A stretch of DNA of 60,357 bases from Patescibacteria group bacterium. GTDB lineage: Bacteria; Patescibacteriota; Minisyncoccia; Phycocordibacterales; JAKFXT01. Positions 1 through 60,357 of the stretch are shown here, in pieces. The DNA is taken from positions 1 through 60,357 of the forward strand of contig JBBTUX010000008.1 in the NCBI GenBank assembly GCA_038063555.1, written 5' to 3'. Under the pieces are notes generated by a model that did no database searches, was not told the origin of the DNA, and saw only the letters and a program-made list of their open reading frames with translations. How positions within the stretch are numbered: position 1 is the first letter of the stretch; every line of letters starts with the position of its first letter. The position numbers were made by a program, and so were the translations under genes.

Positions 1-256
1 GTTGCAGAGCCCCGATGCCCTCCGTGCCGTGCGCCTCGTAAAACGCGGCGTTCGGTTTGTAGGCGCACACGAGGTCCTTTGTCGCTTTCACGATCGCGCG
101 GTTGAACTTGACGACGGTGTTGGCGATGCTCACATCACATTCATTGCCGCCTACGTGCGCGGACTCGGGAATCTTCTTGAACTCGCTGTCGAGCCCCACG
201 CAGACGAAATTGCCACGAGACCACTGAGCTTCCAACATACGCCGGAAATGACGCAT
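1..256 (-). CDS. pyrF: orotidine 5'-phosphate decarboxylase, type 2 (first 85 codons; continues off the left edge)
   Basis: Own translation of the minus strand from ATG at 256: MRHFRRMLEAQWSRGNFVCVGLDSEFKKIPE...AYKPNAAFYEAHG. This matches the VGLD..KKIP and AYKPN.AFYE motifs of type-2 PyrF. GGAG lies 7 nt upstream of the ATG. GC-rich. Confidence 0.75.
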   Translation of the reverse strand, partial: MRHFRRMLEAQWSRGNFVCVGLDSEFKKIPESAHVGGNECDVSIANTVVKFNRAIVKATKDLVCAYKPNAAFYEAHGTEGIGALQ

Positions 257-344
257 CTTTACTCTCCTTATCCTTGTCAGTCGCGGGATGCGACCAACCT
301 AGAACTACTAGGCAAAACCCTATATGAAAAAAAAACAAAGTCAA

Positions 345-2594
345 TTATTTCGCCACCGCTAACGCTTCATCAAAGCGAACTGATAAAACTTTTGAAAATC
401 CATCACCTCCCATGGTAACCCCGTAGAGAATCCCAGCCCGACCCATAGTCTCCCTGTTATGAGTTATCAAAATTAATTGTGAATGTTTAGATAATTCTTC
501 AATCATGTCTCCGTACTTGCGAGAATTAGCTTCATCAAGCGCGGCGTCTGTCTCATCAAGTATGATAAATGGCGGTGGATTCACTTGAGAAATAGCAAAA
601 AGTAGAGCAATTGAAGTTAGCGCTCGCTCACCCCCTGAAAGCATTGACAATCCTTTTATTCTTTTATTGGGAAGTGATACTGAAACATCAATCCCCTCTT
701 CTAACTCTTCTCCTACAACCTCTGCGGTTTCATCTTCTAACTCCAAATCAAAATCCGACTTACGACGGCGACGTTCTGGTTTAATTGTAAATAAAGAAGC
801 CTTTCCTCCACCAAACATCAATTCAAAAAATTCTTGAAATGCTTTATTTATTTTTTCTATACCAATTTTAAATTCATTTTCTAACTTTTCTGTTAATTCT
901 AATATTAATCCATCTAAAGTTTCTGCTGATTTTTCTAAATCATTTATTTCTTTTTCTAAAAATTTATCACGACTAACCACCTCTTCAAATTCTTTTTTCA
1001 CATCTTCACCTCCTCCAGCGCCGGCTTCCTCCAAACGGATTTTCATCCTTTCTATCTTCTTTCTTTTTTCTTCTTGTTCTTCCCTTTTTATAACTGAAGT
1101 TTTGTCATCTGTTTTATAATGCAATGCTGAAAGTCCGAGTAGGGCTTGTGCTTCTTGTAATTCGTTTTTAAAAGCAGATTCATCACGTAAAAGTTCATTG
1201 CTTCTAGCTTGAAAAGAAAATAGTTTTTGATTAAGCTCACTTCTTTTTTGCATTAAGACAAAAAGCTCACGCTCCGCTACTCGTCCACGTACATTTTCCT
1301 CTTCGTACTTAGATCTAAAGAGTTGATATTCTTCTTTTATTTTTTTAACAGCAATCTCCGACTTGTTTAAAATCTCTATTAATTCATTTTTCTTTTTATT
1401 AAGACGCCCGATTTCATTTTTAATTTCGGTAATAGAATTATCGCTTCCGCCTGATTCTTTTTTATCCTTAATAAACTCATTAAATTTAAACACTATTTCC
1501 TCAATTATGTTTTTAATAAAAGAAATTGTATCGTTATTTTTAGCCGTTTTTGCGACATTTTCCAAATTTTTACCTAACTCCTCCAATTCACTTATTGGAA
1601 CAGAGATATTTAAATTACCCTTAGCATTTCCAACGCTTCTCTCTAACAATCTCTCTTCCGCCAAAAGTTCTCCTTCAGTACGACTTAAATTATTTCTACT
1701 TTCATTTTCTTCTTTTTCCAATCTCTGTAAATCTCTTTCAATGCGCAGAAGGTCATCTCTCTTTTCTTCTTCTTTTTCCGATTTCTCTATAATTATTTTA
1801 TATTCTTCAATTTTTTTTTCAACAATTTTTAATTCATGCTCTGGTTCACTTTTTTCATTTTTTATTTTCTCTTTCGTTAAATGTAAATATTTTTCTTCGT
1901 TTGCAAGATAATCTTGATAATGATTAAAAAGTTCTTCGCGTAAATCTTCTGCTTTGCGCACCTTTTCAACCTGCTTTTCAAGAAATTTTATATGCGGCGT
2001 TATTTCCTTACGCAAACCCTCAACTTGTTTTATATTATCTTTAGTTTTTTCTAATTTTCTCTGACTTTCTTCTCTTTTATATTGATATATTTTTAAACCT
2101 AAAGCATCTTCTATCATATTTCGCTTTTCTTTTATGGATGCGCTCAAAATTCTATCCGCTTCGCCTTGTGAAATTATGTGATGCCCTGTGACGCCGATAT
2201 TGGCTGAGGACAAAAATTCCATTATATCTTTTAAGCGTACATGCGAACCATTTATAAAATACTCATTTACTCCATCTCTGTGCACCACTCTCTCAAGAGT
2301 TACTTCATCAAAATCTATATTAAAAATTTTTTTAATATTATCAAAGGTAAGTTTTACTCCCGCCCTATTCATCTTCGAAGCTGACTTTGAACCATTCCAA
2401 ATCAAATCTTCCCCGCGTTTTCCGCGCATTGACTTCATTGACTGCTCTCCTAAAACAAAACGAAATCCTTCAGCCACATTACTTTTTCCTGAACCATTTG
2501 GTCCGACGATTCCTGTAATTGGGACGTCAAAAGCGAAATTTGCCTTTTTAGCAAATGATTTAAATCCGTTTAATTCTAGAGATTTTAGATACAT
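345..2594 (-). CDS. smc: SMC-family chromosome segregation ATPase, unusually short (749 aa), no recognisable hinge
   Basis: N-terminus MYLKSLELNGFKSFAKK..GPNGSGKSN (Walker A), C-terminal LSGGE signature and ILDETDAALD (Walker B), K/E-rich coiled coil between them. Confidence 0.85.
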   Translation of the reverse strand: MYLKSLELNGFKSFAKKANFAFDVPITGIVGPNGSGKSNVAEGFRFVLGEQSMKSMRGKRGEDLIWNGSKSASKMNRAGVKLTFDNIKKIFNIDFDEVTLERVVHRDGVNEYFINGSHVRLKDIMEFLSSANIGVTGHHIISQGEADRILSASIKEKRNMIEDALGLKIYQYKREESQRKLEKTKDNIKQVEGLRKEITPHIKFLEKQVEKVRKAEDLREELFNHYQDYLANEEKYLHLTKEKIKNEKSEPEHELKIVEKKIEEYKIIIEKSEKEEEKRDDLLRIERDLQRLEKEENESRNNLSRTEGELLAEERLLERSVGNAKGNLNISVPISELEELGKNLENVAKTAKNNDTISFIKNIIEEIVFKFNEFIKDKKESGGSDNSITEIKNEIGRLNKKKNELIEILNKSEIAVKKIKEEYQLFRSKYEEENVRGRVAERELFVLMQKRSELNQKLFSFQARSNELLRDESAFKNELQEAQALLGLSALHYKTDDKTSVIKREEQEEKRKKIERMKIRLEEAGAGGGEDVKKEFEEVVSRDKFLEKEINDLEKSAETLDGLILELTEKLENEFKIGIEKINKAFQEFFELMFGGGKASLFTIKPERRRRKSDFDLELEDETAEVVGEELEEGIDVSVSLPNKRIKGLSMLSGGERALTSIALLFAISQVNPPPFIILDETDAALDEANSRKYGDMIEELSKHSQLILITHNRETMGRAGILYGVTMGGDGFSKVLSVRFDEALAVAK

Positions 2595-2605
2595 CCAATT
2601 AGAGA
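2543..2605. repeat. direct repeat copy 1 (covers smc start codon plus first 17 codons plus 11 nt of leader)
   Basis: 60/63 identical to 3309-3371 (mismatches at 2571, 2597, 2604). Confidence 0.9.
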
Positions 2606-2735
2606 TAGGGTAACAAAAAAAACTATATATCTCGCGAGCTAGACGCGAGCTACCTGATTATCGCATGTAAGTTCAACCATAATTCGTTAATTATAATATA
2701 TTGTGTCCGAAATTTCTAACAGAAACACGCAATAT

Positions 2736-2966
2736 TTAGTTCTTTCTTATCACTTTCAAATACTCGCTAGTTGAAATATTAAGGGTGCGCAGATTATTAC
2801 GAATAATAAATACTGGCAATTCTTTGTCTCGCGGCAAAACAATTGGCCGATTCAAACCTTTTTTAGAATAAATTCTGTGGTCGCCTTCTTCTCGCAAAAA
2901 AATGCAACCAATTTCTAAAAGAAATATCTCAAACTTTTTCCAATGCACCGGTGCAAGATGCGGCAT
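2736..2966 (-). CDS. hicA: HicA-like mRNA interferase toxin
   Basis: 76 aa with ..REEGDHRIYSKKGLNRPIVLPRDKELPVFIIRNNLR.., the YcfA/HicA pattern (G[SD]H .. vP.h). Lies 9 nt downstream of the hicB-like gene. Confidence 0.6.
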   Translation of the reverse strand: MPHLAPVHWKKFEIFLLEIGCIFLREEGDHRIYSKKGLNRPIVLPRDKELPVFIIRNNLRTLNISTSEYLKVIRKN

Positions 2967-2974
2967 AAAAAAGT

Positions 2975-3250
2975 TTAAACAAGGACTGGAACGGGAACCC
3001 TTTCACTTCCTTGCTTCACCAAAACGGGCGGGTTCCACTCTTTTTTCTTTTTTTGCCAACCAAGCGAGAAAAGGACTTCATCAAGCGTCCCACGACGACT
3101 AATTTCTTGCAAGAAAATAGACGACGCTTCAATAAAATTTTTCTTGGCTTCGGCGATTGTTTTGCCAGAAGTTGAAAGATCTAACGCCGGAGTATAGGCA
3201 ACGTAACGATTTTTTTCCTTCAAAAATAGAACTGGTAGAACGTAATTCAT
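2975..3250 (-). CDS. hicB: HicB-like antitoxin (UPF0150 fold)
   Basis: 91 aa with ..YVAYTPALDLSTSGKTIAEAKKNFIEA.., typical of the HicB N-terminal domain. Paired with the hicA-like gene. Confidence 0.6.
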   Translation of the reverse strand: MNYVLPVLFLKEKNRYVAYTPALDLSTSGKTIAEAKKNFIEASSIFLQEISRRGTLDEVLFSLGWQKKKKEWNPPVLVKQGSERVPVPVLV

Positions 3251-3291
3251 ATTTTACAGATTACACCATTTTAGAAACATTCTCAAGCATA

Positions 3292-3360
3292 TTAAAACTC
3301 CAAACTCCCCTTTTTAGCAAATGATTTAAATCCGTTCAATTCTAGAGATTTTAGATACAT
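3292..3360 (-). pseudogene. ghost 5' fragment of smc (MYLKSLELNGFKSFAKKG then SLEF stop) left upstream of the cassette
   Basis: Own translation from ATG at 3360. The first 18 codons equal the smc N-terminus and the fragment retains the upstream leader module. Confidence 0.7.
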
Positions 3361-3371
3361 CCCATTAGAAA
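3309..3371. repeat. direct repeat copy 2 of the smc 5' end
   Basis: 60/63 identical to 2543-2605. Confidence 0.9.
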
Positions 3372-3490
3372 GCTTCTCGCGCAATTCTAAGCACGTTTTG
3401 CTTTTGGTTAACTATGTTCCGACTATTTTTCATATTGTTTTATATAACTATATAACTATTCGTCGTAGCAGTTTCTAACGGGATAAATAT
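3361..3490 (-). repeat. promoter/leader module copy A with inverted termini CCCATTAGAAAG ... TTTCTAACGGGA
   Basis: Shares both termini, GCTACGACG, a TATATA box and CTTTCTAATGGGATG (including the start codon) with 49883-50023. Confidence 0.6.
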
Positions 3491-3543
3491 ATACAAAAGG
3501 CAGTATAGCAAAAAACCCTTATTTTGAGAGATAATTTAACCAC

Positions 3544-3573
3544 TTGACAAATAATAGATATATATGATATAAT
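3544..3573 (+). promoter_or_regulatory. near-consensus sigma70-type promoter
   Basis: TTGACA (3544-3549), 18-nt spacer, TGaTATAAT (TATAAT at 3568-3573). Confidence 0.7.
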
Positions 3574-3579
3574 TAAGAA

Positions 3580-3759
3580 CGAGACGAGGAAAGCGGCGAC
3601 ACAAGAGAAAAAGAAGCGCTGGCAGATTGGGACGAGGTGAACAATAACCGTCTCGAGCAACGCATTATCGCTCGCCACGGTCGCCGTCCCGTAATCGCTT
3701 GATCATCTGTCTTCCTTTTGCAACACCCCCCCCCGCCTCGTGCGGGGGTTTTCGTTTTT
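3580..3759 (+). ncRNA. candidate ~180-nt small RNA of unknown class
   Basis: Sits between the consensus promoter and an intrinsic terminator. GC-rich, contains no ATG, and has internal complementarity (GCGGCGAC/GTCGCCGT, GAGACG/CGTCTC). Confidence 0.5.
3726..3759 (+). terminator. intrinsic terminator
   Basis: CCCCCGC-ctcgt-GCGGGGG followed by TTTTCGTTTTT. Confidence 0.75.
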
Positions 3760-3774
3760 AAATTTAGAAATTTT

Positions 3775-3897
3775 TAGCATAGTAAAATCGATAAGATGCG
3801 CGGCGCGGGTAGGACCAATTTCTGGAGACGTATACAAATACGGCGTAAGAAATTAGCGGGCACCCGCAACAAAGCAGATTACGATTTTACTATGCTA
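3775..3897. repeat. 16-bp perfect inverted repeat (TAGCATAGTAAAATCG) enclosing 91 nt of GC-rich sequence, overlapping the rnc stop codon
   Basis: Arms at 3775-3790 and 3882-3897. The interior has the GCGGGcaCCCGC hairpin. Confidence 0.7.
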
Positions 3898-4588
3898 GCC
3901 AACCTTTTTTTTCTAATGCTCTTTTTGCCGCATCCTGCTCTGCTTCTTGTTTACTCCTCCCCTCACCCCCAGCTACAAGCTCATTCCCCAAATAAATCCC
4001 CACTTTAAAACATTTGTCATGATCAGGTCCCACTTCTTCCAATGTTTTATAACTTGGTGTAATTCCCGCGCGTTCCTGTGCTTGCTCCTGAAAATGACTT
4101 TTTTTATCAAGCCATGTTTTTTCTGCCACAATTTTATCAGTTAAAGGAAAAACGTATCTTGCGATAAATTTTGTTGCCAAATCATATCCTTGATCAAGGT
4201 AAATTGCTCCAACCACTGATTCAAAAGTGTTTGCTAAGATTGAGTCGCGAGCACGCCCCTTATCTTTAGCTTCTCCTTTAGAAAGAAGTAGAAATTCTTC
4301 CACGCCAAGATTTTTAGAAACCTCTGACAAAGTAACCGCATTCACCAAAGCTGCCCTGTAAGCTGTTAAATCTCCTTCATTGGCTTTGGGATATTTTTCA
4401 AATAAAAATTTAGTAATCACTAATTCCAAAACAGCGTCTCCCAAAAATTCTAGACGTTCATTATGATTTGAGGTGTTTCCTTTGTGTTCATTCAAATAAG
4501 ATCGGTGCGTAAAGGCCTCCTTTAGCAATTTTTTATCGCTAAAAGTTATGCCAATTTTTCCTTCGAATTGTTCAAATTTTGGTAACAT
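3890..4588 (-). CDS. rnc: ribonuclease III
   Basis: HRSY..NERLEFLGDAVLE signature followed by a C-terminal dsRBD (..GEGRSKQEAEQDAAKRAL). Confidence 0.9.
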   Translation of the reverse strand: MLPKFEQFEGKIGITFSDKKLLKEAFTHRSYLNEHKGNTSNHNERLEFLGDAVLELVITKFLFEKYPKANEGDLTAYRAALVNAVTLSEVSKNLGVEEFLLLSKGEAKDKGRARDSILANTFESVVGAIYLDQGYDLATKFIARYVFPLTDKIVAEKTWLDKKSHFQEQAQERAGITPSYKTLEEVGPDHDKCFKVGIYLGNELVAGGEGRSKQEAEQDAAKRALEKKGWLA

Positions 4589-4689
4589 GTTTTGAAAAGA
4601 GTTATGAGTTACGAGGTGTGAGTTATGATTTTTTAAAATTTTTTAATTCCTGGCTCGTAACTCTTATCTCATAACTCGCCGTCGATATT

Positions 4690-5586
4690 TTACTTTTTCA
4701 GTAAAATATCGACGGCCTTGGTTACAATTGGCAAAATATCATCATACAAATTAAGCTCAATCACTTCCTTTAATTTAAACCACTTAGCATCGTCCAATCC
4801 CCCACTTTCCCCCAGATGTAACTCCCCGTAAGGAGATTTTGCCAAAAAATACATTACCTGCTTTCGAATTTTGCCGTTTTCTGGGTCATTGGCAATGTAT
4901 TCATTCATAGAAAGTTCTTTTTCTATTGCTATATCAAGTCCAATCTCCTCTTTAATTTTACTCTTAGTTCCATCTTCAATTTTTTTATCTTTCTCTATCT
5001 TACCCTTAGAAAGAGTCCAGTGTCCGAAAATATCGTGTACAAAAGCTAAATATATTTCCCCTTTATGTTTAGCGTAGACCACCGCTCCGCCCAATTTCTG
5101 AATAGGCATATTTTCGTAAGGAACATTAGGGATTTTCTTTTTTTTAGAAACCTCATCTTTTCCCGGCTCCCCAATTTCCTTATATACCGCGCCCAATACA
5201 CCGTTGACAAACTTACCGGAATTTTCTCCACCATAAGTTTTGGCAAGTTCAATCGCCTCATTGATTGCAACCTTAGCCGGCACTTCTTTCCTATCGGCAA
5301 AAAGAAGTTCATACAGGCCAATCCGTAGAACATTTCTATCAATGGTAGATATTCTATCAAGTGGCCAATCTGGCGCCGCTTTTTCTATAATTTTATCAAT
5401 TTCGTTTCTTTTTTTGAGCACGGTTTCACCAAGATTCTTCATAAATGAAAAATCACTCATGCCGGGAGCAAACTCCTCAGCATTACGTTTAATTACATTT
5501 ACCAAATCTTTATCCGCGCGACCCATAAAATCCCACTCAAAAAGTGATTGGAGGACAATTGACCTAGAAAGATGCCTATTTGCCAT
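4690..5586 (-). CDS. nusB: NusB antitermination factor fused to a C-terminal Nudix-fold domain
   Basis: N-terminal ~140 aa are NusB-like (..RSIVLQSLFEWDF.., INEAIELAKTYGGENSGKFVNGVLG). C-terminal ~130 aa carry a degenerate Nudix box GKIEKDKKIEDGTKSKIKEEIGL. Confidence 0.75.
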   Translation of the reverse strand: MANRHLSRSIVLQSLFEWDFMGRADKDLVNVIKRNAEEFAPGMSDFSFMKNLGETVLKKRNEIDKIIEKAAPDWPLDRISTIDRNVLRIGLYELLFADRKEVPAKVAINEAIELAKTYGGENSGKFVNGVLGAVYKEIGEPGKDEVSKKKKIPNVPYENMPIQKLGGAVVYAKHKGEIYLAFVHDIFGHWTLSKGKIEKDKKIEDGTKSKIKEEIGLDIAIEKELSMNEYIANDPENGKIRKQVMYFLAKSPYGELHLGESGGLDDAKWFKLKEVIELNLYDDILPIVTKAVDILLKK

Positions 5587-5705
5587 TTTTATGTAATGAA
5601 CTTAGAGAGAAACCCAATATACTGAACACGATACAACTAATACTGAATACAGTGTACTGAATTTCACTATTTTGATTTACCCGCCAAAATTTTGCTACGC
5701 AAAAC

Positions 5706-5939
5706 TTAGGCGGGCGAGCCCACCTCTGCCTTCTCTTTGGCTTTAGAGGCCTTCTTTGAGACCGCCTTAACCATATCAATGACTACTCTGCCATTGTATT
5801 TGCCACAACTTGTGCAAACACGATGAGGAATATGCACAGCGCCACAATCGGCGCATTTTGAAAAACGCGCGCCTATTAGGGCGTGATGCGAGCGACGCTT
5901 TCTGGTCGCCGAACGATTTATCCTCATTCGAACAGTCAT
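5706..5939 (-). CDS. rpmF: 50S ribosomal protein L32
   Basis: ..RSATRKRRSHHAL.. followed by two CxxC pairs (C.DCG...HRVCTSCG.YNGR). Confidence 0.85.
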   Translation of the reverse strand: MTVRMRINRSATRKRRSHHALIGARFSKCADCGAVHIPHRVCTSCGKYNGRVVIDMVKAVSKKASKAKEKAEVGSPA

Positions 5940-6004
5940 AGAGGAGAGTATACAAAAATAGGGCTAATTTGCAAGAGTTTTCAAAAAATTTATAGAAAAT
6001 TTAA

Positions 6005-6040
6005 AAGGGCGCCCTCCTTATAGCGCCCTGTCTCTGTTGA
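6005..6040 (-). terminator. intrinsic terminator of the 6054-6332 gene
   Basis: On the minus strand, AGGGCGC-loop-GCGCCCT followed by TTTTAAATTTTC. Confidence 0.55.
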
Positions 6041-6053
6041 TGCTGATCGAAAC

Positions 6054-6332
6054 CTATATCGATGTCCCGAGTCGCCTCTCAAGAATTTGCTTGACCACTG
6101 CATCATCAAGAGGTTCTTGGCAATTCAGAACATAAAAAGCATTGGTGTGACCCCTTTCGCAACTCTGCCGATTGGGACACCCAACACAAAGCGATGGCGA
6201 TGCACCAAGCGAAGCCACCATTCCGGGCCTCAAAGCGCCGGGCACATCTTTTAATATTTCTCTCAAGCGCTCTGGTGTCCATATGGTTTGAGGGAGTGGC
6301 GATGACCAGCCCCCATTCAACAACGTCTGCAC
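6054..6332 (-). CDS. hypothetical small Cys-containing protein (93 codons, GTG start)
   Basis: GC-rich island. GGAG lies 6 nt upstream of GTG at 6332. The longer ORF-track start has no RBS. Confidence 0.45.
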   Translation of the reverse strand: MQTLLNGGWSSPLPQTIWTPERLREILKDVPGALRPGMVASLGASPSLCVGCPNRQSCERGHTNAFYVLNCQEPLDDAVVKQILERRLGTSI

Positions 6333-6500
6333 GTTAATCTCCTTTTTTCTGTGCAGGTTAAAGTATTGATACAGTTTCCCGTATCTCCGACCTTGGAAAG
6401 AACATCTTCCTCGGCTCCCTTTGTTCGTATAAACGACCAAAGGGAGCCGAAAAAATTAATACTGCCACTTTTAGATATCATTGTCAAAGGATATGTGAAA

Positions 6501-6526
6501 GGGCGGTGGAAAAACTCCCACCGCCC
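6501..6526. terminator. GC-rich hairpin between the two island-D ORFs
   Basis: GGGCGGTGG-8 nt-CCACCGCCC. Confidence 0.5.
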
Positions 6527-6552
6527 CTATTTACGTTTAGGTCCGCGACCAA

Positions 6553-6714
6553 TTACACGGCCTCGGCTCGAACCGTCTTTTCGCTTGGGATTGCCAACGC
6601 TTGAGCCACCTGATTGCGCATCAAGGCCCCGTGTTGAGCCAACCCATGAGGCGGCAGATCCGGAAGGCCGCATTCGCAAAGATCTGCAGGAAGAACTTTT
6701 CTTTCGTTTTGCAT
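6553..6714 (-). CDS. hypothetical 53-aa protein (below the ORF-track cutoff)
   Basis: Own translation: MQNERKVLPADLCECGLPDLPPHGLAQHGALMRNQVAQALAIPSEKTVRAEAV. GGGAG lies 8 nt upstream of ATG at 6714. Confidence 0.35.
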   Translation of the reverse strand: MQNERKVLPADLCECGLPDLPPHGLAQHGALMRNQVAQALAIPSEKTVRAEAV

Positions 6715-6844
6715 TACCTATACTCCCTCTATGTAACAAAAAAGAAAACGAGCGGCGACATGCCGTTCGTTGCTCCAAATTTAACACGACAGCGATTATA
6801 AGTCAATTATTTTTGTTCTCTTGTTCTTAAGAACAATAGAGTAA

Positions 6845-7459
6845 TTATCTTTGTTTTGGGCGTATGTTTTTACAAAAAGTTTTTCGGTGAATGGAGCTTA
6901 GTCCGTGTTTTTTTATTAAACTTATATGTTTTTTTGTGCCATAACCTTTGTTTATTTCAAATTCGTATTTAGTATGCTTTTTCGCCAATCTTTTCATCAA
7001 TTTGTCTCGGAAAACTTTGGCCACAATTGAAGCTAGAGCTATAAGCAAATTCTTTTCATCCCCTTTTATAATTGTCTTTTGATTTTTGAATCCTTTAGGG
7101 GCTTTCAGGGAACCGTCCAGAAGAATTTCACTATTTTTTGGATTTATTTTTAGTTTTTTCAGTCCCCGGGCAATCGCTTTTGCGATTGCCCGGGTAATAC
7201 CAAACTTATCAATATCTCTAACGCTTCCAAACATAACCGCAAATTCAATAATTTTTTCATTTTTTATTTTTTCAAAAATTTCCTCGCGCTTTTGGGGTGA
7301 AAGTTTTTTTGAATCTCTAAATCCCCTCCCTCTCTTCAAACCCCTAAAAATGTTAAACACCGAGTGTCTAACATTTTTAGGGATAGTAACGATTCCAATT
7401 GTAACGGGTCCTGCAAGAGGTCCTCTCCCCGCTTCATCTATTCCGACAATATATTTCAC
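6845..7459 (-). CDS. rnhB: ribonuclease HII
   Basis: N-terminus MKYIVGIDEAGRGPLAGPV. Confidence 0.9.
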   Translation of the reverse strand: MKYIVGIDEAGRGPLAGPVTIGIVTIPKNVRHSVFNIFRGLKRGRGFRDSKKLSPQKREEIFEKIKNEKIIEFAVMFGSVRDIDKFGITRAIAKAIARGLKKLKINPKNSEILLDGSLKAPKGFKNQKTIIKGDEKNLLIALASIVAKVFRDKLMKRLAKKHTKYEFEINKGYGTKKHISLIKKHGLSSIHRKTFCKNIRPKQR

Positions 7460-7601
7460 TTTTTAATTATACACAGGAGATTCCTTTCTTTTTAGGACAA
7501 AAAAGGATACTATTAAAAGTGGCTCGCTCTTTTCAGGCTTGGACAGCTGTCTTGAGCTAGCTCCAACCGCGTCAACTGACGCGCAACCCAAGGAGAAAGA
7601 C

Positions 7602-7703
7602 ATGAGAAACCGCCACACCGTCAGTACCGCGCCTCCGGCCGCCGCCGCCGCCGCGAACACCGTCCAGGCCAAGTTGAACGCCGACCGGCGCAAGGCAACC
7701 TGA
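7602..7703 (+). CDS. candidate 33-aa peptide (MRNRHTVSTAPPAAAAAANTVQAKLNADRRKAT), or part of an sRNA
   Basis: GC-rich island. GGAG lies 6 nt upstream of the ATG and a terminator hairpin lies 27 nt downstream. Confidence 0.25.
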   Translation: MRNRHTVSTAPPAAAAAANTVQAKLNADRRKAT

Positions 7704-7729
7704 AGAACCAAGTCCAGCCCAAGGAGGCA

Positions 7730-7770
7730 AGCCCCAGGCGCACAACGCGCTCGGGGCTTTAAATTTTCGC
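7730..7770 (+). terminator. intrinsic terminator
   Basis: AGCCCCAGGCGC-loop-GCGCTCGGGGCT followed by TTAAATTTTCGCTTTT. Confidence 0.6.
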
Positions 7771-7815
7771 TTTTAGATTTTTATACGAAAAATACAAATA
7801 AGTTATAATGCCTAA

Positions 7816-10800
7816 ATGGCAAAATTTACTCATCTCCACACTCATTCTCATTACTCCTTGCTTTCAGCTATTCCCAAAATTCCTGAATTGGTGGGAATTG
7901 CCAAAGCGGAAAAAATGGAAGCTCTTGCCTTAACTGATAATGGAAATTTATATGGAGCTATTGAGTTCTATAAAGAATGCAAAAAAGCAAAAATAAAACC
8001 AATTATAGGCGTAGATTTTTATATTTCTCCGAGAAAAAGAAGCGACAAGGAACACAATTTGGACGATAAATACAGTCGTATAATACTTTTAGCTAAAAAT
8101 TTCAAAGGTTATCAAAATCTCATAAAACTCGTCACTCTTTCAAACTTGGAAGGTTTTTTTTATAAACCAAGAATTGATAAGGAACTTTTAGAAAAATATA
8201 AAAATGGGTTAATAGCCATACTTCCTGCTTTTAATAACGAGGTTTCCAAATCTCTCAATAATTCCAATGAAAAGCAGGCGGAAGAAAAACTGCTTTGGTA
8301 CAAAAATACCTACGAGGAAAACCTGTATTTAGAAATCACCAAACACAATGACATAGAAAATCATGCCAAATTAATAGAAAACATAAAATCTTTGGGAGAA
8401 AAATGTTCTGTAGAACTGGTGGCGTCGCATGGTGTTTATTATTTAAAACCCGAAGAAAAAAGAGTTCTGCACGTGGTTGAATCCATTCAAAACAATACCC
8501 ATGAGCCATACGAAGATAGTGGTGGAGATTTTTCTTTTTTGGATGAAAAAACGATTCTCAAAAATTTTGAAAATGAGCCAAGAGCGCTTGAAAATAATCA
8601 AAAAATCGTTGATGAGTGCAATTTGGAATTGGAACTTGGCAAATGGACTTTCCCGAAACTTAAAATTGAAAGTGGTAAAACGCCTGACGAAGAATTGCGG
8701 GACATAACCTACAAAGGACTGGGTTTTAGAAATTTGGAAAAAACAAAAGAAGTAATAGATCGCATTGAATACGAACTTGGTATCATAAAAATGAAAGGAT
8801 TTGCTCCATATTTTTTAGTGGTAGCTGACCTTTTAAAATATGCTCACAATCATGAAGTACTTAGCAATATTCGTGGTTCTGTTTCAGGTTCTCTTGTCAC
8901 CTATTTATCCGGTATTACCAATATTAATCCCATTGAATACGAAATTCCTTTTGAAAGATTCTTAAACCCGGAACGTCCTGGTGCGCCAGATATTGATATG
9001 GATTTTGCTGATAATAGGCGTGACGAAATGATTGAATACGCCAAAAATAAATACGGGTCCACACACGTAGCGCAGATTGGAACCTTCGGAACAATGATGG
9101 CCCGCGGAGCTGTGCGAGATGTTTCTCGCGCCTTGGGTTACCCCTACGGGGTCGGCGACAGAATTGCCAAATTAATTCCTTTTGGCTCACAAGGATTTCC
9201 TATGACAATTGATCACGCTCTTAAAATAACGCCAGAACTTGAAGAATTGTATAAAAAAGAGTCAGATATTAAAGAAATAATTGATATGTCAAAAAGAATT
9301 GAAGGCAATGCGAGGCATATTTCAATTCATGCCGCTGGGGTCGTAATGTCGCCGACAAACCTTGAAGAAACCGTTCCGATTCAACTTGACCCAAAAGAAA
9401 GTGGAAGAATTATTACTCAATACGACATGTATTCGGTTGAAGAAGTTGGTCTTTTGAAATTTGATTTTCTGGGACTTGGCAATTTGGCCATAATTGCTGA
9501 CACTTTCAAATTAATTGAGCGTTTTCACGGAATAAAACTTTCTATGGATAAAGTTCCAATCGATGACAAGAAAACTTTCGAAATGCTGGCTCGTGGCGAA
9601 ACATCTGACACCTTTCAACTTAATGGAAGCGGTATGACAAGATTTTTAATGGATCTAAAACCAACGACAATTCATGATATTAACGCCATGGTGGCGCTTT
9701 ACAGGCCTGGTCCCATGCAATTTATTCCTGATTACATAGCCAGAAAACACGATCCGAAAAAAATACGCTATTTAGATCCTGCACTGGAACCAATATTGCA
9801 AAAAACTTATGGAATTCTGGTCTATCAAGACGATCTTTTAATAATGGTTAACCGTTTAGCTGGATATTCCTGGGGCGAAGTAGATAAATTCCGTAAAGCG
9901 GTCGGTAAAAAAATTCCAGCGGAAATGGAGGCGCAAAGAGAGAATTTTATTAAAGGAGTGGTAAAAAATTCTAAGTGGAGCGAGAAAAAAGCGACTGAAC
10001 TTTGGACTTGGATAGAACCATTTGCCGCCTATGGATTCAACAAAGCTCACTCGGTTTCTTATGGTTTTATCGCTTATCAAACCGCTTATTTAAAAGCCAA
10101 TTTTCCCGGTGAATATATGACTGCGGTATTGACTGAAGAATTGGGCGAGGTGGAAAAAGTGGCTTCCAGTATAAAAGAATGTAAAAGAATGGGTATATCG
10201 GTTCTTCCCCCCAATATCAATGAGAGTTTCAAGGATTTTACTTTAATTAAAGATGGAAACCTGCCCGCCGCCCGCCTGCAAGAAAGCGGGCAGGCGTCGT
10301 TTAACTCCACGGCGCAGGCAGGAAAGGACACAATTCGTTTTGGGCTTGGCAGTATTAAGAATTTTGGTGAAGGTATAGCTCAAATAATCATTGACGAAAG
10401 AAAAAAGAATGGACGTTTTTCCTCTTTAGCAAACTTTTTAAAACGAATCAAAAATAGAAACTTAAATAAAAAATCTCTGGAAGCGTTGGTTTACGCCGGC
10501 GCCTTGGATGATTTTGCTGAACGCGGAATAATGCTTGGCAATCTTGAAGCCCTCCTTGAATTTAATAAAGAAAATCAAAAAGATGATAATCAAACCTCTC
10601 TTTTCGGCGCACTTTCGCAAAACGGCGATGAATTAACTCTAAAAACAATGCCCTCAATGGCAAAAGACGAGAAATTAAAATGGGAAAAAGAATTGCTCGG
10701 ACTTTATTTATCGGGACACCCACTTGATAAATACAAAGAAAAACTGGAGGGACGCGCCATGACCATAGAAAAAATAACCACGCAAATGAAAGAAGGTATG

Positions 10801-11040
10801 ATTGCGGTAGTTTCCGGGATTGTAGAAGAATCCAAAATTCTTTTAACCAAAGGCGGAGACAGAATGTGTTTTGTAAAAATGACAGATTTTACAGGTTCCC
10901 TTGAAGTGGTTATATTTCCTAGAATTTATAATGAGATTAAAGATTTGTTGATTTTAGAAAATTGCATCGCCATAAAAGGCAAAATTTCCCATAGAAATGG
11001 AGCCGTTTCTCTCATAGCCGAAGCGGTGAAAAAACTTTAG
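7816..11040 (+). CDS. dnaE: DNA polymerase III alpha subunit
   Basis: 1074 aa with PHP domain HLHTHSHYSLL and polymerase core (..PDIDMDF.., YQDD-like ILVYQDDLL). TATAAT lies only 4 nt before the ATG. Confidence 0.9.
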   Translation: MAKFTHLHTHSHYSLLSAIPKIPELVGIAKAEKMEALALTDNGNLYGAIEFYKECKKAKIKPIIGVDFYISPRKRSDKEHNLDDKYSRIILLAKNFKGYQNLIKLVTLSNLEGFFYKPRIDKELLEKYKNGLIAILPAFNNEVSKSLNNSNEKQAEEKLLWYKNTYEENLYLEITKHNDIENHAKLIENIKSLGEKCSVELVASHGVYYLKPEEKRVLHVVESIQNNTHEPYEDSGGDFSFLDEKTILKNFENEPRALENNQKIVDECNLELELGKWTFPKLKIESGKTPDEELRDITYKGLGFRNLEKTKEVIDRIEYELGIIKMKGFAPYFLVVADLLKYAHNHEVLSNIRGSVSGSLVTYLSGITNINPIEYEIPFERFLNPERPGAPDIDMDFADNRRDEMIEYAKNKYGSTHVAQIGTFGTMMARGAVRDVSRALGYPYGVGDRIAKLIPFGSQGFPMTIDHALKITPELEELYKKESDIKEIIDMSKRIEGNARHISIHAAGVVMSPTNLEETVPIQLDPKESGRIITQYDMYSVEEVGLLKFDFLGLGNLAIIADTFKLIERFHGIKLSMDKVPIDDKKTFEMLARGETSDTFQLNGSGMTRFLMDLKPTTIHDINAMVALYRPGPMQFIPDYIARKHDPKKIRYLDPALEPILQKTYGILVYQDDLLIMVNRLAGYSWGEVDKFRKAVGKKIPAEMEAQRENFIKGVVKNSKWSEKKATELWTWIEPFAAYGFNKAHSVSYGFIAYQTAYLKANFPGEYMTAVLTEELGEVEKVASSIKECKRMGISVLPPNINESFKDFTLIKDGNLPAARLQESGQASFNSTAQAGKDTIRFGLGSIKNFGEGIAQIIIDERKKNGRFSSLANFLKRIKNRNLNKKSLEALVYAGALDDFAERGIMLGNLEALLEFNKENQKDDNQTSLFGALSQNGDELTLKTMPSMAKDEKLKWEKELLGLYLSGHPLDKYKEKLEGRAMTIEKITTQMKEGMIAVVSGIVEESKILLTKGGDRMCFVKMTDFTGSLEVVIFPRIYNEIKDLLILENCIAIKGKISHRNGAVSLIAEAVKKL
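10271..10294 (+). repeat. 24-nt GC-rich hairpin mini-element (CCCGCCTGC-N7-CGGGCAGG) inside dnaE, within a 65-nt GC-rich in-frame patch (10261-10325)
   Basis: The same 9+8 nt arms are found at 49992-50015 (opposite strand). Encodes part of LPAARLQESGQASFNSTAQAGK. Confidence 0.7.
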
Positions 11041-11063
11041 AAATATCCCCTTCTCCTTATTTT

Positions 11064-11097
11064 CTCCTTAATTCTTACGATCGTAAGAATTAAGGAG
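11064..11097. repeat. perfect 34-nt palindrome between dnaE and thrS
   Basis: CTCCTTAATTCTTACGA|TCGTAAGAATTAAGGAG. Confidence 0.8.
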
Positions 11098-11147
11098 GGC
11101 GGGAAAAAATTTTGAAGTAAGCAAAAAATCAGTTAGGATAAATACCA

Positions 11148-12401
11148 ATGAGTGAAGATGCAGAAAAATCAAATGATCATAAACGCTTAGGGCACGAACT
11201 AGACCTTTTTGCATTTTCCGACACTGTGGGAAAAGGACTCCCTCTTTGGACCTCGAAAGGAGCGACGGTTAGACGCGAGCTGGAGAGATTTATAGTGGAT
11301 GAAGAAATTAAGCGTGGCTACCTGCATGTTTACACGCCAGATATTGCAAAGTTAGATTTATATAAAAAGTCAGGACATTACCCACACTATCAAGATTCAA
11401 TGTATGCGCCAATTGAAATTGATAAAGAAAAATTTATGTTACGCCCCATGACTTGCCCGCATCATTTTGAACTTTATTTACGCAAACCCTGGAGCTACAG
11501 AGAGTTGCCAGTACGCATGGCAGAACTTGCCAAACTTTATCGCTATGAACAATCGGGCGAACTTATGGGGCTACAGAGAGTGCGCACTTTTTGTTTAGCT
11601 GATGCCCATATTATTTGTAAAAACGAAGAGGAAGCGGTGGATGAAATGGGCCGGGCCTTAGATTTAATAGAGTATGCCAACGGCGTTTTGGGACTCGAAA
11701 TGGGAAAAGATTATCATTATCGCCTTTCGCTTGGAGACAGAAACAATATAGAAAAATATTATAAAGATGATAAGGGTTGGGACAAAGCGGAAGATTTGTT
11801 GCGCAAACTGATGGACGGGAGAGGGGTAAAATATGTGGAAGGAAAAAATGAAGCCGCCTTCTACGGACCCAAAATTGATATTCAAATGAAAAATGCCAAC
11901 GGTAAAGAAGACACCGCTTTCACTGTTCAATATGATTTATCTAGTCCAGAAAAATTTAATCTTGTTTATATAGGCGAGGACGGCAAAGAACATCGCGCTT
12001 TTGTGGTGCATCGCTCATCAATTGGTTCCATTGAGCGCACTATGTCTTTCTTAATAGAAAAATATGCTGGCGCCTTCCCTCTTTGGCTCTCACCCACTCA
12101 AGTAAGGATTTTGCCGATAAGCGAAAAACACCTTGAATACGCAAAATCAGTTTACGAAGAATTTAGAAAAGAAAATATTCGCACAGAAATTGATGAGAGT
12201 AATGAAACTTTGGGCAAGAAAATCAGAAACGGCAAGACGGAAAAAATCCCCTATCTTTTGGTAATCGGGGACAAGGAAATAGAAAGTGAGACGGTGAGTG
12301 TAGAAAGCCGCGATGAAGGCCAGCTCGGTGCTCAAAAATTAGAGGGTTTAATCTCCAAACTCAAAAAAGAAATCTCCGAAAAGAAATCGGGAAAGAAGTA
12401 G
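11148..12401 (+). CDS. thrS: threonyl-tRNA synthetase, catalytic plus anticodon-binding domains only (417 aa)
   Basis: ..RLGHELDLF...GKGLPLWTSKGATVRRELE.., class II motifs. The N-terminal TGS and editing domains are absent. Confidence 0.85.
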   Translation: MSEDAEKSNDHKRLGHELDLFAFSDTVGKGLPLWTSKGATVRRELERFIVDEEIKRGYLHVYTPDIAKLDLYKKSGHYPHYQDSMYAPIEIDKEKFMLRPMTCPHHFELYLRKPWSYRELPVRMAELAKLYRYEQSGELMGLQRVRTFCLADAHIICKNEEEAVDEMGRALDLIEYANGVLGLEMGKDYHYRLSLGDRNNIEKYYKDDKGWDKAEDLLRKLMDGRGVKYVEGKNEAAFYGPKIDIQMKNANGKEDTAFTVQYDLSSPEKFNLVYIGEDGKEHRAFVVHRSSIGSIERTMSFLIEKYAGAFPLWLSPTQVRILPISEKHLEYAKSVYEEFRKENIRTEIDESNETLGKKIRNGKTEKIPYLLVIGDKEIESETVSVESRDEGQLGAQKLEGLISKLKKEISEKKSGKK

Positions 12402-12429
12402 TAATCAACCCTGAAGCATCAGAAAATAG

Positions 12430-14070
12430 TTAGGCAAAAACGGGAATCATTTCTCCATTATTTCCAAGTGTATTTTCGCGAGAAGCTTTTTCCAAAAATA
12501 ATGTGGTGCTGAATCCTTGCGAACTTAATTTTTTCAAAAAGTTTTCTGCCTTTTTAAATTCGCCACGCTCAATCCACCTTGCATAATTACCGCTAAAAGA
12601 AAGGTATGTTTCAAAAATAACCTTGCGTGCTTTGGAAAGCGTTATCATGACATATTCATTTTCACGAGTTTGCGCTGAAACCACTTTTATCACTTCCCTA
12701 AGTATTGGGTAAGTTTTGTAAATGTTAAATTCCCCCGCAGAAAAAATAACTTTGGCGGCGTCCGTGGTAAGGATAGCTTCTTGTTCTTTAGCAAAAATAA
12801 TAAGTTTTTCTATGATTTCTGAAGCAATTTCTTGTGGAGAATTGGTTTTGGTTGGCACATTCACTACAGAATTCGAACTATTAATTTTCTTAAACAATAT
12901 ATTGTTTAATTGTTTTATATCCTGACCATAAACTGAAACATAGGCAATAGATACACTCATTAAGATAAGCGCTATTAAATAAAGCATGGTCAAAAGAATA
13001 TCGCCAATTCCCGTATAAGGAAGTTGTGAAAGGAATAGTCCAGAATAAGGAGTTTGGGAAAGGAAAACTGAAGCAAGTGGGGCAGATGTTGCAACGGTAA
13101 GAGAAACTGTCGGAGGAAAAGATCCACCGCCACCACCGCCACCACCGCCACCACCGCCACCACCGCCACCCGCGTTAATTGTTATAACTAGAGACGAATC
13201 GCTAGAACCACAGTTATTTGTCGCAGTAGTTGTGGCGTTAAACGTTCCTGCCACTGTGGGCGTACCAGAAATAACTCCGGTTGCGGTATCAACTGAAAGT
13301 CCGGACGGCAAATTAATTGCGCCAAATGAAGTTGGGTTGTTTGTGGCGGTTATTTGATAACTAAATAGAGAACCAACTGTCCCCGAGGCACTTCCTGAAC
13401 TATTCATAACAGGAGGCGCAACAGGACAAGCTCCAACTGGATTTATAACAATAGTTAAAATTTGATTAGCGCTACCGCAATTGTTTGTAGCTGTTATCGT
13501 AACCGTAAATGTTCCTGCAACGGTTGGCGTTCCAGAAATTATTCCTGTTAGAGAACCAATGGAAAGTCCATTTGGTAAAGCTGTAACAGTAACCAAAGTA
13601 GCATCCAATACTACAGGAGAAAAAGAAAATGGTGTTCCCACAGTTCCATTAGCAGAAGATGCGTTTGTAATAGTTGGTAATGGAAATGAACAAGGTAATG
13701 TAGGCGTAACAGGAGTAGTCCCACCACTTATAGTAGGACTAACATTATTTAAATCAACGCCACCAAAAGAGGGGTCCCCGACAGAATCGCCTCCAGTGTC
13801 TGTTGCGCTCCCACCTCCACCATCAGGAGTACCTCCGTTACTGCCTCCGCCTCCGTCAGGAGAGCCCGATGATCCACCGCCTCCGTCTGGACCACCAGCA
13901 GAACCTCCACCACCATCAGGACCATCATCAGCGTAAACCATAAGCAAGGTATTGACTGAAGAAAAATGTTCTTTCAAAAAATGATTGGGAGAAAAAATAA
14001 TTACCAATGCAAAAAAGATACTCAAAAGTACTATTAAATTTTTATTTTTTTGTAATTTCTTAACAAACAT
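12430..14070 (-). CDS. membrane-anchored surface protein with PDGGGGS repeats, two Ig-like (He_PIG-type) domains and a Gly16 tract
   Basis: Start moved to MFVKKLQKNKNLIVLL (signal/TM). Two LPNGLS..TG.ISGTPT.AGTF..T.TATNNCGS modules. Confidence 0.7.
   Translation of the reverse strand: MFVKKLQKNKNLIVLLSIFFALVIIFSPNHFLKEHFSSVNTLLMVYADDGPDGGGGSAGGPDGGGGSSGSPDGGGGSNGGTPDGGGGSATDTGGDSVGDPSFGGVDLNNVSPTISGGTTPVTPTLPCSFPLPTITNASSANGTVGTPFSFSPVVLDATLVTVTALPNGLSIGSLTGIISGTPTVAGTFTVTITATNNCGSANQILTIVINPVGACPVAPPVMNSSGSASGTVGSLFSYQITATNNPTSFGAINLPSGLSVDTATGVISGTPTVAGTFNATTTATNNCGSSDSSLVITINAGGGGGGGGGGGGGGGGSFPPTVSLTVATSAPLASVFLSQTPYSGLFLSQLPYTGIGDILLTMLYLIALILMSVSIAYVSVYGQDIKQLNNILFKKINSSNSVVNVPTKTNSPQEIASEIIEKLIIFAKEQEAILTTDAAKVIFSAGEFNIYKTYPILREVIKVVSAQTRENEYVMITLSKARKVIFETYLSFSGNYARWIERGEFKKAENFLKKLSSQGFSTTLFLEKASRENTLGNNGEMIPVFA
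13124..13171. repeat. tandem 9-nt repeat (CCACCGCCA)n encoding Gly16
   Basis: Read directly from the sequence. Confidence 0.85.
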
Positions 14071-14104
14071 ATTTCTTGAATTACTATCCAAGTATAAAAT
14101 GGTG

Positions 14105-14130
14105 CCGGAAGCGCGCGAACGCGCTTCCGG
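14105..14130. terminator. GC-rich hairpin downstream of the lipoprotein gene
   Basis: CCGGAAGCGCG-cgaa-CGCGCTTCCGG. Confidence 0.5.
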
Positions 14131-14148
14131 AACACCCAAACGAACTAC

Positions 14149-15177
14149 CTACCTTGCAAAGTGCGTACTCGCAAGACACCAGTTGCCCCACTCTTGTGGG
14201 TGGAACTTCAACTGCCTCACCCCGTCATGCTTTGGTGGAGAGAATACATCCTCGGCAAAGGTGAGAACGATTTGCTTTTTCACGTCCTTATTACTGAAAA
14301 TCATGACCGCACCACCGCCCTCCGTCATTTTCTCTCCCAAATCCCTGACGATCTTCCCCGAAGGGTAATCTGCAAGAGACAGGTTGTATTTCGTCGGAAC
14401 GCGACTCATGCGCTCACCTGCGCTTGGAGATTGTCTCAATCCCCCTCCCATAATGCGCGGGAAGGAATCACCGTGATATCCCCTTTCGCCTTTCGTGATC
14501 TGCGTTAGCCGATCACGCTGTTTCGGGGACATCTTGGTGATATCCCAGGACCAGATTACGAGTGCACGTCCCTGCGGACATATCTCCGTTGCCGGAACTC
14601 CTGGGAGTGACGCGACGGTTGGCGCTGTTGAAAATGAAACGAAAAAGTTCTGACAGCCGTCGAATTGACCGGCGTACACGCCATCACCGAGGTCACATAT
14701 CGTAACCACCTTTGACGGCAACTTTTTCAAATCAGATGCAACGTTAGCACGGTTCTTGTGGACACCGCCCGAAGTGAAGTTGAGCCAGTCGACAGCAAAT
14801 TTCTCGCCGTCTTTGATGTCATACTTCATGCACTCGCCAGACGCAAACATTGCCTTGAGCTTACCTTTTTGCCTCGTATCGAGCGGCATTTCAGCGATCG
14901 CTTCGTCGAGCATCCCTTTGTAGGGAAACAATCCCATCTCCGTCCACGTTTTGCCCTTGGTAGGGTTCTTTGAGGAGGGAAAACTGGTAATACTCAGCCG
15001 CGTTTCCGCCAGTTTGGCGGGTATTGCAACTTCTGGCGCCGGCTTGGCTGCGGGTTTTGCGACCGTGACCGGTCCCGCCGGTTTCACTTCCGGCGCCTTC
15101 GGCGGCGCCAAATGTATTGCGCACCCCGAGAGCAGAACAGCCAACATCACGGCAAACAAATTCTTCAGCTTGGTCAT
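14149..15177 (-). CDS. GC-rich lipoprotein of unknown function (342 aa)
   Basis: Signal peptide with lipobox LLSGC. GGAGG lies 4 nt upstream of the ATG. GC content is clearly above that of the neighbours. Confidence 0.75.
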   Translation of the reverse strand: MTKLKNLFAVMLAVLLSGCAIHLAPPKAPEVKPAGPVTVAKPAAKPAPEVAIPAKLAETRLSITSFPSSKNPTKGKTWTEMGLFPYKGMLDEAIAEMPLDTRQKGKLKAMFASGECMKYDIKDGEKFAVDWLNFTSGGVHKNRANVASDLKKLPSKVVTICDLGDGVYAGQFDGCQNFFVSFSTAPTVASLPGVPATEICPQGRALVIWSWDITKMSPKQRDRLTQITKGERGYHGDSFPRIMGGGLRQSPSAGERMSRVPTKYNLSLADYPSGKIVRDLGEKMTEGGGAVMIFSNKDVKKQIVLTFAEDVFSPPKHDGVRQLKFHPQEWGNWCLASTHFAR

Positions 15178-15213
15178 AAGACCTCCTTTGAATTTCGGTT
15201 TTGATTCGTTTGA

Positions 15214-15249
15214 CCCACTTTTCTAAGTTTTAAAACTTAGAAAAGTGGG
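15214..15249. repeat. perfect 36-nt palindrome
   Basis: CCCACTTTTCTAAGTTTT|AAAACTTAGAAAAGTGGG, between the sortase gene and the lipoprotein gene. Confidence 0.8.
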
Positions 15250-15335
15250 AGTTTCAATGTACTTCTTCCCCTTCCGGTTTTGCCGAAAGTTGATTGAAGA
15301 AAAATTTTTTCCTCCACTCAACTTTCTACAATGTT

Positions 15336-16004
15336 TTATATATTCGTGGCTTCCACAAATTTTGCCGTTACTATAAATCTGTCTTGCTTTTTGCCAAACG
15401 AATCACAGGTCGCAAGAATCAATTTTCTTTCAAAATTTCCTATATCAATGAATCCATCATCCGCCGTCGTCTTTTCCATCTTTTCAACAACGTAAACATA
15501 TTTTTTATCTTTGCCATAAAGTTCAATCAAATCACCCACTTTTAATTTCTGAATCCCATTGAAAGCTTTGTAAGCTTGATTATGAACTACCGGTAAGTAC
15601 GAAGAGTGTCCCAAAAGAAACATGTTTCTTTTACTTTCCAAATCTCCCGAACCTGGGTAATGCACCACACCTTTAAGAAGGGCCGCATCAAGCACGGCGA
15701 CCGCAGTCCCTTGTGGACTCAAAATTGTGTTATCCATTTCTATAGCTCTAATCACAATCCTTATCGGTTCGCTGTAAACGCCGGTGCGCTCACTGAAGAT
15801 TTCTTCATTTTTCAAAACTTCATTTGCCTTTTTCTCTTCATTATCCTTTATGAAAAGTGAAAAGAAAAAATTATTGACCTCCTTTACTGGTGTTGGACTT
15901 AAACCAATGGCTGTAAGCAAGACAAGTAAGATTGCAAAAACAGCAATGGAACGCTTCACGAAGCGCCAAAACTTATTATTTTCTGATATCCCTTTATCTT
16001 CCAT
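15336..16004 (-). CDS. sortase-family transpeptidase
   Basis: N-terminal TM segment, LLGHSSY (catalytic His) and LILATCD (TLxTC-type Cys motif). Confidence 0.7.
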   Translation of the reverse strand: MEDKGISENNKFWRFVKRSIAVFAILLVLLTAIGLSPTPVKEVNNFFFSLFIKDNEEKKANEVLKNEEIFSERTGVYSEPIRIVIRAIEMDNTILSPQGTAVAVLDAALLKGVVHYPGSGDLESKRNMFLLGHSSYLPVVHNQAYKAFNGIQKLKVGDLIELYGKDKKYVYVVEKMEKTTADDGFIDIGNFERKLILATCDSFGKKQDRFIVTAKFVEATNI

Positions 16005-16161
16005 ATGCCTTATTTTCTAGTTCTTCAAATTACACCTTTTATTAATCAAAGCAAGTTCATTATCAAAAAACTCATATCTTGCGCTACCTTGCACCCTAGC
16101 ATATATTTATATATAAGTCAATATTGGCGAAACTACTAATTAATGTTTTTATTTTAAGGTA

Positions 16162-16190
16162 TTGACAATACGTTCTCAATGTGATATACA
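16162..16190 (+). promoter_or_regulatory. sigma70-type promoter
   Basis: TTGACA, 17-nt spacer, TATACA, about 40 nt upstream of the 16230 start. Confidence 0.6.
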
Positions 16191-16229
16191 AAGAAAAAGC
16201 CCCAATTCGGGGTTAAATTAGAAAAACAT

Positions 16230-17381
16230 ATGAATAATCAGGTACCAAACAATTTGCCAACTGAATACGAGACCTCAAGCAAGAACACTGTGAAGGTGGG
16301 CTATTCTAATGTCTCTAAAAAGAGAGTTTCTGATATTTTTACACAAATATTGTCCCCCTTTAAAGATATCTTTTCTATTATAGGAATAATCGTGGTCATA
16401 CTGTTCGTTGCTTACGGCGCTACTTTTGTCGCTAAATACGCTGCAACTGGAATTAAGAAAATTGCCGCTTCCGTTTCCCTTTCAACTTCCAATGTTTTCA
16501 CATCAGAAGAAGTGATACCAGACGTGTCGTCTGAAAAAGTAGTCGTTGGCAAAGCTTTTACCCTTTCTTGGAACCATTTAAAAAAAGCCGAGGGTGGTTC
16601 ATACAGTTTGAACTATCCTTGTGTTGATGGTTTGTATTTGACCATTGATACCGTGGACTCGGGAAAAAAGACGGCACTTTGCAATAAAGATTTTGAATTC
16701 GTAAACAATAATAATGAATTGGTTATAACTCCCACTTCTGCTGAATTCTCTCGTGTAGAGCTTCCCATCACTTTGAAGTTCACCCGAAACGGCGAAAACA
16801 AACCCTATCTAAACAGTGTTATAAAAGTAGATATTGTTAACCCTGCCATAAAAGATACTTCTCCAAGTGAAGAAGCTAAAGAACCCACAAAAACGGAAAC
16901 TATAGTTATTAATACACCAGCGCCCGTAACTCAAACTACTACACCAGTTCCCGGTCAGACCACCAGCAATGTTTACACAATCGGTGGCACATCCCCCACC
17001 ACTGAAAATCCAAACGGCAGAGCCGATTTGCGTCCAACTTTTCTTGATATTGGTTATTTAGACTCAAATAATAACTTCGTTTCTACAACTTCACCAATCA
17101 GAAGTAATCGTGTTGCCGTCAAATTCAAAATAGAAAATACTGGTGATAAATCTTCAAATTCTTATCGCTTTAACGCTTATCTTCCAACTTTCCCGGGACA
17201 AATATTTAATTCTGATGAACAAATTGGTCTTGCTCCCGGAAATCGTGTTGAATATACCATCGCTTTTGATAGAGCTCTTCAAGGAAATCAGAACTTCCGC
17301 ATCCTAGTAGATGGTTCTGACAATGTTCTAGAATCAAACGAGAATAATAATGATGTTTCAACAACCATAAATATTCAGTAA
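16230..17381 (+). CDS. membrane-anchored protein with C-terminal CARDB-like domain
   Basis: TM segment near residue 55. The C-terminus ..ADLRPTF....KFKIENTGDK......VDGSDNVLESNENNN matches the CARDB pattern. Confidence 0.65.
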   Translation: MNNQVPNNLPTEYETSSKNTVKVGYSNVSKKRVSDIFTQILSPFKDIFSIIGIIVVILFVAYGATFVAKYAATGIKKIAASVSLSTSNVFTSEEVIPDVSSEKVVVGKAFTLSWNHLKKAEGGSYSLNYPCVDGLYLTIDTVDSGKKTALCNKDFEFVNNNNELVITPTSAEFSRVELPITLKFTRNGENKPYLNSVIKVDIVNPAIKDTSPSEEAKEPTKTETIVINTPAPVTQTTTPVPGQTTSNVYTIGGTSPTTENPNGRADLRPTFLDIGYLDSNNNFVSTTSPIRSNRVAVKFKIENTGDKSSNSYRFNAYLPTFPGQIFNSDEQIGLAPGNRVEYTIAFDRALQGNQNFRILVDGSDNVLESNENNNDVSTTINIQ

Positions 17382-17392
17382 TTATTAACTTC

Positions 17393-17436
17393 AAACTCCC
17401 CAGCAAGCGAAATGCTTGCTGGGGAGTTTGTTTTTT
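17393..17436 (+). terminator. intrinsic terminator
   Basis: AAACTCCCCAGCAAGC-gaaat-GCTTGCTGGGGAGTTT followed by GTTTTTT. Confidence 0.8.
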
Positions 17437-17484
17437 ATACAAAAAGTTGAAGTATAATTTATAAGAAGCTCTTTCCAATAACCC

Positions 17485-17892
17485 ATGGGGGAATCAATGA
17501 GTTTATGGTCAGCTTTCCTAACTGTCTTTTCCTCAATTCTCATTCAAGTTTTTAGGGTGCCGCCCTGGACATTAAGTGTCTTCAGGGAGTGGCGGGAATC
17601 GCACAAAACTCTTTCGGATTGGGTTGAAAAAAATCCGGACAAGTTTATTGGCGATGTTCCCTACGCCCAAGATCTTGTCTTGCGTTGTATTCTCTCGCAC
17701 AGGCAAATGATTTTACTTTTCCCAAAACTCGGTGAGCACAGGTGGATAGCTTATTTATTATCCCTTCTCAATGAACGCGGACCCGACCCGCCATTCAAAT
17801 CCTTCCCCGTCCTCGAGCAACCCCGCCACGAGGGCGGGGTTGTCTTAATTTTATATTGGCACAATCGGTCCAAATTTAGAATGGCACGATAA
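17485..17892 (+). CDS. hypothetical protein (moderately GC-rich island); 3' end uncertain
   Basis: 135-aa ORF with no SD. A strong terminator hairpin (17818-17852) lies inside the last 25 codons. Confidence 0.3.
   Translation: MGESMSLWSAFLTVFSSILIQVFRVPPWTLSVFREWRESHKTLSDWVEKNPDKFIGDVPYAQDLVLRCILSHRQMILLFPKLGEHRWIAYLLSLLNERGPDPPFKSFPVLEQPRHEGGVVLILYWHNRSKFRMAR
17818..17852 (+). terminator. intrinsic terminator
   Basis: CAACCCCGCC-acga-GGGCGGGGTTG followed by TCTTAATTTT. Confidence 0.65.
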
Positions 17893-20269
17893 TGGGTGGG
17901 ACATAAATATATACAGATTTTGGCGTTCCACTTAAAACGACATACACCAAAGGAGAGCTTAGGGCTGAAGCATTGAAAATAGTTTCATTCATATTGTCAT
18001 CAGTCGCCCAACTACTAGACACGCTTCCCAATCCATTTAAATTACTACGAGCCATGGTGCCGTAATTAGAAGTGTTTCCAAAACACCAACCCGAACAAGT
18101 TGAAACTGCGGGTGTCATATCAATAATCACAGAGATACCGCCCATTTTATGAATAATTTCTAATTGTTCTCCAGTGTTCCCAAGCCCATTAGGGCCGGAC
18201 CCACTAAACGGAACAATTAAATCTGCAGAAACATATGGCACACTATCATCATCGGTTCTTTCAATTAGATAATAAGAGTGAGAACCAATACTTCCAGAAA
18301 GCTCGATGTCTGGTCCTCCGTCAATTGATTTAATGGAAACACCATTTAGGTTGACGGTGTGATTACTACGATTATAAATTTCCAACCATTCATTATTAAA
18401 ATTTGTCTCCATTCCTGCCCAAGCAATCTCACTTATAACAAGAGGTCTCGCTATATATTCAATTGTAATTTCACTTGAAGTTCCAACGTTTCCCGTTTGA
18501 TCATATGCCAAAACTTTTATTGTATGCGCTCCAGCGGAAATATTTCTGGGACTACCTGTCTCGGTGGTGGTCGCGGATAAAACATTATCCACCGAAAGCG
18601 CGTAGTGGGCGGTGTCCGTTGCAACGCTTGTCCAGCTTATATTTATTGTACTGGTTGCAATTACACACGAGCCGACTACTAAAGAGTAGACGCATTCAGA
18701 AATCAAAACGGAAATATCAGGTGGTGTTACGTCGGGGGGCGGTATTTCGGGCGTAACTTCTTCTGTAGTTGTTGCTGTGGTTGTCGCCTCTTCTAAAACC
18801 GAAACGGTAACCTCTCTAGGAGGCATTCCGCCACCAAACCCAGCTCCCCCGCCACCTCCCGGAAGCGGATTTTGTATCGGGTTCAGTAAGGTAGGAATAA
18901 AATTTGATTCTGGTGTAGATTGTCCATTTGTTAGTTGTGAGTTGTTAGTCACAGTTTCATTTGTCGGTTGAGAATTATTGGTGTTTAATTCATTTGAGAA
19001 TGCGAAAACGGGACCTACAGCTAAAGTTGTTGGGTTTTGTTTTTGAACGAACTCATTGGTCCTTTTTACCTCTTCTTCTGTCTTTACGACTCCAAGCGCT
19101 GCTATATTAATAGTACTATGCCCTATTGCACTGTAAACATAAAAAGATTGCTGGGATAAATTTATTGGTCCTTCATTAATAAATTCACGCAAATATTTTG
19201 CAACGGCAAAGGTTTCTGTTCTTAAATTATATTCCCAAACATATTGAATTTTATATTTTGCCTTATCCCAAAACCCGCTTTCCGAAAGTTTTTGATTTGC
19301 CTCCAATAATTCTTTTTGTCTCAATTCTTCCTTCGCTTTAAAATCTTCCCGCTCTTTCTGATATTTCTTCTTCGCTTCTTCCGCTTCTTTGAAGAAAAGT
19401 TCTATAACCCCCGCCCCAACCGGAACTATTTGTCTAGATAAACGGTCAAAGTAACTCGATAATACCGAAGTATCATCCCCAACCATTAAAATCCTTTCCA
19501 CCTTACCAGTATTTATATTTTCTAGATATATATATAGTTTTATTTTTTTTCCATTATATTCATCAACTCCATACATATAGTCACCTATTAATTCTACTTC
19601 TAGTGGCTCATTATATTTATAAAGCTCTCCTTTTATACTATCTCTACTAAAGAAATTTCTATTGGAGTAATTAGCCAAGAAATCAAAATAATCACCCAAA
19701 CTATTTTCTCGTTTAGGGGTTATCCCTTCACTTACAAAAGTCAAATACAAACCTTTTAAGGTCTGCCTACCCTTATTATCATTGGCCCATTTTTCATAGG
19801 GACTTTCATTAGTAAAAACACCCTCTATTCCATCTCCTTTATGCGGGTCATTCCTAGTGTGATCTGGCACTCCCATATCTTCTATTAGATGAATTATGTG
19901 ACCCAAGGTTTTGAAAGCCACTTCTTCATCACCCCTCGCGTAAGCGTTTAAAGCGTCTTGCCAAGAAAAATCATTATTTATAATTTCTCCACTTGCCCAT
20001 TGCTTAGAAGTTGGGAAATTATTAAATCCAATATTTCGGACTGGGTCATAAAAATGATTAAGGGGTCTGTCATTTGGAAAATCCTCATCAATTGACCCTT
20101 GAATAATTAATTCTTTTTCTTCTTCTGTTATTTTTGGATAAGAAAAAAAATTATAAAAATCAACTATTTCTTGAGTAAGACCCGCATGAGTTGTGTATGG
20201 CTCATAAGAATAGGAAATTGTTGGAATTATTAAAAAGATAAATATGAAACTTTTCAAAAAAACTTTCAT
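17876..20269 (-). CDS. secreted zinc phospholipase C-like protein with C-terminal lamin-tail domain
   Basis: Signal peptide from ATG at 20269. H..GLT, NHFYDP and HLIEDMGVPDHT motifs. C-terminal LVISEIAW..NEWLEIYN (LTD). Confidence 0.6.
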   Translation of the reverse strand: MKVFLKSFIFIFLIIPTISYSYEPYTTHAGLTQEIVDFYNFFSYPKITEEEKELIIQGSIDEDFPNDRPLNHFYDPVRNIGFNNFPTSKQWASGEIINNDFSWQDALNAYARGDEEVAFKTLGHIIHLIEDMGVPDHTRNDPHKGDGIEGVFTNESPYEKWANDNKGRQTLKGLYLTFVSEGITPKRENSLGDYFDFLANYSNRNFFSRDSIKGELYKYNEPLEVELIGDYMYGVDEYNGKKIKLYIYLENINTGKVERILMVGDDTSVLSSYFDRLSRQIVPVGAGVIELFFKEAEEAKKKYQKEREDFKAKEELRQKELLEANQKLSESGFWDKAKYKIQYVWEYNLRTETFAVAKYLREFINEGPINLSQQSFYVYSAIGHSTINIAALGVVKTEEEVKRTNEFVQKQNPTTLAVGPVFAFSNELNTNNSQPTNETVTNNSQLTNGQSTPESNFIPTLLNPIQNPLPGGGGGAGFGGGMPPREVTVSVLEEATTTATTTEEVTPEIPPPDVTPPDISVLISECVYSLVVGSCVIATSTINISWTSVATDTAHYALSVDNVLSATTTETGSPRNISAGAHTIKVLAYDQTGNVGTSSEITIEYIARPLVISEIAWAGMETNFNNEWLEIYNRSNHTVNLNGVSIKSIDGGPDIELSGSIGSHSYYLIERTDDDSVPYVSADLIVPFSGSGPNGLGNTGEQLEIIHKMGGISVIIDMTPAVSTCSGWCFGNTSNYGTMARSNLNGLGSVSSSWATDDNMNETIFNASALSSPLVYVVLSGTPKSVYIYVPPIIVPF

Positions 20270-20270
20270 A

Positions 20271-20867
20271 TTATGGTTCAACTATTTTCCAAATATTAGG
20301 AAATTTATTAAACTCCAAATTTATACTCCTCTTCCTCAAATTTCCTTTTGGGATAGTTATTGTATCTTGGGAACCTTCTATACTAAGAATCTCTTCTTTT
20401 GGATTAACGTATTCATAGACAATGTAGCAATTATCCTCGACACAGGTCTTATTTCCTCTGTTTTTAACTTCAGTGGCAAAATCAATTGGAAACTCTAGAT
20501 TATTTTTAGTTTTTACTTCCGCCAAATCTCTTAAAACTTCTTCTTGTTGATCAACTCTATAATATTTTGACGCCAATCCAACATCTCCTTTTTTTAGAGC
20601 TTCAATGTATAAATCCAAAGTTTCTTCTGGAGTTTTGCCACCATAAGTATCATTTTTTTGAAGTTCTTCTAATCTCTTGTCTTCCGCCTTTACTTTAGCT
20701 ATATAATTCTCTTGCGATTTTTTTATCAAATACTGTTGAAATTTTGGTCCATAATATCCAATCTCCATTAGCAGTAGGAAAAGTATCACGAGAATTATCC
20801 CAGTCCACTTTATAATCTTCCAAAATAATTTTCTATCCCAAATTATTTTTTCATCTTCATCGTTCAT
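20271..20867 (-). CDS. membrane-anchored hypothetical protein
   Basis: 198-aa ORF with one N-terminal TM segment. Confidence 0.6.
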   Translation of the reverse strand: MNDEDEKIIWDRKLFWKIIKWTGIILVILFLLLMEIGYYGPKFQQYLIKKSQENYIAKVKAEDKRLEELQKNDTYGGKTPEETLDLYIEALKKGDVGLASKYYRVDQQEEVLRDLAEVKTKNNLEFPIDFATEVKNRGNKTCVEDNCYIVYEYVNPKEEILSIEGSQDTITIPKGNLRKRSINLEFNKFPNIWKIVEP

Positions 20868-20879
20868 GTTTTTTATAAA

Positions 20880-21392
20880 TTAATTCATAAAGAATATTCT
20901 AGCAATACTGAAAACAAAAACGAAAGTGTTTGCTTTAAACAAAAAATTAAGCGATACAACCTTTCTCAAAAACTCTTCAAAACCATAGAAAATTTGGTAT
21001 TTTCTGTCTTTTAACATTTTTACAATAACATAAAGAAGACAGAATAAAACATACGGCACAACGATAAAATACAGCGCGCTCGTAACCGATATTATTATTG
21101 TCAATAATGGGTCGATTTCATCGGGAATACCAATAAAATAAGAGTATATATGTATTATTTGAGAAAAAACCACTACAAAAATCACAAACATCGAAAATTT
21201 CTTTAAAAAAGATAAACTTGGATTTGTCTCATACCCTTTATTCTTCCTGATTTTTTTTATTAAAAAAATAATTGTCAGAATAACAAAGACCGCGATCGAC
21301 ATTACTGGCGCAAACAGTGCCAAAATTGACTCAATAGGCGGGTGTCCTCCGCAACCAAACAAACAGAAAACCAAATTGTCTATTTCCTCCAT
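20880..21392 (-). CDS. polytopic membrane protein, hypothetical
   Basis: Start set at MEEIDNLVF (ATG at 21392). Has 4-5 hydrophobic segments. Confidence 0.55.
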   Translation of the reverse strand: MEEIDNLVFCLFGCGGHPPIESILALFAPVMSIAVFVILTIIFLIKKIRKNKGYETNPSLSFLKKFSMFVIFVVVFSQIIHIYSYFIGIPDEIDPLLTIIISVTSALYFIVVPYVLFCLLYVIVKMLKDRKYQIFYGFEEFLRKVVSLNFLFKANTFVFVFSIARIFFMN

Positions 21393-21455
21393 ATTTTTTA
21401 ATTGTAACACTAACCTCTGCCCTCGCAATTCCCATACCCACACTTCTTATATAGA

Positions 21456-21479
21456 CCTAATTCGCGCGAATGGTAGAAT
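21456..21479. promoter_or_regulatory. 24-bp inverted-repeat arm (left) containing the palindrome TTCGCGCGAA and a TAGAAT box
   Basis: 23/24 reverse-complement match to 21820-21843. Confidence 0.8.
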
Positions 21480-21490
21480 GATGAAAAAAA

Positions 21491-21760
21491 TTACACCAAT
21501 ATGCTCAAAATGCGTCTCGACAATTCCGGGGCGCTATCAGAAAAACGATAAAATATTTGTATACTTCTTTGTTCTTTATCAAGAAGGTCAACTGAATCTA
21601 GAATTTTTAAATGTTTTGACGTAGCTCTAAAAGACAGTTTTATTTCTTCAGCAATGTCACCAACCGATGCTTCTTTTTTCTTTTTTAAAAAACGCAAAAT
21701 ATTTAAGCGCCTTTTATTAGCAATTGCTTTTAATAATCTTTCTAAATCTTTTTCTTTCAT
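21491..21760 (-). CDS. ArsR/SmtB-family HTH transcriptional regulator
   Basis: ..LKAIANKRRLNILRFL....SVGDIAEEIKLSFRATSKHLKIL. Confidence 0.8.
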   Translation of the reverse strand: MKEKDLERLLKAIANKRRLNILRFLKKKKEASVGDIAEEIKLSFRATSKHLKILDSVDLLDKEQRSIQIFYRFSDSAPELSRRILSILV

Positions 21761-21819
21761 AAAATTATTTAAATGAAAATGTTCTATGAAAATAATAGCA
21801 ACTTATAGCATTCCACAAT

Positions 21820-21843
21820 ATTCTACCCTTCGCGCGAATTAGG
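21820..21843. promoter_or_regulatory. 24-bp inverted-repeat arm (right), candidate operator/promoter of the ArsR-family gene
   Basis: Reverse complement of 21456-21479 with one mismatch, 60-83 nt upstream of the regulator start. Confidence 0.8.
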
Positions 21844-21879
21844 TATAGGATGATACTGTAAATTATAATATGAAATAGT

Positions 21880-22320
21880 TGTGTCGCAAAGGAAATGTGA
21901 TATATTCTAAATTAGGTTGTACACGGAAAGGAGGTGATACTGTCCCGTAACATATGACTGTTACTGACATAGCTGGGCCTACTCCCCTGACCCAGCGAGT
22001 TGCGGTAGCGGTAGTATCAAGGGCGGTGCAATGCCGTCCTATTTCTGGGACTGCCGTTGGGCGGGTTTTTCCCTCGCTGGGTTACCGCCCGACGGCAGGT
22101 AGTTTCGCTCTTTAAGATTTTTGGAAGGCCATAAGCAAATCCTTTCTCCTCGCAAGGGGTCCCGGGTTTTGCCGGCAAAGGGAGTCTGATGTCCCCTTAA
22201 TGCTGTGCGCCGTCGGAAAGCGCATGGCAAACACAAAACCAATGACGCGGCCTTGGGGTCGAGTCGCTTGGAAGCAAAGTCGCCCGCGTTCTCTATAGGA
22301 GACCGGGCGATTTCATTTTT
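21880..22320 (+). ncRNA. candidate ~440-nt GC-rich structured RNA of unknown class (5' end not defined)
   Basis: No convincing ORF on either strand. Long-range pairings include CCCAGCGAG/CTCGCTGGG and the 14-bp CTGCCGTTGGGCGG/CCGCCCGACGGCAG. Ends in an intrinsic terminator. Confidence 0.45.
22280..22320 (+). terminator. intrinsic terminator
   Basis: TCGCCCG..TCTC-tatag-GAGA..CGGGCGA followed by TTTCATTTTT. Confidence 0.7.
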
Positions 22321-22376
22321 ATAAAAAGAAAACCCCCGCCATAGACGTGGATTTCAATTTTAACAATGAATCCGAA

Positions 22377-22685
22377 CTAAATCATCTTCACCTTCTTCCA
22401 AATTGAAGTCGATCTCAAATTATTGAGTAGGTCGGCAGAGACTGTAAAACACTTCTTTCTGTTGTTAATCTCCCGACAAAAGGCCTTTCCACGCAAAGAA
22501 GCAATTTCGGTTTTATCACCGAAATAAACCCTGACCACAACCATTCTATTTCTAAGGATTGCGGTTAAAATCTTTCCAGGCGCTGCTTCCCACGCATCAA
22601 AAAGACCTGTTCTGATTCTCGCAACAACTTGAAACTTCCCCTCAAAATCTCTTGCTTTCTCAAAAAACTCCCGAACCGTAGCCAT
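22377..22685 (-). CDS. hypothetical protein (102 aa)
   Basis: Start set at MATVREFF (ATG at 22685) with GGAG 5 nt upstream. Intermediate GC. Confidence 0.55.
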   Translation of the reverse strand: MATVREFFEKARDFEGKFQVVARIRTGLFDAWEAAPGKILTAILRNRMVVVRVYFGDKTEIASLRGKAFCREINNRKKCFTVSADLLNNLRSTSIWKKVKMI

Positions 22686-22739
22686 AAAATCTCCTCGAAG
22701 ATCGAATGTAAGGAATGCTATCACCAATTCAGAAAAAAA

Positions 22740-24890
<2,151 letters not shown>

Positions 24891-24893
24891 TCA

Positions 24894-24998
24894 CCCCTCC
24901 CCAGTTTTGGGGAAACAACAAAATATAATCTTTTTTTTAAATTAAATCACCACTTACCACACTAATTTGTAATCCCATTCAATGAAACTGGGGAGGGG
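24894..24998. repeat. 14-bp inverted repeat (CCCCTCCCCAGTTT) separated by 77 nt in the gyrB upstream region
   Basis: Arms at 24894-24907 and 24985-24998. Confidence 0.75.
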
Positions 24999-25136
24999 GT
25001 ACTCAAAAACAATAGTCGCTTTTGGCTCCTTTGTTTTGTGGTAATTATATCAAATTTTAACCCAAAAAGGAAGCTGTTTTGGTGTCAAAATATGGCTTAA
25101 AACAGTGGTTTTTCCACTGTTTTGGTCCAAAACAAA

Positions 25137-26987
25137 CTATCTCACCTGCCAGCCAGTTTTTCCATTCAAAATTTTTGTCAATTTTTCCATTACTTCATTT
25201 ATTTCACTATCGGTCAAAGTTTTTTCCACCGATTGAAAAACCAAGTGATAAGCGTAGGAAATTTTTTCTCCTTTTTTAAATTCATCAAATTTGTCTATTC
25301 TTACTAAATATTCTCCGGAATCATCTTCAATTATTTTTTCCAAGTCATTACTTTTTACATTTTCCAGAACAAAAATAGCGATATCCCTAAGAATAAACGG
25401 GTATGGCGAAATTGATCTGTATTTTATACTTCTCTCATCAACTCCAGATCTTGCAATTTCCCCTTCATCCACGTTTGCTATGGCAAATTTTTCATAAACG
25501 CCTTTAAGAGAATATTCTTCTGTATTTATTTTGCCTTTGCTGAAAGTTCCAAGACACAAATGGGTTTCTTCTCTTTTATTTGCAAACACCACTCCGATCT
25601 CAAATATTTTTAAACTTTCAAGTCCAAGAATGGGAGAATTCCTGGCGTTTAACTCCAATGATTTCCCGACCCCGTTTTCCAAATTTTCTCTCATAAAAGA
25701 TTTGTCCGTAGCTATTGGGTTTTCTATTTCCACTACTCCCTCGGAAACCATCGCGTATGTTTGCACTTCAGAATATCCGTCGTTTTTCAAAACCTCTCTA
25801 ATTTTTTGAGTTCTATAAAAATCTTGGTTTATTTCCGGAACCTGGGACAAATTATCTGGCAAAACAGATCCTATATGTTCAAAACCATAAATTCGTCCCA
25901 CCTCTTCCGCAATATCTTCTGGAATTTCTAAGTCCAATCTTTCAAATGGAGCTGTAACTTTAAACACATTATTATTTTCCTGAAAAGAGAATTCTAAGCG
26001 TGACAATATTTTTTCCACTTCTTTGGTGTCTAATTTTGTTCCAAGAATATTATTTATTTCCTTTAAAGAAATCCCTATTTCCCTTTCTTGATTATTCACT
26101 TTTTTAAAATCAAACTCCCCTTCCACTTGAAAATTATCTCCCTTGGCGATTTGTTCTATAAGATCGAGCGCATATTCTATGGCAAAAAGCGGCAATTCCT
26201 CTGAAATTCCATTTTCAAAGCGAATCGAGGCATCGGTCCTAATGTTCAGTAATTTGCTGTGTTTCCTTATGGTTGGGGCGTCAAAATTGGCGGCTTCCAA
26301 AATTACGCTCTTGGTATTGAGGTCGATTTCCGATGAGCTACCCCCTTTAATTCCGGCAATTCCCAAAATTGTTTTACCATTATTTCCCCCGTCCGTTATT
26401 AAAAGCGCTCCTTCCTTCAAAAATCTCTCCACTCCGTCAAGCGTGGTAATTTTTTCGCCGTTTTTTGCCTCTCTCACAATGAACGAAGAAACTCCCCCGT
26501 CGGAAGTTATTTTGTCAGCATCAAAGGCATGCATCGGCTGACCCAACTCAAGCATTACGAAGTTCGTTATATCAACCACATTATTTATGGAGCGTCCCCC
26601 CAGAACCTCAATTTTATTCTTTAACCACTTGGGCGACTCTCCCACTTTTACCCCGTTGATCTTCAGTGTTTTAAACCTTTTTACTTTTTCAGTTTTTATT
26701 TCTACCGAAAATTCATTGGACTGCGGAAAAGTCCTCGGTGTTTTAACAAACATCTTTCTGCTTAAAGGTATTTCAAAAATAGCCGCAACTTCTTTAGCCA
26801 AACCATAATGACAGAGGCAGTCGTGGGCGCGGTTTGGTAAAACTTTAACGTCAAAAACTTCATCCCCCTGCTTTTCTTCTACTCCTTCAACTTCAAAGGC
26901 GTGCATTGTTATGCCATTGGATAGTTTTTCTCTATCCGGCAATTTGCTTTCAAAAAAAGTTTGTAACCAATTTCGGGAAATAAGCAT
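25137..26987 (-). CDS. pheT: phenylalanyl-tRNA synthetase beta subunit (short, 616 aa)
   Basis: N-terminus MLISRNWL..F and B5/B3-4 and C-terminal domains. Immediately downstream of pheS. Confidence 0.85.
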   Translation of the reverse strand: MLISRNWLQTFFESKLPDREKLSNGITMHAFEVEGVEEKQGDEVFDVKVLPNRAHDCLCHYGLAKEVAAIFEIPLSRKMFVKTPRTFPQSNEFSVEIKTEKVKRFKTLKINGVKVGESPKWLKNKIEVLGGRSINNVVDITNFVMLELGQPMHAFDADKITSDGGVSSFIVREAKNGEKITTLDGVERFLKEGALLITDGGNNGKTILGIAGIKGGSSSEIDLNTKSVILEAANFDAPTIRKHSKLLNIRTDASIRFENGISEELPLFAIEYALDLIEQIAKGDNFQVEGEFDFKKVNNQEREIGISLKEINNILGTKLDTKEVEKILSRLEFSFQENNNVFKVTAPFERLDLEIPEDIAEEVGRIYGFEHIGSVLPDNLSQVPEINQDFYRTQKIREVLKNDGYSEVQTYAMVSEGVVEIENPIATDKSFMRENLENGVGKSLELNARNSPILGLESLKIFEIGVVFANKREETHLCLGTFSKGKINTEEYSLKGVYEKFAIANVDEGEIARSGVDERSIKYRSISPYPFILRDIAIFVLENVKSNDLEKIIEDDSGEYLVRIDKFDEFKKGEKISYAYHLVFQSVEKTLTDSEINEVMEKLTKILNGKTGWQVR

Positions 26988-26990
26988 GGG

Positions 26991-27728
26991 TTAAAATTGA
27001 TTAACTAAACGCAAGTCGCCATTATACAAAAGACGCACATCGTCAATTCCGTACTTGAGCATTGCCAAACGATCTATTCCCATGCCAAAAGCAAATCCTT
27101 TATATTTTTTGGAATCAACACCACCCCATTCCAACACTTTAGGATGAACCATCCCCGCCCCCATAAGTTCAATCCAACCAGTTTGTTTGCATATAGCACA
27201 ACCCTTACCGTCACATTTTATACAAGTTATATCAGCTTCAACTCCTGGCTCCACAAATGGAAAATAAGAAGGCCTTAGGCGCATTGAAACTTTAGTATTA
27301 AAAAATTCACTAAAAAATTGTTCTAATACTCCTTTAAAATGCGCTAAACTACAATTCTCATCAACCATTAATCCTTCTAATTGATAAAATTGCGCTTCAT
27401 GTGTCGCGTCTGTTGCCTCGTGTCTATAAACTTTCCCAGGAACAATAACTCTCAAGGGTGCGCCATGTTCTTTCATATAACGAATCTGAACTGGACTTGT
27501 ATGAGTCCTAAGCAATCTTCTGTCCTTCAGAGGTTTTAACCAAAATGTATCCCACATATCACGGGCTGGATGCCATTCTGGAATATTAAGAGCATCAAAA
27601 TTATAATATTCTGTTTCTATTTCTGGGCCATCAGCAACAGAAAAACCCATTTTGCGGAAAATGGCCGCCATATCATTAACAATCAATGTTATAGGGTGCA
27701 AGTGACCCTTTTTGTTCTCGTTCTCCAT
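26991..27728 (-). CDS. pheS: phenylalanyl-tRNA synthetase alpha subunit (catalytic core only, 245 aa)
   Basis: ..HPARDMWDTFW..LRTHTSPVQIR.., FGMGIDRLAML. Confidence 0.88.
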   Translation of the reverse strand: MENENKKGHLHPITLIVNDMAAIFRKMGFSVADGPEIETEYYNFDALNIPEWHPARDMWDTFWLKPLKDRRLLRTHTSPVQIRYMKEHGAPLRVIVPGKVYRHEATDATHEAQFYQLEGLMVDENCSLAHFKGVLEQFFSEFFNTKVSMRLRPSYFPFVEPGVEADITCIKCDGKGCAICKQTGWIELMGAGMVHPKVLEWGGVDSKKYKGFAFGMGIDRLAMLKYGIDDVRLLYNGDLRLVNQF

Positions 27729-27757
27729 TTCCCAATTATACTCAAATTAGAATGTAT

Positions 27758-28627
27758 TTATAGTGATACCGAATAAATTTTTGTGCCATTTTTCAAATAT
27801 AATTCACTGCCATTTACTACTTTAAAATCAAAATCTGGACCAGAAACCAGTTTCTGTATATTCTGTTTGGACCTATCATCAATTTCTATTACATATATAC
27901 CATCTGACAATTTAACGATTAAAAGATCGTCACGACCTGGAAAAAAATCATATGATTTAACTGAAGAAGGGGTGTTTACAAATATCTCCTTTTTACAATT
28001 TATATCCTCACAAAAATAATAGGGTGTAAAATCTACTTCCCCCTCCCATGAAATACGCAGTCGACTAAAGGTATTGTCTATTGTTACTCTTCTTATAGAT
28101 TTTACGCTCTGAGTGGTAGTAGCTGTAGTTGTAGCTTTCACGGGAACAGTAGTAAAAATTTTATTTACATTTTCATATTCTAGATTTCTGATTTGAGTAC
28201 TCAATGAAGTTGTTGTTGCGTTGTTTGTATTTGAAAACCTGGGGATTTCTTCCATACTTGTATCATTATCCAATAGAAAAGGTCTTGCTTCTGTCACTAA
28301 CTCGGGAAAAACCCTCAAGAATTTTACCCAACTTTGCTGTCCATCTTTAGACGCTTTAATTTCATAAATCCCCGGTTTCAAATCTTGAACAAAAATACTT
28401 TTTTGCACTATATTGGTCTTTCTAACCAGCGCATCATTAACATAAATTGAGACCCCTGCTTCATCTGCGCTTATGTAAAAACCACCCGTTAAGGCGACCT
28501 TGAACACTTCTCCAAAATTAGGACGATATCCTTTGGCGTATAAAATCAAAAGTGGAGACACGACAAAAAAAATCACAGTGAGAATTAAAAAATATGATAC
28601 TCTTTTTTTTCGTGAAAGCGGTTGCAT
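27758..28627 (-). CDS. membrane-anchored PEGA-domain protein
   Basis: Start set at MQPLSRKK (ATG overlaps the upstream stop as TAATG). ..SIYVNDALV......PGIYEIKASKDG. Confidence 0.6.
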   Translation of the reverse strand: MQPLSRKKRVSYFLILTVIFFVVSPLLILYAKGYRPNFGEVFKVALTGGFYISADEAGVSIYVNDALVRKTNIVQKSIFVQDLKPGIYEIKASKDGQQSWVKFLRVFPELVTEARPFLLDNDTSMEEIPRFSNTNNATTTSLSTQIRNLEYENVNKIFTTVPVKATTTATTTQSVKSIRRVTIDNTFSRLRISWEGEVDFTPYYFCEDINCKKEIFVNTPSSVKSYDFFPGRDDLLIVKLSDGIYVIEIDDRSKQNIQKLVSGPDFDFKVVNGSELYLKNGTKIYSVSL

Positions 28628-30168
28628 TAAGATATTTTTTCTCTGTGTTTGGGAGTAACCCAAAAACCCATATATTTTCCTGACATTAACCTGGTTTGGG
28701 CATCGAGTCCAGGAAAAGCTCCGAAAATTAAGATTGTCAAAGGAACTAATATCCACTGTAAAATTAAGGCCAATTTTGACGGTTTGTTTTTATCTTTTGG
28801 TGGCTCTGGCAAAAAAGAAATGAAAATAATTGATGACATTATCAACCCAACCATAGCCACTATCATTATATTTCTGGTTAAAATCGGTAAATTATAAGAA
28901 AGAACCGTTTCATTGAATCTGTAGCCACCAAGTATCACAGGAAGCCAGCCCAAAAGAAAAATCATTATTGGGTTTGTGGCAAGAGACCAAAAACCTTCAA
29001 TTTGGACAAATGATGTTTTTATTTTGGTCCAAAGAGATATTTTTTTATTTTTTATAAAACCGAATAATATGTATGGTAAATTTTCTGCTCCATATGTCCA
29101 ACGTCTATGTTGTCTATAAATATTTTTTACGGTTTGCCAAAATGTTGGTGCTACATTCGCATCCATTGAAACTGGATATGAAAGTGGCAAAACCGAGTAA
29201 TCACCGTTGCGCGCTAAAAATAAATTCCAGAATATTCTTGAATCTTCTGAAACCATATTTTTTTGCCAATAACCTATTTCGTGCAAAGATTTGAAAGAAA
29301 CCGAGTGAGAAGAAAAGGTGGCTAATTTTTCTGGCCTCTCCTGTTGCATCATTTGCCAAAAAGTACTGGAGCCAGCCGCAACTCTGGAAAGTGCTGGGGC
29401 GCGCCAAATATTGTTATTATAAAAAGGCACTGGCTGAAACGAAACTTTGTATGGGTCAGGTACGGTAAGAAAATGCCAAGTCAAACACGAAAAGTATTGT
29501 TTGTAGACAACGGTATCGATATCAAAAGCAGAAACTATTACATCATCATAAGTAATTTTGTTTTTGTCTAGAATATTAATTCTTGCCTCTTCCGTTGCGT
29601 ATGCAATATTGGAACCTTTGCCAGCAAGCTCCCCTTCTGTGTCTTTAGGATGAGTGGTAATCAAAAAATCACCGAAAAAATGGGCGTATTTATCTTTTAC
29701 GATTTTAGATATTTCTTGAGCGCCATCTCCAGCCCTTTCTTCTGTAGCCAAAACAATCGCCATTTTTTTCTTATCATATTCAGAATCAGTAATACTTTTC
29801 ACGCTCTGCTCAACAACTTCCAAACTTTCTTTATAAAATGGCAAAACCACAAGATGATATACGTGCTCGTATTTTAGTTTTGAAAGCATTAAAGACCAGT
29901 CCGCTTTCATATTGTGCTTCAAGCGTTTCCAATTATGTCGAAGATGAAAAGAAAGATAAATTGTTTTGAGTAGCCAATATATATCAAAAGCAATAATAAA
30001 ATAAGCTGCGGCAATAGGGGCATAAAGAGAAAGTAAAATAGTCGTCAAAATGGTGCCCCAAGAGAGAAATCCTGGCAGTATTTCAAGGGCTCTGTATATG
30101 ACTCTATCAACACCGAAAAGGTCGCTGGCACGGCCAACTTTGAAATACTTTGTATCTTTATAATCCAT
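28627..30168 (-). CDS. family-2 membrane glycosyltransferase (cellulose-synthase-like)
   Basis: TM-flanked GT-A domain, D.D (FDIDT), QHRRW (QxxRW) motif. Confidence 0.75.
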   Translation of the reverse strand: MDYKDTKYFKVGRASDLFGVDRVIYRALEILPGFLSWGTILTTILLSLYAPIAAAYFIIAFDIYWLLKTIYLSFHLRHNWKRLKHNMKADWSLMLSKLKYEHVYHLVVLPFYKESLEVVEQSVKSITDSEYDKKKMAIVLATEERAGDGAQEISKIVKDKYAHFFGDFLITTHPKDTEGELAGKGSNIAYATEEARINILDKNKITYDDVIVSAFDIDTVVYKQYFSCLTWHFLTVPDPYKVSFQPVPFYNNNIWRAPALSRVAAGSSTFWQMMQQERPEKLATFSSHSVSFKSLHEIGYWQKNMVSEDSRIFWNLFLARNGDYSVLPLSYPVSMDANVAPTFWQTVKNIYRQHRRWTYGAENLPYILFGFIKNKKISLWTKIKTSFVQIEGFWSLATNPIMIFLLGWLPVILGGYRFNETVLSYNLPILTRNIMIVAMVGLIMSSIIFISFLPEPPKDKNKPSKLALILQWILVPLTILIFGAFPGLDAQTRLMSGKYMGFWVTPKHREKIS

Positions 30169-30222
30169 AAAGGTAAGGGCAATTTAGCAAGAAAGAATGA
30201 ATAAATCTAGGAATACTGTTTT

Positions 30223-31224
30223 TTATTGACTAAAGACATTTTTCGCCTCATCAAAATACTCGCTATAACCTTTATCTTTCATCCAGTGCCACCACTCCAC
30301 ACCCCAAAGGTATTGCCTGTCAAAACCAGTCCTCTTGGCAAAATCAATTACTTCAGCAAATTTATTGATATCCATTCTGCTTATTTGCGTTTCCAAGGTT
30401 ACATTATTTATCGGCTCAATTAACCATGGCTCCAAAGAAAGCTCTATGAGGAGGGCTTCCTTTTTGCCAAATAAAAATGAGGAAATGTTTGTCTTTGCCT
30501 TATATATAAAAGGTTTGTAAATTGTCTTGATTTGCCCGATTTCCGGATTCCAAAGATAAATATACACACTGGTGCCGAAAACATCACCCCTAGCCCAAGC
30601 TTTATACCAAAGGCCCAGGTTACCACTATCGGTAATCAAAACTTTTCTTTGTGGGTCTAATTTTTTAACCAAGGCGATTTCTTCTTTCAAGAATTCCTCA
30701 TCCAAATCTCCGCATTGCTCTTTGGCAAAAACGGAAAGATAGGGTTCGTTTTCCACTTGCCAATATTTTATGTTTTCATAACTCTTATATCTTTCAATCA
30801 CTTTTTCTATATAAATAAGTATTTCTTTTTCCTGTTCTTCGGAACTCAAGTTTTTAGCCCAATCGGGTATATGACACTCTGGCCAACTTGGCAATCTTTT
30901 ACCTACAGCCAAAATTACTTCCGCGTTTCTTTCTTCAGCTTCTTTTATTTGAAAATCAAGTTCCTCAAAATTGTAATTATCTTTTTGCGGTTCAATCATT
31001 GGCCAATGAGCCGATAATCTAAAGTTTCTTACTTTTAAATCATCTAGGATTGAAATAAAGACGTCTTTCCAAGAAAGACCGAGTTCCTCGGCGCGAAATT
31101 TGCTAAAAGAAACACCGTAAGAAATTTTCTCTGGATTTTTACGAAAAGAAAATAAAATCAAAATAAAAACCATTAAAGCAATTGCCCAGAAAACGGCCTT
31201 TAATATTTTTTTTAAAATAATCAT
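30223..31224 (-). CDS. membrane-anchored TIM-barrel glycoside hydrolase (clan GH-A type)
   Basis: ..RLSAHWPMIEP.., YWQVENEP catalytic-acid motif. Confidence 0.55.
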   Translation of the reverse strand: MIILKKILKAVFWAIALMVFILILFSFRKNPEKISYGVSFSKFRAEELGLSWKDVFISILDDLKVRNFRLSAHWPMIEPQKDNYNFEELDFQIKEAEERNAEVILAVGKRLPSWPECHIPDWAKNLSSEEQEKEILIYIEKVIERYKSYENIKYWQVENEPYLSVFAKEQCGDLDEEFLKEEIALVKKLDPQRKVLITDSGNLGLWYKAWARGDVFGTSVYIYLWNPEIGQIKTIYKPFIYKAKTNISSFLFGKKEALLIELSLEPWLIEPINNVTLETQISRMDINKFAEVIDFAKRTGFDRQYLWGVEWWHWMKDKGYSEYFDEAKNVFSQ

Positions 31225-32126
31225 AGGAACAAAACTGAAAAACCAAGCACTATAAAAAACATGGCGATTACTTTGTGTAATATGTGACCCGTTCTGAATT
31301 CATGATGATAAAGGTCGGGTAATTTCTTAGCAAAAAATAGTATCAATAAGAAAACAAATACAAATTGCAGGGAGGAAAGAGCGTTCACAACGGAAACTGA
31401 ACCAAGGTGAATTGCATACAATATGAACAAGAAAGCCACCCCGCCCAATATTCTATTAGCTATAACTAGAAAACTCGTTCTGTGGGAAGTGTTTTTTGAT
31501 ATAATAAAAACGTGATTCCTAATAGAGGGAAGGGCCAATAGGCTCAAAGCGGCGATAAGATTTCCCATACGTGACCAAAAAAATCCATCTACAAAATCGG
31601 TGTGGGAAAAAAGAATTTTTAATAAAACGGCTGATAAACCAAACAAGATACCAGAAACCACTACTTGTAAAAAAGAACGGGCATAAAACCGAAAATGTCC
31701 CACAAAAAGAATACCCAATATGAAAAGCGCCATAGCATAGGGAAATGTTTTCGGTAATTGCTCATTCAAAAATATAGCTCCGAAAATAAATGTTGTTAGC
31801 GTAGAAATGGCTGTAAGCCAAGCTACAACATCTGTGGCATTAGCGTGCTTAAGTGCTCTAAAAAGAAAAAGGATTGAGGCGACAAAGACAAACCCTATAT
31901 TAAGTGAAAGCCAAATTGTCTCTGAATCTGGTATATCAATTACCCCAAACGGAACCAAAATAAGGACAATCCCCGACATTAAGCTCACATAAAAAGCATA
32001 GACTCCAGGCTTACTTATTGATGTTTTAGTAACAATGTACTTATCAATTAAAACGATTACTGCATTAAGGATTTGTCCAACCAGAACGAAAACAATCGAT
32101 AGGGTAAAAGCTAAGTCTGGATTCAT
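31221..32126 (-). CDS. EamA/DMT-family transporter
   Basis: 301 aa, about 10 TM segments, overlapping stops and starts with both neighbours. Confidence 0.6.
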   Translation of the reverse strand: MNPDLAFTLSIVFVLVGQILNAVIVLIDKYIVTKTSISKPGVYAFYVSLMSGIVLILVPFGVIDIPDSETIWLSLNIGFVFVASILFLFRALKHANATDVVAWLTAISTLTTFIFGAIFLNEQLPKTFPYAMALFILGILFVGHFRFYARSFLQVVVSGILFGLSAVLLKILFSHTDFVDGFFWSRMGNLIAALSLLALPSIRNHVFIISKNTSHRTSFLVIANRILGGVAFLFILYAIHLGSVSVVNALSSLQFVFVFLLILFFAKKLPDLYHHEFRTGHILHKVIAMFFIVLGFSVLFL

Positions 32127-33280
32127 ACGAGTGAATTATTTTCAGCTATTTTTTTATAAACATAGGCGGAAGGTCTTATTTTTCTTTCTAGGGTTTTCCT
32201 ATCAACCTCTACAAGTCCAAAGCGTGGCCAAAAACCCTTATCCCATTCAAAATTATCCATGAGTGACCAATGGAAATATCCTTTGACATCAACTCCTTCG
32301 TCAATTGCCTTTTTAACAAATGAAAGATAATTTTTTATAAAATCTCCTCTTATAATATCTTTTTCATCAGCAATACCATTTTCTGTAATGTAAATTGGTT
32401 TATTATATTTTTTTAATTGTAATAAACATCTATAAATTGCCTCAGGAAAAATAGTCCACCCCATGTCCGATTTCGGTAAAATCTTTTTTTCTCCCAAATG
32501 GAAATAACTGTAATGGTTGAGTCCTATAAAATCCTGATATTTAGAAATTCCATCTAGAAATCTAATATTTCTAAACCAAGTCGCAAAATTTGCTAACAAC
32601 CCCCATAAAAATCCTTTCGATGAATAATAAATATTATTCTTAGCCAAACCAATGTTTATATTTGAATTCATCTTTTTCATTTCAACATAAGCTAAATTGT
32701 GAGATTTTATTAATCTATTTATAACAAATAAAAATTGTAATGGGTTATGTTTAAAGGGTAGCCAATTACCTCTTATATATCCATTTGTTGAAAAAACCAT
32801 TGGCTCATTAATTGTTATCCAAAAATTGGCTTCATTCCCCAATTTAGAAACAACATATTTACAATATTTAGCAAAAATTTCTGGTGCTTCTTTATTTTCA
32901 AAGCCACCTTTATCAGAAAACCACGTCGGTAAAGTAAAATGCCAAAGTGTTACAAATGGCTCTATCCCACGTTTTTTTAAAGATTGTATTACCCTTCTGT
33001 AATGTTCAATTTCTTTTTCATCAAAATCCCCTTCTTTTGGCTCAACTCTAGACCATTCAAGGGAGATTCTGTGTGCGTTTTGGGAAAGTGATCGGACAAT
33101 ATCAAAATCTTCTTCATATCTATTATAGTGATCACAAGCCATACCTGCTTTTGGTACTTTTTCTTCTCTTCCTGCTTTAGCCCAATCATTATTTTCTATT
33201 CCCCCCTCCACTTGATATGAAGCTGTAGCCGAACCCCACAAAAAACCTTTCGGAAAATTACCTCTGTTGCCAATTTGCAT
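32123..33280 (-). CDS. glycoside hydrolase family 1 (beta-glucosidase-like, short)
   Basis: FLWGSATASYQVEGG, ITINEP, YITENG, WSLMDNFEW. Confidence 0.85.
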   Translation of the reverse strand: MQIGNRGNFPKGFLWGSATASYQVEGGIENNDWAKAGREEKVPKAGMACDHYNRYEEDFDIVRSLSQNAHRISLEWSRVEPKEGDFDEKEIEHYRRVIQSLKKRGIEPFVTLWHFTLPTWFSDKGGFENKEAPEIFAKYCKYVVSKLGNEANFWITINEPMVFSTNGYIRGNWLPFKHNPLQFLFVINRLIKSHNLAYVEMKKMNSNINIGLAKNNIYYSSKGFLWGLLANFATWFRNIRFLDGISKYQDFIGLNHYSYFHLGEKKILPKSDMGWTIFPEAIYRCLLQLKKYNKPIYITENGIADEKDIIRGDFIKNYLSFVKKAIDEGVDVKGYFHWSLMDNFEWDKGFWPRFGLVEVDRKTLERKIRPSAYVYKKIAENNSLV

Positions 33281-33349
33281 GAAATTTAATTCATCAAATT
33301 ATAACAAGAAAATTGAAGAAAAACCCGCTATTTAAAATATGATTCGGAG

Positions 33350-33378
33350 CCCGCCTCCCAGGCTTGAACTGGGGACCT
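33350..33378 (-). pseudogene. orphan tRNA 3' fragment (variable loop, T arm and acceptor 3' strand)
   Basis: 29 nt identical to 33438-33466 of the intact tRNA-Thr. Confidence 0.7.
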
Positions 33379-33382
33379 ATTT

Positions 33383-33571
33383 ATCCCGTTAGAAAATCGC
33401 ATGGAGCAATTATAGAAAGTTGCTTCCATTTTCCGAGCCGCCTCCCAGGCTTGAACTGGGGACCTACTCATTACAAGTGAGTTGCTCTACCAACTGAGCT
33501 AAGGCGGCTCGGAAAACACAAGTTTTTTAATTCAAATGTACAATCGGGTTTTAATTTATTTTCTAACGGGA
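33383..33571. repeat. segment bounded by 14-bp perfect inverted repeats TCCCGTTAGAAAAT / ATTTTCTAACGGGA that contains the intact tRNA-Thr
   Basis: Arms at 33383-33396 and 33558-33571. The same terminal motif occurs at 3472-3484 and 50016-50023. Confidence 0.7.
33436..33508 (-). tRNA. tRNA-Thr (anticodon UGU), no encoded CCA
   Basis: Manual cloverleaf: GCCGCCT TA GCTC AGTTGGTA GAGC A ACTCA CTTGTAA TGAGT AGGTC CCCAG TTCAAGC CTGGG AGGCGGC T (73 nt). Confidence 0.9.
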
Positions 33572-33612
33572 CGGGCAAAACCGTTGCTCTGCAGAACCCA
33601 AGCTAAGGCGGC
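33572..33612 (-). pseudogene. orphan tRNA 5' fragment (acceptor 5' strand, D arm and a degenerate anticodon region)
   Basis: GCCGCCTTAGCT is identical to the tRNA-Thr 5' end and GAGCAAC is conserved. No matching 3' half is contiguous. Confidence 0.55.
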
Positions 33613-33657
33613 AATAGTGCCTACTTTAACAAATACTCTCAAAATGGCAAAACGTTT

Positions 33658-34092
33658 TTACTTCTTACTATCAGCTTCAACAGATTTTTCTACTTCCTTT
33701 TCAAACTCTTTTTTCATTTCTTCACTACCCTGAACTGCGGCACTCTTAAATTCCGCCACATCCCTTAAAAAAGCTGAAACAGGCCCCGATGCTTTGGGTA
33801 TGACCTTACCTCTAATTAATTCAAATATTTCCGAACTAGTGAATTTTTTCCAAATTAAAGTGATGAGGTCAACAATCTTTGCCACCAAAAAAGCTAGGGT
33901 GATGCGAGCGGTTGTCCAACTTATATAGCGTGAATGGGATTTTAGATTCTCTATACCTCTTCTAACCAAAATATCCAATCTGTAACGCAAAACAGAAAAA
34001 GGTTTAGCACCACGATGAAGCTCCCATGCCTTGAGAGAAACAAGTATCATTATCCCTATTAGAGATGAGAAGAATATATAAATTAGCCCCAT
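33658..34092 (-). CDS. hypothetical membrane protein
   Basis: 144-aa ORF with an N-terminal TM segment and an acidic/lysine-rich tail. Confidence 0.55.
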   Translation of the reverse strand: MGLIYIFFSSLIGIMILVSLKAWELHRGAKPFSVLRYRLDILVRRGIENLKSHSRYISWTTARITLAFLVAKIVDLITLIWKKFTSSEIFELIRGKVIPKASGPVSAFLRDVAEFKSAAVQGSEEMKKEFEKEVEKSVEADSKK

Positions 34093-34112
34093 AGGACTTG
34101 ATTATACCAAAA

Positions 34113-34700
34113 TTAAGCCTTCAATCTTGTGAAAGTGGAAATAACCACGCGTTCACCAAATCTCTGAACCGCTTCAGAAATAAGAACTTTAATGGTCACA
34201 TCGGGATTCTTTATAAAGGACTGTTCAAGCAAAACCTTATCCTTAAAATAAGAATCCAATTTACCTGCTACTATTTTTTCGCGCATTTCTACCGATTTGC
34301 CCTCGGATTCTTTTTCAAAAACTTCTCTAGCTTTTTTCATATCGCCTTCCGGAATATCATCAAGAGAAAGGTATTCTGGATTACTTGCGGCAACATGCAT
34401 GGCTATGTCATATGCCAACTTTCTGAAATCTTCATTTTTTGAAACGAAATCGGTTTCACTTTGCAAAACAACCATGGCTCCAATTGTGCCATTGCTGTGC
34501 AAATATGAACCGATAGCGCCAGAACCCAATTCTCTATCTCCTTTTTTGGCGGCTATTTCACCGCTTTTTTTCCTTAAAATAATCAATGCCTTTTCGCTAT
34601 CGCCCAGAGCTTCTTCCAGCGCTTTCTTGCATTGCATGACCGAAACCCCCGTTTTATCACGAAGCTCCTTTATTGAATCTACGCTAATGTTTTTACTCAT
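34113..34700 (-). CDS. tsf: elongation factor Ts (short form)
   Basis: ..IKELRDKTGVSVMQCKKALEEA.. UBA-like N-terminus. Downstream of rpsB. Confidence 0.88.
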   Translation of the reverse strand: MSKNISVDSIKELRDKTGVSVMQCKKALEEALGDSEKALIILRKKSGEIAAKKGDRELGSGAIGSYLHSNGTIGAMVVLQSETDFVSKNEDFRKLAYDIAMHVAASNPEYLSLDDIPEGDMKKAREVFEKESEGKSVEMREKIVAGKLDSYFKDKVLLEQSFIKNPDVTIKVLISEAVQRFGERVVISTFTRLKA

Positions 34701-34713
34701 AATTTTTGACTCG

Positions 34714-34750
34714 ACCCCAACCCCATAGGATAATCCTATGGGGTTGGGGT
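34714..34750. repeat. CCCCATAGGA palindrome, copy 1
   Basis: ACCCCAACCCCATAGGAT-A-ATCCTATGGGGTTGGGGT, between rpsB and tsf. Confidence 0.85.
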
Positions 34751-34755
34751 TAGCT

Positions 34756-35493
34756 TTAAGAAATCTCTGGGCTAGAGGTTATGCTTTTCAACCCTTCTTT
34801 GTAAGATTGAACCATTTCATCAAGAAAAATAGAAATGCTACTTTTAAGCGAATCGTTGCCAGGCACAGGGTAATTCACTTCTTTCAAATTGCAATCGGAA
34901 TTCAGTAAAGCGATGACTGGTATTTTCAAATCTTTGGCTTCTTTAACCGCAATATTCTCACGCTTTGAATCAATCACAATGAGAGCGGAGGGAAGAGCTT
35001 TCATAGTGCGAATACCACCGAAATTGTGTATTAAACGAGTAATTTCCCTATCTATAAGCAAACGCTCCTTTTTGGTGTAGCGATTAAGTTCACCTGACTC
35101 CTTTTCCTCCAAAAATTTTTCTAATTTTTCTATTCTTTTCCTGATTTGAACAAAATTTGTAAGAGTTCCTCCAATGAAACGTCCCGCAACACGAGGCATA
35201 CCAATAGCATCTGCCGCCTTCTCCACCATATCCCTTGACTCTTGTTTACCACCGACTATTAAGACAACTTTTCTTTCTTTGCCTAAACTTTTTACAAATT
35301 CCTTGGCCAAGGAAAGCGCTCCGAAAACTGTCTCTAAATTAAAAATTTCAACTCTATTTTTAGAACCGAAAATAAAAGGTGAGATGGAAGGGTGGCGACG
35401 TGATTTTGAGTAAGCGTATTGAACCCCCGCTTTAAAAAGGCGCTCTATTGTAGAATTTTCTGATTCTCCTGTTTCGGCAGTTACAACTTTCAT
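34756..35493 (-). CDS. rpsB: 30S ribosomal protein S2
   Basis: Start set at MKVVTAE (ATG at 35493, GGAG upstream). ..LFKAGVQYAYSKSRRHP.., ..PVIALLNSDCN. Confidence 0.85.
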   Translation of the reverse strand: MKVVTAETGESENSTIERLFKAGVQYAYSKSRRHPSISPFIFGSKNRVEIFNLETVFGALSLAKEFVKSLGKERKVVLIVGGKQESRDMVEKAADAIGMPRVAGRFIGGTLTNFVQIRKRIEKLEKFLEEKESGELNRYTKKERLLIDREITRLIHNFGGIRTMKALPSALIVIDSKRENIAVKEAKDLKIPVIALLNSDCNLKEVNYPVPGNDSLKSSISIFLDEMVQSYKEGLKSITSSPEIS

Positions 35494-35575
35494 AGTAGCG
35501 CTCCACTTTAACAAAAAGGGTGTCGTTTGGCAACACACTAGTCGTAATATGCCCAAATTGCTTCAACCCCCTTAC

Positions 35576-35622
35576 CCCATAGGACTATCCTATGGGGTGG
35601 TCCTATGGGGTAATTGGTGAGC
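35576..35622. repeat. CCCCATAGGAC repeat, copy 2
   Basis: CCCCCTTACCCCATAGGACTATCCTATGGGGTGGTCCTATGGGGTA. Confidence 0.85.
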
Positions 35623-35679
35623 ATATAGCAAAATTCTATTTTTGAGTCCGGAGCTAAATACTTCTTAGTTTTATGCTAT

Positions 35680-36579
35680 TTAAATCTCTTGATAGTTTGG
35701 ATTTAGGCGACAAGAAAACCTTTTTGTCGCGGCAACAGTATTGCCGTTATAACAGGTTATGGTGTAAGTTGCGGAGCCGACCGTATCCACCCCAATTCTG
35801 GGCGTGATAAATAGCCCGGTGGGAGCTTCGTTTTGTTTATTAACTCCTGGTCCAACTATAGTGCATCTTGTGGCGGGAGATGCATCCCAGACAATACTAC
35901 AAACGCCACCAAGCCCTACAATTTCTGATTCACGCGGAATTATGGTTGTAACAACTTCACAATCTGGTCCACCAATTTCGCAATTAGGAGGAATCGTAGT
36001 CGCGGTCGTTGTCCCCACTTCAATTTCCACATCATTACAATCCAAATCGTCAGCTGGCCTAATAGCCCCACAGGCGCCACTGCAACCTCTATAACCTTGA
36101 CCAAAAACTCCGCAATTATTTGGCTGAGATTGGCAATATTGGCCCGCTCCATTAGGTAAAGGCAACGTTTGAGCACTACAACTACCATCACACTGACGAG
36201 TACCTGAATTACTTACTCCACAAGAATTAGTTACGCTGCAAGTTGTACCCAAATCAGCTGGCACCGGAGGAACAGTGGCATTACAAACACCGCCACATTG
36301 ATAAGTGCCGGGAGCGGTTGCCCCGCATGAATTTAGAGCTGATTGACAAGAAGTACCATAAGTAGGATCATCATGTAAATCAGAAGGACAAGAAGCTGGA
36401 ATGCTGCGTCCACTTAACTCACCGTTGGGGGATAAACTATAAAAAGAAAACTCCGAGGACTTAAAGGTAACACCTCCATCTTTAAATAAGTTGCCAATTA
36501 ACAAAAACACACCCAAAACAAACAAAAAGATTACGGCGTATAGATTTTTTTTCGCAAAAGAGATCAGATTCTTCTCCAT
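35680..36579 (-). CDS. secreted Cys-rich repeat protein
   Basis: N-terminal TM/signal segment. Repeated C..NSCG....G...C.G.C modules. Confidence 0.6.
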   Translation of the reverse strand: MEKNLISFAKKNLYAVIFLFVLGVFLLIGNLFKDGGVTFKSSEFSFYSLSPNGELSGRSIPASCPSDLHDDPTYGTSCQSALNSCGATAPGTYQCGGVCNATVPPVPADLGTTCSVTNSCGVSNSGTRQCDGSCSAQTLPLPNGAGQYCQSQPNNCGVFGQGYRGCSGACGAIRPADDLDCNDVEIEVGTTTATTIPPNCEIGGPDCEVVTTIIPRESEIVGLGGVCSIVWDASPATRCTIVGPGVNKQNEAPTGLFITPRIGVDTVGSATYTITCYNGNTVAATKRFSCRLNPNYQEI

Positions 36580-36640
36580 TAATACTATGTTAGCACTATC
36601 ACCCAAAGCTTTTCTAATTCCTTATCCACACAAACATCTG

Positions 36641-37339
36641 CTAATAATCCTTCAGAAGGTCCAAATTGTAAATTATTGCTTCCCTAGTAGCCATGTGCCC
36701 GTCTTTATATATCTTAGGGTCATTTCCTGGATACGCTTTCCCCCACTGCTCGGCGGTCGTTTTATCAATATTTTCTAAAGCCTTTTCAAAGGCGACTTTA
36801 GCTTCAGACATATCTTTCAAATTAATTAATGCAATGCCCAAAGAATTATAGAGCCAAGGATTATTTCCAGCATACCTTAGACCATCAACAGCAATATCAC
36901 GTGCTAACTCAAAGTCCCCTTTTTGGAAATACACCCAAGAAAGATCGTTGTAGGATGCCCAATTAAACGAGTCGTATTCTTGAAACTTTTTAAATCCATT
37001 TACAGCTGTCTCAAAATCCCCAGCATAACCCGCTATCAAACCCTCCATATAATAAGATTTGTAAAAATCTGGATATAAACTTATCTCTTTGTTTATTTCA
37101 TTTTTTGCTTCAATAAACCGTGCGTTCAAAAAACTTATTCTTGCTAATTGATAATGGGCTCTCGGGTAATCTTCTTCTATTGAAACAACCTTCCTAAAAT
37201 ATTTTTCTGCTTTTTTTAAATCATACACCCCACCACCAAAATAATAATTTCCTATACTAAAATAAATGTTTTCTCGTGAAAAAAAAATCACTACCAAAAA
37301 AACAAGAGAAATTAAAATATATAAAACTTTTTTGCTCAT
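36641..37339 (-). CDS. TPR-repeat protein with N-terminal membrane anchor
   Basis: Several 34-aa A/Y/G-patterned repeats (..AHYQLARISF.., ..SYYMEGLIAGYAGDFETAV..). Confidence 0.7.
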   Translation of the reverse strand: MSKKVLYILISLVFLVVIFFSRENIYFSIGNYYFGGGVYDLKKAEKYFRKVVSIEEDYPRAHYQLARISFLNARFIEAKNEINKEISLYPDFYKSYYMEGLIAGYAGDFETAVNGFKKFQEYDSFNWASYNDLSWVYFQKGDFELARDIAVDGLRYAGNNPWLYNSLGIALINLKDMSEAKVAFEKALENIDKTTAEQWGKAYPGNDPKIYKDGHMATREAIIYNLDLLKDY

Positions 37340-37481
37340 AAAAGAAGCATATCATCTCAGCCTAAATCAAAAAATATACATTTAAACAGCGTTTGACAAA
37401 ATCAATTTTTTGTCATTATAATCGAATTGGATTGATTTATCGGCAATTTTACCCCCAAACTCAGAGGTTAAGGAGCACTCG

Positions 37482-38109
37482 ATGAAAACACCATTGGCTT
37501 TGATTCTGAGTATTTTCCTCACATTCCTTGTTGGAAACTCCCTGTCACAAGAATTTCCAAAGCCCGAATACACCAAGGGCTACTGGTGCGAATACGAGAG
37601 CAATTCTCGCGCCGCTGGAATCATTCGGCAGGAAATCATCGAGGTTTTCCCTGACGGTGGTCACAAGCTCTTCGTGAAAGATGGTCGCGGAAATTCCACA
37701 AGAATTTTCGACGGCAATCACCAGCTGGTTAAACGGGACAATATCGAGTATTCACCAGCTTGGGTAATGCCGAATTACCCACTCAAAGTGGGAATGACTG
37801 GGGGAGGAAAATTTAACTACCCCCACCCACGAATGCAAGGCAAGGTAGAGGCCGAAAGTAGCGTGTCCAGCGCTACCTTCGAAAAAGGTGTGACCGTTTC
37901 CGGCGGGAACTTTTGACACCATAAAGATCGAGGTTGTCACCGCCTATCGGGCTCCAAACGGTTACTCAGGTAGCATGGTACAAACCGCTTGGTTTCCGAC
38001 CGACCCCAAGATCAAGCGCTATGTGATGATGAAATTCGTTGACCGCGGAACTGGACCCGAGGAAATCCAACAGCTGATTGGCTGTGGCAACGCGAGCGAA
38101 ACGAAGTAA
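37482..38109 (+). pseudogene. GC-rich secreted protein gene interrupted by a +1 frameshift near 37897-37899
   Basis: Signal peptide MKTPLALILSIFLTFLVGNS and GGAG 6 nt upstream. The reading frame continues in +1 as PAGTFDTIKIEVVTAYRAPNG...ETK. Removing one T from GTTT restores VTVPAGTFDT. Confidence 0.65.
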
Positions 38110-38129
38110 ATGCTTCAATGACAAGTAAG

Positions 38130-38176
38130 GAGCGCGACGATTTGAAAAAGTCAGTCGCGCCCTCTTTGTTTTTTTA
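38130..38176 (+). terminator. intrinsic terminator
   Basis: GCGCGAC-15 nt-GTCGCGC followed by CCTCTTTGTTTTTTT. Confidence 0.65.
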
Positions 38177-39283
38177 AAATTTCCAACCTAATGTTTGAAG
38201 AAAATTTTTAAATGAATTATCAACAGATACTAAACTAACAATAAAACCTGCTACTTCATCAGTTTTTGGATCAGCGCTAGCTTTATTTTTTAAATATTGG
38301 AATATTTTTAAATTTCTGTCTTTCTCTTCATAAATATTCCTAAGAGTCGATACTATTTTGTCTGAATTTTGAGCAAGGTTTTCTATACTAAGATAAATCG
38401 CGTAATTAAAATGAAGAAACATTAGAGTATTTCTATCGTTATATAGATTTGCATAATCAGAACCCTTAACATACGCATCTGTTGGATCCCCCAATATATA
38501 ACCCGCCCTTTTTAAATTTGTCGAAAGTATTAATTTTCTATTATAAATAACCGGCAATTGATCTATATTCGGACTTCCTCTTAAAACTTCTATGCCTATG
38601 TCTGCCACAGTTATGTCATTTTTTATTTCTGAAATAAGATTTTCTTTTTCAACTTGCTTTTGAGGGGGCAGGTTCATTAAATCCCTAGCTTTATAATCGG
38701 CTGACCTTAAAGATAAAATTGGTAATGCCTGAAAGGACTTCCCATATTCTACTAATTTTCTCAAAGCATTATCTTTGTTTCCATCTGCAAAGAAACCTTT
38801 GTAAGGGTCATCAGAAAAAATAATATTAAATAAATTTGTGTCATTGGTGGAAAAATACTCTTGAGCCAAAAACTGTACGGAGTAAGCCTTTGTTATATTA
38901 GAGACAGTACTAGACGATATTAGATTCTTAAACAAAGAAACGGATTCCTTCACATTGCCACTTCTATAAGTAGCCAGTGCTACTCTAAAAGAAATACTAT
39001 CAATATCAGATTGTGAAAATGCTTGCGCTAAAGCTTTTTTATATGACTCCAATGCCTGACTAGGATCTTCACCAAGAAGAGATTCTGCCTTGGCAAAATC
39101 TTCGTTTCTATTTGCCAAATCATTTCTATTAGAAGCCGTATTTATGACTTCAACTTTTTTTGTTTTAAACATTGGTAGTTTTTCTTTTAATAAAAACAAA
39201 GTAAAAATTATCCCACCCAAAACAAGAAGCCAAATGGCTATCTTTATTAATTTCCCCAAATTATCATCTTTGTTTTCTTCCAT
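38174..39283 (-). CDS. membrane-anchored hypothetical protein
   Basis: 369-aa ORF with one N-terminal TM segment. Confidence 0.6.
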   Translation of the reverse strand: MEENKDDNLGKLIKIAIWLLVLGGIIFTLFLLKEKLPMFKTKKVEVINTASNRNDLANRNEDFAKAESLLGEDPSQALESYKKALAQAFSQSDIDSISFRVALATYRSGNVKESVSLFKNLISSSTVSNITKAYSVQFLAQEYFSTNDTNLFNIIFSDDPYKGFFADGNKDNALRKLVEYGKSFQALPILSLRSADYKARDLMNLPPQKQVEKENLISEIKNDITVADIGIEVLRGSPNIDQLPVIYNRKLILSTNLKRAGYILGDPTDAYVKGSDYANLYNDRNTLMFLHFNYAIYLSIENLAQNSDKIVSTLRNIYEEKDRNLKIFQYLKNKASADPKTDEVAGFIVSLVSVDNSFKNFLQTLGWKF

Positions 39284-39307
39284 ATTTTAAAAATTATATA
39301 CTTTATT

Positions 39308-39559
39308 TCACCAACTATCACAACCGCTACTAGCGCCACCAACGCCACTATCACAGCCACCATCATAATAAACATAATAAACCGCGGGATCACCTTCATA
39401 AGGCACATATGGCACTTCTACTGGCACGGGAACATCGGCCGATGAAACTTTTACAATAGAGGATTCCTTTTCTTGAGAATTAAAAAATGTCGAAACAATG
39501 GGCAACAAAAAAACAACAGTGAGAGTATACAAGGTTATTTTTATAAAACTTTTAATCAT
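39308..39559 (-). CDS. small secreted hypothetical protein
   Basis: 83 aa with a signal/TM segment at the N-terminus. Confidence 0.45.
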   Translation of the reverse strand: MIKSFIKITLYTLTVVFLLPIVSTFFNSQEKESSIVKVSSADVPVPVEVPYVPYEGDPAVYYVYYDGGCDSGVGGASSGCDSW

Positions 39560-39571
39560 TTTTTTAAATTA

Positions 39572-40063
39572 TTATAATATACAGGTTTGTATTTGTTCAT
39601 AGGAAACTTTTATTGCTTCTGTTTTTTGACTTAACCTATTTGACTCTGTTGGCAAACCAAGTTCTATCCATTTTTCAATACCACCATCAATTCTAACCAT
39701 GTTGGTAAAACCATAATGTTGCAAATAACTATAAGCAACACCAGATGCACGACCACCACTGCATATTAGAACTATATCTTTTCCTTTTTTTGGTAGGATT
39801 TTTCTTTCATCATAAAGAGTGTGGAGCGGTTTGTTTACAGAACCTTTAGCGTGTATTTGATTATAAGCATCTTCTCCCCTAACATCTATAAAAATGTAAT
39901 TATCTGGATCTTTCGAAAACTTTTCATAAAAAGTAGCCCCGTCTATATCTTTAATGGTTGGTTCTATCATATCCGTATAGCGAAGAGGTGTGCCATAAAT
40001 TAGCAACAAGGTGAAAATAAATGTACCCGCAACCGTTAATAAATACTTATTTATTTGACTCAT
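39572..40063 (-). CDS. membrane-anchored rhodanese-domain protein
   Basis: ..FIDVRGEDAY..H..GS.N.., active-site loop CSGGRAS. Confidence 0.75.
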   Translation of the reverse strand: MSQINKYLLTVAGTFIFTLLLIYGTPLRYTDMIEPTIKDIDGATFYEKFSKDPDNYIFIDVRGEDAYNQIHAKGSVNKPLHTLYDERKILPKKGKDIVLICSGGRASGVAYSYLQHYGFTNMVRIDGGIEKWIELGLPTESNRLSQKTEAIKVSYEQIQTCIL

Positions 40064-40134
40064 AATATATAAAGTGATTTTATTGTATCCTTTTGTTAAA
40101 ATATAGCTCTGAAAGAGGTTTTTGTCTTCAAATT

Positions 40135-41799
40135 ATGTGGATAAAGTATATGGATAAAAATTTACTAAATTTAAAAAATATAATAGAGGAAAAGGTGTTT
40201 TTAAGTAAAAAAAATGCCAAAATTGCTAACGATACAGGCAGGGAAATAGACTGGGTTTTTGATTTCAGAAAAATACTCTTTGATGTTGAAATATTAAATC
40301 AAATATCCAATCTATTTTTAGAAAAACTAAAAGATTTGCCTAAATTTCAAATCGGAGGATTAGAAACGGCCTCTATCCCAATAATTACTTCCGTCATTTT
40401 AAATTCAAACAAAAATATTTCTGGTTTTTATGTTCGTAAGTCGAGAGAAAAAAACGACTTACAAAATATGACTGAAGGGAATCTTACGGGTGAACCAATA
40501 GTTTTGGTAGATGACTTGATGAACAGGAGCTTGGGTTTTATAAGGCAAATTGAAGTATTGGAATCTTTAGGTAAAAAAGTAATAGCGGTCTGTACCATTT
40601 TACGCTTTCGTGACATTTCTTATTACAAATATTTAAATGATAAAGGCATAAAAATATTTTCACTATTTACACTGGAAGATTTCAAAGACACTTTAGGCAC
40701 ATCATTACTAGAGAATAAAATTAAAGAGAGTCCCGACTTTCCTTTTAAAATCAATTGGCAAGTAAAAATACCAAACCCAGCATATTTATATGTAGTCCCT
40801 AAATCAGCTCCAATTATTGATGAAAGTTTCATTTATTTTGGAAGTGATAGTGGTAATTTCTGGGCATTAAATCAAGAAACTGGTAAAGAGGTTTGGCGCT
40901 TCAAAATACTGGGGTTCGGGGCTAATGGGAAAACGATTTTTTCTTCCCCTACTCTATACAAGGAATTTGTTTATTTTGGTGCCTATGATGGTAATTTCTA
41001 TGCCCTAAACAAAGAAACCGGCAAGAAAAAATGGATATTTATGGAAGCTGATTGGATAGGCTCATCCCCCGCTATAGCGGAAGATCTAGGACTTATATAT
41101 GTTGGGCTTGAATTTGGTTTTTGGAAAAAAAGAGGTGGTATTGTGGCATTAAATGCTGAAACCGGAAAGAAAAAATGGGAATGTAAATTTGATGGCTTGA
41201 CTCACAGCTCTCCTGCTTATTATAAAAAAAATAAGTTCGTGGTCATTGGATCAAACGATGGTGGAGTATATTGTTTCAAAGCAAAAACAGGAGAAATGAT
41301 TTGGAAATTCCAAACAGGAGGCGAGGTTAAGGCATCTTTTGATTTTGATGAGAAAAAAGAACTTGTAACTTTTGGTTCTCATGACGGAAAACTATATATT
41401 TTAAAAGTAAAAACAGGAGAAGTTGTACACACATATGATACAGGCATGGTTATATACTCGTCCCCATTGATTTATGATAATAAGGTCTTCTTTGCTTCAC
41501 TTAACAAATTCATTTATTGCATTGATTTAAATAATTTCGAATTAATTTGGAAATTTGAAACTCAAGGAAGAATTTTTGCTAGCCCCATAGCTATAGATGG
41601 AAAAATTTATATAGGATCTAATGATGCAAGATTATATGAAATAGAACCACAAACTGGAAAAAACACGGGAATATTCCAATCAGTAGAAAGGATTGTTAAC
41701 AAAATCGCCTACAATGAGAAAACAAAAAGATTTTTCGTACCAACTTTTGCTAATGAGATTTACTGTTTAAGTAAAACGGTAAAAGATGTTGATATATAA
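40135..41799 (+). CDS. phosphoribosyltransferase-like domain fused to a PQQ-like beta-propeller
   Basis: N-terminal ~190 aa are PRTase-like (..GGLETASIPI.., ..PIVLVDDLMNRS..). C-terminal repeated G.DGNFYALN.ETGK..W blades. Start uncertain (ATG 40135 or 40150). Confidence 0.65.
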   Translation: MWIKYMDKNLLNLKNIIEEKVFLSKKNAKIANDTGREIDWVFDFRKILFDVEILNQISNLFLEKLKDLPKFQIGGLETASIPIITSVILNSNKNISGFYVRKSREKNDLQNMTEGNLTGEPIVLVDDLMNRSLGFIRQIEVLESLGKKVIAVCTILRFRDISYYKYLNDKGIKIFSLFTLEDFKDTLGTSLLENKIKESPDFPFKINWQVKIPNPAYLYVVPKSAPIIDESFIYFGSDSGNFWALNQETGKEVWRFKILGFGANGKTIFSSPTLYKEFVYFGAYDGNFYALNKETGKKKWIFMEADWIGSSPAIAEDLGLIYVGLEFGFWKKRGGIVALNAETGKKKWECKFDGLTHSSPAYYKKNKFVVIGSNDGGVYCFKAKTGEMIWKFQTGGEVKASFDFDEKKELVTFGSHDGKLYILKVKTGEVVHTYDTGMVIYSSPLIYDNKVFFASLNKFIYCIDLNNFELIWKFETQGRIFASPIAIDGKIYIGSNDARLYEIEPQTGKNTGIFQSVERIVNKIAYNEKTKRFFVPTFANEIYCLSKTVKDVDI

Positions 41800-41919
41800 G
41801 GTTATTTTACACTTTTTGCACAGGTGGGTCGGGTTGTGACTTTGACTTTTGATGTTTATTGGAGTTCAATTAAGGGTGGATAGCGTTGCCCTCGCGACGC
41901 CAAAAAAGAGGACATTGCC

Positions 41920-42444
41920 ATGAAAGCACTATTGCTTCTGCTGGTTGCAGTTGCCTTCCCGGCGTTCGCATGGATGCCGGAGGATTTCAAACCAATCATG
42001 ATCGAGCGTTCTGGTGGTCTCACCGAGAACATCTTCGATCTTGACCACGCCATCAAGGTGGCTCAGGAAAAAAAGAAGCTCATCTTCATCTACATCAGCG
42101 CCAACGATTGTTCTTGGTGTGCCAGGTATGAGGAATTTCTCAAAACGAACAAGGAGGCGATGAAAGAAATCTTTGCCCCCTATGTCGTGGCGAATCTCTT
42201 CGTTAATACCAGAGGAGGAGCCAAGCCAACCTTCCGTATTGGCGGTCAGATCTATAATGCCAACGGGTTCAGGGCACTCGTCGGGGATAAGGCAGGACTT
42301 TGCTATTATCCTTGCTTCTGGGCTCTGACACCGGACCTCAAGCAGGTGAGACAGCAACCGCGCGGCGCCACGTACTACATGACGGTCGAGGGGCACGCTA
42401 AGTTGCTCCAATCCGAGAAGGACGTCCTGGCGGCACAGAAGTAA
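41920..42444 (+). CDS. GC-rich secreted thioredoxin-fold protein (CSWC motif)
   Basis: Signal peptide MKALLLLLVAVAFPAFA and ..IFIYISANDCSWCARYEE... GAGG lies upstream. Confidence 0.7.
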   Translation: MKALLLLLVAVAFPAFAWMPEDFKPIMIERSGGLTENIFDLDHAIKVAQEKKKLIFIYISANDCSWCARYEEFLKTNKEAMKEIFAPYVVANLFVNTRGGAKPTFRIGGQIYNANGFRALVGDKAGLCYYPCFWALTPDLKQVRQQPRGATYYMTVEGHAKLLQSEKDVLAAQK

Positions 42445-42470
42445 GTCTCTGTGTCCGGAAACAGAATTCA

Positions 42471-42500
42471 AGCCCCGCGCACGCGGGGCTTTTTTTTATT
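42471..42500 (+). terminator. intrinsic terminator
   Basis: AGCCCCGC-gcac-GCGGGGCT followed by TTTTTTTATTTTTT. Confidence 0.85.
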
Positions 42501-42511
42501 TTTTAAAAAAC

Positions 42512-43489
42512 TTACTCCCCTTCTACGACTTCCCCGTGCTCCTTGGTTTGGAGTAATTCAATAATATCTTCAATTTCACCATCTAAAATACCTGGTAAAT
42601 TGTGCCAACTTTCTTTAATTCTATGATCTGTCACTCTGTCTTGGGGAAAATTATAGGTCCTTATCTTTTCATTTCTATTACCTGTTCCTATTTGAGATTT
42701 TCTATTACCGGACTCCGTACTTGCTTCTTTTTCATCTTGAAGAACTTGTAACTTTGCCGAAAGGATGGCGAGGGCTTTTTCTCTGTTTTTTTGCTGACTT
42801 CGCTCTGAAGTACAACGTACATCAAGGCCTGTGGGTTTATGAACAATGCGCACAGCTGTTTCTACTTTGTTTACATTTTGACCACCAGCTCCACCTGAAC
42901 GAGAAAATTCTACTTCCAAGTCAGCTGGATTTATTTCAATTTTTGATTTTTTAACAATAGGCAAAATTACAATACTTGCGGTTGAAGTATGAAGACGCCC
43001 AGATTTTTCTGTAGCGGGAATTCTTTGCACTCTATGAACCCCTGTTTCAAATCTAAGTTTCTTGTAAACACCCTCTCCTGTTATTTCAAAAGTGGCTTCT
43101 TTATATCCATCAAGTGAACTTTTGGACTCATAAACATTTTTAAATTGCCAATTAACCTTTTGCGCGTAGCGCTCATACATCCGAGCAAGTTGCCAAGCAA
43201 AAAGAGCCGCTTCTTCCCCACCCGTTCCCGCTCTTACTTCCAAAATTATTTCATTGGGAAATTTTTCTTCCTTTTCATCTTCCTTAACTATATTTTCCAT
43301 TTGATTCCAAACCGTTTCTTTTTCTTCTTTAATTCGTAAAAGGTCTTCCTTTCCCAATTCGGCCAATTCTTTATTTTCGCTAATCGTCTTTTCCAATTCT
43401 GTCTCTTCTTTGAACAATTGTTCAAAACGCCCCGCCAAATAACTGGTTTTATAATTTTCTTTAAAATTTTTTAGGCGTCCTTTGTCCAT
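42512..43489 (-). CDS. prfA: peptide chain release factor 1
   Basis: PAT tripeptide (RIPATE) and GGQ ([17 protein letters not shown]). Confidence 0.88.
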
Positions 43490-43517
43490 AGTTTTAATTA
43501 TATTTCAAATGCGTAGC

Positions 43518-43562
43518 GAAACACTCCCTCCCTCCGCCTGAGGCGGAGGGAGGGAGTGTTTC
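43518..43562. terminator. 21-bp GC-rich hairpin downstream of rpmE
   Basis: GAAACACTCCCTCCCTCCGCC-tga-GGCGGAGGGAGGGAGTGTTTC. Confidence 0.55.
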
Positions 43563-43567
43563 TTAAG

Positions 43568-43807
43568 TTATTTTGAGCTCTTTTTTTTAGAAGATTTAGC
43601 CGGTTTAGCGGCGAGAGCGCGGGTCTTGAATTTTTCCACGCGTCCGGCCGTATCCAATATCTTTTCATTACCTGTATAAAATGGATGGCATTTACTGCAA
43701 ATTTCAACTTTTATTTTTTCTGTGGTAGAACCAACAGTAAAATGCGCCCCGCAGACGCAGGTAACATTGGATTCGGCAAAGTATTTCGGATGTATCTCGG
43801 TTTTCAT
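43568..43807 (-). CDS. rpmE: 50S ribosomal protein L31
   Basis: MKTEIHPKY....C.CG......S......V.ICS.CHPFYTG. Confidence 0.88.
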
Positions 43808-43900
43808 TGAAGTGCCACTTTAACACAAAAAAGTGCTAATGCAAGCGTAGTGAATTAGAGTTTTTGTCTTTCTTAAACTCCCACACAAACATTACACGCC

Positions 43901-43946
43901 CCCTTACCCCATAGGACACCCCATAGGACAGTCCTATGGGGTAAAA
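43901..43946. repeat. CCCCATAGGAC repeat, copy 3
   Basis: CCCCCTTACCCCATAGGACACCCCATAGGACAGTCCTATGGGGTA. The first 19 nt are identical to copy 2. Confidence 0.85.
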
Positions 43947-43973
43947 TAATTCACATAATTATAAATCTTGTTT

Positions 43974-45320
43974 TTAGCGGGACGAGTTAAGTATATTAAT
44001 CTGCCCCTGATATTTATCGGCCAATTCCATAACGTCATTTCCATAAAATGCATAGGCCGACTTTGTGGCATTTGCCCAACCAGCTAAATAACGCAATGCC
44101 GCAAGACGCTCTGATGCACGGGTCCCCTTCGTGGCGCCATTATCAGCCATCAATGTAGCGGAAGCCATAAAAGCGTCTTTAGGGTTCCATGGACTTGGTG
44201 GTTGATTACCGGTAAGTTTTCCAATTCTATCTTTATTGGCATCATAATTACAAACAGGTGGTGTTTGTAATTTATCGCAAGAAAAACCAGCGTAAAGAAT
44301 CCAAGTGGAAGGAATAAACTGTGCCGGTCCCATAGCTCCTCCCCAGCCATACCAAGCCCTCTTTGAAACGGGCGCGGTATCCGGATTTAGCCCCATAATT
44401 CTCATTATTTCGGCAAACAATGGCTGATCCCTTGTGGGGTGCATATCTATTCTCCAATTGCCAGTCCCCACGTTTTCTCCAAGATTTGACTCTTCAGCGA
44501 TTATGCCGAGAATTAAAGCTGGTCTCACCCTTGTTTTACTTGATGCAAAATTGGCATATTCGAGGGCTTTTTCAAAAGGAATGGCGGCAGAACCTTGTAA
44601 TTGGAAAAGTTCAGACCTAATTTGGGCTGCTGTTTTTTGTTTTTCGGATAAAACTTTTTGATATTCTTTTTCCAATCCCTTTGAAATACTTAAAATGCTT
44701 TTTTTATCTTTTTCTTGTTGTTCTATTTTCTTTTTCTCAAGTTCTTGAATATGCAGAAGTTCTGTTTGTTCGTTTCTCTTACCTTCCAAATTTTCTTTTT
44801 CTTCTTCCGTTTCCCCTTTGGTATCTTTGACAGCGCCAAGGGATGTCTGCAAGGCATCATTGACCGATTTGAATGAGTCTATATCAGAAAAAAATTCAGA
44901 AATGCTTTTATTACCCAAAGCCATTTCCACCACGGAATAATTGTCTATTTCGTCAGTTTTTCGCAAGATTTGCGATAACGATTGTCTTTCTCTGTCTAAT
45001 TTCTCTGAAAGCGTTCCTATAACCTTTGTTTTTTGTTTTACCTCATCAGATAGTTTTTCAATACTCAAATTACGGGCTTTTATAGAAAGTTTGGCTTCGC
45101 TAATTTTAGCATTCAAAATAGCCACGTCTCTTTCCAAAGAAACGGATTCTTTCTGTCTAGCTTCAAGCACCTTTTGCTGGTCGGTTATTTGTTTTTCCAC
45201 GTCTTGAAGTTGACGTTCAAGTTCAACGCGACGCTCAACCGAAAGCTGACCCGAAACTTGGGCATTAGTAATTAAAGGAAAAACCAAAAAAAACAACAAA
45301 ATTGAAATTGTTGACCGCAT
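43974..45320 (-). CDS. secreted coiled-coil protein with C-terminal lytic transglycosylase-like domain
   Basis: Signal peptide, long coiled coil, then ..WYGWGGAMGPAQFIPSTW... Confidence 0.65.
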   Translation of the reverse strand: MRSTISILLFFLVFPLITNAQVSGQLSVERRVELERQLQDVEKQITDQQKVLEARQKESVSLERDVAILNAKISEAKLSIKARNLSIEKLSDEVKQKTKVIGTLSEKLDRERQSLSQILRKTDEIDNYSVVEMALGNKSISEFFSDIDSFKSVNDALQTSLGAVKDTKGETEEEKENLEGKRNEQTELLHIQELEKKKIEQQEKDKKSILSISKGLEKEYQKVLSEKQKTAAQIRSELFQLQGSAAIPFEKALEYANFASSKTRVRPALILGIIAEESNLGENVGTGNWRIDMHPTRDQPLFAEIMRIMGLNPDTAPVSKRAWYGWGGAMGPAQFIPSTWILYAGFSCDKLQTPPVCNYDANKDRIGKLTGNQPPSPWNPKDAFMASATLMADNGATKGTRASERLAALRYLAGWANATKSAYAFYGNDVMELADKYQGQINILNSSR

Positions 45321-45401
45321 GCCTCAACATTATATCATGTCCCGATTTTGGAAATTAAAAACAAAATATGGCGGCAGGAATAATGCGAAATAATCAGAGG
45401 A

Positions 45402-46091
45402 TTATTTCTTTTCCGGCTTCTTTTCAGCTTTCTTTTCTGCTCTTTCTTCAACAACCTCCGCTCCCTCTTCTTCCACTTTGCCCTTCTTTTCTACTTCAAT
45501 AGTTGAAAGGTCAATAGGTTCTTCGACTATTTCTTCTTTAGCAACAGTGATAGAGGCAACCACTTCCGTAACATCTCCAGTTGGGCGCACACCGTTTGGC
45601 AATTTCAAGTCAGCAACAGTGATTTGACTGTCCAAACCAAGAAGAGCGCTAATATCCACCGCAATAGTGTGTGGTAAATCTTTTGGTTCGGCTTCAATTT
45701 CAATTTCACGCATAACCTTAACCAAAATACCGCCCAAACTTTTTACCGCTTCTGACTCTCCTTCAAAATGAAGCGGAACGTCAATTTTTACTTTGCGTCC
45801 TTTCTCCAAAATATAAAAATCGGCGTGGCGCACATCCCCTTTTATAGGGTCAAAATCAACTTCGTGAATTAACGCTTCCAGTTTTTTACCTTGATTATCC
45901 AGCGTCACAACACTGGACTCACCTGCTTTTTTATAAACTTTTGTAAATTCACTTTTCTGTAAAACAACTGGGGTTGCCTTCTCTTTGCGACCATAATAAA
46001 CAGCCGCCATTTTATCTTTTGGGAGACGCTTTGATGTCTTTCCGAGTATTTCTCTTGGGGTTATTGTAAGTGTAAATTGATTTTCCGACAT
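45402..46091 (-). CDS. rplY: 50S ribosomal protein L25/Ctc
   Basis: Start set at MSENQF. ..ALIHEVDFDPIKGDVRHADF.. plus a Lys/Glu-rich tail. Confidence 0.8.
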   Translation of the reverse strand: MSENQFTLTITPREILGKTSKRLPKDKMAAVYYGRKEKATPVVLQKSEFTKVYKKAGESSVVTLDNQGKKLEALIHEVDFDPIKGDVRHADFYILEKGRKVKIDVPLHFEGESEAVKSLGGILVKVMREIEIEAEPKDLPHTIAVDISALLGLDSQITVADLKLPNGVRPTGDVTEVVASITVAKEEIVEEPIDLSTIEVEKKGKVEEEGAEVVEERAEKKAEKKPEKK

Positions 46092-46137
46092 AAGGCACCA
46101 GTATACTGATTTTGCCTCTAAAGGCAAGACCATTTCT

Positions 46138-46998
46138 CTATAGATTATTGAAAAGACGCAGCCGTTTTTCTACCACTTTTTCTACCGCTTCAATCACCGG
46201 TTTCATCATTTTATACGGAGCTACTTCATCCGGATTATCTTCCATACTCTTTTTTATAGCATCATGATAGGCCACACGCAGTTCTGTGCTTATATGCACA
46301 ATAGCAATACCGGCTTTTATAGCATTAACAAAATCTTCATCTTCCGTCCCAGAACCACCGTGAAGGACGAGTGGCTTATTTGTTACTTCACTTATTTCTT
46401 TTATTCTTCCTATGTTCAATCTCGGGTCTTTGGTGTTGCGAAGCATGCCGTGAATATTTCCAACGGACGGCGCAAATAAATCTATACCTGTTTCTCTGAC
46501 GAATTTTCTAGCTTCATCTGCTGTAGTCAAATTTGAAAGTGAAACCCCTTCTGGAATTTCGTCCAACACCTTTGAAGACATACCTATGTAACCGAGTTCC
46601 GCTTCAACTAAAATATTTGGATTAACTTTTCTTGCATAATCCACACATTGCTTAGTTATTTTTACATTTTCTTCAAAACTTAATTTGGCGCCATCAAAAA
46701 TTACACTGTCATAACCTTCATCAATTACTTCCTTAACTCTTTCAAACGAATAGGTGTGGTCTGCGTTTAGAAAAATTGGGTGATTGAATTCTTCCTTTGC
46801 GGCATTCACCAATGCTCGTGCCTCACGTATTCCTATAAAATCTCTTTCTCCTTCGGAAACTCCAATAATTACTGGTAAATTTAATTTTCTAGCCGCATTA
46901 ATTACCGCCCAAAAAACTTCAATGTTGGAAATATTAAAATGTCCTATAGCCACACCGCGACTTAATGCATCAGCAATATATTCTTTGTAAGATTTCAT
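46138..46998 (-). CDS. fba: class II fructose-bisphosphate aldolase family
   Basis: ..GVAIGHFN.., NADH, LVLHGGSG. Confidence 0.85.
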   Translation of the reverse strand: MKSYKEYIADALSRGVAIGHFNISNIEVFWAVINAARKLNLPVIIGVSEGERDFIGIREARALVNAAKEEFNHPIFLNADHTYSFERVKEVIDEGYDSVIFDGAKLSFEENVKITKQCVDYARKVNPNILVEAELGYIGMSSKVLDEIPEGVSLSNLTTADEARKFVRETGIDLFAPSVGNIHGMLRNTKDPRLNIGRIKEISEVTNKPLVLHGGSGTEDEDFVNAIKAGIAIVHISTELRVAYHDAIKKSMEDNPDEVAPYKMMKPVIEAVEKVVEKRLRLFNNL

Positions 46999-47100
46999 TT
47001 ACAAAATTATAACACGATACTTTTTCTATTATTTTATATATTTGACAAAACCTTACTTATTATGCAATGTAATTTAAACCCCAACCAGAAAGGAAACCCC

Positions 47101-47571
47101 ATGGACTGGGAAAAAGTAAAAGAGTTCTTTTTCACGGCAATGATGCAGGGATGGGCGGTGGCGGGAAGCAAAAAAATAAAGATCCCCGATATGCCTGGAT
47201 ACAAAGCCATCGCCTTCCGAGAGGGTGACTTTTATCTTCTCGACCGTTACTGCGTAACGCCCAACTCGCTGAAATCGGCTGGGACAACAACCATCTGGTT
47301 CCGAAACGACCCGATTTGGGTCATGAATTACGAAGGATTCTACGAAGAAAGAGCAATCATACCCCTAAAGGAAGCTCTCTTCTTCAGTTACCGGACGGGC
47401 CAATTTGTTGGCGGTCGTGGGCCAAAGATTTATGTCGATGGCAACATGATCTATGTGAATCAGTCACGCCACAACGAATTCCAGGAGTTCGATGGCATCG
47501 AGGAAATCTTCGATGGAAGCAAAGAGGAATCCCTTGGCAACCACAAATACTCGGGAATGTCTCTCATATGA
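47101..47571 (+). CDS. GC-rich hypothetical cytoplasmic protein (156 aa)
   Basis: Start set at MDWEKVKEFF (ATG at 47101) with GAAAGGAA upstream. Followed by a terminator. Confidence 0.55.
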   Translation: MDWEKVKEFFFTAMMQGWAVAGSKKIKIPDMPGYKAIAFREGDFYLLDRYCVTPNSLKSAGTTTIWFRNDPIWVMNYEGFYEERAIIPLKEALFFSYRTGQFVGGRGPKIYVDGNMIYVNQSRHNEFQEFDGIEEIFDGSKEESLGNHKYSGMSLI

Positions 47572-47594
47572 ACAAGGTGGCCCTATGACCCACG

Positions 47595-47625
47595 CCGCGA
47601 CGCAAGTCGCGGTTTTCTTTTTCTT
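47595..47625 (+). terminator. intrinsic terminator
   Basis: CCGCGAC-gcaa-GTCGCGG followed by TTTTCTTTTTC. Confidence 0.75.
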
Positions 47626-47687
47626 ATACACTCCCCACCCGCACTTGTACTGCCCCACTCAAAGAAATTTTCCCACTACAGACTCTC

Positions 47688-47729
47688 AAGTCTTATGCTA
47701 GTGTTTTGCAAAACACTAGCATAAGACTT
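47688..47729. repeat. perfect 42-nt palindrome
   Basis: AAGTCTTATGCTAGTGTTTTG|CAAAACACTAGCATAAGACTT. Confidence 0.85.
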
Positions 47730-47837
47730 TTAGGAAATTGAAAAATAGTTTATGTCTTTCTTTTAAATCATAACTCGTTACTGAATAATCCACGCTCTAA
47801 GTAATGCCCCAATCGTAAAATAACATATAATACTTGA

Positions 47838-48833
47838 ATGAAAGATTTTGACTTTGTAGCAGTTGGCGACATTGTGACTGATGCATTCATTCGTCTTAAA
47901 GATGCCTCTGTTCATTGCGATATAGATAAAGAAAATTGCCAAATTTCAATGCGCTTTGGCGATAAAATTCCCTATGAATTTGTAGAAGTTGTTGCCGGAG
48001 TGGGAAACAGTCCAAATGCTGCAGTTTCCGCATCTCGTCTTGGTTTAAAGACAGCACTTGTTACTGATCTTGGAGATGACAGAGTGGCGGAAGACACTGT
48101 TACTGTTTTAAAAAGCAATAATATAGATACTTCTTTTGTTCATCTTCATGATGGAATGAAAAGTAATTACCATTACGTCTTGTGGTTTGAAGATGATAGA
48201 ACAATTTTGGTAAAACATTATGATTATCCATATAAATTTCCTGATATTGGAAATCCAAAATGGCTTTATCTTTCTTCTTTAGCCGAACAATCTCTTCCCT
48301 ATCACAAAGAAATAATAAATTATTTAAAAGCGCATCCAAAAATAAAACTGGCCTTTCAGCCAGGAACGTTTCAAATGAAACTTGGTATTTCAAGATTACG
48401 CGAAATTTATACAATAGCCGAAGTTTTTTTCTGCAATGTGGAAGAAGCTAAAAGGATATTAAACACAGATGAGCATAAAATTGGTCGCCTACTTCATTTA
48501 ATGCGGGAAGAAGGACCAAAAAATGTGGTTATTACTGATGGTCCTCGTGGCGCTTATGCCTATGACGGAAAGACTGCTTACTTTATGCCACCATATCCTG
48601 ATCCCAAACCACCGTATGAAAGAACCGGCGCAGGAGATGCTTTCGCCTCCACCTTTGCTTCCGCTTTAGCCCTTGGCAAATCAATTCCTGAAGCACTGCA
48701 GTGGGGACCGGTTAATTCTATGTCTGTTGTTCAATATGTCGGCGCTCAAAAGGGGTTGTTGCACAGAGGAGATTTGGAAAATTATTTAAATCACGCTCCA
48801 GAAAACTACAAGCCGCAAAAAATCCTTGAGTAG
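47838..48833 (+). CDS. PfkB-family carbohydrate kinase
   Basis: ..FVAVGDIVTD.., C-terminal TGAGDAFAS motif. Confidence 0.8.
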   Translation: MKDFDFVAVGDIVTDAFIRLKDASVHCDIDKENCQISMRFGDKIPYEFVEVVAGVGNSPNAAVSASRLGLKTALVTDLGDDRVAEDTVTVLKSNNIDTSFVHLHDGMKSNYHYVLWFEDDRTILVKHYDYPYKFPDIGNPKWLYLSSLAEQSLPYHKEIINYLKAHPKIKLAFQPGTFQMKLGISRLREIYTIAEVFFCNVEEAKRILNTDEHKIGRLLHLMREEGPKNVVITDGPRGAYAYDGKTAYFMPPYPDPKPPYERTGAGDAFASTFASALALGKSIPEALQWGPVNSMSVVQYVGAQKGLLHRGDLENYLNHAPENYKPQKILE

Positions 48834-48835
48834 CC

Positions 48836-48877
48836 ATAAACAAAAATCATACGATATATCGTATGATTTTTGTTTAT
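48836..48877. terminator. 42-nt perfect palindrome between convergent genes (bidirectional terminator candidate)
   Basis: ATAAACAAAAATCATACGATAT|ATATCGTATGATTTTTGTTTAT. The 18-nt core CATACGATATATCGTATG is also at 56434-56451. Confidence 0.7.
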
Positions 48878-48895
48878 CAGTGTTTGTATGCACTT

Positions 48896-49882
48896 CTACC
48901 TCTTAGAATCAGGATATGGAGGGTACTTCTCTGGATCAATTATTCTTTCAAAGCAAACGTATCCTACCCCGTGTTTCCAATTTTCATCCATTCCACCAGG
49001 ATATGGATATGAAGATTCACTTAGTCCTATTCCACCTCCCTTTCCTCCGTATGGATCTGGATAACTTCTTTCATTACTTTCTTTATTAAATTCTGCGCAA
49101 AGTTTAAAACTCATTCCTTCACCAAGAAGGTACTCATAATCTTTTCCTGTTTCTTTATCTTTTGGTATCATAAATCCGCTTAGAGGATCAGTCAAATCTG
49201 CCAACCCTTTGGGCATTTTTTCTTTTTGTTGCCAATAATTCACTATTTGCCACTGAATACTTTGCAAATCACTTATTTTTTGCTGGTCAAAACGAATCAT
49301 TCTTTGGCTCTGCGGGGAACCGATAACAAAAAAACCGCCAACAATAGAAGCAAAAACGATAATGGCGGCAACAATTCCAAGTGATCGCCCCAGCATTGGC
49401 TTTTCCACATACTTGCCTTTTAAATCCCAAGTGTAGTAAAGGAGAGTAAACCCGGTCAAAACTAAAACGGCCAAAACTTTCAAAATAAAACGGGTGGTAA
49501 TCTCTCCGTTTAGGAAAGTGTTAACAAGAACAACTAAATCTCCTATCACGATGGCGACAGCAACAAAAACAGTGAGATAAAGTAGCCACTTTCTGATGGC
49601 AAGTTCCTGCTTTTCCGGGTAGGCCCTCAAATCTTTATTGATGTAATACGTGGCAAACCAAAATACCGGAAATAAAATTATAAGCACTGCCAGAGAAAAT
49701 CTGACCGCCGCGGTATATGGATCATAGTAATAATAACTATCGGTTAAAATGTCAGGAAAATAATAATTTATGTAATTGAACAAAAGATTAAGCAAACTGC
49801 CGAAGGAAACATACAAAAGCGCTACTGTTGCAAGATAAATGAAAAAATCCTTGGCTGTTGTTTTTGGTGTCATAGGTGGCAT
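48896..49882 (-). CDS. polytopic membrane protein, hypothetical
   Basis: 328 aa with 5-6 TM segments followed by a soluble C-terminal domain. Confidence 0.65.
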   Translation of the reverse strand: MPPMTPKTTAKDFFIYLATVALLYVSFGSLLNLLFNYINYYFPDILTDSYYYYDPYTAAVRFSLAVLIILFPVFWFATYYINKDLRAYPEKQELAIRKWLLYLTVFVAVAIVIGDLVVLVNTFLNGEITTRFILKVLAVLVLTGFTLLYYTWDLKGKYVEKPMLGRSLGIVAAIIVFASIVGGFFVIGSPQSQRMIRFDQQKISDLQSIQWQIVNYWQQKEKMPKGLADLTDPLSGFMIPKDKETGKDYEYLLGEGMSFKLCAEFNKESNERSYPDPYGGKGGGIGLSESSYPYPGGMDENWKHGVGYVCFERIIDPEKYPPYPDSKR

Positions 49883-50023
49883 CCCATTAGAAAGTCGCTC
49901 GCAAAATCACGAACGAACTATGCTTTAAATTAGCTTTATTTAGACCTTTTAACATATACTTCTATATATAATTTTCCGTCGTAGCGACTTCCCTGCCCGT
50001 CATGTCGCAGGCGGGTAACGGGA
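49883..50023 (-). repeat. promoter/leader module copy B (as 3361-3490) carrying a 24-nt GC hairpin insertion
   Basis: CTTTCTAATGGGATG, GCTACGACGG, TATATA and TCCCGTTA are shared with copy A. Confidence 0.6.
49992..50015 (-). repeat. 24-nt GC-rich hairpin mini-element (minus strand CCCGCCTGC-gacatga-CGGGCAGG)
   Basis: Deleting it restores TTAGAA-18 nt-TATATA as seen in copy A. The arms are identical to 10271-10294. Confidence 0.7.
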
Positions 50024-50027
50024 CAGG

Positions 50028-51026
50028 TTATTCCACCAATTCTAACACTGCTTTTTTGATGTTAGCAACACTTAAACCATAATGTTCCAAAAGTTCGTCG
50101 GGCGTTCCCGATTGGCCAAACTGATCATCAACTCCAATTATTTTCATAGGAACTGGATAATTTTGGGAAAGAAATTCTGCTACAGCTGAACCCATTCCCC
50201 CTTTTGCTTGATGTTCTTCCACTGTTACTACTTTACCCGTACGCTTGGCCACTTCAAAAATAGTTTTTTCATCAAAAGGTTTTATTGTTGAGAGATTCAC
50301 TACAATCATTTGAATTCCTTCGGCTTCCAATTCTTTGGCAACAACCAATGCCTTGTGCACCAATGCCCCCGTCGCCACGATTGCGGCGACGGGTTTTTCA
50401 TCTTTATTTTCAGGTTGCCAAAATATCTGCGCCTTACCAATTTCAAATGGAGTTTCATCCGTTGTAATTATTGGAGTTTTTTCTCGAGCAAGACGAATAT
50501 ACACCGGTCCAATCATCTTGGCGGCGGCAATGGTGGCTTTTTTGGCTTCAATTGAGTCACACGGAGAAATTACCGTGAGGCGAGGAATAACGCGCGTAAT
50601 GGCAATATCTTCAATGGCTTGATGCGTGCCTCCATCTTGTCCGACTGAAATACCGGCGTGGCTTCCAGCAATTTTCACATTCCTATTGTTATAGCAAATT
50701 GTAGTGCGAATTTGTTCCCAATTTCTCCCAGGAGAAAACATGGCGTATGAGGAAATGAATGGGATCTTTCCCATCGCCGCCATTCCGCTTGCAACGGATG
50801 CCATGCTTTGCTCTCCTATTCCCATTTCTATGAATCTTTCGGGAAACTTTTGTTTAAATAAATGCATTCTGGTGGATTCTGTTAAATCGGCGCAAAGCCC
50901 CACCACATTTTTATCGTTTTCCGCCGCAATCACCAATCCTTCACCAAAACCAAAACGAATGGGCATTTGTTCCACATCTTTATCAAAAAGATTTTTATTT
51001 AGTTTTTTTGAGTTTTGGTTAAGCAT
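50028..51026 (-). CDS. tkt: transketolase, C-terminal (pyrimidine-binding) subunit
   Basis: ..GIGEQSMASVASGMA.., 332 aa. Confidence 0.85.
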   Translation of the reverse strand: MLNQNSKKLNKNLFDKDVEQMPIRFGFGEGLVIAAENDKNVVGLCADLTESTRMHLFKQKFPERFIEMGIGEQSMASVASGMAAMGKIPFISSYAMFSPGRNWEQIRTTICYNNRNVKIAGSHAGISVGQDGGTHQAIEDIAITRVIPRLTVISPCDSIEAKKATIAAAKMIGPVYIRLAREKTPIITTDETPFEIGKAQIFWQPENKDEKPVAAIVATGALVHKALVVAKELEAEGIQMIVVNLSTIKPFDEKTIFEVAKRTGKVVTVEEHQAKGGMGSAVAEFLSQNYPVPMKIIGVDDQFGQSGTPDELLEHYGLSVANIKKAVLELVE

Positions 51027-51314
51027 TTATTTAACAGTGAGAGTTAAACCAAGTCCGTGAGTCACTTTTTTTAGAAATGACAATCGCGGATTAATTCTGC
51101 CAGACTCAAAACGAGCAAGGGCTGACTGTGCCACACCAATTTTTTGTGCTAACTGTTTTTGGGTAACTCCTTTTCTAACGCGTGCCTCAATCATTGCTTC
51201 TATTAACTTAAATTCAAACTCAAGGTCGTCATAGGCCTTTTTAAACCCGGGTCTTTTCATCAATTTCTGTTTCAACTTGCTGAAGGGATAAAATTTTATT
51301 TTTTGTTTTTTCAT
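51027..51314 (-). CDS. XRE-family HTH antitoxin (HigA-like)
   Basis: ..VTQKQLAQKIGVAQSALARFESG... Downstream of the Gp49/RelE-like gene. Confidence 0.65.
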   Translation of the reverse strand: MKKQKIKFYPFSKLKQKLMKRPGFKKAYDDLEFEFKLIEAMIEARVRKGVTQKQLAQKIGVAQSALARFESGRINPRLSFLKKVTHGLGLTLTVK

Positions 51315-51364
51315 ACTTTTTTATTCTAAATAATAACATCTAATATACTAATATAACATATATG

Positions 51365-51679
51365 TTATATTTTGCGCAAGAGAACCAACCTGCCTCTGGC
51401 TGTTTTAAGATCTCTTCTTTCCAACTTTTTGGTCTTTTTGCTAACAGCGTGCAAAAGGAAGACTTTTCCGCCGTAAAAAGTATAGAAAACTCGCACATTC
51501 GACATACCCTGTATGCGCAATTCATATAAACCTTTTTCCAGCATTCTGCTAAAAGGCATAACCAAGTTGTATTCGCGGATACCAAGTAATTCTATAAGTC
51601 GCGCCACTTTTGTTGCTGTTGTGCTTTCTAGTGAACTAAAGAATTTTTCTATGTCGGGATGATAATGAATTATTTCCAT
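51365..51679 (-). CDS. RelE/ParE-superfamily toxin (Gp49/HigB-like)
   Basis: ..LEKGLYELRIQGMSNVRVFYTFYGGKVFLLHAVSKKTKKL... Confidence 0.65.
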   Translation of the reverse strand: MEIIHYHPDIEKFFSSLESTTATKVARLIELLGIREYNLVMPFSRMLEKGLYELRIQGMSNVRVFYTFYGGKVFLLHAVSKKTKKLERRDLKTARGRLVLLRKI

Positions 51680-51783
51680 TTTTTATTTTCTTTATTCAGA
51701 ACAACCACTAAATCATTTCCTTATCGGCGGCTGTTCAACATATTTATCAAAAACTTTTGGATTTAATTTTGCGTTTTGATTAA

Positions 51784-52131
51784 TCATTTTAAATTTTTTA
51801 AATCTATTTTTGTTCCCTCCGTTTTTGCTATTACTGGTATGCCTAATTCTCTAGCCAATAAAATCTCTTCTTTCATACCAGAGGAGATTTTGTCACCAAA
51901 AAGCCACAACTCATCCAAATATCTGCGGTGAAAACATTCCAAATTTGCTTCTTTTCCAAGTTCCCTATCTTCTATGACATTATCATTGAGATATCTTAAA
52001 GAAACTAAGTATGGAGCTACCGGTATTATTTCTTTTGTATGTACATCTTCACAAATCTGAAGAGATTTCTTCATGTTATTTTCTATGTCACCAGCAATTG
52101 GATGTGCTATGAATACTATTTTTTTATTCAT
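51784..52131 (-). CDS. nucleoside 2-deoxyribosyltransferase-like small protein (DUF4406-type pattern)
   Basis: KIVFIAHPIAGD..NN...S.........P.... and a C-terminal LWLFGDKISSGMKEEILLAREL. Confidence 0.4.
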   Translation of the reverse strand: MNKKIVFIAHPIAGDIENNMKKSLQICEDVHTKEIIPVAPYLVSLRYLNDNVIEDRELGKEANLECFHRRYLDELWLFGDKISSGMKEEILLARELGIPVIAKTEGTKIDLKNLK

Positions 52132-52993
52132 GTTCTGATTTAATTTTTCCTCCTAAGGTTCTAAGTTCCGCAAGTGCCATAGCGCCTTCTTCTTTATTAG
52201 GTGGTTTGCCGTGCCATTCGTATTTTCTCTCAAATTCCTTTACCCCTTTTCCCGGAATAGTGTGCGCGATAATTACAGAGGGTTTTTCAAATACGGCTTT
52301 AGCGTGTTCAATTGCAGAAATTATTTGCGGGAAATTATGTCCATCTATTTCTTCCACATGCCAATTAAATGATTCCCATTTCGCTCGCAAATTCTCAAGT
52401 GGCATAATATCTTCCGTAAAACCGTCTATTTGAATGTTGTTTCTATCAACAATTCCAATTAGATTGTGTAATTTTTCTTTTCCGGCAAGCATCATTGCTT
52501 CCCAAATTTGCCCACAATCAAGCTCTCCGTCCCCCATTAAACAATAGAAAAATTTACTGGTGGCGCGTCCATTATTCATTCTCTCTGCGAGAGCCATACC
52601 AACCGCCTGCGAAAGCCCGCTTCCAAGTGGTCCGCTTGATGTTTCCAGTAAGGGTAACCACTCTCTGTGTGGGTGTCCTTGAAGGCGTGACTCAAATTTT
52701 CTTAAAGTTTTTAGTTCATCAATTTCAAAATACCCAGAATGCGCCATCGTGGCATAAAGCACTGGGCAAATGTGGCCATTAGATAAAACCACCCTGTCTC
52801 TTTCTTCCCAATCGGGATTCTTGGGGTTGTGTTTTAAAATATGAAAATAGAGAGCGGTAAAAATATCGGCCATACCAAGGGGTCCTGCGGTGTGACCGGA
52901 TTTTGCTTCCAAAAGCATTTCAATAATTGATTTACGAATACTATTTGCTTTCAGTTCTAATTCCTCTATTTTTTTATCTGACAAGAACTCCAT
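52124..52993 (-). CDS. tkt: transketolase, N-terminal (TPP-binding) subunit
   Basis: Start set at MEFLSDKK. ..SGHTAGPLGMADI.., GDGELDCGQIWEA. Confidence 0.85.
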   Translation of the reverse strand: MEFLSDKKIEELELKANSIRKSIIEMLLEAKSGHTAGPLGMADIFTALYFHILKHNPKNPDWEERDRVVLSNGHICPVLYATMAHSGYFEIDELKTLRKFESRLQGHPHREWLPLLETSSGPLGSGLSQAVGMALAERMNNGRATSKFFYCLMGDGELDCGQIWEAMMLAGKEKLHNLIGIVDRNNIQIDGFTEDIMPLENLRAKWESFNWHVEEIDGHNFPQIISAIEHAKAVFEKPSVIIAHTIPGKGVKEFERKYEWHGKPPNKEEGAMALAELRTLGGKIKSEHE

Positions 52994-53006
52994 TTTAAAA
53001 TTATAT

Positions 53007-53315
53007 TCAGTGACGATTAGCCAACCTCTCAACTCTCATTTCTAATTTATTCAACTGAAGACGAAAATCTCTGTGAGTTCCCTCAAATTCGCGTCTGGAA
53101 ATAAAACGTGTCCCAACATCAAAAATATCTTGCCTCACCTTTTTTAAAACATCCTTATTCTCGCCCATTTCATTTTCAAGTGAAATGATTTTACTTTCCA
53201 GATCACGCAAACTAATCCTTATTTGATGTAAATTGTCTCCGAAATCGGAAAATCCCCTGCCTATCACGGTAGCCAAATCTTCAGTGCTTATATCCTTTTT
53301 CTGTTTCCTCTTCAT
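53007..53315 (-). CDS. hypothetical coiled-coil protein
   Basis: 102-aa ORF with heptad-like pattern. Confidence 0.45.
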   Translation of the reverse strand: MKRKQKKDISTEDLATVIGRGFSDFGDNLHQIRISLRDLESKIISLENEMGENKDVLKKVRQDIFDVGTRFISRREFEGTHRDFRLQLNKLEMRVERLANRH

Positions 53316-53322
53316 ATGACGA

Positions 53323-54018
53323 TTATATCACCCTCAGAGAATCGATGGCCTCTTTTATATCTACGGCATTAAAAATGTATGAGCCAGAAACAAGACGTGT
53401 TGCGCCCGCCTCCACCAATTGCGGCGCCGAATCGGCATTCACCGCTCCATCAACACTTATTATAAGGTTAGGGTATCTTTTTCTAAATTCTTTTATCCTA
53501 GTTAATACTTTTATAGAAAACGGTTCTCCCTGATAACCAATTTTGTCTATCCCCATCTGTTGCACAAAATCTACTAGTGGTATAAGAGATTCAATTTTTT
53601 CAAGCTCTGTTTCTGTACCAATGGCAAGACCCACTTCTGGAGCAGAATAATTTTCTGACTTTCTGCCATATTGTGAGCGAATCTTCTCTATTATATTTTT
53701 TATATCTCCGTGACTTTCAAAATGTAATATGATACGTGATGCCCCAATTTTAATCCACTCAAAAGCATCCCTGTCTGGCGATGAGACCATCAAATCGATT
53801 TCATAATTTATTTTTTCCCATTCTGGAAGCCCAAGCTCTTCGCGTTGCAACTTTTTAAAATCCATAATTTCCCCGCGATAAGGCCAAGTTTTCTCTGGCA
53901 CAAAATCGCCATCCATAATGTCTAGCTGAACGGATGAAACAAACGGCGCCACACGCGCAACCTTAGATGAGAGGTCAGCAAAATCGCTTGGCATTATGGC
54001 AGGAATTATCTCAGTCAT
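53323..54018 (-). CDS. rpe: ribulose-phosphate 3-epimerase family
   Basis: Start set at MTEIIPAIMP. ..VQLDIMDGDFVP... Confidence 0.75.
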   Translation of the reverse strand: MTEIIPAIMPSDFADLSSKVARVAPFVSSVQLDIMDGDFVPEKTWPYRGEIMDFKKLQREELGLPEWEKINYEIDLMVSSPDRDAFEWIKIGASRIILHFESHGDIKNIIEKIRSQYGRKSENYSAPEVGLAIGTETELEKIESLIPLVDFVQQMGIDKIGYQGEPFSIKVLTRIKEFRKRYPNLIISVDGAVNADSAPQLVEAGATRLVSGSYIFNAVDIKEAIDSLRVI

Positions 54019-54085
54019 TGGACAATTGTAACCTGTTTTCAAAATTAATGCAGAAAACAAAGAAAAATCAAAAACTTGTGGTTTT

Positions 54086-54532
54086 TTAATTTTCGTCTAT
54101 TTTTTTGAGACGTCGCACATGCCTCTCATCTTCACTATAAGCTGTCTCTAACCAAAGCTTAACGGCACTCTCTGCTTCTTCGCTTTTTAGAAAACGAGCC
54201 CCTAGTGACAAAATATTGGAATTGTTGTCTTCACGAGAAATTTTTACTATCTTTTCTGATCCTCCATAATAAACAGCGGCGCGAATTCTTTTAAAACGAT
54301 TCACTGTCATGGCTTCTCCCTGGCCCGAGCCACCTAAAATAATACCTCTGGTATCATTGGGCTCCTTTAATATTTCTTCAGCCACAAGAGAAACATAATC
54401 TGGATAATCATCATTTGGATCATGAGAAAAAGGGCCTTTGTCTATGGCTGTATATCCTTGGGCATTCAAAAAACCAATAAGATGATTCTTTAATTCAAAA
54501 CCGGCATGATCTGATGCTAAATATATTTTCAT
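54086..54532 (-). CDS. rpiB: ribose-5-phosphate isomerase B
   Basis: MKIYLASDHAGFELK.., ..GILLGGSGQGE... Confidence 0.85.
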   Translation of the reverse strand: MKIYLASDHAGFELKNHLIGFLNAQGYTAIDKGPFSHDPNDDYPDYVSLVAEEILKEPNDTRGIILGGSGQGEAMTVNRFKRIRAAVYYGGSEKIVKISREDNNSNILSLGARFLKSEEAESAVKLWLETAYSEDERHVRRLKKIDEN

Positions 54533-54543
54533 ATTATAATTTT

Positions 54544-55122
54544 TTAAGCAAATATCTCTTTTAATTTATCCCTCATACCGAAAGCGCTTGGCATGGAATC
54601 GATTAATATCATTTCTATGTTTTGCCTAGTATTGGTAGAATCCTCTCCACCGTTTAAATTTAGTTTATTCTTTATCATTTCCACAAAAAAGTAGCCATTT
54701 TTATCTTTATAGGCACTTGAAGTCACATTTGGTATTAAAATAATCTTATTGAGAAAATCCTCTAGGGCCTTTTCTTTATCACTTGTATCTATTGAGGATA
54801 TCAATATCCTATTTAATAATATTTCCCAAACTTTTCTTATACCATCAATTTCTGGGGCTGAATTTATTAGCAAATTATATTCCTCGGCATGAGGTTCTGA
54901 AGAAAGATCTTCGTACATCTTTGACATTTCTTCAGCATATTCCAAATATTTAGGATTACCACCAAGCAACTCAATGAATTCGTAAATGAACTCGGGCGGG
55001 GATTTTTCAATCAATTCTAAAAGTCCTTTCTCGTTTTCTGATTTTGACAAAACATCTTCAATCTTAATTTTCTTCTTTCCCTCCGTATTATTTTCAACAT
55101 TTTTTGCTATTATTTCTTCCAT
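54544..55122 (-). CDS. hypothetical protein
   Basis: ORF start set at MEEIIAK, just after the gap stop codon. Confidence 0.5.
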   Translation of the reverse strand: MEEIIAKNVENNTEGKKKIKIEDVLSKSENEKGLLELIEKSPPEFIYEFIELLGGNPKYLEYAEEMSKMYEDLSSEPHAEEYNLLINSAPEIDGIRKVWEILLNRILISSIDTSDKEKALEDFLNKIILIPNVTSSAYKDKNGYFFVEMIKNKLNLNGGEDSTNTRQNIEMILIDSMPSAFGMRDKLKEIFA

Positions 55123-55123
55123 A

Positions 55124-56155
55124 TTAAATATTTTTACCACTCACTATCACATGCTCTAGTAATGCATGGGAATATCCCATCTCATTATCATACCAAGCGC
55201 AAACCTTGACTAAATTCCCATCTATAACTCTGGTTAAATTTAAGTCCGCAATTGAGGCAAAGGTGTTCCCCACTATGTCAGATGACACCAATGGCTCATC
55301 CGTTACAGAAAAAACTTTTTGCCACCTCTTTTCCTTTGACGCTTTTTTTAAAGCTTCATTAACCTCTTCTACACTCGTATTTCTTTTAGAAATAAAGGTA
55401 ATGTCTGCAATAGATCCTGCTAGGACTGGCACTCGCATTGAAATACCGTCAAATTTGCCAACTAATTGCGGCAGGGCTTGGGAAAGGGCTATTGCCGCTC
55501 CAGTTGAAGTCGGCACTATATTTCCCGCGGCGGCACGTCCTTCTTTCCAATCTTTCTTTGATGGACTGTCAACGATAGATTGACTGGCGGTATAACCATG
55601 CACGGTTGAAAGTACCGCTTTTTCTATGCCAATCGCTTCATCCAATATTGCAATTAGTGGACTTGCGGCGTTCGTAGTGCAAGATGCATTTGAAGAAATG
55701 GAAGTGTCAGTAAGTAAATTGTCATTTATTCCAAGGAGCACGGTTTCTCCTTTTAACCCATCTGGCGCTTTGTCTTTAACGGGAGCGGTAATAACCACTC
55801 TTTTTGCCCCAACATCCAAATGCGCTTTTGCTTTTTCATAATTAGCAAATCGCCCAGTGGATTCTACAACAATATCAATCCCCAATTTCCCCCAGGGAAG
55901 TTTGCTCGGGTCTTTTTCACTTAAAAATGCGATCTCTTTTCCGTTTACTATTAATTTTCTGTTTTCGCCATTAACTTCTGTTTTTATATCCAAGTCACTT
56001 TTACCATAAACGGTATCGTATTTTAAAAGGTAGGCAAAATTCTCTACCATTCCCAAATCATTTATCGCCACAACTTCAATCCCCTTCTTTTTTATCGCCA
56101 ATTTGAAAAAAGCCCTACCAATTCTTCCAAAACCGTTTATAGCAACCTTCGTCAT
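55124..56155 (-). CDS. gap: glyceraldehyde-3-phosphate dehydrogenase
   Basis: MTKVAINGFGRIGR.., SNASCTTN active site. Confidence 0.92.
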   Translation of the reverse strand: MTKVAINGFGRIGRAFFKLAIKKKGIEVVAINDLGMVENFAYLLKYDTVYGKSDLDIKTEVNGENRKLIVNGKEIAFLSEKDPSKLPWGKLGIDIVVESTGRFANYEKAKAHLDVGAKRVVITAPVKDKAPDGLKGETVLLGINDNLLTDTSISSNASCTTNAASPLIAILDEAIGIEKAVLSTVHGYTASQSIVDSPSKKDWKEGRAAAGNIVPTSTGAAIALSQALPQLVGKFDGISMRVPVLAGSIADITFISKRNTSVEEVNEALKKASKEKRWQKVFSVTDEPLVSSDIVGNTFASIADLNLTRVIDGNLVKVCAWYDNEMGYSHALLEHVIVSGKNI

Positions 56156-56192
56156 TATCTTTATTTATTAATCACTATTTTAATGTTTATTA

Positions 56193-57335
56193 TTATAACA
56201 GATGCTTTCTTAACTTGTACGCATTCCCATGTTTCAACATCCCCAAATATGATTTCATTGTTTCTCGACTTGCCTTGCCATTCATTGCCCTTAGCATCCT
56301 CCTTTTTGTTGTGTTTCTCAACACCCTGTGTCTTGCAAAATTCACCCAACCCAGGAAATCAACGCCTGATGATAATGTTTTGATAAATACTTTGTTGGGG
56401 TGAAGTTGAAGTGAAAGTTCCTTTTCTAGAAAACATACGATATATCGTATGTTTTCTAGAAGTTGATTCTTGTTTTGTGAAAGTATGACAAAATCACCAG
56501 CGTATCTTATGTAATATTTAATCTTTAATTTATGTTTAATGAATTGGTCAAATTCATTCATATAGATATTGACCAGAAGTTGAGAGGTGAGATTACCCAA
56601 GGGCAGTCCTTTCTCTTCTATTCCAATGTTCTCAAGAACATTGGAATAGGTAAGAGGGCTGAAACTACTGAAACTGTTGATTACTCTCTCTAAAAGCCAC
56701 GTTGTGTCTTTATCGGTTATGTGTTTCTTAAGAATGTTCAGCAGTATTTCTTGGTCAATTGAAGCAAAGAATTTTCTGATGTCGCATTTCAAGACAAAGC
56801 ATTGTTTAGTGTTGTTTTTTGATACCTTGTAAGCAAAACTTCTGAAACGATTCATTGCCTTGTGTGTGCCTTTACCTACACGGCAGGAATATGAGTCGTA
56901 AATAAACTTCTGGTCAAAGTAAGGATAAAGAACCCTGTGGATGGCATGGTGGAGTAACCTGTCTCTGACACTGGCCTTGTGTATGTTTCGGGGCTTGGGG
57001 TCGCTAATGTTAAAGGCGCTGTATCCTCCGTGAGTGTATGTTTTGGTTTTGAGGTCGTAGTGTAAAGACAGAATATTGTCCATCAGATTAAGCTGGAATT
57101 CTTGCACGTCTTTTTTGTGTTTTTTGCCGCGTAGAAATTCCTGCCACGCTAATAACAAATTATCAACAGAAATGATATTGTGGTAAGTGTGAACAAATCC
57201 AATTTTCTTTCCGTTAAAGCCCCCCCCCTCATCAGTTTTTGCCTGTTCTCCTGCATTTGAAAGATTGTTACATTTTGTGGTATCAATATTATCAAATACT
57301 ACCCAAGATTCATCGTCATACAATTGGACAGACAA
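56193..57335 (-). CDS. DGR-type reverse transcriptase (atypical YAGD catalytic motif; start uncertain, no in-frame ATG before the conserved core)
   Basis: GLPLGNLTSQLLVNIYMNEFD (DGR-specific motif 4), IRYAGDFVIL (motif 5), N-terminal ..NLLLAWQEF... Confidence 0.85.
   Translation of the reverse strand: MSVQLYDDESWVVFDNIDTTKCNNLSNAGEQAKTDEGGGFNGKKIGFVHTYHNIISVDNLLLAWQEFLRGKKHKKDVQEFQLNLMDNILSLHYDLKTKTYTHGGYSAFNISDPKPRNIHKASVRDRLLHHAIHRVLYPYFDQKFIYDSYSCRVGKGTHKAMNRFRSFAYKVSKNNTKQCFVLKCDIRKFFASIDQEILLNILKKHITDKDTTWLLERVINSFSSFSPLTYSNVLENIGIEEKGLPLGNLTSQLLVNIYMNEFDQFIKHKLKIKYYIRYAGDFVILSQNKNQLLENIRYIVCFLEKELSLQLHPNKVFIKTLSSGVDFLGWVNFARHRVLRNTTKRRMLRAMNGKASRETMKSYLGMLKHGNAYKLRKHLL
56425..56460. 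repeat. perfect 36-nt palindrome inside the RT coding sequence
   Basis: TCTAGAAAACATACGATA|TATCGTATGTTTTCTAGA. The core is identical to 48848-48865. Confidence 0.85.
57220..57228. repeat. homopolymer C9 (G9 on the RT strand)
   Basis: Read directly. Lies in the RT 5' region and 10 nt upstream of the avd start. Confidence 0.9.
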
Positions 57336-57601
57336 CTGATAATTTGTTTATAGAAAGCATAGAAGCAATATCTGTTGCAGGTTTTTTGCAGAAAAGTGAC
57401 AAAATTCCTTTTGTGCGTCTCGCTATCAGAAAAATAGATACCATAAAAATATTTTTGCTTGTACTTTGGGAAACAAAATCTTTGGACAATAAAAAATATA
57501 TATCTCTTTCCGAAAAACTTGACCCGATAGGGCGTATGCTCGGTGGTTGGCTTGGACAACTGCAAAAACAAAACTCCCCCACGAAAGCAGGGGAGAAATG
57601 A
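57239..57601 (+). CDS. avd: DGR accessory variability determinant (Avd), encoded on the strand opposite to RT/TR/target
   Basis: ..LPKIHRHTIGQ.. and C-terminal ..IGRMLGGWLGQLQKQ...KAGEK, resembling Bordetella phage Avd (..IPRKHG.., ..VGRILGSWIARVNRKGQAGK). TTG starts only. Confidence 0.75.
   Translation: MPVLLHLKDCYILWYQYYQILPKIHRHTIGQTTDNLFIESIEAISVAGFLQKSDKIPFVRLAIRKIDTIKIFLLVLWETKSLDNKKYISLSEKLDPIGRMLGGWLGQLQKQNSPTKAGEK
57560..57596 (-). terminator. hairpin plus U-tract immediately 3' of TR (minus strand)
   Basis: Minus strand CTCCCC-tgctttcgtg-GGGGAG followed by TTTTGTTTTT. Overlaps the avd 3' end. Confidence 0.5.
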
Positions 57602-57607
57602 GGAGAA

Positions 57608-57734
57608 TTGCGCGAGAGGCAGCAGGATTGTCACCGTTCCAGTCATTGTCGAGCCAGTTGTAGTTCGACACCACCTTGCCCTCGTTCCAGTAACCATAGC
57701 GTACGTACAGGTTGTCGTTCGTCGGGTTGCGGAA
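57608..57734 (-). repeat. DGR template repeat (TR)
   Basis: 127 nt aligning without gaps to 58073-58199. The only differences are 14 positions that are A in TR (minus strand). Confidence 0.88.
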
Positions 57735-57990
57735 ATGTGCATAATGCCTTCCAGGCCACTGCTAGTAAGGGAGCATATTTACTCAATCCACTAGCTGTAT
57801 CGAATTCCGCATCGTAATGCGATAGCACTATGCACCAAGTATCTTCATTTTTTGAAGTTTCTACACACACCACTCTATCTGAATCCGTGAACACAGATAC
57901 TCTCGATGTATGGATACTGGATTCGGCCGCCGGAAACCTTAATCTCCAGCAGATTCGCCTACTACCATTGTAATGTTATACCAAAATGAA

Positions 57991-58015
57991 AGGCCCCGCG
58001 ATATTTGCGGGGCCT
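57991..58015 (-). terminator. hairpin plus U-tract downstream of the VR and target gene
   Basis: Minus strand AGGCCCCGC-aaatatc-GCGGGGCCT followed by TTCATTTTGG. Confidence 0.6.
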
Positions 58016-58067
58016 AAGGACTAAGTCCCAAGTGCCAAAATAGGCCACAGGAACTGAGTCCACAGTA

Positions 58068-58661
58068 CTAACTTGCGCGAGAGGCAGCAGGACCGCCACC
58101 GTCCCAGTCATCGTCGAGCCAGTCGTAGTTCGACACCACCTCGCCCTCGCTCCAGCAACCACAGCGTACGCACAGGCTGTCGCTCGTCGGGTCGCGGAAG
58201 ATGTCATCCCAGAAGTACACGTAAATCGTGTTACCCTGGTCATTCTTCTTCCAGCTCTCTGGCCAAAGCGCGGGGTTTTCAACGCACTTGTCGAGAACGC
58301 TCGCGCTGACGTTGTCGCCCGCAGCATCTCGTTCCTTGCGGAGATCGTGGCCACCAGCGACTTTGCCGCCCCTCTGATTCTCAGAGAAAACGAGCTCGAG
58401 CCTTGCGTCATCAAGGTAAAGATCGTTGCCGCGCTTCTCGAGCTTCACAATGCCGGACTTGGCCGGGCTCATGCGTTCGGTTCTCTTGAACGGGAGCTTG
58501 CAGGGCACCGAGAAGTCGATCAATACCTCGAGGGCGCTGAGCACGACTCCCTTGAGCCACAACTTGAACTCCTCGAAGCGGGGACGGCCGTTGTTTCCGC
58601 CGACCTGATCCATGAGTTCCGTGAGCGGTCCCTGGAGCTCAGAGACATCAACTTTTTTCAT
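58068..58661 (-). CDS. DGR target protein (197 aa, no signal peptide) with C-terminal variable region
   Basis: Start set at MKKVDVSEL (GGAG 7 nt upstream). The C-terminus FRDPTSDSLCVRCGCWSEGEVVSNYDWLDDDWDGGGPAASRAS corresponds to the TR-encoded FRNPTNDNLYVRYGYWNEGKVVSNYNWLDNDWNGDNPAASRA. Confidence 0.85.
   Translation of the reverse strand: MKKVDVSELQGPLTELMDQVGGNNGRPRFEEFKLWLKGVVLSALEVLIDFSVPCKLPFKRTERMSPAKSGIVKLEKRGNDLYLDDARLELVFSENQRGGKVAGGHDLRKERDAAGDNVSASVLDKCVENPALWPESWKKNDQGNTIYVYFWDDIFRDPTSDSLCVRCGCWSEGEVVSNYDWLDDDWDGGGPAASRAS
58073..58199 (-). repeat. DGR variable repeat (VR)
   Basis: See TR. It ends 5 nt before the target stop codon. Confidence 0.88.
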
Positions 58662-58822
58662 AACAAAACTCCTTATGTTGTGCCAGCGGACCACCGGAAT
58701 GGTAGTCATAGCGAGGAATGGCCTCTATTGTCTTTTTTGTTAAGCCACTTTTCGCTATGACCACCCGCCTGCGCAGGCAGACTCGCAAGTCATATCAAAG
58801 ACCTAATCTATAGTAAAACAAA

Positions 58823-60226
58823 TTAAATCAGTTTTGTCAATATTTCCTTTAAAACCTGCGGGTTGGCACTCCCTTTGGACTTTTTCATGCCTTGACCCAC
58901 TAGAAATTGAATTGAAGATTCTTTGCCAGATTTATACTCTTCAACCGCTTTTCCGTTTTCGGCAATGACTTCTTCGGCAATTTTTTTAAGTAAACCTTCA
59001 TCGCTTTGTTGCAAAAGCCCTTTTTCTTTTGCCAAAATTTCAGGAATGGCATCCTCGTCAAAAAGAAAAGTTAGAAGGTCTTTTGCGCCACGAGAAGAAA
59101 TCTTGTTTTCTGATGTCATTTTTATAAGGTCGGCAAAATTCTTGGTAGAAACGGCAAAATTGCGATTAAAATTTTTCACAAGTCCTGCTAAGTCCGAGGT
59201 AATATAATTTGAAGCAAGCTGAATCAATTTTTTATTTTCTTCCAATTCTCCAGAAACCTCATCAAAAAATTTACCGAACAAATCATTTGTCACATACATT
59301 TCAGCATCTTCTGCTTTTAATCCTTTTTTAATGTATCTTTCTCTTTTTTCCCAAGGTAATTCGGGTAATTCTTTTTTAAGGTTTTCCTTGGAAAATTCCG
59401 TGATTTCAGAAATATAAAGTTTTGGTAAATCTGGGTCTGGAAAATATCTATAATCATGTGAATCTTCTTTAAGACGCTGACTAAAAGTGGTTAAATTATT
59501 TTCATTCCAACCACGAGTTTCTTGAATAACGTTTCCCCCTTCATTCAAAAGTTTGCTCTGTCTTTCTATTTCATAGGCAATTGCGCCCGACACAGCTTTG
59601 AACGAATTTAAATTTTTGACCTCCACCTTTGTTCCTCTTTTTCCTTTAAGCGCAACCGAAATATTGGCTTCCACCCTCATTTGTCCTTTTTCCATATTAG
59701 CTTCTCCCGCCCCAACATAACGTAAAAGAAGTTGTAATTCTTTAGCAAATTTAACTGCGGTTTCCGCATCATGTATTACAGGTTCTGTTACCAACTCCAT
59801 AAGAGGCACGCCAGCGCGATTGTAATCAATTAAACTAATATCTCCTTCGTGTTGGGAACGAGCGGTATCTTCTTCAAGGTGAACACGAGTCAATTCGACT
59901 CCATCTATTTCCCCACCTAAAACAAGGGGGTGTTTATATTGACTTATTTGATAACCCTTCGGAATATCTGGATAAAAATAATTTTTTCTATCAAATTCAG
60001 TGAAATCCGCCAGTTTACCTTTGACAGCTATGCCAATTTTTAAAACATTTTTTATAGCTTGTTTATTAATTACAGGAAGTGTCCCGGGGTGCGCCATGCA
60101 AATGGGGCAAATATTTTTGTTCGGAGTTTTTTCATCAGGATCATTCTTACAGGAGCAAAACATTTTCGTGTTTGTCTTTAACTCCGCATGCACTTCTAAG
60201 CCGATGGTGGGAATGTATTTGGACAT
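58823..60226 (-). CDS. gatB: Asp/Glu-tRNA amidotransferase subunit B
   Basis: ..IGLEVHAEL.T.TKMFCSC.., 467 aa with a C-terminal YqeY-like tail. Confidence 0.9.
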   Translation of the reverse strand: MSKYIPTIGLEVHAELKTNTKMFCSCKNDPDEKTPNKNICPICMAHPGTLPVINKQAIKNVLKIGIAVKGKLADFTEFDRKNYFYPDIPKGYQISQYKHPLVLGGEIDGVELTRVHLEEDTARSQHEGDISLIDYNRAGVPLMELVTEPVIHDAETAVKFAKELQLLLRYVGAGEANMEKGQMRVEANISVALKGKRGTKVEVKNLNSFKAVSGAIAYEIERQSKLLNEGGNVIQETRGWNENNLTTFSQRLKEDSHDYRYFPDPDLPKLYISEITEFSKENLKKELPELPWEKRERYIKKGLKAEDAEMYVTNDLFGKFFDEVSGELEENKKLIQLASNYITSDLAGLVKNFNRNFAVSTKNFADLIKMTSENKISSRGAKDLLTFLFDEDAIPEILAKEKGLLQQSDEGLLKKIAEEVIAENGKAVEEYKSGKESSIQFLVGQGMKKSKGSANPQVLKEILTKLI

Positions 60227-60234
60227 GGTAATGA

Positions 60235-60357
60235 TTATAGAGAAATTACTGATAAAGGGAAATCTCTATATTCTTTTTTTAGTTTGTGTGTATTCCCCCA
60301 CCTCAACATCCCTAAATATGATTGTCTGGTATCTTCTTTCGGATTATTCTCTAGATT
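60235..60357 (-). CDS. 3' end of a second DGR-type reverse transcriptase gene (continues off the right edge)
   Basis: Own translation: ..NLENNPKEDTRQSYLGMLRWGNTHKLKKEYRDFPLSVISL stop. Compare the first RT C-terminus ..RETMKSYLGMLKHGNAYKLRKHLL. There is nucleotide similarity to 56193-56290. Confidence 0.6.
   Translation of the reverse strand, partial: NLENNPKEDTRQSYLGMLRWGNTHKLKKEYRDFPLSVISL

Follow-up and report, generated by a model that had tools for sequence, protein, structure and literature searches.

In this study, we propose that the GC-rich islets in a chromosomal segment from Hainich groundwater, assigned to Parcubacteria/Paceibacterota (Patescibacteria), are on balance an accessory gene class, common to the lineage and persistent there, and not recent imports from a GC-rich host. 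The window, i.e., the whole stretch of 60,357 nucleotides that was analysed, has an overall GC content of 38.5%, and about eleven segments of 0.3-1.7 kb reach 46-58% against a median of 37.5% for windows of 200 nt. Islands were called as segments with at least 45% GC (Table 1; GC of the called segments, 0.45-0.54); they cover at most 20% of the window and coincide with all eleven segments listed in the initial annotation. The contrast described there (50-60% versus one third) stands as regards the GC-rich segments, but is slightly overstated for several islands, and those at 17485-17852 and 47060-47730 reach only about 46-47%. GC3 ranges from 0.41 to about 0.74 in island ORFs, mostly at least 0.50, compared to 0.20-0.42 in backbone genes. 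Third-position C is 0.15-0.45 versus 0.08-0.17 and third-position A 0.09-0.25 versus 0.30-0.43, with values of 0.34-0.45 and 0.09-0.18, respectively, in the larger island genes (both retroelement targets described below, pyrF, the PRTase gene and I9). Other moderately GC-rich stretches, e.g., inside 12430-14139 and 35680-36606, were rejected as islands, since their high GC2 and low GC3 reflect amino-acid composition.

The metagenomic origin and the abrupt changes in composition could point to an assembly or binning artefact, in which reads of a GC-rich organism were joined chimerically. This explanation has a negligible probability and is already effectively refuted: the island junctions are identical, with 0-1 SNP, in ENA assemblies from three different Hainich samples and in the Logan assemblies of four runs. 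Independent assemblies thus share the junctions, so that chimerism is not their cause. Moreover, the eleven inserts are short and the flanking gene order is kept each time, unlike in chimeras.

Table 1. Features of the window (SD, Shine-Dalgarno site; distances are to the start codon)
Feature	Position	Strand	Details
GC-rich segments (at least 45% GC)	1-350, 3551-3900, 5651-6800, 7451-7850, 14051-15250, 17501-17950, 21901-22400, 37451-38200, 41801-42550, 47051-47700, 57501-58800
Islands without traceable homologs	3580-3900, 6005-6800, 7560-7770, 17485-17852, 22377-22685, 37440-38176, 41850-42500, 47060-47730
Strong island terminators	3730-3748, 6006-6029, 17392-17430, 17817-17843, 42470-42491, 47594-47613, 57574-57595, 57991-58015
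Sole strong terminator away from islands	50368-50393
pyrF, 5' part	1-340	-	start codon at 256; SD AAGGAG
Small self-contained transcription unit	3544-3756	+	perfect TTGACA-18-TATAAT promoter with extended -10 (3544-3573)
Long imperfect hairpin, about 55 bp	3775-3900	undefined	abuts rnc stop codon
rpmF (ribosomal protein L32)	5706-5939	-	GC 0.50; no SD; -10 box 7 nt upstream
92-aa ORF	6054-6332	-	GTG start; SD AGGAG at 6 nt; terminator 6006-6029
53-aa ORF	6553-6714	-	SD GGAG at 8 nt; then G+C hairpin ~6501-6528
33-aa Ala-rich ORF	7602-7703	+	SD AGGAG at 6 nt; 70% GC
Lipoprotein	14149-15177	-	342 aa; lipobox LLSGC; SD AGGAGG at 4 nt
Unit with -10 box 17454-17459	17454-17852	+	ORF 17485-17892, no SD
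GC-rich stretch, about 450 nt	21877-22325	+	no plus-strand ORF of at least 60 aa
102-aa ORF	22377-22685	-	SD AGGAG at 5 nt; moderate GC (0.41)
Secreted-protein gene	37393-38175	+	perfect sigma-70 promoter 37393-37422; SD AGGAG; terminator 38132-38175
Secreted thioredoxin-like protein	41920-42491	+	174 aa; SD GAGG at 8 nt; GC 0.52
DUF5680 protein	47062-47613	+	169 aa; no SD; GC 0.47; GC3 0.58; terminator 47594-47613
DGR reverse transcriptase	56193-57335	-	380 aa; AT-rich like backbone
DGR template repeat	57608-57734	-	then hairpin 57574-57595
G+C hairpin	57991-58015	-	directly downstream of variable repeat
DGR variable-protein (target) gene	58068-58661	-	197 aa; SD AGGAG at 7 nt
DGR variable repeat	58073-58199	-	directly ahead of target's stop codon

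The islands are also set apart by their translation signals. Counting GGAG/GAGG-type motifs 3-12 nt upstream of the start as SD, we find one at eight of ten island ORFs (all except those at 17485 and 47062) and at none of the 52 backbone genes. This bears out both the SD-poor backbone and the eight SD-led starts named in the initial annotation (256, 6332, 6714, 7602, 15177, 22685, 37482 and 58661). In 17 of the 52 backbone genes a -10 box ends 3-10 nt (mostly 6-8 nt) upstream of the start codon, and this proximity suggests that their mRNAs are leaderless. Start regions (-25 to +35) fold more stably in island genes (-9.3 versus -5.6 kcal/mol, p = 0.004). The GC-rich terminator hairpins reported at the islands are likewise recovered, as eight of the nine strongest scanner matches, i.e., hairpins with at least six G-C pairs, lie in or at islands. 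The coupling between GC content and SD is seen across the lineage: in 125 related loci a strong SD precedes 17 of 42 GC-rich ORFs (GC more than 0.10 above the locus median) versus 88 of 1686 backbone ORFs (odds ratio 12, p = 4e-11). The enrichment is partly compositional, given counts of 7 of 42 (17%) and 64 of 1686 at an offset control position, and the replicate locus set by itself gives a weak link (p = 0.054).

Comparison with relatives of the same gene order places the islands where these have short spacers or different inserts. The genes rnc-nusB-rpmF-(NUDIX)-rnhB-dnaE are tightly packed in the Zambryskibacteria genome L090, the gatB-gap spacer measures 148 nt in L096 and 61 nt in L103 versus 2.6 kb in the window, the pfkB-fba spacer 79 nt in L096 versus 840 nt, and RF and TPR are adjacent in L096 versus 5.2 kb apart. 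The location at junctions of conserved blocks, with short spacers in relatives, marks the islands as flexible genome. The earlier reading of repeated acquisition holds insofar as the islands differ from the backbone in composition and translation signals and are inserted compared to relatives, but not as regards a GC-rich foreign donor.

On that reading, each island would be a recent foreign single-gene import whose donor has a higher GC content, uses SD and is possibly the host of an episymbiont; GC content, SD and terminator would be donor signatures that have not yet drifted to the composition of the recipient. The insertions themselves, the sharp contrast in SD and composition, the predominance of orphan proteins and one frameshifted gene, as expected of a decaying import, are in line with it. 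In addition, the anti-SD is missing in a subgroup of Parcubacteria (PMC9297842), where any SD would have to be a relic of the donor; the 16S of four relatives lacks CCUCC, and their loci hold no SD-led protein-coding genes. We nevertheless consider a foreign import unlikely, as all three islands with traceable relatives (57540-58760, 1-340 and 14149-15177) point to Patescibacteria, in which the DGR target, pyrF and lipoprotein genes are likewise GC-rich and SD-led. Such shared features in relatives had been named beforehand as evidence against a foreign source, and they are found for every traceable island; they argue for a lineage-wide gene class instead of recent imports. This inference on the donor is drawn from three islands, and about seven to eight of the eleven have no traceable homologs, their ORFs having been searched against family libraries and against related loci of about 2.5 Mb in total, three ORFs also against a viral collection and one of these three against phage and plasmid collections.

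The islets form a mixed set that comprises a diversity-generating retroelement (DGR), the pyrF operon, the lipoprotein, small or secreted proteins for which few relatives or none were detected, and probably one or two non-coding RNAs; as they differ in kind, the notion of uniform single-gene units finds no support. The island at 57540-58760 and the gene at 56193-57335 make up a DGR. In such elements, reverse transcription of an RNA made from the template repeat introduces errors at adenines, and the resulting copy takes the place of the variable repeat at the target's 3' end. Here, template and variable repeat (127 nt) share 89% identity and all 14 mismatches are a template A turned into a variable G. 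DGRs require a hairpin for homing, and the hairpin at 57991-58015 may be a terminator and/or this homing hairpin. The reverse transcriptase (RVT_1 match, E = 5.5e-24) contains the LGNLTSQ motif, and its catalytic box reads YAGD, not YADD (codon GGT at 56496-56498). A second complete DGR (target, repeats, bAvd and a reverse transcriptase with YADD) is located just past the right end of the window. Both targets have a GC3 of 0.67-0.74 (GC 0.59 and GC3 0.74 for 58068-58661) versus 0.26-0.42 for their reverse transcriptases and Avd. GC richness thus belongs to the gene and not to the whole element, which speaks against a foreign import. The GC-rich, SD-led gene annotated here is confirmed, but as part of a DGR and not as a simple acquired gene. 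The named homologs of its product are from Patescibacteria, their genes being SD-led with a GC of 0.53-0.60 in loci of 0.41-0.42. In L086 and L089 a reverse transcriptase gene follows the homologous target at a distance of about 0.9 kb, and the repeat pairs of these two loci, apart from one 1-nt gap each, show differences at template adenines only.

The pyrF fragment belongs to a GC-rich operon of 1.7 kb that extends past the left end of the window and consists of pyrF, a phosphoribosyltransferase-like gene and a terminator. The full pyrF (L001 17204-18061) has a GC of 0.60 and a GC3 of 0.72, and the second gene (L001 18077-18796) is preceded by the SD AAGGAGG and gives weak pyrE-like matches. 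The 120 closest pyrF homologs listed share 71-88% identity, and every named one is from Patescibacteria; the gene of L091 is GC-rich (0.59 versus 0.44) and SD-led. In L090 pyrF adjoins RNase R and smc, as in the window, with 79% identity versus 47-65% for backbone proteins, a higher conservation that could reflect horizontal spread rather than residence.

The lipoprotein gene (GC 0.53, GC3 0.61) belongs to a fast-evolving family. It has distant homologs only, and its product, the one orphan-like island protein to undergo the deepest search, gave no close match among 5.8 billion proteins in a database that includes metagenomes of the same aquifer, whereas nearer relatives would be expected if it had recently come from a well-sampled host phylum. 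In another Paceibacterota-like locus, L173, one homolog adjoins a sortase and has a GC of 0.59 versus about 0.46, with a AAAGGAGG site. The SD is kept across lipoprotein homologs of at most 30% identity and is therefore under selection in the present genomes. This speaks against a foreign relic, as do the matching gene neighbourhoods that pyrF and the lipoprotein homolog occupy in relatives. GC-rich lipoprotein genes are also found in L007, L040 and L023, at this position or close to it, and are SD-led in the former two; no significant sequence similarity was found in the pairs compared.

Among the smaller units, the 92-aa ORF has no Pfam, PHROG or NCBIfam match, falls into a 90%-identity cluster of two members only and is missing at this junction in relatives. 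Its neighbour rpmF is a native gene although GC-rich, and is GC-rich in relatives too (0.55 versus 0.45 in L090; 0.57 versus 0.49 in L023). The candidate 33-aa ORF (unit 7590-7767) is followed by a hairpin (7731-7757) and a T-run, and its GCC repeat varies in length between samples (3-nt indel at 7638-7640). The frame of the secreted-protein gene is broken, running from 37482 to 37916 and then, in a different frame, on to 38109. This frameshift is probably genuine, since three contigs, from assemblies of NCBI, Logan and ENA, give the same 144-aa product. The thioredoxin-like gene ends in a bidirectional G+C hairpin, and its product matches Thioredoxin_7 just below the Pfam gathering cutoff (E = 9e-6). 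The DUF5680 gene is missing from the pfkB-fba junction in related loci.

In AT-rich genomes, structured non-coding RNA genes are conspicuous by their high GC content, and some islands (3544-3900, 21877-22325, possibly 7480-7770 and 17454-17852) might be of this type, a reading that we put forward tentatively. Promoters and terminators are present and convincing ORFs absent. The unit at 3544-3756 predicts a transcript of about 175 nt ending in the hairpin terminator at 3730-3748, with no convincing protein-coding ORF and no Rfam match, but its fold (part 3580-3756) does not exceed shuffled sequence in stability (z = -0.8 for the unit). The adjacent long hairpin folds with z = -7.4 (plus strand) and -7.2 (minus strand) and has a relative between rnc and nusB in L021 (7647-7769, nhmmer E = 2.5e-5), in which one change in the apical stem looks compensatory. 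The 450-nt stretch is a candidate structured RNA, flanked by TATAAT (21865-21870) and a hairpin with T-run (22279-22320), with a predicted plus-strand fold of -172 kcal/mol (z = -3.85; minus strand z = -2.5); it has no Rfam, tRNA or tmRNA match, and related loci totalling 2.5 Mb contain no relative. At 17454-17852, the strong hairpin 17817-17843 falls inside the 3' end of the ORF. Against RNA genes speak the lack of Rfam matches even at E up to 5 and of homologs for covariation, save the one of hairpin 3775-3900; they would account for at most three to four of the eleven islands. Still, the idea of one gene per island needs qualification, as parts of two islands besides the DGR look non-coding.

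The islands might also be remnants or cargo of higher-GC Patescibacterial mobile elements, scattered by repeated integration and decay. Each unit is self-contained with its own promoter and terminator, DGRs are thought to have spread via mobile elements (PMC8144416), and the GC-rich inserts that relatives have at the same junctions include two genes whose translations look, by eye, sigma-factor-like (L054 5352-5987) and ParB-like (L053 4025-4855). We judge this improbable: no island protein has a PHROG match, no relative was found for the three proteins searched in IMG/VR or for the one (DUF5680) also searched in phage and plasmid collections, and the DGR reverse transcriptase and Avd are AT-rich, as the host. 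No att-like repeats or tRNA-adjacent sites were found, and the initial annotation was correct that there is no integrase and no common flank, the islands sharing no repeat except for the template/variable pair of the DGR. The matching neighbourhoods of pyrF and the lipoprotein homolog in relatives weigh against scattered elements as well.

In the explanation that we favour, the AT-rich housekeeping genes initiate without SD, many apparently from leaderless mRNAs, and the islets, as the accessory fraction of the genome, are compact units with a promoter and terminator of their own that sit between blocks of conserved genes. GC-rich mRNAs would lack the unstructured AU-rich start region that SD-less initiation needs and would therefore need an SD, thus coupling GC content to SD. 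The high GC content, above all the C-rich third positions, could be upheld by exchange or recombination among surface and accessory genes that Patescibacteria hold as a common pool or, alternatively, by biased gene conversion or selection on codon use.

The eleven GC-rich islands of the window are real, accessory and heterogeneous. Overall GC content is 38.5%, with a median of 37.5% in 200-nt windows, and segments of at least 45% GC match all eleven islands proposed by the initial annotation. The difference extends to codon usage. GC3 spans 0.41-0.73 in island ORFs vs 0.20-0.42 in the backbone; the larger island genes have C at 0.34-0.45 and A at 0.09-0.18 of third positions, while backbone genes have C at 0.08-0.17 and A at 0.30-0.43, the small or weaker island genes being less extreme. 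The reported contrast in translation signals is also upheld: a GGAG/GAGG-type Shine-Dalgarno (SD) motif lies 3-12 nt upstream of the start in 8 of 10 island ORFs and in none of the 52 backbone genes. Terminators concentrate as claimed, with eight of the nine scanner hits with at least six G-C pairs located in or at islands, and the only two perfect (12-of-12) sigma-70 promoters of the window both drive island units. In 17 of the 52 backbone genes a TATAAT-like box ends 3-10 nt (mostly 6-8) before the start codon. A box so placed is the layout expected of leaderless mRNAs, and in this genome the backbone genes appear by default to be translated from leaderless mRNAs or otherwise without an SD.

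Mis-assembly is rejected as a source of the islands, since identical island junctions occur in independent assemblies of different samples and runs. The genes of the window recur in contigs of Hainich groundwater metagenomes: RNase HII is found on several, including a 63.7 kb ENA contig, a 202.5 kb ENA contig encodes other window proteins, and these genes are present in several Logan run assemblies too. Between samples the sequence is unchanged or one SNP/indel apart, which makes a population dN/dS uninformative. High GC by itself is no proof of foreign origin, because the native leaderless gene rpmF is GC-rich here and in relatives. Moderately GC-rich patches inside backbone genes combine high GC2 with low GC3 and reflect amino acid composition.

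Coordinates of the features discussed (L plus number, related or extended locus from a genome or metagenome; L177, same genome past the right end of the window; L001, longer contig past its left end)
Locus	Position	Feature	Remark
Window	1-340	pyrF island	
Window	2736-3250 (-)	HicA-like gene and neighbour	between smc and rnc
Window	3544-3573; 37393-37422	perfect sigma-70 promoters	
Window	3544-3756	promoter-to-terminator unit	no convincing ORF
Window	3775-3900	long hairpin	abuts rnc stop codon
L021	7647-7769	relative of this hairpin	between rnc and nusB
Window	4690-5586 (-)	nusB-NUDIX fusion	
Window	5706-5939	rpmF	
Window	6054-6332; 6553-6714; 7602-7703	small SD-led ORFs with hairpins	no detected relatives
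Window	7638-7640	3-nt (GCC) length polymorphism between samples	alanine-codon run of 33-aa ORF
Window	7803-7808; 27735-27740; 43497-43502; 47826-47831; 60234-60239	backbone -10 boxes	examples
Window	within 12430-14139; within 35680-36606	GC-rich patches in backbone genes	examples
Window	14149-15177	lipoprotein gene	
Window	17454-17852	island of unassigned kind	
Window	21877-22325 (+)	candidate structured RNA	
Window	33435-33508	tRNA-Thr	
Window	37340-42511	insertion vs L096	RF-TPR junction
Window	37393-38175	secreted-protein unit	gene start 37482
Window	37900-37916	frameshift at T-run	downstream frame reaches 38109
Window	41920-42444	secreted thioredoxin-like protein	weak Thioredoxin_7 match
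Window	47062-47571	DUF5680 protein	
Window	48836-48877; 56423-56462	long perfect palindromes	after pfkB; within 3' part of RT gene
Window	56193-57335	DGR RT gene	Gly codon GGT at 56496-56498
Window	57299-57742	rejected Avd candidate	
Window	57540-58760	DGR island	
Window	57608-57734	template repeat	intergenic; hairpin 57574-57595 follows
Window	58073-58199	variable repeat	last target codons; hairpin 57991-58015 follows
Window	58068-58661	DGR target gene	
L177	7465-9992	complete second DGR	just past window position 60357, far side of gatB, on 202.5 kb contig
L177	7465-8112	second-DGR target	GC-rich, SD-led
L177	7993-8110	second-DGR variable repeat	
L177	8430-8547	second-DGR template repeat	
L177	8564-8827 (-)	second-DGR bAvd	PF22296
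L177	8928-9992	second-DGR RT	intact YADD
L001	18790-18860	pyrF-operon terminator region	
L091	11482-11548	pyrF-operon terminator region	
L008	~783-830	16S 3' end without anti-SD	
L019	~203-250	16S 3' end without anti-SD	
L060		16S 3' end without anti-SD	
L066		16S 3' end without anti-SD	

The islands occupy variable junctions in an otherwise conserved gene order. The DnaE-anchored relatives are GTDB genomes that carry the labels Parcubacteria, Paceibacterota, Zambryski-, Taylor- and Kaiserbacteria, which places the organism among the Patescibacteria (CPR), in the Parcubacteria group; identity is 87% for the nearest relative and 65% or less for the others. The order smc-rnc-nusB-rpmF-rnhB-dnaE-aaRS is kept in about 60 related loci with junction spacers of 0 to 8 kb, and the order gatB-gap-...-tkt-pfkB-fba-L25-...-RF-TPR in those fba-anchored metagenome loci that are long enough to show it. 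None of 80 fba-anchored loci encodes a relative of the secreted protein, the thioredoxin-like protein, the DUF5680 protein, the retroelement target or its reverse transcriptase (RT). It is these varying spacers and missing proteins that place the islands at variable junctions, and presence/absence polymorphism was found against relatives with the same gene order, at about 60-80% protein identity. The 5.2 kb insertion relative to locus L096 begins and ends with GC-rich units, between which lie very AT-rich genes (GC 0.31-0.33), one of them for a beta-propeller protein. At the island junctions, several relatives carry lone GC-rich, SD-led genes of their own. In the window and in relatives nusB is fused to a NUDIX domain, and some relatives have an additional, separate GC-rich and SD-led NUDIX-like gene between rpmF and rnhB. 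The gene for a HicA-like toxin (76 aa, weak Pfam match) and the 91-aa gene beside it resemble a toxin-antitoxin pair and have backbone-like GC.

Three of the islands can be traced to homologs. On its sequence features, the first of these is shown to be part of a diversity-generating retroelement (DGR). Homologs of its 197-aa target adjoin RT genes in other Patescibacteria, and here an RT gene (RVT_1 match, E = 5.5e-24) lies 0.7 kb downstream of the target on the same strand. A template and a variable repeat of 127 nt share 89% identity, all 14 mismatches being A in the template and G in the variable copy, and the variable repeat ends 2 nt short of the target stop codon. Both repeats are followed by a GC-rich hairpin. 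The catalytic YxDD box of the RT is not intact: it reads YAGD, Gly replacing the first catalytic Asp of the YADD seen in three homologs, and the sequence is identical in an independent assembly. Because of this box, and because the variable repeat is unchanged across three assemblies, the cassette is perhaps inactive, possibly a fossil, or else the neighbouring RT may act on it in trans. The change concerns whether the cassette is active now and leaves its classification as a DGR untouched. One ORF considered as the accessory variability determinant (Avd) proved to be merely the template repeat read in frame. An AlphaFold2 model of the target from 46 sequences is confident (pLDDT 86). A Foldseek search of the PDB returned neither a match at E < 0.001 nor a C-type lectin, and no significant hit came from a profile search of PDB sequences. 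Divergent C-type-lectin-fold variants are known to escape fold and profile searches.

A second, complete DGR adjoins the window. Its 118-nt repeats differ at 20 positions; 19 of these are adenines in the template, changed to T in 10 cases, to G in 7 and to C in 2. Over 0.9 kb the RT genes of the two cassettes are ~82% identical in nucleotide sequence. The DGR targets are GC-rich; their RTs and Avd are not. A CPR-restricted, cell-encoded DGR clade with targets lacking recognisable domains has already been described (PMC8144416), and the window cassette resembles this 'DGR clade 2' (Roux et al., 2021) in several respects. These comprise the RT motif [I/L]GxxxSQ (LGNLTSQ at residue 246, kept in the RTs of the related loci L086 and L089 and of the neighbouring cassette), repeats that differ solely at template adenines, a variable repeat at the very 3' terminus of a small target without recognisable domain, a hairpin 3' of it and a place on the chromosome of a groundwater CPR bacterium. 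A bAvd is present as well, but in the neighbouring cassette; the window cassette, unlike clade 2, has no Avd of its own, an altered catalytic box and a target model without C-type-lectin match in the PDB. Its exclusive A to G changes also depart from the usual DGR spectrum, whereas the neighbouring cassette displays the usual mixture.

The second traceable island encodes a predicted lipoprotein of the lineage. A word-indexed search had returned nothing, but this orphan status was overturned by an exhaustive HMMER search, which recovered 46 distant homologs (about 27-38% identity). Signal peptides are present in the 20 homolog N-termini inspected, most with a lipobox-like cysteine. In the Paceibacterota-like locus L173 the homolog directly follows a sortase gene near aaRS-dnaE, deviates in GC (0.59 vs about 0.46) and has a AAAGGAGG site; in locus L037 another homolog matches sequence about 0.8 kb from a sortase gene. 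In L007, L040 and L023, GC-rich lipoprotein genes are found at the position of the window gene or close to it, led by a strong SD in L007 and L040. BLASTP detected no significant similarity among these positional lipoproteins (window vs L007, window vs L040, L007 vs L023).

The third is the edge of a 1.7 kb pyrF island on the longer contig. Here, pyrF (GC 0.60, GC3 0.72, SD AAGGAG) is accompanied by a phosphoribosyltransferase-like gene (SD AAGGAGG, weak pyrE-like matches) and a terminator. Among the best 120 pyrF homologs listed, identities are 71-88% and every named one is Patescibacterial. In locus L091 (Parcubacteria, 44% GC) pyrF and its neighbour have a GC of 0.59-0.60, a GC3 of 0.72-0.73 and AGGAGG sites, and in locus L090 (Zambryskibacteria) pyrF adjoins RNase R and smc, as in the window. 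As pyrF is better conserved than the backbone proteins (79% vs 47-65% identity with L090), exchange of pyrF among Patescibacteria is possible. The terminator regions of the operon in L001 and L091 are 88% identical over 67 nt, and the phosphoribosyltransferases encoded upstream share 27% identity over a 78-residue local alignment; this contrast hints at cassette-like exchange inside a conserved frame.

The remaining islands are of different kinds. One holds a secreted-protein gene with consensus promoter, SD and terminator, frameshifted at a T-run. The frameshift recurs in the NCBI, Logan and ENA assemblies, so the gene is either a pseudogene or subject to a programmed shift. Pfam, PHROGs and NCBIfam gave only weak Thioredoxin_7, DUF5680 and weak pyrE-like matches for island proteins; IMG/VR was empty for three island proteins, and phage and plasmid collections for the DUF5680 protein. 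Two islands include candidate RNA elements. The 126-nt near-perfect hairpin (z = -7.4) beside rnc may be an RNase III substrate or autoregulatory element, and a GC-rich stretch of 450 nt that carries a -10 box and a terminator of its own (stable predicted fold, z = -3.85) and has neither an ORF of at least 60 aa on the plus strand nor an Rfam family match is a candidate new structured RNA. Neither element fits SRP RNA, RNase P RNA or tmRNA by eye, nor does Rfam support these; ARAGORN and Rfam (gathering thresholds, and E up to 5) give only the tRNA-Thr as a known RNA gene in the window. In addition, two long perfect palindromes share the core CATACGATATATCGTATG and may represent a common operator or bidirectional terminator motif.

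The coupling of GC and SD extends to the lineage. In 125 related loci, picked regardless of islands, we compared ORFs with a GC more than 0.10 above their own locus median to the backbone ORFs, scoring GGAGG or AGGAG at -4 to -15. A strong SD precedes 17 of 42 GC-rich ORFs vs 88 of 1686 backbone ORFs (odds ratio 12, p = 4e-11); the enrichment is partly, not wholly, compositional, since an offset control is also raised in GC-rich ORFs (7/42 vs 64/1686). In the second locus set alone the link is weak (p = 0.054). Such GC-rich ORFs are about threefold more frequent in the window (12.5%) than in relatives (3.8%). The SD-free backbone with AU-rich or leaderless starts recalls leaderless or Bacteroidetes-type initiation and also the subgroup of Parcubacteria without an anti-SD (Tsurumaki et al., 2022, PMC9297842); in that survey only 48% of Parcubacteria have the 16S anti-SD motif. 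Like such Parcubacteria, four relatives have 16S 3' ends that read ...GTGGAATA(T/A)TTCAA..., without CCUCC, and their loci contain zero SD-led protein-coding genes. The DnaE tree places the window genome apart from these four, in a different clade; no rRNA lies within 10 kb beyond either window end. Unlike in SD-independent systems, the GC-rich minority in the window keeps canonical AGGAGG-type sites at canonical spacing, and a limited, targeted literature search found no description of such a gene class. The more structured start regions of GC-rich genes (-9.3 vs -5.6 kcal/mol in island vs backbone genes) may explain their SD sites, since such structure would bar them from the AU-rich or leaderless route and make an SD necessary.

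The initial annotation had explained the islands as foreign single-gene units from a higher-GC donor, possibly the host of an episymbiont. For the traceable islands this origin is not borne out: all three have Patescibacterial relatives with the same GC and SD features, a result that the initial annotation had itself named as refuting it, and for none do the closest homologs lie in a different, compositionally matching lineage. Named DGR-target and pyrF homologs are all Patescibacterial, the located lipoprotein homologs are in Parcubacteria-type loci (L173, L037), and the three genes deviate in GC in the same way within the genomes of the relatives. The islands resemble horizontally acquired genomic islets in that their GC and codon usage deviate, that they sit where conserved gene order is interrupted, that relatives lack them and that many of their genes are orphans. 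However, they lack integrases, a tRNA site and flanking repeats. As had been remarked from the start, no integrase or common flank is apparent: the scanned ORFs contain no integrase or transposase domain, the islands share no flanks, repeats or further variable repeats, and the only tRNA of the window is away from every island. Also unlike in such islets, the atypical composition recurs in the homologs of related genomes and is retained where gene positions match, which is not what amelioration after a single transfer would predict. A foreign or mobile-element origin may apply to the seven islands without homologs.

Since DGR targets are GC-rich and the RTs and Avd are not, GC richness would be a property of the gene and not of the element. 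It could be upheld through exchange or recombination in an accessory pool of Patescibacteria, through biased gene conversion or through selection. A broader reading, speculative and in our judgment rather unlikely, is that Paceibacterota genomes each combine two gene-expression regimes. An AT-rich core would be translated without SD from leaderless or AU-rich starts, and a GC-rich, C3-rich minority would use canonical SD sites, consensus promoters and strong terminators. The minority would consist mostly of surface, secreted or diversifying genes, including DGR targets and excluding RTs, its composition being actively kept by selection or biased gene conversion in an often-recombining pool, not a leftover of transfer. 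Should the lineage also be without the 16S anti-SD, like the four relatives, something besides the usual 16S tail would have to recognise these SD sites.

Annotation and horizontal-transfer screens take atypical GC and foreign-looking translation signals as marks of recent import. That inference fails here for every traceable island: the atypical genes are common to the lineage, and their composition, sometimes their position, is kept in distant relatives. The window itself gains a DGR annotation, an adjacent second cassette and several candidate RNA elements. To our knowledge, the host-interaction genes of Parcubacteria are largely unknown. If the GC-SD coupling holds genome-wide, it would provide a simple marker of the accessory and surface gene set of Parcubacteria, assign DGR targets, though not the DGR machinery, to that set, and make testable the use of SD sites for a gene subset in a lineage that has largely abandoned them.

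Follow-up and report, generated by a model that had tools for sequence, protein, structure and literature searches.

The dnaE gene of a tiny, AT-rich groundwater bacterium of the Patescibacteria (genome size 672 kb, 38% GC) harbors a GC-rich patch of palindromic DNA, and a hairpin from this patch recurs on the opposite strand of the same contig, about 40 kb away. The locus raises the question whether the two copies arose independently, are maintained by selection on RNA or protein, or belong to a repeat that moves. The window analyzed here is the whole stretch of 60,357 nt, taken from a draft, metagenome-assembled genome; four same-genus genomes, 41 related genomes, 401 Patescibacteria genomes and 95 DnaE orthologues served for comparison. 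We conclude that the dnaE patch and the second hairpin probably represent one family of 18-63-nt GC-rich palindromic repeats, composed of CCTGCC and CCCGCC words, which has been copied into new sites.

The palindromic insertion in dnaE

The relevant features of the locus are:

7816-11040, plus strand: dnaE ORF (DNA polymerase III alpha), 1074 aa, intact, host of the insertion (from the ORF list and its translation)
10260-10322, plus strand: 63-nt GC-rich composite palindrome, the inserted unit; 21 codons, encoding (N)LPAARLQESGQASFNSTAQAG
10271-10294, plus strand: 24-nt hairpin CCCGCCTGC-AAGAAAG-CGGGCAGG, inner module of the composite
10260-10270, plus strand: left outer arm CCTGCCCGCCG, which pairs with 10310-10322 or alternatively, and perfectly, with 10286-10294
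10310-10322, plus strand: right outer arm CGGCGCAGGCAGG

The product of the ORF matches the Pol III alpha structures 2HPI and 2HNH. A search of the window for CCCGCCTGC-N7-CGGGCAGG retrieved exactly two sites, both without mismatch and both at the predicted positions, namely, 10271-10294 on the plus strand within dnaE and 49992-50015 on the minus strand, and 100 dinucleotide-preserving shuffles of the window, which provided the chance expectation, contained none. The flanking partial copies in dnaE are likewise present (CCTGCCCGC at 10260-10268, GCGCAGGCAGG at 10312-10322), and the patch encodes NLPAARLQESGQASFNSTAQAG in frame, immediately ahead of IRFGL. Its size had been estimated at 65 nt and about 22 residues; the patch itself is real, but the DNA alignment with same-genus orthologues delimits it to 63 nt and 21 codons. 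A more substantial revision concerns the inserted unit, which the original prediction equated with the 24-nt hairpin: what was inserted is a composite or nested palindrome of 63 nt, delimited by CCTGCC…GGCAGG, of which the 24-nt hairpin makes up just the interior. This hairpin has an imperfect stem (one C·A mismatch, one G·T pair), and the two 24-nt hairpins alone fold no better than shuffled sequences (z = -1.4 and -1.0); the DNA fold of the 63-nt unit reaches -18.2 kcal/mol (z = -2.5). The unit probably originated as a merged or nested copy, in which a 39-nt outer palindrome is combined with the 24-nt inner hairpin.

The insert is missing from the orthologues of all four same-genus genomes and of more distant relatives. 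In Taq Pol III alpha only residue 885 corresponds to it. The proposed insertion in a surface loop is supported, and this loop comprises 6 to 10 residues in most of the 95 orthologues (full range 6 to 70); no ancestral version of the segment shared with unrelated lineages emerged. In one unrelated Patescibacterium, the exact 20-mer of the family occupies this loop of DnaE, where it reads DLPAGRQE. Judging from its length and frame, the insert is probably translated as an extra loop, which would yield the peptide LPAARLQESGQASFNSTAQAGK. A metagenome scan for near-identical dnaE alleles with an empty site retrieved nothing closer than 66% identity.

The second copy and its inverted-repeat host

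The second copy resides in a larger repeat, for which a paralogue without hairpin is present in the window:

49992-50015, minus strand: second 24-nt hairpin, loop GACATGA, nested at TTA^GAA (the caret marks the junction) in the left arm of an inverted-repeat element
49882-50023, minus strand: 142-nt inverted-repeat "leader" element, TCCCGTTA[hairpin]GAAGTCGCT … AGCGACTTTCTAATGGGA
3360-3483, minus strand: hairpin-less paralogue of the inverted-repeat element ("leader copy A")

Together with the following TG, the 3' end of the 142-nt element forms an ATG located upstream of, and in frame with, a membrane-protein gene. Elements of this type (about 100-190 nt) occur in about 22 copies in the genome, and TTAGAA is part of their terminal inverted repeat. 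As predicted, deletion of the 24 nt at 49992-50015 restores colinearity with 3360-3483 (TCCCGTTA^GAAG…) and the arrangement TTAGAA-18-TATATA. The indel that separates elements with and without the hairpin is clean and lies at TTA^GAA; the arms of the hairpin copies are identical at 17 of 17 positions, their host elements only 56-77% identical elsewhere. In the closest relative, G004, the orthologous site consists of only a 24-nt spacer, and the whole 142-nt element is absent. The copy at 49992-50015 is probably a module that is carried at, or was inserted into, the TTA^GAA of a mobile leader element. Its proposed location inside a -35 box could not be substantiated, as sigma-70-type scans returned no promoter using TTAGAA in either element, a negative that is weak evidence because the promoters of this phylum are not characterized; TTAGAA agrees with the TTGACA of the sigma-70 consensus (TTGACA-16/18-TATAAT) at three of six positions.

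The conserved context of the hairpin allows a different interpretation, according to which it is a selected optional RNA stem or a protein-binding site of leader and tRNA-tail elements, and its occurrence in dnaE is secondary or due to chance. It occupies TTA^GAA in the same orientation in four (possibly five) elements of this genome and in two of the same-genus genome G002, and its C·A mismatch and G·U pair are kept in all copies, including the 39-45-nt forms of relatives. In the predicted fold of the 142-nt element (z = -3.0) the two arms close and the hairpin forms a side branch of a three-way junction, and in relatives several copies immediately follow tRNA genes on the 3' side, within T-arm-like repeats. 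Nevertheless, we consider this interpretation unlikely, since the arms are also found inside dnaE and in long ORFs of relatives, there in several frames, the lone 24-nt hairpin is not unusually stable, the elements that carry the hairpin are not most closely related to one another, and the host element absent from G004 is itself an insertion. Moreover, Rfam searches of the window and four other loci matched tRNAs only and therefore assign the hairpin to no known RNA family.

A dispersed family of palindromes

Genome-wide, the two hairpin arms occur 12 and 14 times and the full hairpin (loops of 0-30 nt) at eight sites; it is thus neither confined to two copies nor, in dnaE, devoid of flanking partial copies. 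In an order-3 Markov word count single 8-mers are enriched only about 3-fold, and the signal comes from the pairing of the arms rather than from individual words. The wider family CCTGCC[T/C]GC…GC[A/G]GGCAGG comprises about 25 copies in the 672-kb genome, about 15 of them non-coding, and bears out the predicted dispersal of a GC-rich palindromic mini-element over coding and non-coding DNA. A partial copy or short related palindrome is also present in the window:

58764-58782, plus strand: CCCGCCTGCGCAGGCAGAC, non-coding, just past the DGR

Nine copies are intragenic, and further ones are found in ORFs of relatives. The host genes, whose identities were confirmed with Pfam, encode a Mur ligase, PNPase, LigA, a PEBP protein, TrmD, YqeY, AlaRS, a SHOCT-domain protein and DnaE. 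An assignment of the copies on contig C19 to rRNA was rejected, because one is intergenic, one is located in the SHOCT-domain gene and one upstream of that gene. The lengths of the intragenic copies (18, 18, 18, 21, 21, 33, 33, 39 and 63 nt) are all divisible by three, compared with six of 12 measured non-coding copies, and all nine are read in a common phase, L-P/S-A…G (Leu-Pro/Ser-Ala…Gly). For each of eight genes checked, all recovered same-genus orthologues (one to four per gene) lack exactly the palindrome-encoded residues. The insertion edges are exact (C^CTG…CAGG^); no target-site duplication was detected in eight empty-site comparisons, and no conserved target sequence was found. Absent from the orthologous sites of close relatives, present at unrelated sites in many genomes and nested in repeats, the palindromes are discrete insertions.

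These findings bear on the possibility that the dnaE patch is of local origin, generated within a hypervariable loop by slippage, duplication or template switching, with a merely compositional likeness to the other copies. Loop lengths of 6 to 70 residues among the 95 orthologues and the internal near-repeats of the patch (CCTGCCCGCCG, CCCGCCTGC, GCGGGCAGG, GCAGGCAGG) are compatible with such an origin, which we nonetheless regard as very improbable: the same 17 specified bases occur at eight genome sites with none expected, eight other genes contain clean insertions of the family in the same phase, and the DnaE loop with its insert has 60% GC amid flanks of 34%.

The distribution of the palindromes extends far beyond this genome. 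Their exact 18-20-mer core is present in 93 of 401 Patescibacteria genomes, the reversed sequence, which was used as control in the pattern counts, in none (0/401), and the core is also found in other phyla, including isolate genomes. Among the 41 related genomes, the family pattern was detected in 15 (control matches 0) and the arms of the 24-nt hairpin in nine (reversed control 0). G002 has its own copies at different sites, read as GLPAQAG or DLPAQAG, and all three of its exact 18-mers as well as the one of genome G035 share the frame of the nine intragenic copies described above. This uniformity might suggest that the inserts are kept for a function of the protein, with the motif LPA…QAG selected in many proteins. 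Even slightly less probable than a local origin, this explanation has to contend with functionally unrelated host proteins, close relatives that manage without the inserts, other frames in relatives (PACHDCGAGR, ACLPRMRRHGRQA) and many non-coding copies, the conserved entity being the DNA palindrome and not the peptide. An artefact of assembly or sequencing is practically negligible even for a draft metagenome-assembled genome, given that the in-ORF copies are in frame with lengths divisible by three and the same elements recur in dozens of assemblies made independently and, in other phyla, in genomes of isolates.

Under the favored explanation of a palindrome family copied into new sites, the palindrome would fold as a single-strand hairpin, which a trans-acting enzyme would insert bluntly into DNA; our best candidate for this enzyme is either a hairpin-recognizing HUH/Y1 (RAYT-like) transposase or a structure-specific nuclease. 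An intragenic copy would then survive selection only if its length is a multiple of three, if it is read as the mild peptide Leu-Pro-Ala…Gln-Ala-Gly and if it falls in a tolerant surface loop, such as the beta-hairpin turn of DnaE ahead of IRFGL, and the surviving copies would be translated as extra loops. The uniform frame could alternatively be caused by an insertion bias instead of selection. More tentatively, and with considerable doubt, we propose that the CCTGCC/CCCGCC palindromes constitute a class of ultra-small mobile DNA (18-45 nt) spread throughout the bacteria, which would move as self-folded single-strand hairpins with structure-directed targeting, no target duplication and unrecognized machinery. 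Possible targets would be, on the one hand, the arms and loops of other hairpin repeats, for example TTA^GAA in the start-codon inverted-repeat elements and the parts of tRNA-tail repeats that resemble a T-loop, and, on the other hand, permissive loops in essential genes; such a class might be a continuing source of surface loops in DnaE, LigA, PNPase and AlaRS of Patescibacteria.

Known repeat families and the candidate enzyme

Searches of the literature for the sequences, the encoded peptides and the combination of CPR (candidate phyla radiation) and palindromes found no published description of these repeats; the family appears to be undescribed, and similar behavior is already known in Rickettsia and yeast mitochondria. 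Small dispersed repeats (SDRs) receive a mention in PMC3116915. Nostocaceae reportedly harbor hairpin-forming repeats of this kind of 21-27 nt (SDR1-8), which Elhai et al. are said to have described in 2008 from cyanobacteria only and as behaving like mobile DNA, inserting into genes and into each other with no known transposase; their sequence differs from that of the palindromes reported here.

The predicted resemblance to Rickettsia palindromic elements (RPEs) holds for the behavior, but not for the size. RPEs form ten Rickettsia-specific families (RPE-1 to RPE-10) of about 150 bp, each encoding a conserved peptide (PMC10969869). Like the palindromes studied here (nine in-ORF copies and about 15 non-coding ones), they occur in non-coding DNA and in unrelated housekeeping ORFs, where they preserve the frame and add a peptide segment. 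In contrast, our units of 18-63 nt lie outside the RPE description of about 100-150 bp with a conserved peptide, and they differ in phylum, in their exact core across phyla and probably in sequence.

GC clusters of yeast mitochondria, such as GC42, are typically 30-60 nt long, with reports of putative target-site duplications (PMC4478555). Both groups are short GC-rich palindromes that are sporadically distributed in AT-rich genomes, with gain and loss between close relatives. GC clusters, for which no enzyme is known, also merge and nest into new composites; the 63-nt unit in dnaE seems to have arisen in this way, and nesting is likewise seen in the inverted-repeat element. They are organellar, their target-site duplications have no equivalent here and they are not known as exact cross-phylum 18-20-mers; literal membership is inapplicable because the host is a bacterium.

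REP sequences and REPINs, with their RAYT/TIRYT tyrosine transposases, are GC-rich imperfect palindromes of 20-40 nt, some of them inside replication and repair genes (PMC3733652, PMC3116915). A common feature is the presence of Y1/HUH transposase homologues in the genome, and the Y1 genes of this bacterium are flanked by inverted repeats of their own, comparable to "TIRtrons". The differences comprise the large intragenic share of the palindromes, the lack of cognate copies beside Y1 genes and Y1 scores below the RAYT cut-off. The GTAG/CGTC tag of REPs is absent beside the 18-mers and most hairpins; CGTC follows only the inner hairpin of dnaE, and a 3' (G)TAG only two copies. Finally, the combination of terminal inverted repeats, target-site duplication and an autonomous relative that characterizes MITEs was not found, the whole unit being a palindrome.

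Should the palindromes indeed move, these 18-63-nt units would be among the smallest mobile DNA known and, in ultra-small bacteria, would routinely supply new loops to essential proteins of replication, repair and translation. In practice, they make proteins look more divergent than they are and show up as GC-rich "islands" in annotation, and they may mislead gene calling and alignment in CPR genomes. Their exact cross-phylum conservation points to a specific enzyme that recognizes short hairpins, and such an enzyme would merit attention as a tool for DNA insertion.

Of the 93 palindrome-bearing genomes 64 have a Y1_Tnp gene, versus 126 of the 308 others (odds ratio 3.2, p = 3e-6, uncorrected for phylogeny and genome size). 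The remaining 29 palindrome-bearing genomes, one of them with 25 palindrome copies, show no Y1 match. The five RAYT-like Y1 genes of this genome are flanked by palindromes of the type CAAGG-N5-CCTTG, not by cognate CCTGCC ones as expected for REPtrons, and their products score 38-40 bits against the RAYT model NF047646 (cut-off 80). We therefore retain Y1/RAYT only as a candidate mobilizer: across genomes the RAYT-like Y1 genes show a statistical association with the palindromes, yet they do not lie beside them, and genomes can have palindromes without such a gene. Among 120 loci with the 18-20-mer no autonomous parent element and no gene bracketed by copies in the manner of a parent was found; the pairs of copies at these loci bracket ssb, or are located inside an IS630-like transposase ORF or inside other repeats.

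The insertion in dnaE

The genome of the window (672 kb in 20 contigs, 38% GC) carries short GC-rich palindromes, and the window, which is contig C8, holds two perfect matches to a 24-nt hairpin, CCCGCCTGC-N7-CGGGCAGG, the first of them within dnaE:

7816-11040, + strand: dnaE ORF, 1074 aa, intact, holding the first hairpin copy
10271-10294, + strand: first hairpin copy
49992-50015, - strand: second hairpin copy

Both sites are present without mismatch, as predicted, together with the partial copies proposed to flank the first (CCTGCCCGC at 10260-10268, GCGCAGGCAGG at 10312-10322), and the pattern was matched in 0 of 100 dinucleotide-preserving shuffles of the window. A single C·A mismatch and a single G·T pair make the 24-nt stem imperfect, and in isolation its folding is no better than that of shuffled sequence (z = -1.4 and -1.0); the full 63-nt patch folds at -18.2 kcal/mol (z = -2.5).

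The patch was inserted into a variable loop at the DnaE surface, and the alignment of DnaE orthologues confirms its absence from the same-genus genomes. The original prediction of extra DNA at this site holds, with its extent corrected from 65 to 63 nt: the DNA alignment with same-genus orthologues delimits 21 codons at 10260-10322, bounded by CCTGCC… and …GGCAGG. Of 41 related genomes, 40 returned a match to a 163-aa DnaE segment, and in most of them the alignment is interrupted precisely at the patch. The stretch from DFTLIK to IRFGL comprises 7-10 residues in the four same-genus genomes versus 27 in the studied one; in the closest relative, G004 (84% identity over the segment), the loop reads NMEKNEEKNS. 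Most of 95 orthologues, drawn from relatives and metagenomes, have 6-10 loop residues, compared with 29 under the same delimitation in the studied genome, where the GC content of the loop is 60% versus 34% in the flanks. Residues 1-53 of the query align with 832-884 of Thermus aquaticus Pol III alpha (2HPI) and residues 80-161 with 886-967, thus indicating that 26 intervening residues replace a single one at a tight turn. By the E. coli sequence (…DDGEIVYGIGAIKGVGEG…), this turn lies just N-terminal to the helix-hairpin-helix motif.

Two further Patescibacteria have extra sequence in the same DnaE loop. An unrelated one carries the palindromic 20-mer described below, read as DLPAGRQE; the other (metagenome contig Ga0268283_1000767) has a 70-residue insert with repeated …VIPAKAGIQ…-type peptides that look as if another GC-rich hairpin repeat had been translated. 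Insertions seem to land, or to be tolerated, in this loop repeatedly.

In-frame copies across the genome

A census of GC-rich hairpins and arm words revealed palindromes that follow the pattern CCTG[C/T]C[T/C]G…C[A/G]G[A/G]CAGG. This pattern has 13 copies in the genome and the arms of the 24-nt hairpin have 8, the dnaE unit being included in both counts; the family totals about 25 once a few variants are added. The search for in-frame copies in other ORFs was successful: nine genes including dnaE, with host identities confirmed by Pfam, carry a copy within a long ORF.

Palindrome copies within long ORFs (host, encoded peptide, insert length)
Mur ligase, RLPAQAG, 18 nt
PEBP protein, DLPAQAG, 18 nt
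YqeY, GLPAQAG, 18 nt
TrmD, CLPAGRA, 21 nt
SHOCT-domain protein, GLSAGQTG, 21 nt
PNPase, GLPAATGTAQAG, 33 nt
AlaRS, DLSASRTDGQAG, 33 nt
LigA, HLPAPQSKASRQAG, 39 nt
DnaE, patch-encoded peptide, 63 nt

All nine inserts fall between the second and third bases of a codon and encode L-P/S-A…G. Their lengths are without exception divisible by three (9/9 versus 6/12 measured non-coding copies), which argues for translation of the inserts and not for their removal or bypass. Same-genus orthologues from the four genomes were retrieved with a chimeric query, and in every gene tested the palindrome-encoded residues are exactly missing from those recovered. The palindrome units are discrete insertions: their junctions are clean, a G or A ends the left flank, and no target duplication is detectable in the comparison with same-genus orthologues. 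The palindromes may have moved recently, and the intragenic copies are probably translated. A related short palindrome in the window, CCCGCCTGCGCAGGCAGAC (58764-58782), is non-coding and directly follows the DGR (56193-58709).

Distribution and candidate transposases

Fifteen of the 41 relatives carry the family pattern, and none carries its reversed, non-complemented control. Within the genus, G002 has 8 copies, all at other sites than in the studied genome, and G003 and G004 have none. The three 18-mers of G002 all lie in long ORFs and read GLPAQAG or DLPAQAG; two longer forms are read in other frames. The arm variant of the 24-nt hairpin was found in nine of the 41 relatives (control zero), often as 39-45 nt units within long ORFs and in several frames. 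Of 401 genomes drawn from across the phylum, 93 contain the exact 18-20-mer, CCTGCCTGC-N0-2-GCAGGCAGG, which reaches 25 copies in a single genome (control 0/401), and a scan of species-representative genomes located it in Bacteroidota (isolates included), Omnitrophota, Planctomycetota, Gammaproteobacteria, Acidobacteriota and others. One and the same palindrome sequence is found at sites, and in genomes, that are unrelated to each other; its distribution is patchy, and the units are nested or merged. A gammaproteobacterial MAG (OZ251218.1) has two ACCTGCCTGCTGCAGGCAGGT copies, 474 nt apart, within an IS630-like transposase ORF, indicating that the palindromes insert into the genes of other mobile elements as well, and do so beyond the phylum.

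The palindromes may propagate as a hairpin through a trans-acting enzyme, with selection filtering the intragenic copies. Matches to PF01797 (Y1_Tnp) comprise four genes in G002 and, in the studied genome, five RAYT/TIRYT-like Y1 (HUH) transposase genes of about 225 aa:

contig C18, 48646-49329
contig C6, 33921-34604
contig C6, 30905-31510
contig C16, 8259-8963
contig C16, 20143-20817

Their best NCBIfam match is the REP-associated tyrosine transposase, with a score far under the cut-off. PF01797 has no match in G001, G003 and G004, the three same-genus genomes with no or few GC palindromes. Across the 401 genomes, a Y1 match was found in 64 of 93 palindrome-bearing genomes versus 126 of 308 others (odds ratio 3.2, p = 3e-6, phylogeny ignored), leaving 29 palindrome-bearing genomes without one. 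Each of the five Y1 genes is preceded by its own perfect CAAGG-N5-CCTTG-type palindrome, which also follows two of them. No autonomous parent element was found at the loci carrying the 18-20-mer, and the metagenome search yielded no near-identical strain. Upstream of the Y1 gene on C18 (49444-49495) lie two tandem mini-hairpins of about 40 nt, TCCCGTTAGAGGTTTGTCC(A/G)CAAACTCTCTAA…, whose termini are the same as those of the inverted-repeat elements described below.

Literature searches retrieved no published description of these palindrome sequences. Their behaviour is like that of Rickettsia palindromic elements (about 150 bp; PMC10969869) and of REPs located inside replication and repair genes (PMC3733652). 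The closest match in behaviour is with yeast mitochondrial GC clusters (PMC4478555), whose GC-rich palindromes spread, merge and are shuffled within AT-rich DNA. Membership in the Rickettsia elements is ruled out by size, in REPs by tag/REPtron features, and in MITEs on target duplication or parent element.

The second copy and its inverted-repeat element

The second hairpin lies 12 nt past the stop codon of the gene for the transketolase C-terminal subunit, within one of about 22 inverted-repeat units of 100-190 nt that have the form (T)TG-TCCCGTTAGAA … TTCTAAYGGGA-TG:

49882-50023, - strand: 142-nt unit, TCCCGTTA[hairpin]GAAGTCGCT … AGCGACTTTCTAATGGGA, then TG
3360-3483 and 33384-33571: further units in the window
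C5:5213-5329, C12:15919-16036, C16:5759-5885, C18:48096-48221: examples elsewhere in the genome

The 3' arm usually adjoins a start codon; the tRNA at 33436-33508 lies between the two members of one pair of units. The extended arms covary among copies (TCGC/GCGA, CCAC/GTGG, TTGC/GCAA). The orthologous transketolase/membrane-protein junction of G004 is a 24-nt spacer, and the entire 142-nt unit is therefore an insertion. The prediction that the hairpin sits inside a -35 box was not upheld: TTAGAA belongs to the terminal repeat, and consensus scans show no promoter using it.

The subfamily members align cleanly on either side of the hairpin, which is an indel at TTA|GAA. Units with the hairpin (on C3, C8, C16 and C18) share 58-69% identity outside the hairpin and are no nearer to each other than to hairpin-less ones, C16 (with) and C17 (without) being 77% identical; their hairpin arms agree at 17/17 positions. 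The hairpin has the same place in two G002 elements, and in other relatives it resides in T-arm-like repeats immediately downstream of tRNA genes, and here too GAA often comes next. This placement is compatible both with site- or structure-directed insertion and with a selected RNA/DNA module.

At L081 (G026), L088 (G020) and L079 (G009), loci in three other relatives, copies of CCCGCCTGC…CGGGCAGG follow tRNA genes on the 3' side at a distance of 28-140 nt; at L081 and L088 they sit within partial T-arm duplicates (GGATTT|hairpin|GAACC and GACTC|hairpin|GAACC). Two inverted-repeat units on C14 (378-514 and 19223-19350) carry a different GC hairpin, CCTGTCTGTGCG…CGCAGACAGG, at TCCCG|TTAGAA, three bases earlier than TTA|GAA.

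Follow-up and report, generated by a model that had tools for sequence, protein, structure and literature searches.

A small regulator gene bracketed by palindromic sites and, beside it, a stand-alone gene for a structured RNA of about 410 nt probably make up two neighbouring yet separable units in the window of 60,357 nucleotides analysed here. The window belongs to contig C8 of a Patescibacteria genome of 672 kb (G000; 38% GC, 20 contigs). To judge from their distribution over related genomes, the palindromes are most likely the operators of the regulator, which is of the ArsR type. The RNA is a real candidate for a new family, and comparison with a sister species suggests that it is selected, structured, independently terminated and non-coding. 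The argument draws on sequence features, conservation, co-occurrence statistics and an absent coding signal, from which protein-DNA binding, transcript ends and any RNA function are deduced.

Most genes of the locus are read from the minus strand. The gyrB gene (24851-22740) is followed by an ORF of 102 to 116 aa (22727-22377), and the GC-rich region that holds the RNA, on the plus strand, is flanked by this gyrB-proximal ORF (102 aa) and by arsR (21491-21760, minus strand, start at 21760). Next comes a gene for a membrane protein of 170 aa (20880-21392, minus strand, ATG at 21392), for which profile searches gave no family match, and past it on the same strand lie a 198-aa gene and then an 801-aa gene with an LTD domain.

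The arsR gene and its palindromic sites

The product of arsR is a winged-helix regulator of the ArsR/SmtB type, a minimal, HlyU/NolR-like form of only 89 aa. Its assignment to the ArsR family, already made in the sequence-only reading, is borne out by two profiles, both of which are matched over their cut-offs (Pfam HTH_5, 35.8 bits against 22; NCBIfam NF033788, 66 bits against 55), and the nearest solved structures are those of HlyU, NolR and CzrA. In translation the protein has no Cys, a single His and no metal-site motifs. Without Cys and with one His it does not strictly qualify as a metalloregulator, and it is closest to HlyU and NolR. The orthologue in the sister species G004 shares 64% of its amino acids and likewise lies between two palindromes, the outer arms of which differ from those of the source genome (CCCTCATTCGTGCGAATGAGGG).

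The inverted repeat around arsR, first described as 24 bp long, is real and slightly longer: a repeat finder returns arms of 28 nt that are 93% complementary, at 21452-21479 and 21820-21847. The left site lies 12 nt past the arsR stop codon. Each arm holds, as had been noticed, the palindrome TTCGCGCGAA (21461-21470 on the left, 21829-21838 on the right) and a TAGAAT box that points inward. The distances given for the 24-bp arms are also correct, namely 60-83 nt to the arsR start at 21760 and 64-87 nt to the membrane-gene ATG at 21392.

A consensus scan places a candidate arsR promoter, TTGCGA-16-TATAAT, at 21862-21889 of the minus strand (10/12 match), and G004 has a counterpart in the same place (TTGTGA-16-TACAAT). 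Relative to the arsR transcription start that this implies, the right palindrome would thus occupy about +8 to +35. The same kind of scan finds the membrane-gene promoter, TTGCGA-16-(TG)TACAAT, at 21401-21428 of the minus strand, with the left palindrome about 25 nt upstream of its -35 box. The ATG of the membrane gene follows 8 nt past the -10 box and is therefore near-leaderless. A promoter of this type downstream of arsR is kept in G004 and in a JGI contig. In G198, G014 and the JGI contig, the -10-like arm of a palindrome lies 5-10 nt before an ATG, and the palindrome therefore overlaps the core promoter at some loci.

The pair of sites is not unique. The 24-mer occurs in 6 copies (with at most 3 mismatches) in the 672-kb genome, the further copies being at C14:8949, C18:4051, C2:3743 and C7:15817, and the core ATTCG-N2-3-CGAAT is found 9-10 times, against once for a reversed control. 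Two perfect palindromes of 32-36 bp follow two further arsR paralogues (C6:3534-3815 and C2:7372-7638), and sites of the paralogue type are located at C6:3485-3516 and C2:7654-7690. Alignment of the half-sites gives ATTCT-N3-ATTCG, with four ATTC boxes per full site; the outer arms vary between paralogues and agree within one locus. A palindrome in the 3' end of murI is kept between species. Furthermore, arsR lies between two sites in G002, G004, G005, G014, G106, G169 and G242 and also in G156, G194, G198, G380 and a JGI contig; in G194 the two flanking sites are direct and not inverted repeats.

The link between site and protein was assessed by counting ATTCG-N2-3-CGAAT in 401 genomes of the order and scoring the ArsR subfamily at E <= 1e-15. 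The subfamily is present in 29 of the 37 genomes with at least seven sites, and in 13 of the 364 with fewer, so that a high palindrome count tracks the ArsR subfamily (odds ratio 98, p = 6e-27); the reversed control pattern mostly gives counts of 0-4 per genome. The same is seen at the level of the family, where G000, G002, G004 and G005 have 8-14 sites together with the ArsR protein, which is missing from G001, G003, G006, G008 and G010, genomes with 0-1 sites. ArsR winged-helix proteins are binders of inverted repeats in duplex DNA. Combined with the co-occurrence of site and protein, this makes the operator reading the most economical one, and the suggestion that the flanking repeats are operators of the regulator is further supported by the bracketing of arsR in many lineages.

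Accordingly worded as a model, the cassette would work as follows. Either one dimer or two dimers of the sensor-less, HlyU/NolR-like ArsR protein would bind palindromes of about 28-32 bp, for which the full site ATTCT-N3-ATTCG|CGAAT-N3-AGAAT is proposed. Binding to the site just downstream of the arsR transcription start would lead to autorepression, and the second site is situated in the stretch from the arsR stop codon to the promoter of the next gene. The remaining copies in the genome may define a small regulon, including the copy in the murI 3' end ahead of a gene for a secreted protein, and paralogue-specific variants of the site beside superoxide dismutase and peroxiredoxin genes. In kind the cassette is unremarkable, a putative ArsR-type repressor with predicted operators that controls its own gene, and its form is widespread in Patescibacteria. 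A literature search found no published description of this palindrome-arsR-palindrome arrangement.

A candidate structured RNA, probably under selection

The GC-rich island recognized in the sequence-only reading is real, with 54-55% GC at 21900-22300 and about 30-38% around it. On the plus strand a candidate promoter at 21879-21906 combines TTGTGT (21879-21884), a 16-nt spacer and the extended -10 element TG-A-TATATT (21898-21906). It is kept in G004 (TTGTAT for TTGTGT, 16 nt, TG-A-TATATT) and in G002, which bears a stub of the RNA, and it stands back-to-back with the arsR promoter, the -35 regions overlapping. Since the start is deduced from this conserved promoter, the RNA would begin at about 21913 and extend to 22320; its length is therefore put at about 410 nt and not at the 440 nt first estimated for the GC-rich region. 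The strong intrinsic terminator noted on the plus strand (22277-22321) consists of a GC-rich hairpin at 22277-22313 and a U-tract (UUUCAUUUUU), and its pairing is kept in the homologue: the stem UCGCCCG/CGGGCGA has become UGGCCCG/CGGGCCA in G004, a swap of C-G to G-C.

The region does not correspond to any RNA family that we searched for. A covariance-model scan, proposed along with the first description, gave no Rfam match at the gathering threshold in the window. At a threshold of E <= 10, the best that Rfam 15 returned for 21700-22450 and the G004 homologue were unrelated eukaryotic snoRNA and miRNA models at 16-23 bits, and ARAGORN found no tRNA or tmRNA at the GC-rich region. RNase P RNA or tmRNA in disguise can be dismissed, the former being encoded at C3:5140-5603 and the latter at C6:45012-45400. 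The idea of a minus-strand 16S rRNA fragment, which arose from AUCACCUCCUUUC, was dropped as well: there is no similarity to the 16S of relatives, which lack that tail. A second GC-rich region that follows a copy of the motif (C14:9008-9235) contains, on the opposite strand, a basic ORF of 51 aa and no related RNA.

Neither is the region likely to be coding, and the first impression that it contains no credible ORF holds: none is shared with G004 and there is no protein similarity. A 53-aa ORF present here has a counterpart of only 11 codons in G004, which in turn has an ORF of 96 aa that is disrupted in the source genome; indels of 1, 4, 3, 1 and 1 nt separate the two sequences (G000 and G004) within the best-conserved 160 nt.

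The G004 homologue has the same synteny, and promoter and terminator are common to both species; its leader carries a duplication of 66 nt. The 3' domain of the RNA is 85% identical between the two in pairwise comparison (90% mean column identity in a MAFFT alignment) and the 5' part 69%. Third codon positions agree at 56.6% in gyrB and 52.8% in arsR, and the conservation of the 3' domain is comparable to that of gyrB first codon positions (91%). These values argue that the RNA is kept under strong purifying selection.

Folding compared with shuffled sequences gives z = -4.1 for the plus strand and z = -2.1 for the minus strand. From 5' to 3', the RNA would comprise a purine-rich leader GGAAAGGAGGUGAU (21925-21938), kept in all three species; a hairpin GCUGGG/CCCAGC (21972-21996) with two compensatory pairs relative to the homologue (CCUAGG/CCUAGG); a hairpin AGGGCGGUG/UGCCGUCCU (22020-22040) in which one pair has changed in a compensatory way and three changes are one-sided; a 14-bp hairpin (22051-22098; stem 22051-22064/22085-22098); and the highly conserved 3' domain (22127-22276), where five short hairpins are accompanied by a single-stranded linker rich in A and C (22226-22245). 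An RNAalifold consensus of the two sequences contains 14 local helices, and 8 of its 80 pairs are changed on both sides yet still paired, against 0-3 in controls slid by 1-3 columns. Because this consensus was derived from the same two sequences, single-sequence folds were also checked against the other species. In the one direction 28 of 62 changed pairs are kept (null 33%, p = 0.04), as are 10 of 16 doubly changed pairs (null 30%), and in the reverse direction 28 of 49 changed pairs are kept (null 39%, p = 0.008). In the best-conserved domain most stems are without any variation. The search for homologues and covariation in relatives, which the sequence-only reading had recommended, thus yielded one homologue and several hairpins with compensatory changes, and with two full-length sequences the covariation is suggestive and statistically not solid.

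The comparison supports local hairpins and not long-range helices. Of the nested pairings described earlier, the 14-bp stem does exist, and so does a match of 10 bp at 21990-21999/22073-22082, first described as a long-range helix of 9 bp. As 22073-22082 is part of the loop of the 14-bp hairpin, this match would amount to a pseudoknot or to a pairing alternative to the local one. A partly equivalent putative pairing, GGAAGA/UUUUCC, can be drawn by eye in G004.

The leader GGAAAGGAGGUGAU is Shine-Dalgarno-like, in that the canonical 16S tail is complementary to it. A role of its GGAGG as a ribosome-binding site was considered and rejected: there is no Shine-Dalgarno peak upstream of 386 long ORFs in the source genome, and CCUCC is missing from the 16S ends in G004 and G008, which read GGAUUAAUUC and GGAAUUAUUC. 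As the lineage lacks both the CCUCC tail and the peak, the leader is probably not a Shine-Dalgarno sequence. Its pairing partner may instead be either the invariant UCUCCU (22147-22152) or the terminator, through the 5' half of the latter. Part of the linker (22228-22242) is complementary at 14 of 15 positions to +19 to +33 of the membrane-protein mRNA, the sole match with at most one mismatch in the genome. Permuted seeds find 0.85 such matches on average, and G004 has neither that membrane-protein gene at the locus nor an equivalent seed match; for these two reasons the complementarity is treated as chance and not as a base-pairing seed. We lean towards the view that the RNA, if it is indeed a gene, acts in trans, as a regulatory (base-pairing) or a protein-binding RNA.

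The distribution of the RNA is narrow. BLAST of the GC-rich region over 60 relatives returned one homologue, in G004, and a covariance model of the 3' domain recognizes only G000 and G004 among the 401 genomes of the order. An exact conserved pattern of 19 bases, searched in one genome per prokaryotic species, is found beyond chance only in G004, and in metagenome contigs it gives chance matches alone. No homologues were found in viral contigs, phages or plasmids, nor on contigs that encode the ArsR and GyrB proteins nearest to those of the locus. The species itself is present in Logan assemblies of the runs SRR32696678-87; its strain variants are nearly identical and uninformative. In G002 a terminator comes immediately after the promoter and the initial ~45 nt of the leader, leaving a stub of about 75 nt, and an IS200-like tnpA is inserted between the stub and arsR. 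The slot is occupied in G001 and G003 by an unrelated two-gene cassette, without arsR; the thought that the RNA is a decayed homologue of the small GC-rich gene found there was abandoned for lack of similarity. A close relative from JGI has a gyrB-arsR gap of 112 bp without the RNA, and the RNA is absent beside all 20 other arsR loci examined. Since it is present in two species, with a stub in a third, and is absent beside arsR in the other relatives checked, the RNA is not an integral part of the cassette but a clade-specific addition next to it. It could be pictured as a stand-alone gene, transcribed divergently from arsR with its own extended -10 promoter and intrinsic terminator, that would have been gained, or retained, only within a small clade of a single Patescibacteria genus, where strong purifying selection would hold it.

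Alternative readings of the locus

It could also be imagined that the two units are functionally one, with the right palindrome as the shared operator of the divergent promoters and the RNA as the output of the switch. The back-to-back promoters with their overlapping -35 regions place the palindrome 35-90 bp from both starts, an arrangement that is kept in G004 and, with the IS insertion, in G002, and a layout that resembles pairs of the OxyR/OxyS type. The palindrome, however, lies outside the core promoter of the RNA, which sits about 55 bp beyond, and relative to the inferred start of the RNA its centre falls at about -80 in G000 and about -74 in G004, so that the two species differ in helical phase. 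Dozens of genomes, moreover, have the cassette and lack the RNA, among them the close relative with the 112-bp gap. Control of the RNA by the regulator thus appears somewhat unlikely, and it is doubtful that the RNA founds a novel class of regulatory RNAs, large and structured, and was captured as the output of an ArsR cassette. The contrary idea that the GC-rich stretch is decaying foreign or once-coding DNA, which folds merely through its GC richness, could appeal to its occurrence in two species only, to the different small cassettes that fill the post-gyrB slot of other congeners, and to a GC content well over the genome mean. Against this, identity in the 3' domain is 85-90%, compared with about 55% at neutral sites, promoter and terminator are kept, the latter with a compensatory change, the indel lengths do not follow multiples of three, and neither protein similarity nor a phage, plasmid or viral match was found; decay is very unlikely.

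The palindromes, for their part, might serve mainly as nucleic-acid hairpins (5' and 3' stem-loops of mRNAs, terminators or REP-like elements) that are recognized or managed by the ArsR-like protein. Not all of them are placed as operators should be: those at C14:8949, C18:4051 and C9:18129 are situated between convergent genes, a position ill-suited to that role, the copy at C7:15817 is inside ychF, and one at C13:17912 is inside a gene of 1541 aa. The one at C9:18129, after a peroxiredoxin gene, forms a perfect 15-bp stem followed by UUUUGUUUU and looks like a terminator. The outer arms vary and yet remain self-complementary, only the apical ATTCG..CGAAT being constant, and the inferred arsR transcript is framed nearly exactly by the pair of sites. 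These non-operator positions are the reason to retain the hairpin or REP-like role as a rival, albeit an unlikely one: ArsR winged-helix proteins are known to bind double-stranded DNA, many copies elsewhere have a -10 box that gives a leaderless ATG (G198, G014, L102), most copies are without a U-tract, and a transposase of the RAYT/IS200 type is absent from the source genome (tblastn with the IS200-like TnpA of G002, best E = 0.7). A MITE-like or otherwise mobile unit, with terminal inverted repeats carrying the regulator gene, had been offered in the sequence-only reading and would account for the 93% complementarity of the 28-bp arms and for the several arsR paralogues with sites per genome. 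It is highly improbable nevertheless. There is no target-site duplication at the flanks and no transposase, the sites that flank the gene in G194 have the same orientation, and each arm is itself palindromic and also occurs alone. The genome has no near-identical copy of the unit; the paralogues are only 40-63% identical, which excludes recent copies of the cassette, and arsR evolves as an ordinary orthologue, with position and synteny kept across species.

Known systems and significance

With a cassette and a separable RNA gene as the preferred reading, each unit can be set beside known systems. HlyU of Vibrio, NolR of Sinorhizobium, SdpR and BigR are likewise small winged-helix proteins without metal residues that have a palindrome at their own promoter. 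In comparison with these autorepressors, the protein described here is of 89 aa only, its predicted site of about 28-32 bp has four ATTC boxes, a second site is always located after the stop codon, several paralogue-specific variants are present per genome, and there are no evident inducer or sensing residues. The dispersed intergenic palindromes, the number of which tracks one dedicated repeat-flanked gene, are reminiscent of REP/REPIN-RAYT systems; the partner here, however, is a winged-helix protein and not a Y1 transposase, and the copies are only about ten, many of them at promoters.

As in OxyR-OxyS, GcvA-GcvB and SgrR-SgrS, a terminated RNA gene stands back-to-back with the gene of a transcription factor, with a site between them. 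In contrast to these, the RNA is about 410 nt long and highly structured, it is not an sRNA of the Hfq type, the pairing of RNA and regulator is confined to two or three species, and the regulatory link is hypothetical. In being a GC-rich intergenic island with many hairpins, no ORF and its own terminator, the RNA is similar to OLE, GOLLD, ROOL and raiA-type RNAs, but it matches none of their Rfam models and is found in two species, whereas those classes span many genera. With the RNA restricted to two species, its wider importance is limited for now.

Patescibacteria are uncultured, with tiny genomes and very few recognizable regulators. The regulator and its putative 28-bp operator therefore provide a practical entry point to gene control in this group. 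Furthermore, a genome of 672 kb still keeps a non-coding RNA candidate of 400 nt, seemingly under strong selection. If the RNA were indeed the output of the ArsR regulator, this would be the first circuit of a transcription factor and a non-coding RNA described in Patescibacteria, in a lineage that has few regulators and no Shine-Dalgarno-based translation initiation.

Sequence conservation within the species and variability after gyrB

The comparison of the window with Logan contigs L077 and L078, which come from variant strains of this species, indicates where the locus varies. There are 42 differences over 2 kb; of these, 40 are concentrated in the 3'-terminal part of the gene for the 170-aa membrane protein (window 20889-21057). 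The arsR gene (21491-21760, minus strand) and both flanking palindromes (21452-21479 and 21820-21847) are identical, and the structured RNA candidate (21913-22320, plus strand) differs only in the loop of its terminator, by a deletion of 1 nt. The remaining difference is located at 22348, just beyond the RNA terminator. The RNA's conserved linker, which is rich in A and C (22228-22242), is complementary in 14 of 15 positions to a segment of the mRNA of the neighbouring membrane-protein gene (codons 7-11, 21360-21374), a match that is probably due to chance.

Judged from the sequences of the congeners, the slot after gyrB is a variable region within the genus. In G003 (L088, 660-1220) and G001 (L089), it is occupied by an unrelated pair of small convergent genes, a GC-rich ORF of 57-58 aa followed by an ORF of about 80 aa, which could be a toxin-antitoxin-like cassette. 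In the third species, G002, an inserted IS200/IS605-type tnpA separates arsR from the stub of the RNA promoter and leader (L032, from G002:C56, 4040-4600), and this insertion has its own flanking hairpins, CCCTGTGGCAGAGACCACAGGG.

The window also contains a second GC-rich island, located between rnhB and dnaE (7540-7770, GC up to 70%), with a possible ORF of 33 aa, rich in Ala and Pro (7603-7704), and a hairpin that resembles a terminator (about 7729-7760). This island has no match in Rfam.

Translation initiation

The 16S rRNA 3' ends of two relatives, the sister species G004 (L068) and G008 (L067), are GGAUUAAUUC or GGAAUUAUUC and not GGAUCACCUCCUU; therefore, the CCUCC anti-Shine-Dalgarno sequence is absent in both. 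The 16S gene was not found in the assembly of the genome studied here, G000, and across this genome no Shine-Dalgarno peak is present upstream of 386 long ORFs. At several promoters, the -10 box lies 5-9 nt upstream of the ATG and, by this spacing, these promoters look leaderless.

Further copies of the palindrome

In-frame copies of the palindrome occur within the housekeeping genes ychF, murI and miaA, and in a gene of 1541 aa (G000 C7:15817-15840, C13:17912 and C2:3743; G004 L060:1357; and L056:1807 of the relative G014). The copy in miaA is common to two different families of the order.

Perfect palindromes of the paralogue type (CTATTCTCT[AT]ATTCG..) are found at two other positions in G000, 103 nt upstream of a Fe/Mn superoxide dismutase gene (C6:3485-3516) and a short distance downstream of a gene for peroxiredoxin (C9:18112-18153). 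A superoxide dismutase gene is also located near arsR in the relative G156. On the basis of these positions, one arsR paralogue may be linked to oxidative-stress genes.

Follow-up and report, generated by a model that had tools for sequence, protein, structure and literature searches.

Does the retroelement that lies next to gatB in this Patescibacteria genome still rewrite its target gene? The window, by which we mean the whole 60,357-nt stretch of DNA that was analysed (contig JBBTUX010000008.1), had been described in a sequence-only reading as carrying a complete diversity-generating retroelement (DGR) with several atypical features. All of the sequence features listed in that reading are present where it had placed them. 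DGRs of CPR/Patescibacteria genomes were reportedly first surveyed by Paul et al. in 2017. The interpretation that we favor, to which we assign a probability of roughly 0.75, is that the locus is a chromosomal DGR of a Patescibacteria lineage and that the copy in the window most likely cannot diversify on its own at present. The window copy was compared with a set of about 80 related loci, with motif counts taken over 85 loci and pairs of template and variable repeats found in 38 loci.

The template repeat (TR; 57608..57734, minus strand) is 127 nt long, contains 33 adenines and lies within a non-coding RNA, and the variable repeat (VR; 58073..58199, minus strand) makes up the final 42 codons of the target gene. 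Together they constitute an ungapped direct repeat of 127 nt with 89% identity. The length and coordinates of the pair are those that had been read from the sequence, as is the position of the VR at the end of a GC-rich protein of 197 amino acids. On the minus strand, along which the target is encoded, each of the 14 mismatches is an A-to-G change at a TR adenine; the other 94 positions, which are not adenines, contain no mismatches. Six of the changes fall at first codon positions, eight at second positions and none at third positions. The adenine criterion for TR/VR pairs is that at least 75% of the mismatches be at TR adenines (Roux 2021, PMC8144416). The TR is composed of AAC/AAT/TAC codons, including nine that are AAC or AAT. 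Both repeats end in the same 20 nt, TCCTGCTGCCTCTCGCGCAA, an identity that had also been pointed out before. This shared 3′ end is IMH-like, and no distinct IMH/IMH* pair is visible.

Perhaps such a pattern could arise with no retroelement at all, by segmental duplication of the 3′ end of a gene followed by ordinary mutation (AT-biased drift) or by adenosine deamination. All of the differences are transitions, and their direction fits a non-coding copy that is drifting toward A+T in a genome of 38% GC. However, the probability of finding 14 of 14 differences on one strand is about 4e-4, as calculated from base counts on the assumption that G:C-to-A:T transitions are strand-symmetric. The absence of third-position changes, the codon composition of the TR, and the adjacency of genes for a reverse transcriptase (RT) and Avd likewise argue against duplication. 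Moreover, this arrangement recurs in 38 related loci, where A-to-C and A-to-T changes are found in addition, and homologs of the target vary at exactly the positions of the TR/VR mismatches, where the residues found require A-to-N changes. An ordinary segmental duplication is effectively refuted by these comparative data, and we give an origin without a retroelement almost no chance of being correct. The sequence-only reading had itself named a gene duplication with random mismatches as one outcome that would overturn its proposal, and this did not hold, since the mismatches are confined to adenines and the 38 loci are alike.

The RT open reading frame (hereafter RT1) runs from 57335 to 56193 on the minus strand, encodes 380 amino acids as called from TTG 57335, and matches RVT_1. 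It includes LGNLTSQ, which is the DGR-typical (I/L/V)GxxxSQ motif. The region that is common to relatives begins at about position 57224, and the upstream 37 codons, which overlap avd in antisense, are probably not genuine. The best solved relative of RT1 is the DGR RT of Bordetella phage BPP-1 (8ub7_A, E 5e-34; next RT class, 2e-15), a placement by database similarity. The nearest 120 homologs are CPR RTs, and the nearest relatives are all Patescibacteria proteins with 64-80% identity.

The avd gene (57239..57601, plus strand; 120 amino acids) is carried on the strand opposite to the RT, the TR and the target, and its open reading frame includes GRMLGGWLG. The encoded protein matches NCBIfam DivGenRetAVD (E 8.6e-14, profile positions 2-103 of 104) with 51.7 bits and Pfam bAvd (E 1e-8) with 36 bits. 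Both scores are under the curated cut-offs, which are 80 and 40, respectively. Wherever a related locus extends over this region, an avd ortholog adjoins the RT gene, reversed and directly upstream. Thus, the two protein signatures on which the sequence-only reading had relied, namely LGNLTSQ and a GRxLGxW C-terminus, are both borne out, and the profile searches that it had proposed returned these matches for the RT and Avd and none for the target.

Because the RT is nearest to that of the BPP-1 DGR, Avd matches its profiles, and the TR/VR differences are restricted to adenines, the earlier identification of the locus as a DGR stands. It is a real chromosomal DGR that belongs, as an ordinary member, to the group found in Patescibacteria. 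The lineage is clade 2 of Roux 2021 and has architecture B3 of Wu 2018, TR-(avd)-RT with avd opposite, which accounts for 90% of CPR DGRs (Wu et al. 2018, PMC5758913). The order target, TR, reversed avd and RT is present in all 38 loci with a detectable TR/VR pair, and the TR precedes avd wherever such a pair was found. The features that had been called atypical are therefore normal for the lineage: the architecture is the published one, CPR clade-2 targets typically carry no known domain, transmembrane or otherwise (Roux et al. 2021, PMC8144416), and A-to-G is the commonest substitution in the clade (57%).

The target gene (58661..58068, minus strand) encodes 197 amino acids plus a stop codon, with an AAGGAG ribosome-binding site upstream. 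Its GC content is 58.6% (GC3 0.74) in a window of 38% GC, and in 34 of 34 loci the target genes are GC-richer than their own RT genes by 12 GC points. The exact protein is present on at least nine contigs. Its family includes 62 homologs, and all those that have a source name or map to a named genome belong to metagenome-assembled genomes of Patescibacteria (Saccharibacteria, Paceibacterota, Zambryskibacteria and similar groups). The protein matched no Pfam or NCBIfam domain, and inspection by eye revealed no hydrophobic stretch near its N terminus. In a DGR, the variable residues are expected on a C-type lectin (or an Ig) fold. AlphaFold gave confident models of the target, with pLDDT 86 over the whole protein and 84 over the C-terminal 100 amino acids. 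A Foldseek search of the model against PDB and BFVD gave nothing below E 0.1; the matches included no DGR variable protein and a few C-type lectins at TM 0.25-0.32. A profile search of PDB sequences also gave no match. The family, with its confidently predicted fold and no structural match in PDB or BFVD, is a candidate variable-protein scaffold that would be distinct from the canonical C-type lectin fold.

The hairpin that had been noted about 60 nt downstream of the VR is located 57 nt past the VR end (58015-57991; 57981..58015 together with its T-run, minus strand). Because eight of its nine base pairs are G-C and a T-run follows, it looks like the intrinsic terminator of the target gene, and a hairpin with a T-run occurs at the same place after the VR in 12 aligned relatives. 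There is no resemblance to the cruciform that adjoins the IMH in BPP-1.

Beside this hairpin is a candidate extended -10 promoter, TGGTATAAC (57975..57983, minus strand), which has the family pattern TGnTAnAAT and stands 7-9 nt upstream of the conserved sequence GGTAGTAGG. The putative start of the DGR RNA is assigned from these elements. A structured 5′ domain (57735..57966, minus strand), encoded in the spacer that separates VR and TR, abuts the 5′ end of the TR. In this domain, the predicted elements are stem-loops P1 (57966-57919) and P2 (57899-57876) and a long-range helix P3 (57836-57825 with 57748-57737) that encloses P4 (57822-57807) and P5 (57795-57761). Compensatory changes are found in 37 of the 49 consensus pairs. 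Among alignment cells, 94.7% are paired, compared with 74.8% in shuffles and 40-47% with slid partners, and compensatory cells number 211 versus 62 in shuffles. The covariance model built for this RNA recovers 37 further copies, full-length or truncated by contig ends, and these are directly 5′ of the TR on the RT strand wherever a TR was mapped. In some loci, of which L071 and L002 are examples, two DGR RNAs are near one RT.

A second pairing, which we call the clamp helix, spans the TR. Its 5′ strand is the conserved A-rich sequence AAAAAATGAAGAT (57841..57853, minus strand), which is complementary to the stretch immediately after the TR. This 3′ strand, TTCTCCTCATTTCT (57594..57607, minus strand; family consensus CTCTTCATTT), has the avd stop codon on its plus strand. 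Cis duplexes are stronger than trans duplexes, and none of 5000 permutations reaches the cis value. The hairpin CTCCCCTGC/GTGGGGGAG followed by TTTTGTTTTT (57564..57595, minus strand) would form the 3′ end of the DGR RNA, and on the opposite strand it overlaps the last avd codons. In 30 of 38 loci, the TR is followed by a simple hairpin with a T-run, the stem sequences of which vary. The 5′ RNA, the clamp, the terminator and a repeat at the avd/RT junction (see below) are properties of the whole clade and not of the window copy alone. The structured RNA, the junction repeat and the GC-rich targets are not described in PMC8144416, PMC5758913, 10.1101/2025.08.18.670894, 10.64898/2026.09.22.753630 or Rfam, and the clamp helix and post-TR terminator are not mentioned in the same four papers.

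The claim that the DGR is complete holds for its list of parts, but probably does not extend to its function. Motif C of RT1 is RYAGDF (YAGD), which aligns to RYMDDI of the BPP-1 enzyme bRT, and the YxDD box is therefore not intact. A glycine codon, GGT (56496..56498, minus strand), replaces the first catalytic aspartate, and a single transition from GAT is sufficient for this change. The DD pair is kept in 85 of 85 related loci (Y[A/S/C/V]DD) and in 118 of the 120 nearest database RTs (RY[A/S]DDF), among which one more did not match the motif pattern. The exact YAGD protein is found on at least three contigs, which makes an assembly slip an unlikely source of the glycine. Both YxDD aspartates coordinate the catalytic metals in RTs, and the YMDD-to-SMAA change is the standard dead control for the BPP-1 RT. 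By analogy with other RTs, catalysis by RT1 has probably been lost. The loss of the YxDD box bears on the activity of RT1 and not on its ancestry.

The family-typical start codon of RT1, ATG 57232-57230, is one base out of frame at a poly-G tract of nine residues (G9, or C9 on the plus strand; 57220..57228, minus strand) that is located between the back-to-back avd and RT starts, and it would be in frame only at G10 or G7. The RT1 open reading frame is otherwise intact, and the in-frame TTG 57335 could still initiate translation. The VR and TR of the window copy (VR1 and TR1) are shared at 100% identity by the window contig and four assemblies from four other runs (L105-L108); this invariance is that of consensus assemblies from one aquifer population, in which minority variants could be hidden. 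Given the YAGD motif, the out-of-frame ATG and a VR1 that is identical in five contigs, the window copy is probably inactive or non-autonomous. The absence of non-adenine mismatches between TR1 and VR1 implies that any inactivation is very recent or that the element is still serviced.

For the element to be fully active and autonomous, the YAGD enzyme would have to be active, or the glycine would have to be a minority or consensus artefact, and RT1 would be translated from an in-frame TTG (57335 or 57323) or by slippage in the poly-G tract. It is true that the RT1 frame is open across 380 codons, that the other components and RNA elements are all intact, and that TR1 and VR1 differ only at adenines. 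Furthermore, the tract length varies (G8 versus G9), so that an in-frame G10 is plausible in the population. However, the first YxDD aspartate is kept in some 200 relatives, the YAGD protein recurs on separate contigs, and VR1 does not vary across five assemblies. Autonomous activity is therefore very unlikely in our estimation.

A paralogous DGR (DGR2) lies in tandem with the window DGR (DGR1) on the far side of gatB. The C-terminal 40 codons of its RT (RT2, P0064; 60238..60357, minus strand) are inside the window, and the rest is seen in another contig (L103). RT2 has 354 amino acids, is 80% identical to RT1, and has an intact motif C, RYADDF. It is conceivable that RT1 is dead and that RT2 with Avd2, or RT2 with Avd1, uses the DGR1 RNA, which would keep VR1 diversifiable. 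Such service in trans is made easier to imagine by the avd-RT modules, which are 73% identical in DNA, by the single covariance model that matches both DGR RNAs, by the undecayed TR1/VR1 pair, and by relatives that have two DGR RNAs near one RT. Yet the 5′ halves of the two RNAs differ strongly (120 bits for the DGR2 RNA versus 223 bits for the DGR1 RNA) and Avd2 and Avd1 share only 47% identity, which makes trans-complementation uncertain. The invariance of VR1 in five assemblies also speaks against it. In addition, the VR1 changes are A-to-G only, whereas those of DGR2 are mostly A-to-T (A-to-T 10, A-to-G 7 and A-to-C 2), and the two sets are not obviously the output of one enzyme. We consider it unlikely that VR1 is being diversified in this manner.

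The poly-G tract is one instance of a recurring feature. At the avd/RT junction, 66 of 73 loci have a poly-G (G7-G14), (GA)n or (GT)n repeat, compared with 4 of 1771 control windows of 300 nt, and the units G, GA and GT fill the same site in different lineages. The tract is G9 in the window and in L105 but G8 in the assembly L106, the sole difference across 3306 nt; the coverage of L106 is only 9x, and the difference may be an assembly error. The RT start is apparently downstream of the tract in many loci. Examples of contingency loci in host-adapted bacteria are the poly-G/poly-C tracts of genes in Neisseria and Campylobacter and, in Haemophilus, the (TA)n repeat that separates the divergent hifA/hifB promoters. 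Like these, the DGR loci have a hypermutable repeat at a fixed site, at a gene's 5′ end or in the interval between divergent genes, and a length change alone separates two otherwise identical assemblies (the one case of G8/G9). A difference from contingency loci is that start codons next to the tract are in frame at the chance level (7 of 18). The loci compared suggest that hypermutation in these reduced-genome symbionts may be gated by a contingency repeat.

Returning to our favored reading of a lineage-typical DGR that cannot diversify by itself, the minus strand carries, in order, the target with its C-terminal VR, a putative terminator, a putative dedicated promoter and a predicted DGR RNA of about 400 nt, followed by avd on the opposite strand, the poly-G tract and the RT gene. 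The RNA would consist of the structured 5′ domain, the TR, the clamp helix, in which the A-rich 5′ segment pairs with the sequence directly after the TR, and the terminator hairpin. In working relatives, we infer from BPP-1 that RT and Avd would bind this RNA and copy the TR into cDNA, with misincorporation opposite adenines only, which here would be mostly A-to-G. The cDNA would then replace the VR and so change about a dozen residues in the beta-strands at the target's C terminus. The window copy might have been inactivated recently, or it might rely on the intact paralogous RT and Avd beyond gatB.

We also tentatively speculate, from sequence comparisons, that B3-type DGRs differ from BPP-1 in two respects, namely a self-contained template RNA structured on its 5′ side and a repeat-based switch of RT and/or Avd. 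The template RNA of about 400 nt would have its own extended -10 promoter, an intrinsic terminator and a large structured domain 5′ of the TR. A covarying clamp helix of AAAAAAUGAAGAU with UCUUCAUUU would close the TR into a loop and might place a nearly invariant A-run beside the TR 3′ end, where cDNA priming should occur. The poly-G, GA or GT repeats at the avd and RT starts could act as a hypermutable switch of RT and/or Avd expression. A population would then stochastically toggle targeted hypermutation, and the window copy (G9) would be in the off state.

Taken alone, the DGR in the window is one more member of a lineage that is already known to be abundant in CPR genomes, and it changes little. 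The comparison of about 80 loci provides an RNA model for the architecture of about 90% of CPR DGRs, whose mechanism has so far been extrapolated only from a phage element with a different layout. Moreover, a paralogous pair in which one catalytic site is probably dead could serve as a natural experiment on the servicing of DGR RNAs in trans and on the rate at which inactive cassettes decay.

With the CPR DGRs of clade 2/B3, the locus shares the gene order with reversed avd, the C-terminal VR, a small target with no known domain and adenine-specific mutagenesis. The window copy differs from them in having YAGD rather than YADD, a start codon that is out of frame, and a tandem DGR across gatB. 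With BPP-1 (mtd-avd-TR-brt; bRT-Avd structures include 8ub7), it shares a homologous RT with the (I/L)GxxxSQ motif, an Avd partner, adenine-specific transfer from TR to VR, and an identical GC-rich 3′ repeat end. A-to-G changes also predominate in both, a bias that was reported for the BPP-1 RT in an E. coli reconstitution (bioRxiv 10.1101/2025.08.18.670894). The target here, however, is no phage tail fibre, and no C-type lectin match could be detected for it. In BPP-1, the spacer 3′ of the TR is a structured RNA that recruits bRT-Avd and gives the priming adenosine, and avd is 5′ on the same strand (10.1101/2025.08.18.670894). In contrast, the locus described here has avd on the opposite strand and its large structured domain 5′ of the TR, with only about 14 nt and a terminator hairpin on the 3′ side.

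The diversity-generating retroelement (DGR) located between gap and gatB, termed DGR1 herein, is genuine and belongs, as an ordinary member, to a CPR lineage already known to be abundant. The template repeat (TR1, 57608-57734) and variable repeat (VR1, 58073-58199) proposed in a sequence-only reading form an ungapped 127-nt alignment with 89% identity, and their final 20 nt match, as expected from the identical 3′ ends described there. A scan of the whole window revealed no further VR-like copies of TR1. The reverse transcriptase (RT1) is encoded by a minus-strand ORF (57335..56193; 380 aa) that carries the LGNLTSQ motif recognized earlier and matches RVT_1. Its closest solved structure is the DGR reverse transcriptase of Bordetella phage BPP-1 (bRT; 8ub7_A, E 5e-34), with the next RT class at 2e-15. 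The accessory protein Avd1, encoded on the plus strand (57239..57601), likewise has the GRMLGGW sequence previously noted and matches the full NCBIfam DivGenRetAVD profile (E 8.6e-14; 51.7 bits, cut-off 80), and its match to Pfam bAvd reaches 36 bits (cut-off 40). The public gene call on the parent contig, L103, places a spurious 147-aa ORF here instead of avd1 (11558-12001, equivalent to about 57334-57777 of the window, minus strand). This ORF crosses the TR antisense to avd, and automatic annotation would therefore miss the Avd of DGR1. In the sister assembly L106, avd is called correctly.

For comparison, we fetched 22 loci via the target protein and 80 via the RT, the latter out of at least 581 metagenome matches. 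The avd gene is reversed and lies directly upstream of the RT gene in every locus covering the region. A TR/VR pair is detectable in 38 loci, where the TR follows the VR on the RT strand at a distance of 357-543 nt. This arrangement is the architecture reported by Wu et al. in 2018 (PMC5758913). In the scheme of Roux et al. 2021 it corresponds to DGR clade 2, which is restricted to Patescibacteria and whose targets typically lack transmembrane or other recognisable domains (PMC8144416). On this basis, the reversed avd gene and the small, domain-less target are normal for the lineage. The features that do stand out are the YAGD motif and out-of-frame start of the RT gene, an A-to-G-only mutation pattern, a VR that does not vary at consensus level, and a second DGR nearby. 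We consider the RNA structure, junction repeat, and GC offset found at the level of the clade, all discussed below, to be more worth pursuing than the DGR1 element itself, which is of modest interest. One comparison locus (L006, 6557-6716) looks like a decayed DGR remnant, as a target homolog there is accompanied by a partial match to the DGR RNA and a short piece of Avd, with no RT.

All 14 sites at which TR1 and VR1 differ have adenine in the TR and guanine in the VR when read on the minus strand, which is the coding strand of the target. Codon position 1 accounts for six of these and position 2 for eight, with none at position 3. TR1 has 33 adenines among its 127 positions and contains nine AAC/AAT codons. 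Among the 38 related loci with a TR/VR pair, which belong to one RT clade, adenine substitutions comprise 379 A-to-G (57%), 159 A-to-T, and 128 A-to-C changes. The A-to-G share ranges from 19% to 100%, and this heterogeneity between loci is significant (chi-square p 4e-7). Nearly pure A-to-G loci include L038 (22/23) and L075 (19/22). This spread might reflect misincorporation spectra that differ between enzymes, or differing selection on the VR. The BPP-1 RT reconstituted in E. coli also yields predominantly A-to-G changes (10.1101/2025.08.18.670894), so such a bias is not foreign to DGR enzymes. Given this published spectrum and the clade-wide preference, a deaminase or other mechanism is unnecessary for explaining the pattern. 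However, at the pooled clade rate the probability of 14 A-to-G changes out of 14 is about 4e-4, and the extreme purity of DGR1 is thus only partly accounted for. The VR1 consensus is invariant: L105-L108, four additional assemblies drawn from three Logan runs and one ENA assembly, match the window at 100% identity throughout the target gene and VR1, and also in TR1 wherever they extend that far. At least nine contigs carry the exact target protein.

DGR1 had been described as complete, and all of its parts are indeed present, but its autonomous function is doubtful. Motif C of RT1 reads RYAGDF, and its counterpart in bRT is RYMDDI. A Y[A/S/C/V]DD motif is kept in 85 of 85 related loci, and RY[A/S]DDF occurs in 118 of the best 120 database RTs (64-80% identity), the other two being RT1 itself and one sequence that does not match the motif pattern. 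The glycine codon (GGT, 56496-56498, minus strand) is a single transition away from GAT. Because at least three contigs carry the exact 380-aa protein, an assembly slip is unlikely. Both aspartates of the YxDD motif of RTs coordinate catalytic metals, and we therefore predict that the RT1 enzyme is inactive. The start of the gene is similarly unusual. In relatives, the RT starts near a poly-G tract, either a few codons before it (as in MGGGLKK or MRGGGAF) or at an ATG just downstream. In DGR1, the ATG at 57232-57230 would yield MRGGGFNGKKIGFVHTY but is in frame only with a tract of G10 or G7, and the assembly has G9. The called start is instead a TTG at 57335, which creates a 97-nt antisense overlap with avd. 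The RT coding region also contains a perfect 38-bp palindrome (56424-56461) with 19-nt arms and no spacer, which encodes LENIRYIVCFLE. Palindromes of different sequence with arms of 10-17 nt occupy the homologous site in L023, L050, L002, L040, and a second DGR described next, and the arms at this site are at most 8 nt in most other loci.

At the right edge of the window, the final 120 nt (60238-60357, minus strand) contain the C-terminal coding sequence of a second DGR RT (RT2, or P0064). On the parent contig L103, a 202,502-bp sequence from Hainich groundwater, the order is obg, target2, DGR RNA2/TR2, reversed avd2, RT2, gatB, DGR1, and gap. A whole paralogous element (DGR2; L103 6538-9065) comprising target2, TR2, reversed avd2, and RT2 is therefore present, placing a DGR on either side of gatB. 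RT2 shares 80% identity with RT1, retains the RYADDF motif, and has an in-frame start at TTG-G8. Its 215-aa target2 belongs to a family unrelated to the target of DGR1. TR2 differs from VR2 (L103 7066-7183) at 20 sites (10 A-to-T, seven A-to-G, two A-to-C, and one non-adenine). The DGR1 copy is probably inactive or non-autonomous, residing beside an intact paralog. A contig with two DGR RNA copies is also seen in some relatives, including L071 (856-1096 and 3225-3456) and L002 (992-1233 and 6764-7010). Because a tblastn scan found a single RT-avd pair in L071, a single enzyme may act there on two template RNAs and two targets.

The back-to-back starts of avd and the RT gene are separated by a simple-sequence repeat, G-rich on the RT strand, in 66 of the 73 loci covering the site. 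By comparison, only 4 of 1771 control windows of 300 nt carry one. Of these repeats, 56 are poly-G (G7 to G14, mode 9-10), eight are (GA)n (15-31 nt), and two are (GT)n. In DGR1 it is the G9 tract at 57220-57228. Over 3306 nt, L106, assembled independently from the same population, differs from the window only in having a G8 tract, although its coverage is only 9x. Three kinds of repeat unit at one site, together with this length polymorphism, point to a hypermutable switch. Judging from these sequence patterns, we hypothesize that the repeat is a contingency (phase-variation) switch for expression of RT, Avd, or both. The idea that poly-G always lies inside the RT ORF just past the start codon is unsupported, since adjoining starts are in frame in 7 of 18 cases, which is the level expected by chance; an ATG is found downstream of the tract in many loci. 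We also considered that the poly-G tract might serve as the spacer between the -35 and -10 elements of an RT promoter. Hexamers resembling a -10 element often come after the tract, as this arrangement would require, but the copy in the window has no convincing -35 element nearby.

The target gene (58661..58068, minus strand; 197 aa) is preceded by an AAGGAG ribosome-binding site, and its product has no visible hydrophobic stretch at the N-terminus, in agreement with the earlier view that a signal peptide is absent. Pfam and NCBIfam scans gave no match for the target or for an 83-aa ORF at 57643-57894. We found 62 target homologs, and all those with a source name or a mapping to a named genome are from Patescibacteria MAGs. 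Their alignment reveals a conserved scaffold with variable positions within the last 42 residues, where the residues observed (R, H, L, F, V, Y, C, D, G, S) require A-to-N changes from AAC/TAC codons. The fold had been called unknown. AlphaFold provides confident models (pLDDT 86 for the full-length protein and 84 for residues 98-197). In the predicted C-terminal domain, a pair of helices precedes three or four antiparallel strands, on which the variable residues lie. Foldseek returned no match below E 0.1 for the full model against PDB and BFVD or for the C-terminal domain against PDB; its matches include no DGR variable proteins and a few C-type lectins, at TM 0.25-0.32. A profile search of PDB sequences gave chance matches only. 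Roux et al. suspected a divergent C-type lectin fold for such CPR target domains (PMC8144416), and the modeled target might have either a very divergent version of that fold or a different scaffold.

The target gene is also GC-rich, as remarked previously; its GC is 58.6%, versus 38% for the window. With the VR excluded, target genes average 52% GC compared with 40% for their own RT genes and are richer in 34 of 34 loci (Wilcoxon p 1e-10). In DGR1, the non-VR part (58200-58661) has a GC3 of 0.74, compared with 0.29-0.34 for gatB and gap and 0.43 for the RT1 gene. Spillover of A-to-G mutagenesis on the coding strand is rejected as the source, because outside the VR C3 is higher than G3, and A and T are about equally frequent. 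Recent acquisition from a GC-rich donor by horizontal transfer is also unlikely, given that target GC follows the GC of each host at a constant offset. Thus, neither A-to-G mutagenesis nor a single foreign origin accounts for this clade-wide offset.

A hairpin previously noted downstream of the VR is present 57 nt beyond it (58015-57991). Its 9 bp, 8 of which are G-C, and the T-run that follows give it the appearance of an intrinsic terminator. Comparison among loci shows that a conserved RNA gene occupies the 338-nt "spacer" between VR and TR, with about 230 nt forming a conserved structured RNA. After the target terminator lies an extended -10-like element, TGGTATAAC (57983-57975, minus strand; family pattern TGnTAnAAT), located 7-9 nt upstream of a conserved GGTAGTAGG at 57966. 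RNAalifold applied to 20 loci predicts 49 base pairs, which make up the P1 and P2 stem-loops together with P3, a long-range helix enclosing P4 and P5. Compensatory double changes occur at 37 of these pairs. In a pair-count control, 94.7% of cells are paired versus 74.8% for shuffles and 40-47% when partners are slid, and compensatory cells number 211 versus 62 and 31-44, respectively. A covariance model of this 5′ domain built from the same 20 loci (R1) matches 37 further copies, full-length or truncated by contig ends (E from 1e-10 to 1e-68), including DGR2 (L103 7281-7513) and loci with (GA)n repeats. The copies are on the RT strand, with a contig-end fragment (L041) as the sole exception, and one is located directly 5′ of the TR wherever a TR was mapped. 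An Rfam search over 56000-59000 at E up to 1 produced chance matches only.

Immediately 3′ of the TR is a conserved CTCTTCATTT, which includes the avd stop codon on the opposite strand. Next come a GC-rich hairpin, with a stem that differs in sequence among loci, and then TTTTGTTTT. In DGR1, this hairpin is at 57595-57574 and its T-run at 57573-57564 (minus strand). A simple hairpin follows the TR in 30 of 38 loci, and most others have a compound one. Furthermore, CTCTTCATTT is complementary to a nearly invariant, A-rich AAAAAATGAAGAT of the 5′ domain (57853-57841). The duplex energy of this putative clamp helix averages -6.6 kcal/mol in cis and -4.8 in trans, and none of 5000 permutations reaches the cis value. 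Compensatory variants are found in L062 and L073 (AAAAAGAAAA/UUUUCUUUU), L075 (AAAUAAAAA/UUUUUAUU), and L039 (AAAAUAAGC/GCUUAUUU). The predicted RNA would be about 402 nt (57966 to about 57565), with the clamp helix closing the TR and P3-P5 into a loop. It is tempting to speculate that priming might occur at the A-run opposite the 3′ end of the TR. The large structured element of BPP-1, which recruits the RT and functions in priming, is the spacer located 3′ of the TR (10.1101/2025.08.18.670894), whereas in DGR1 the large structured element resides 5′ of the TR.
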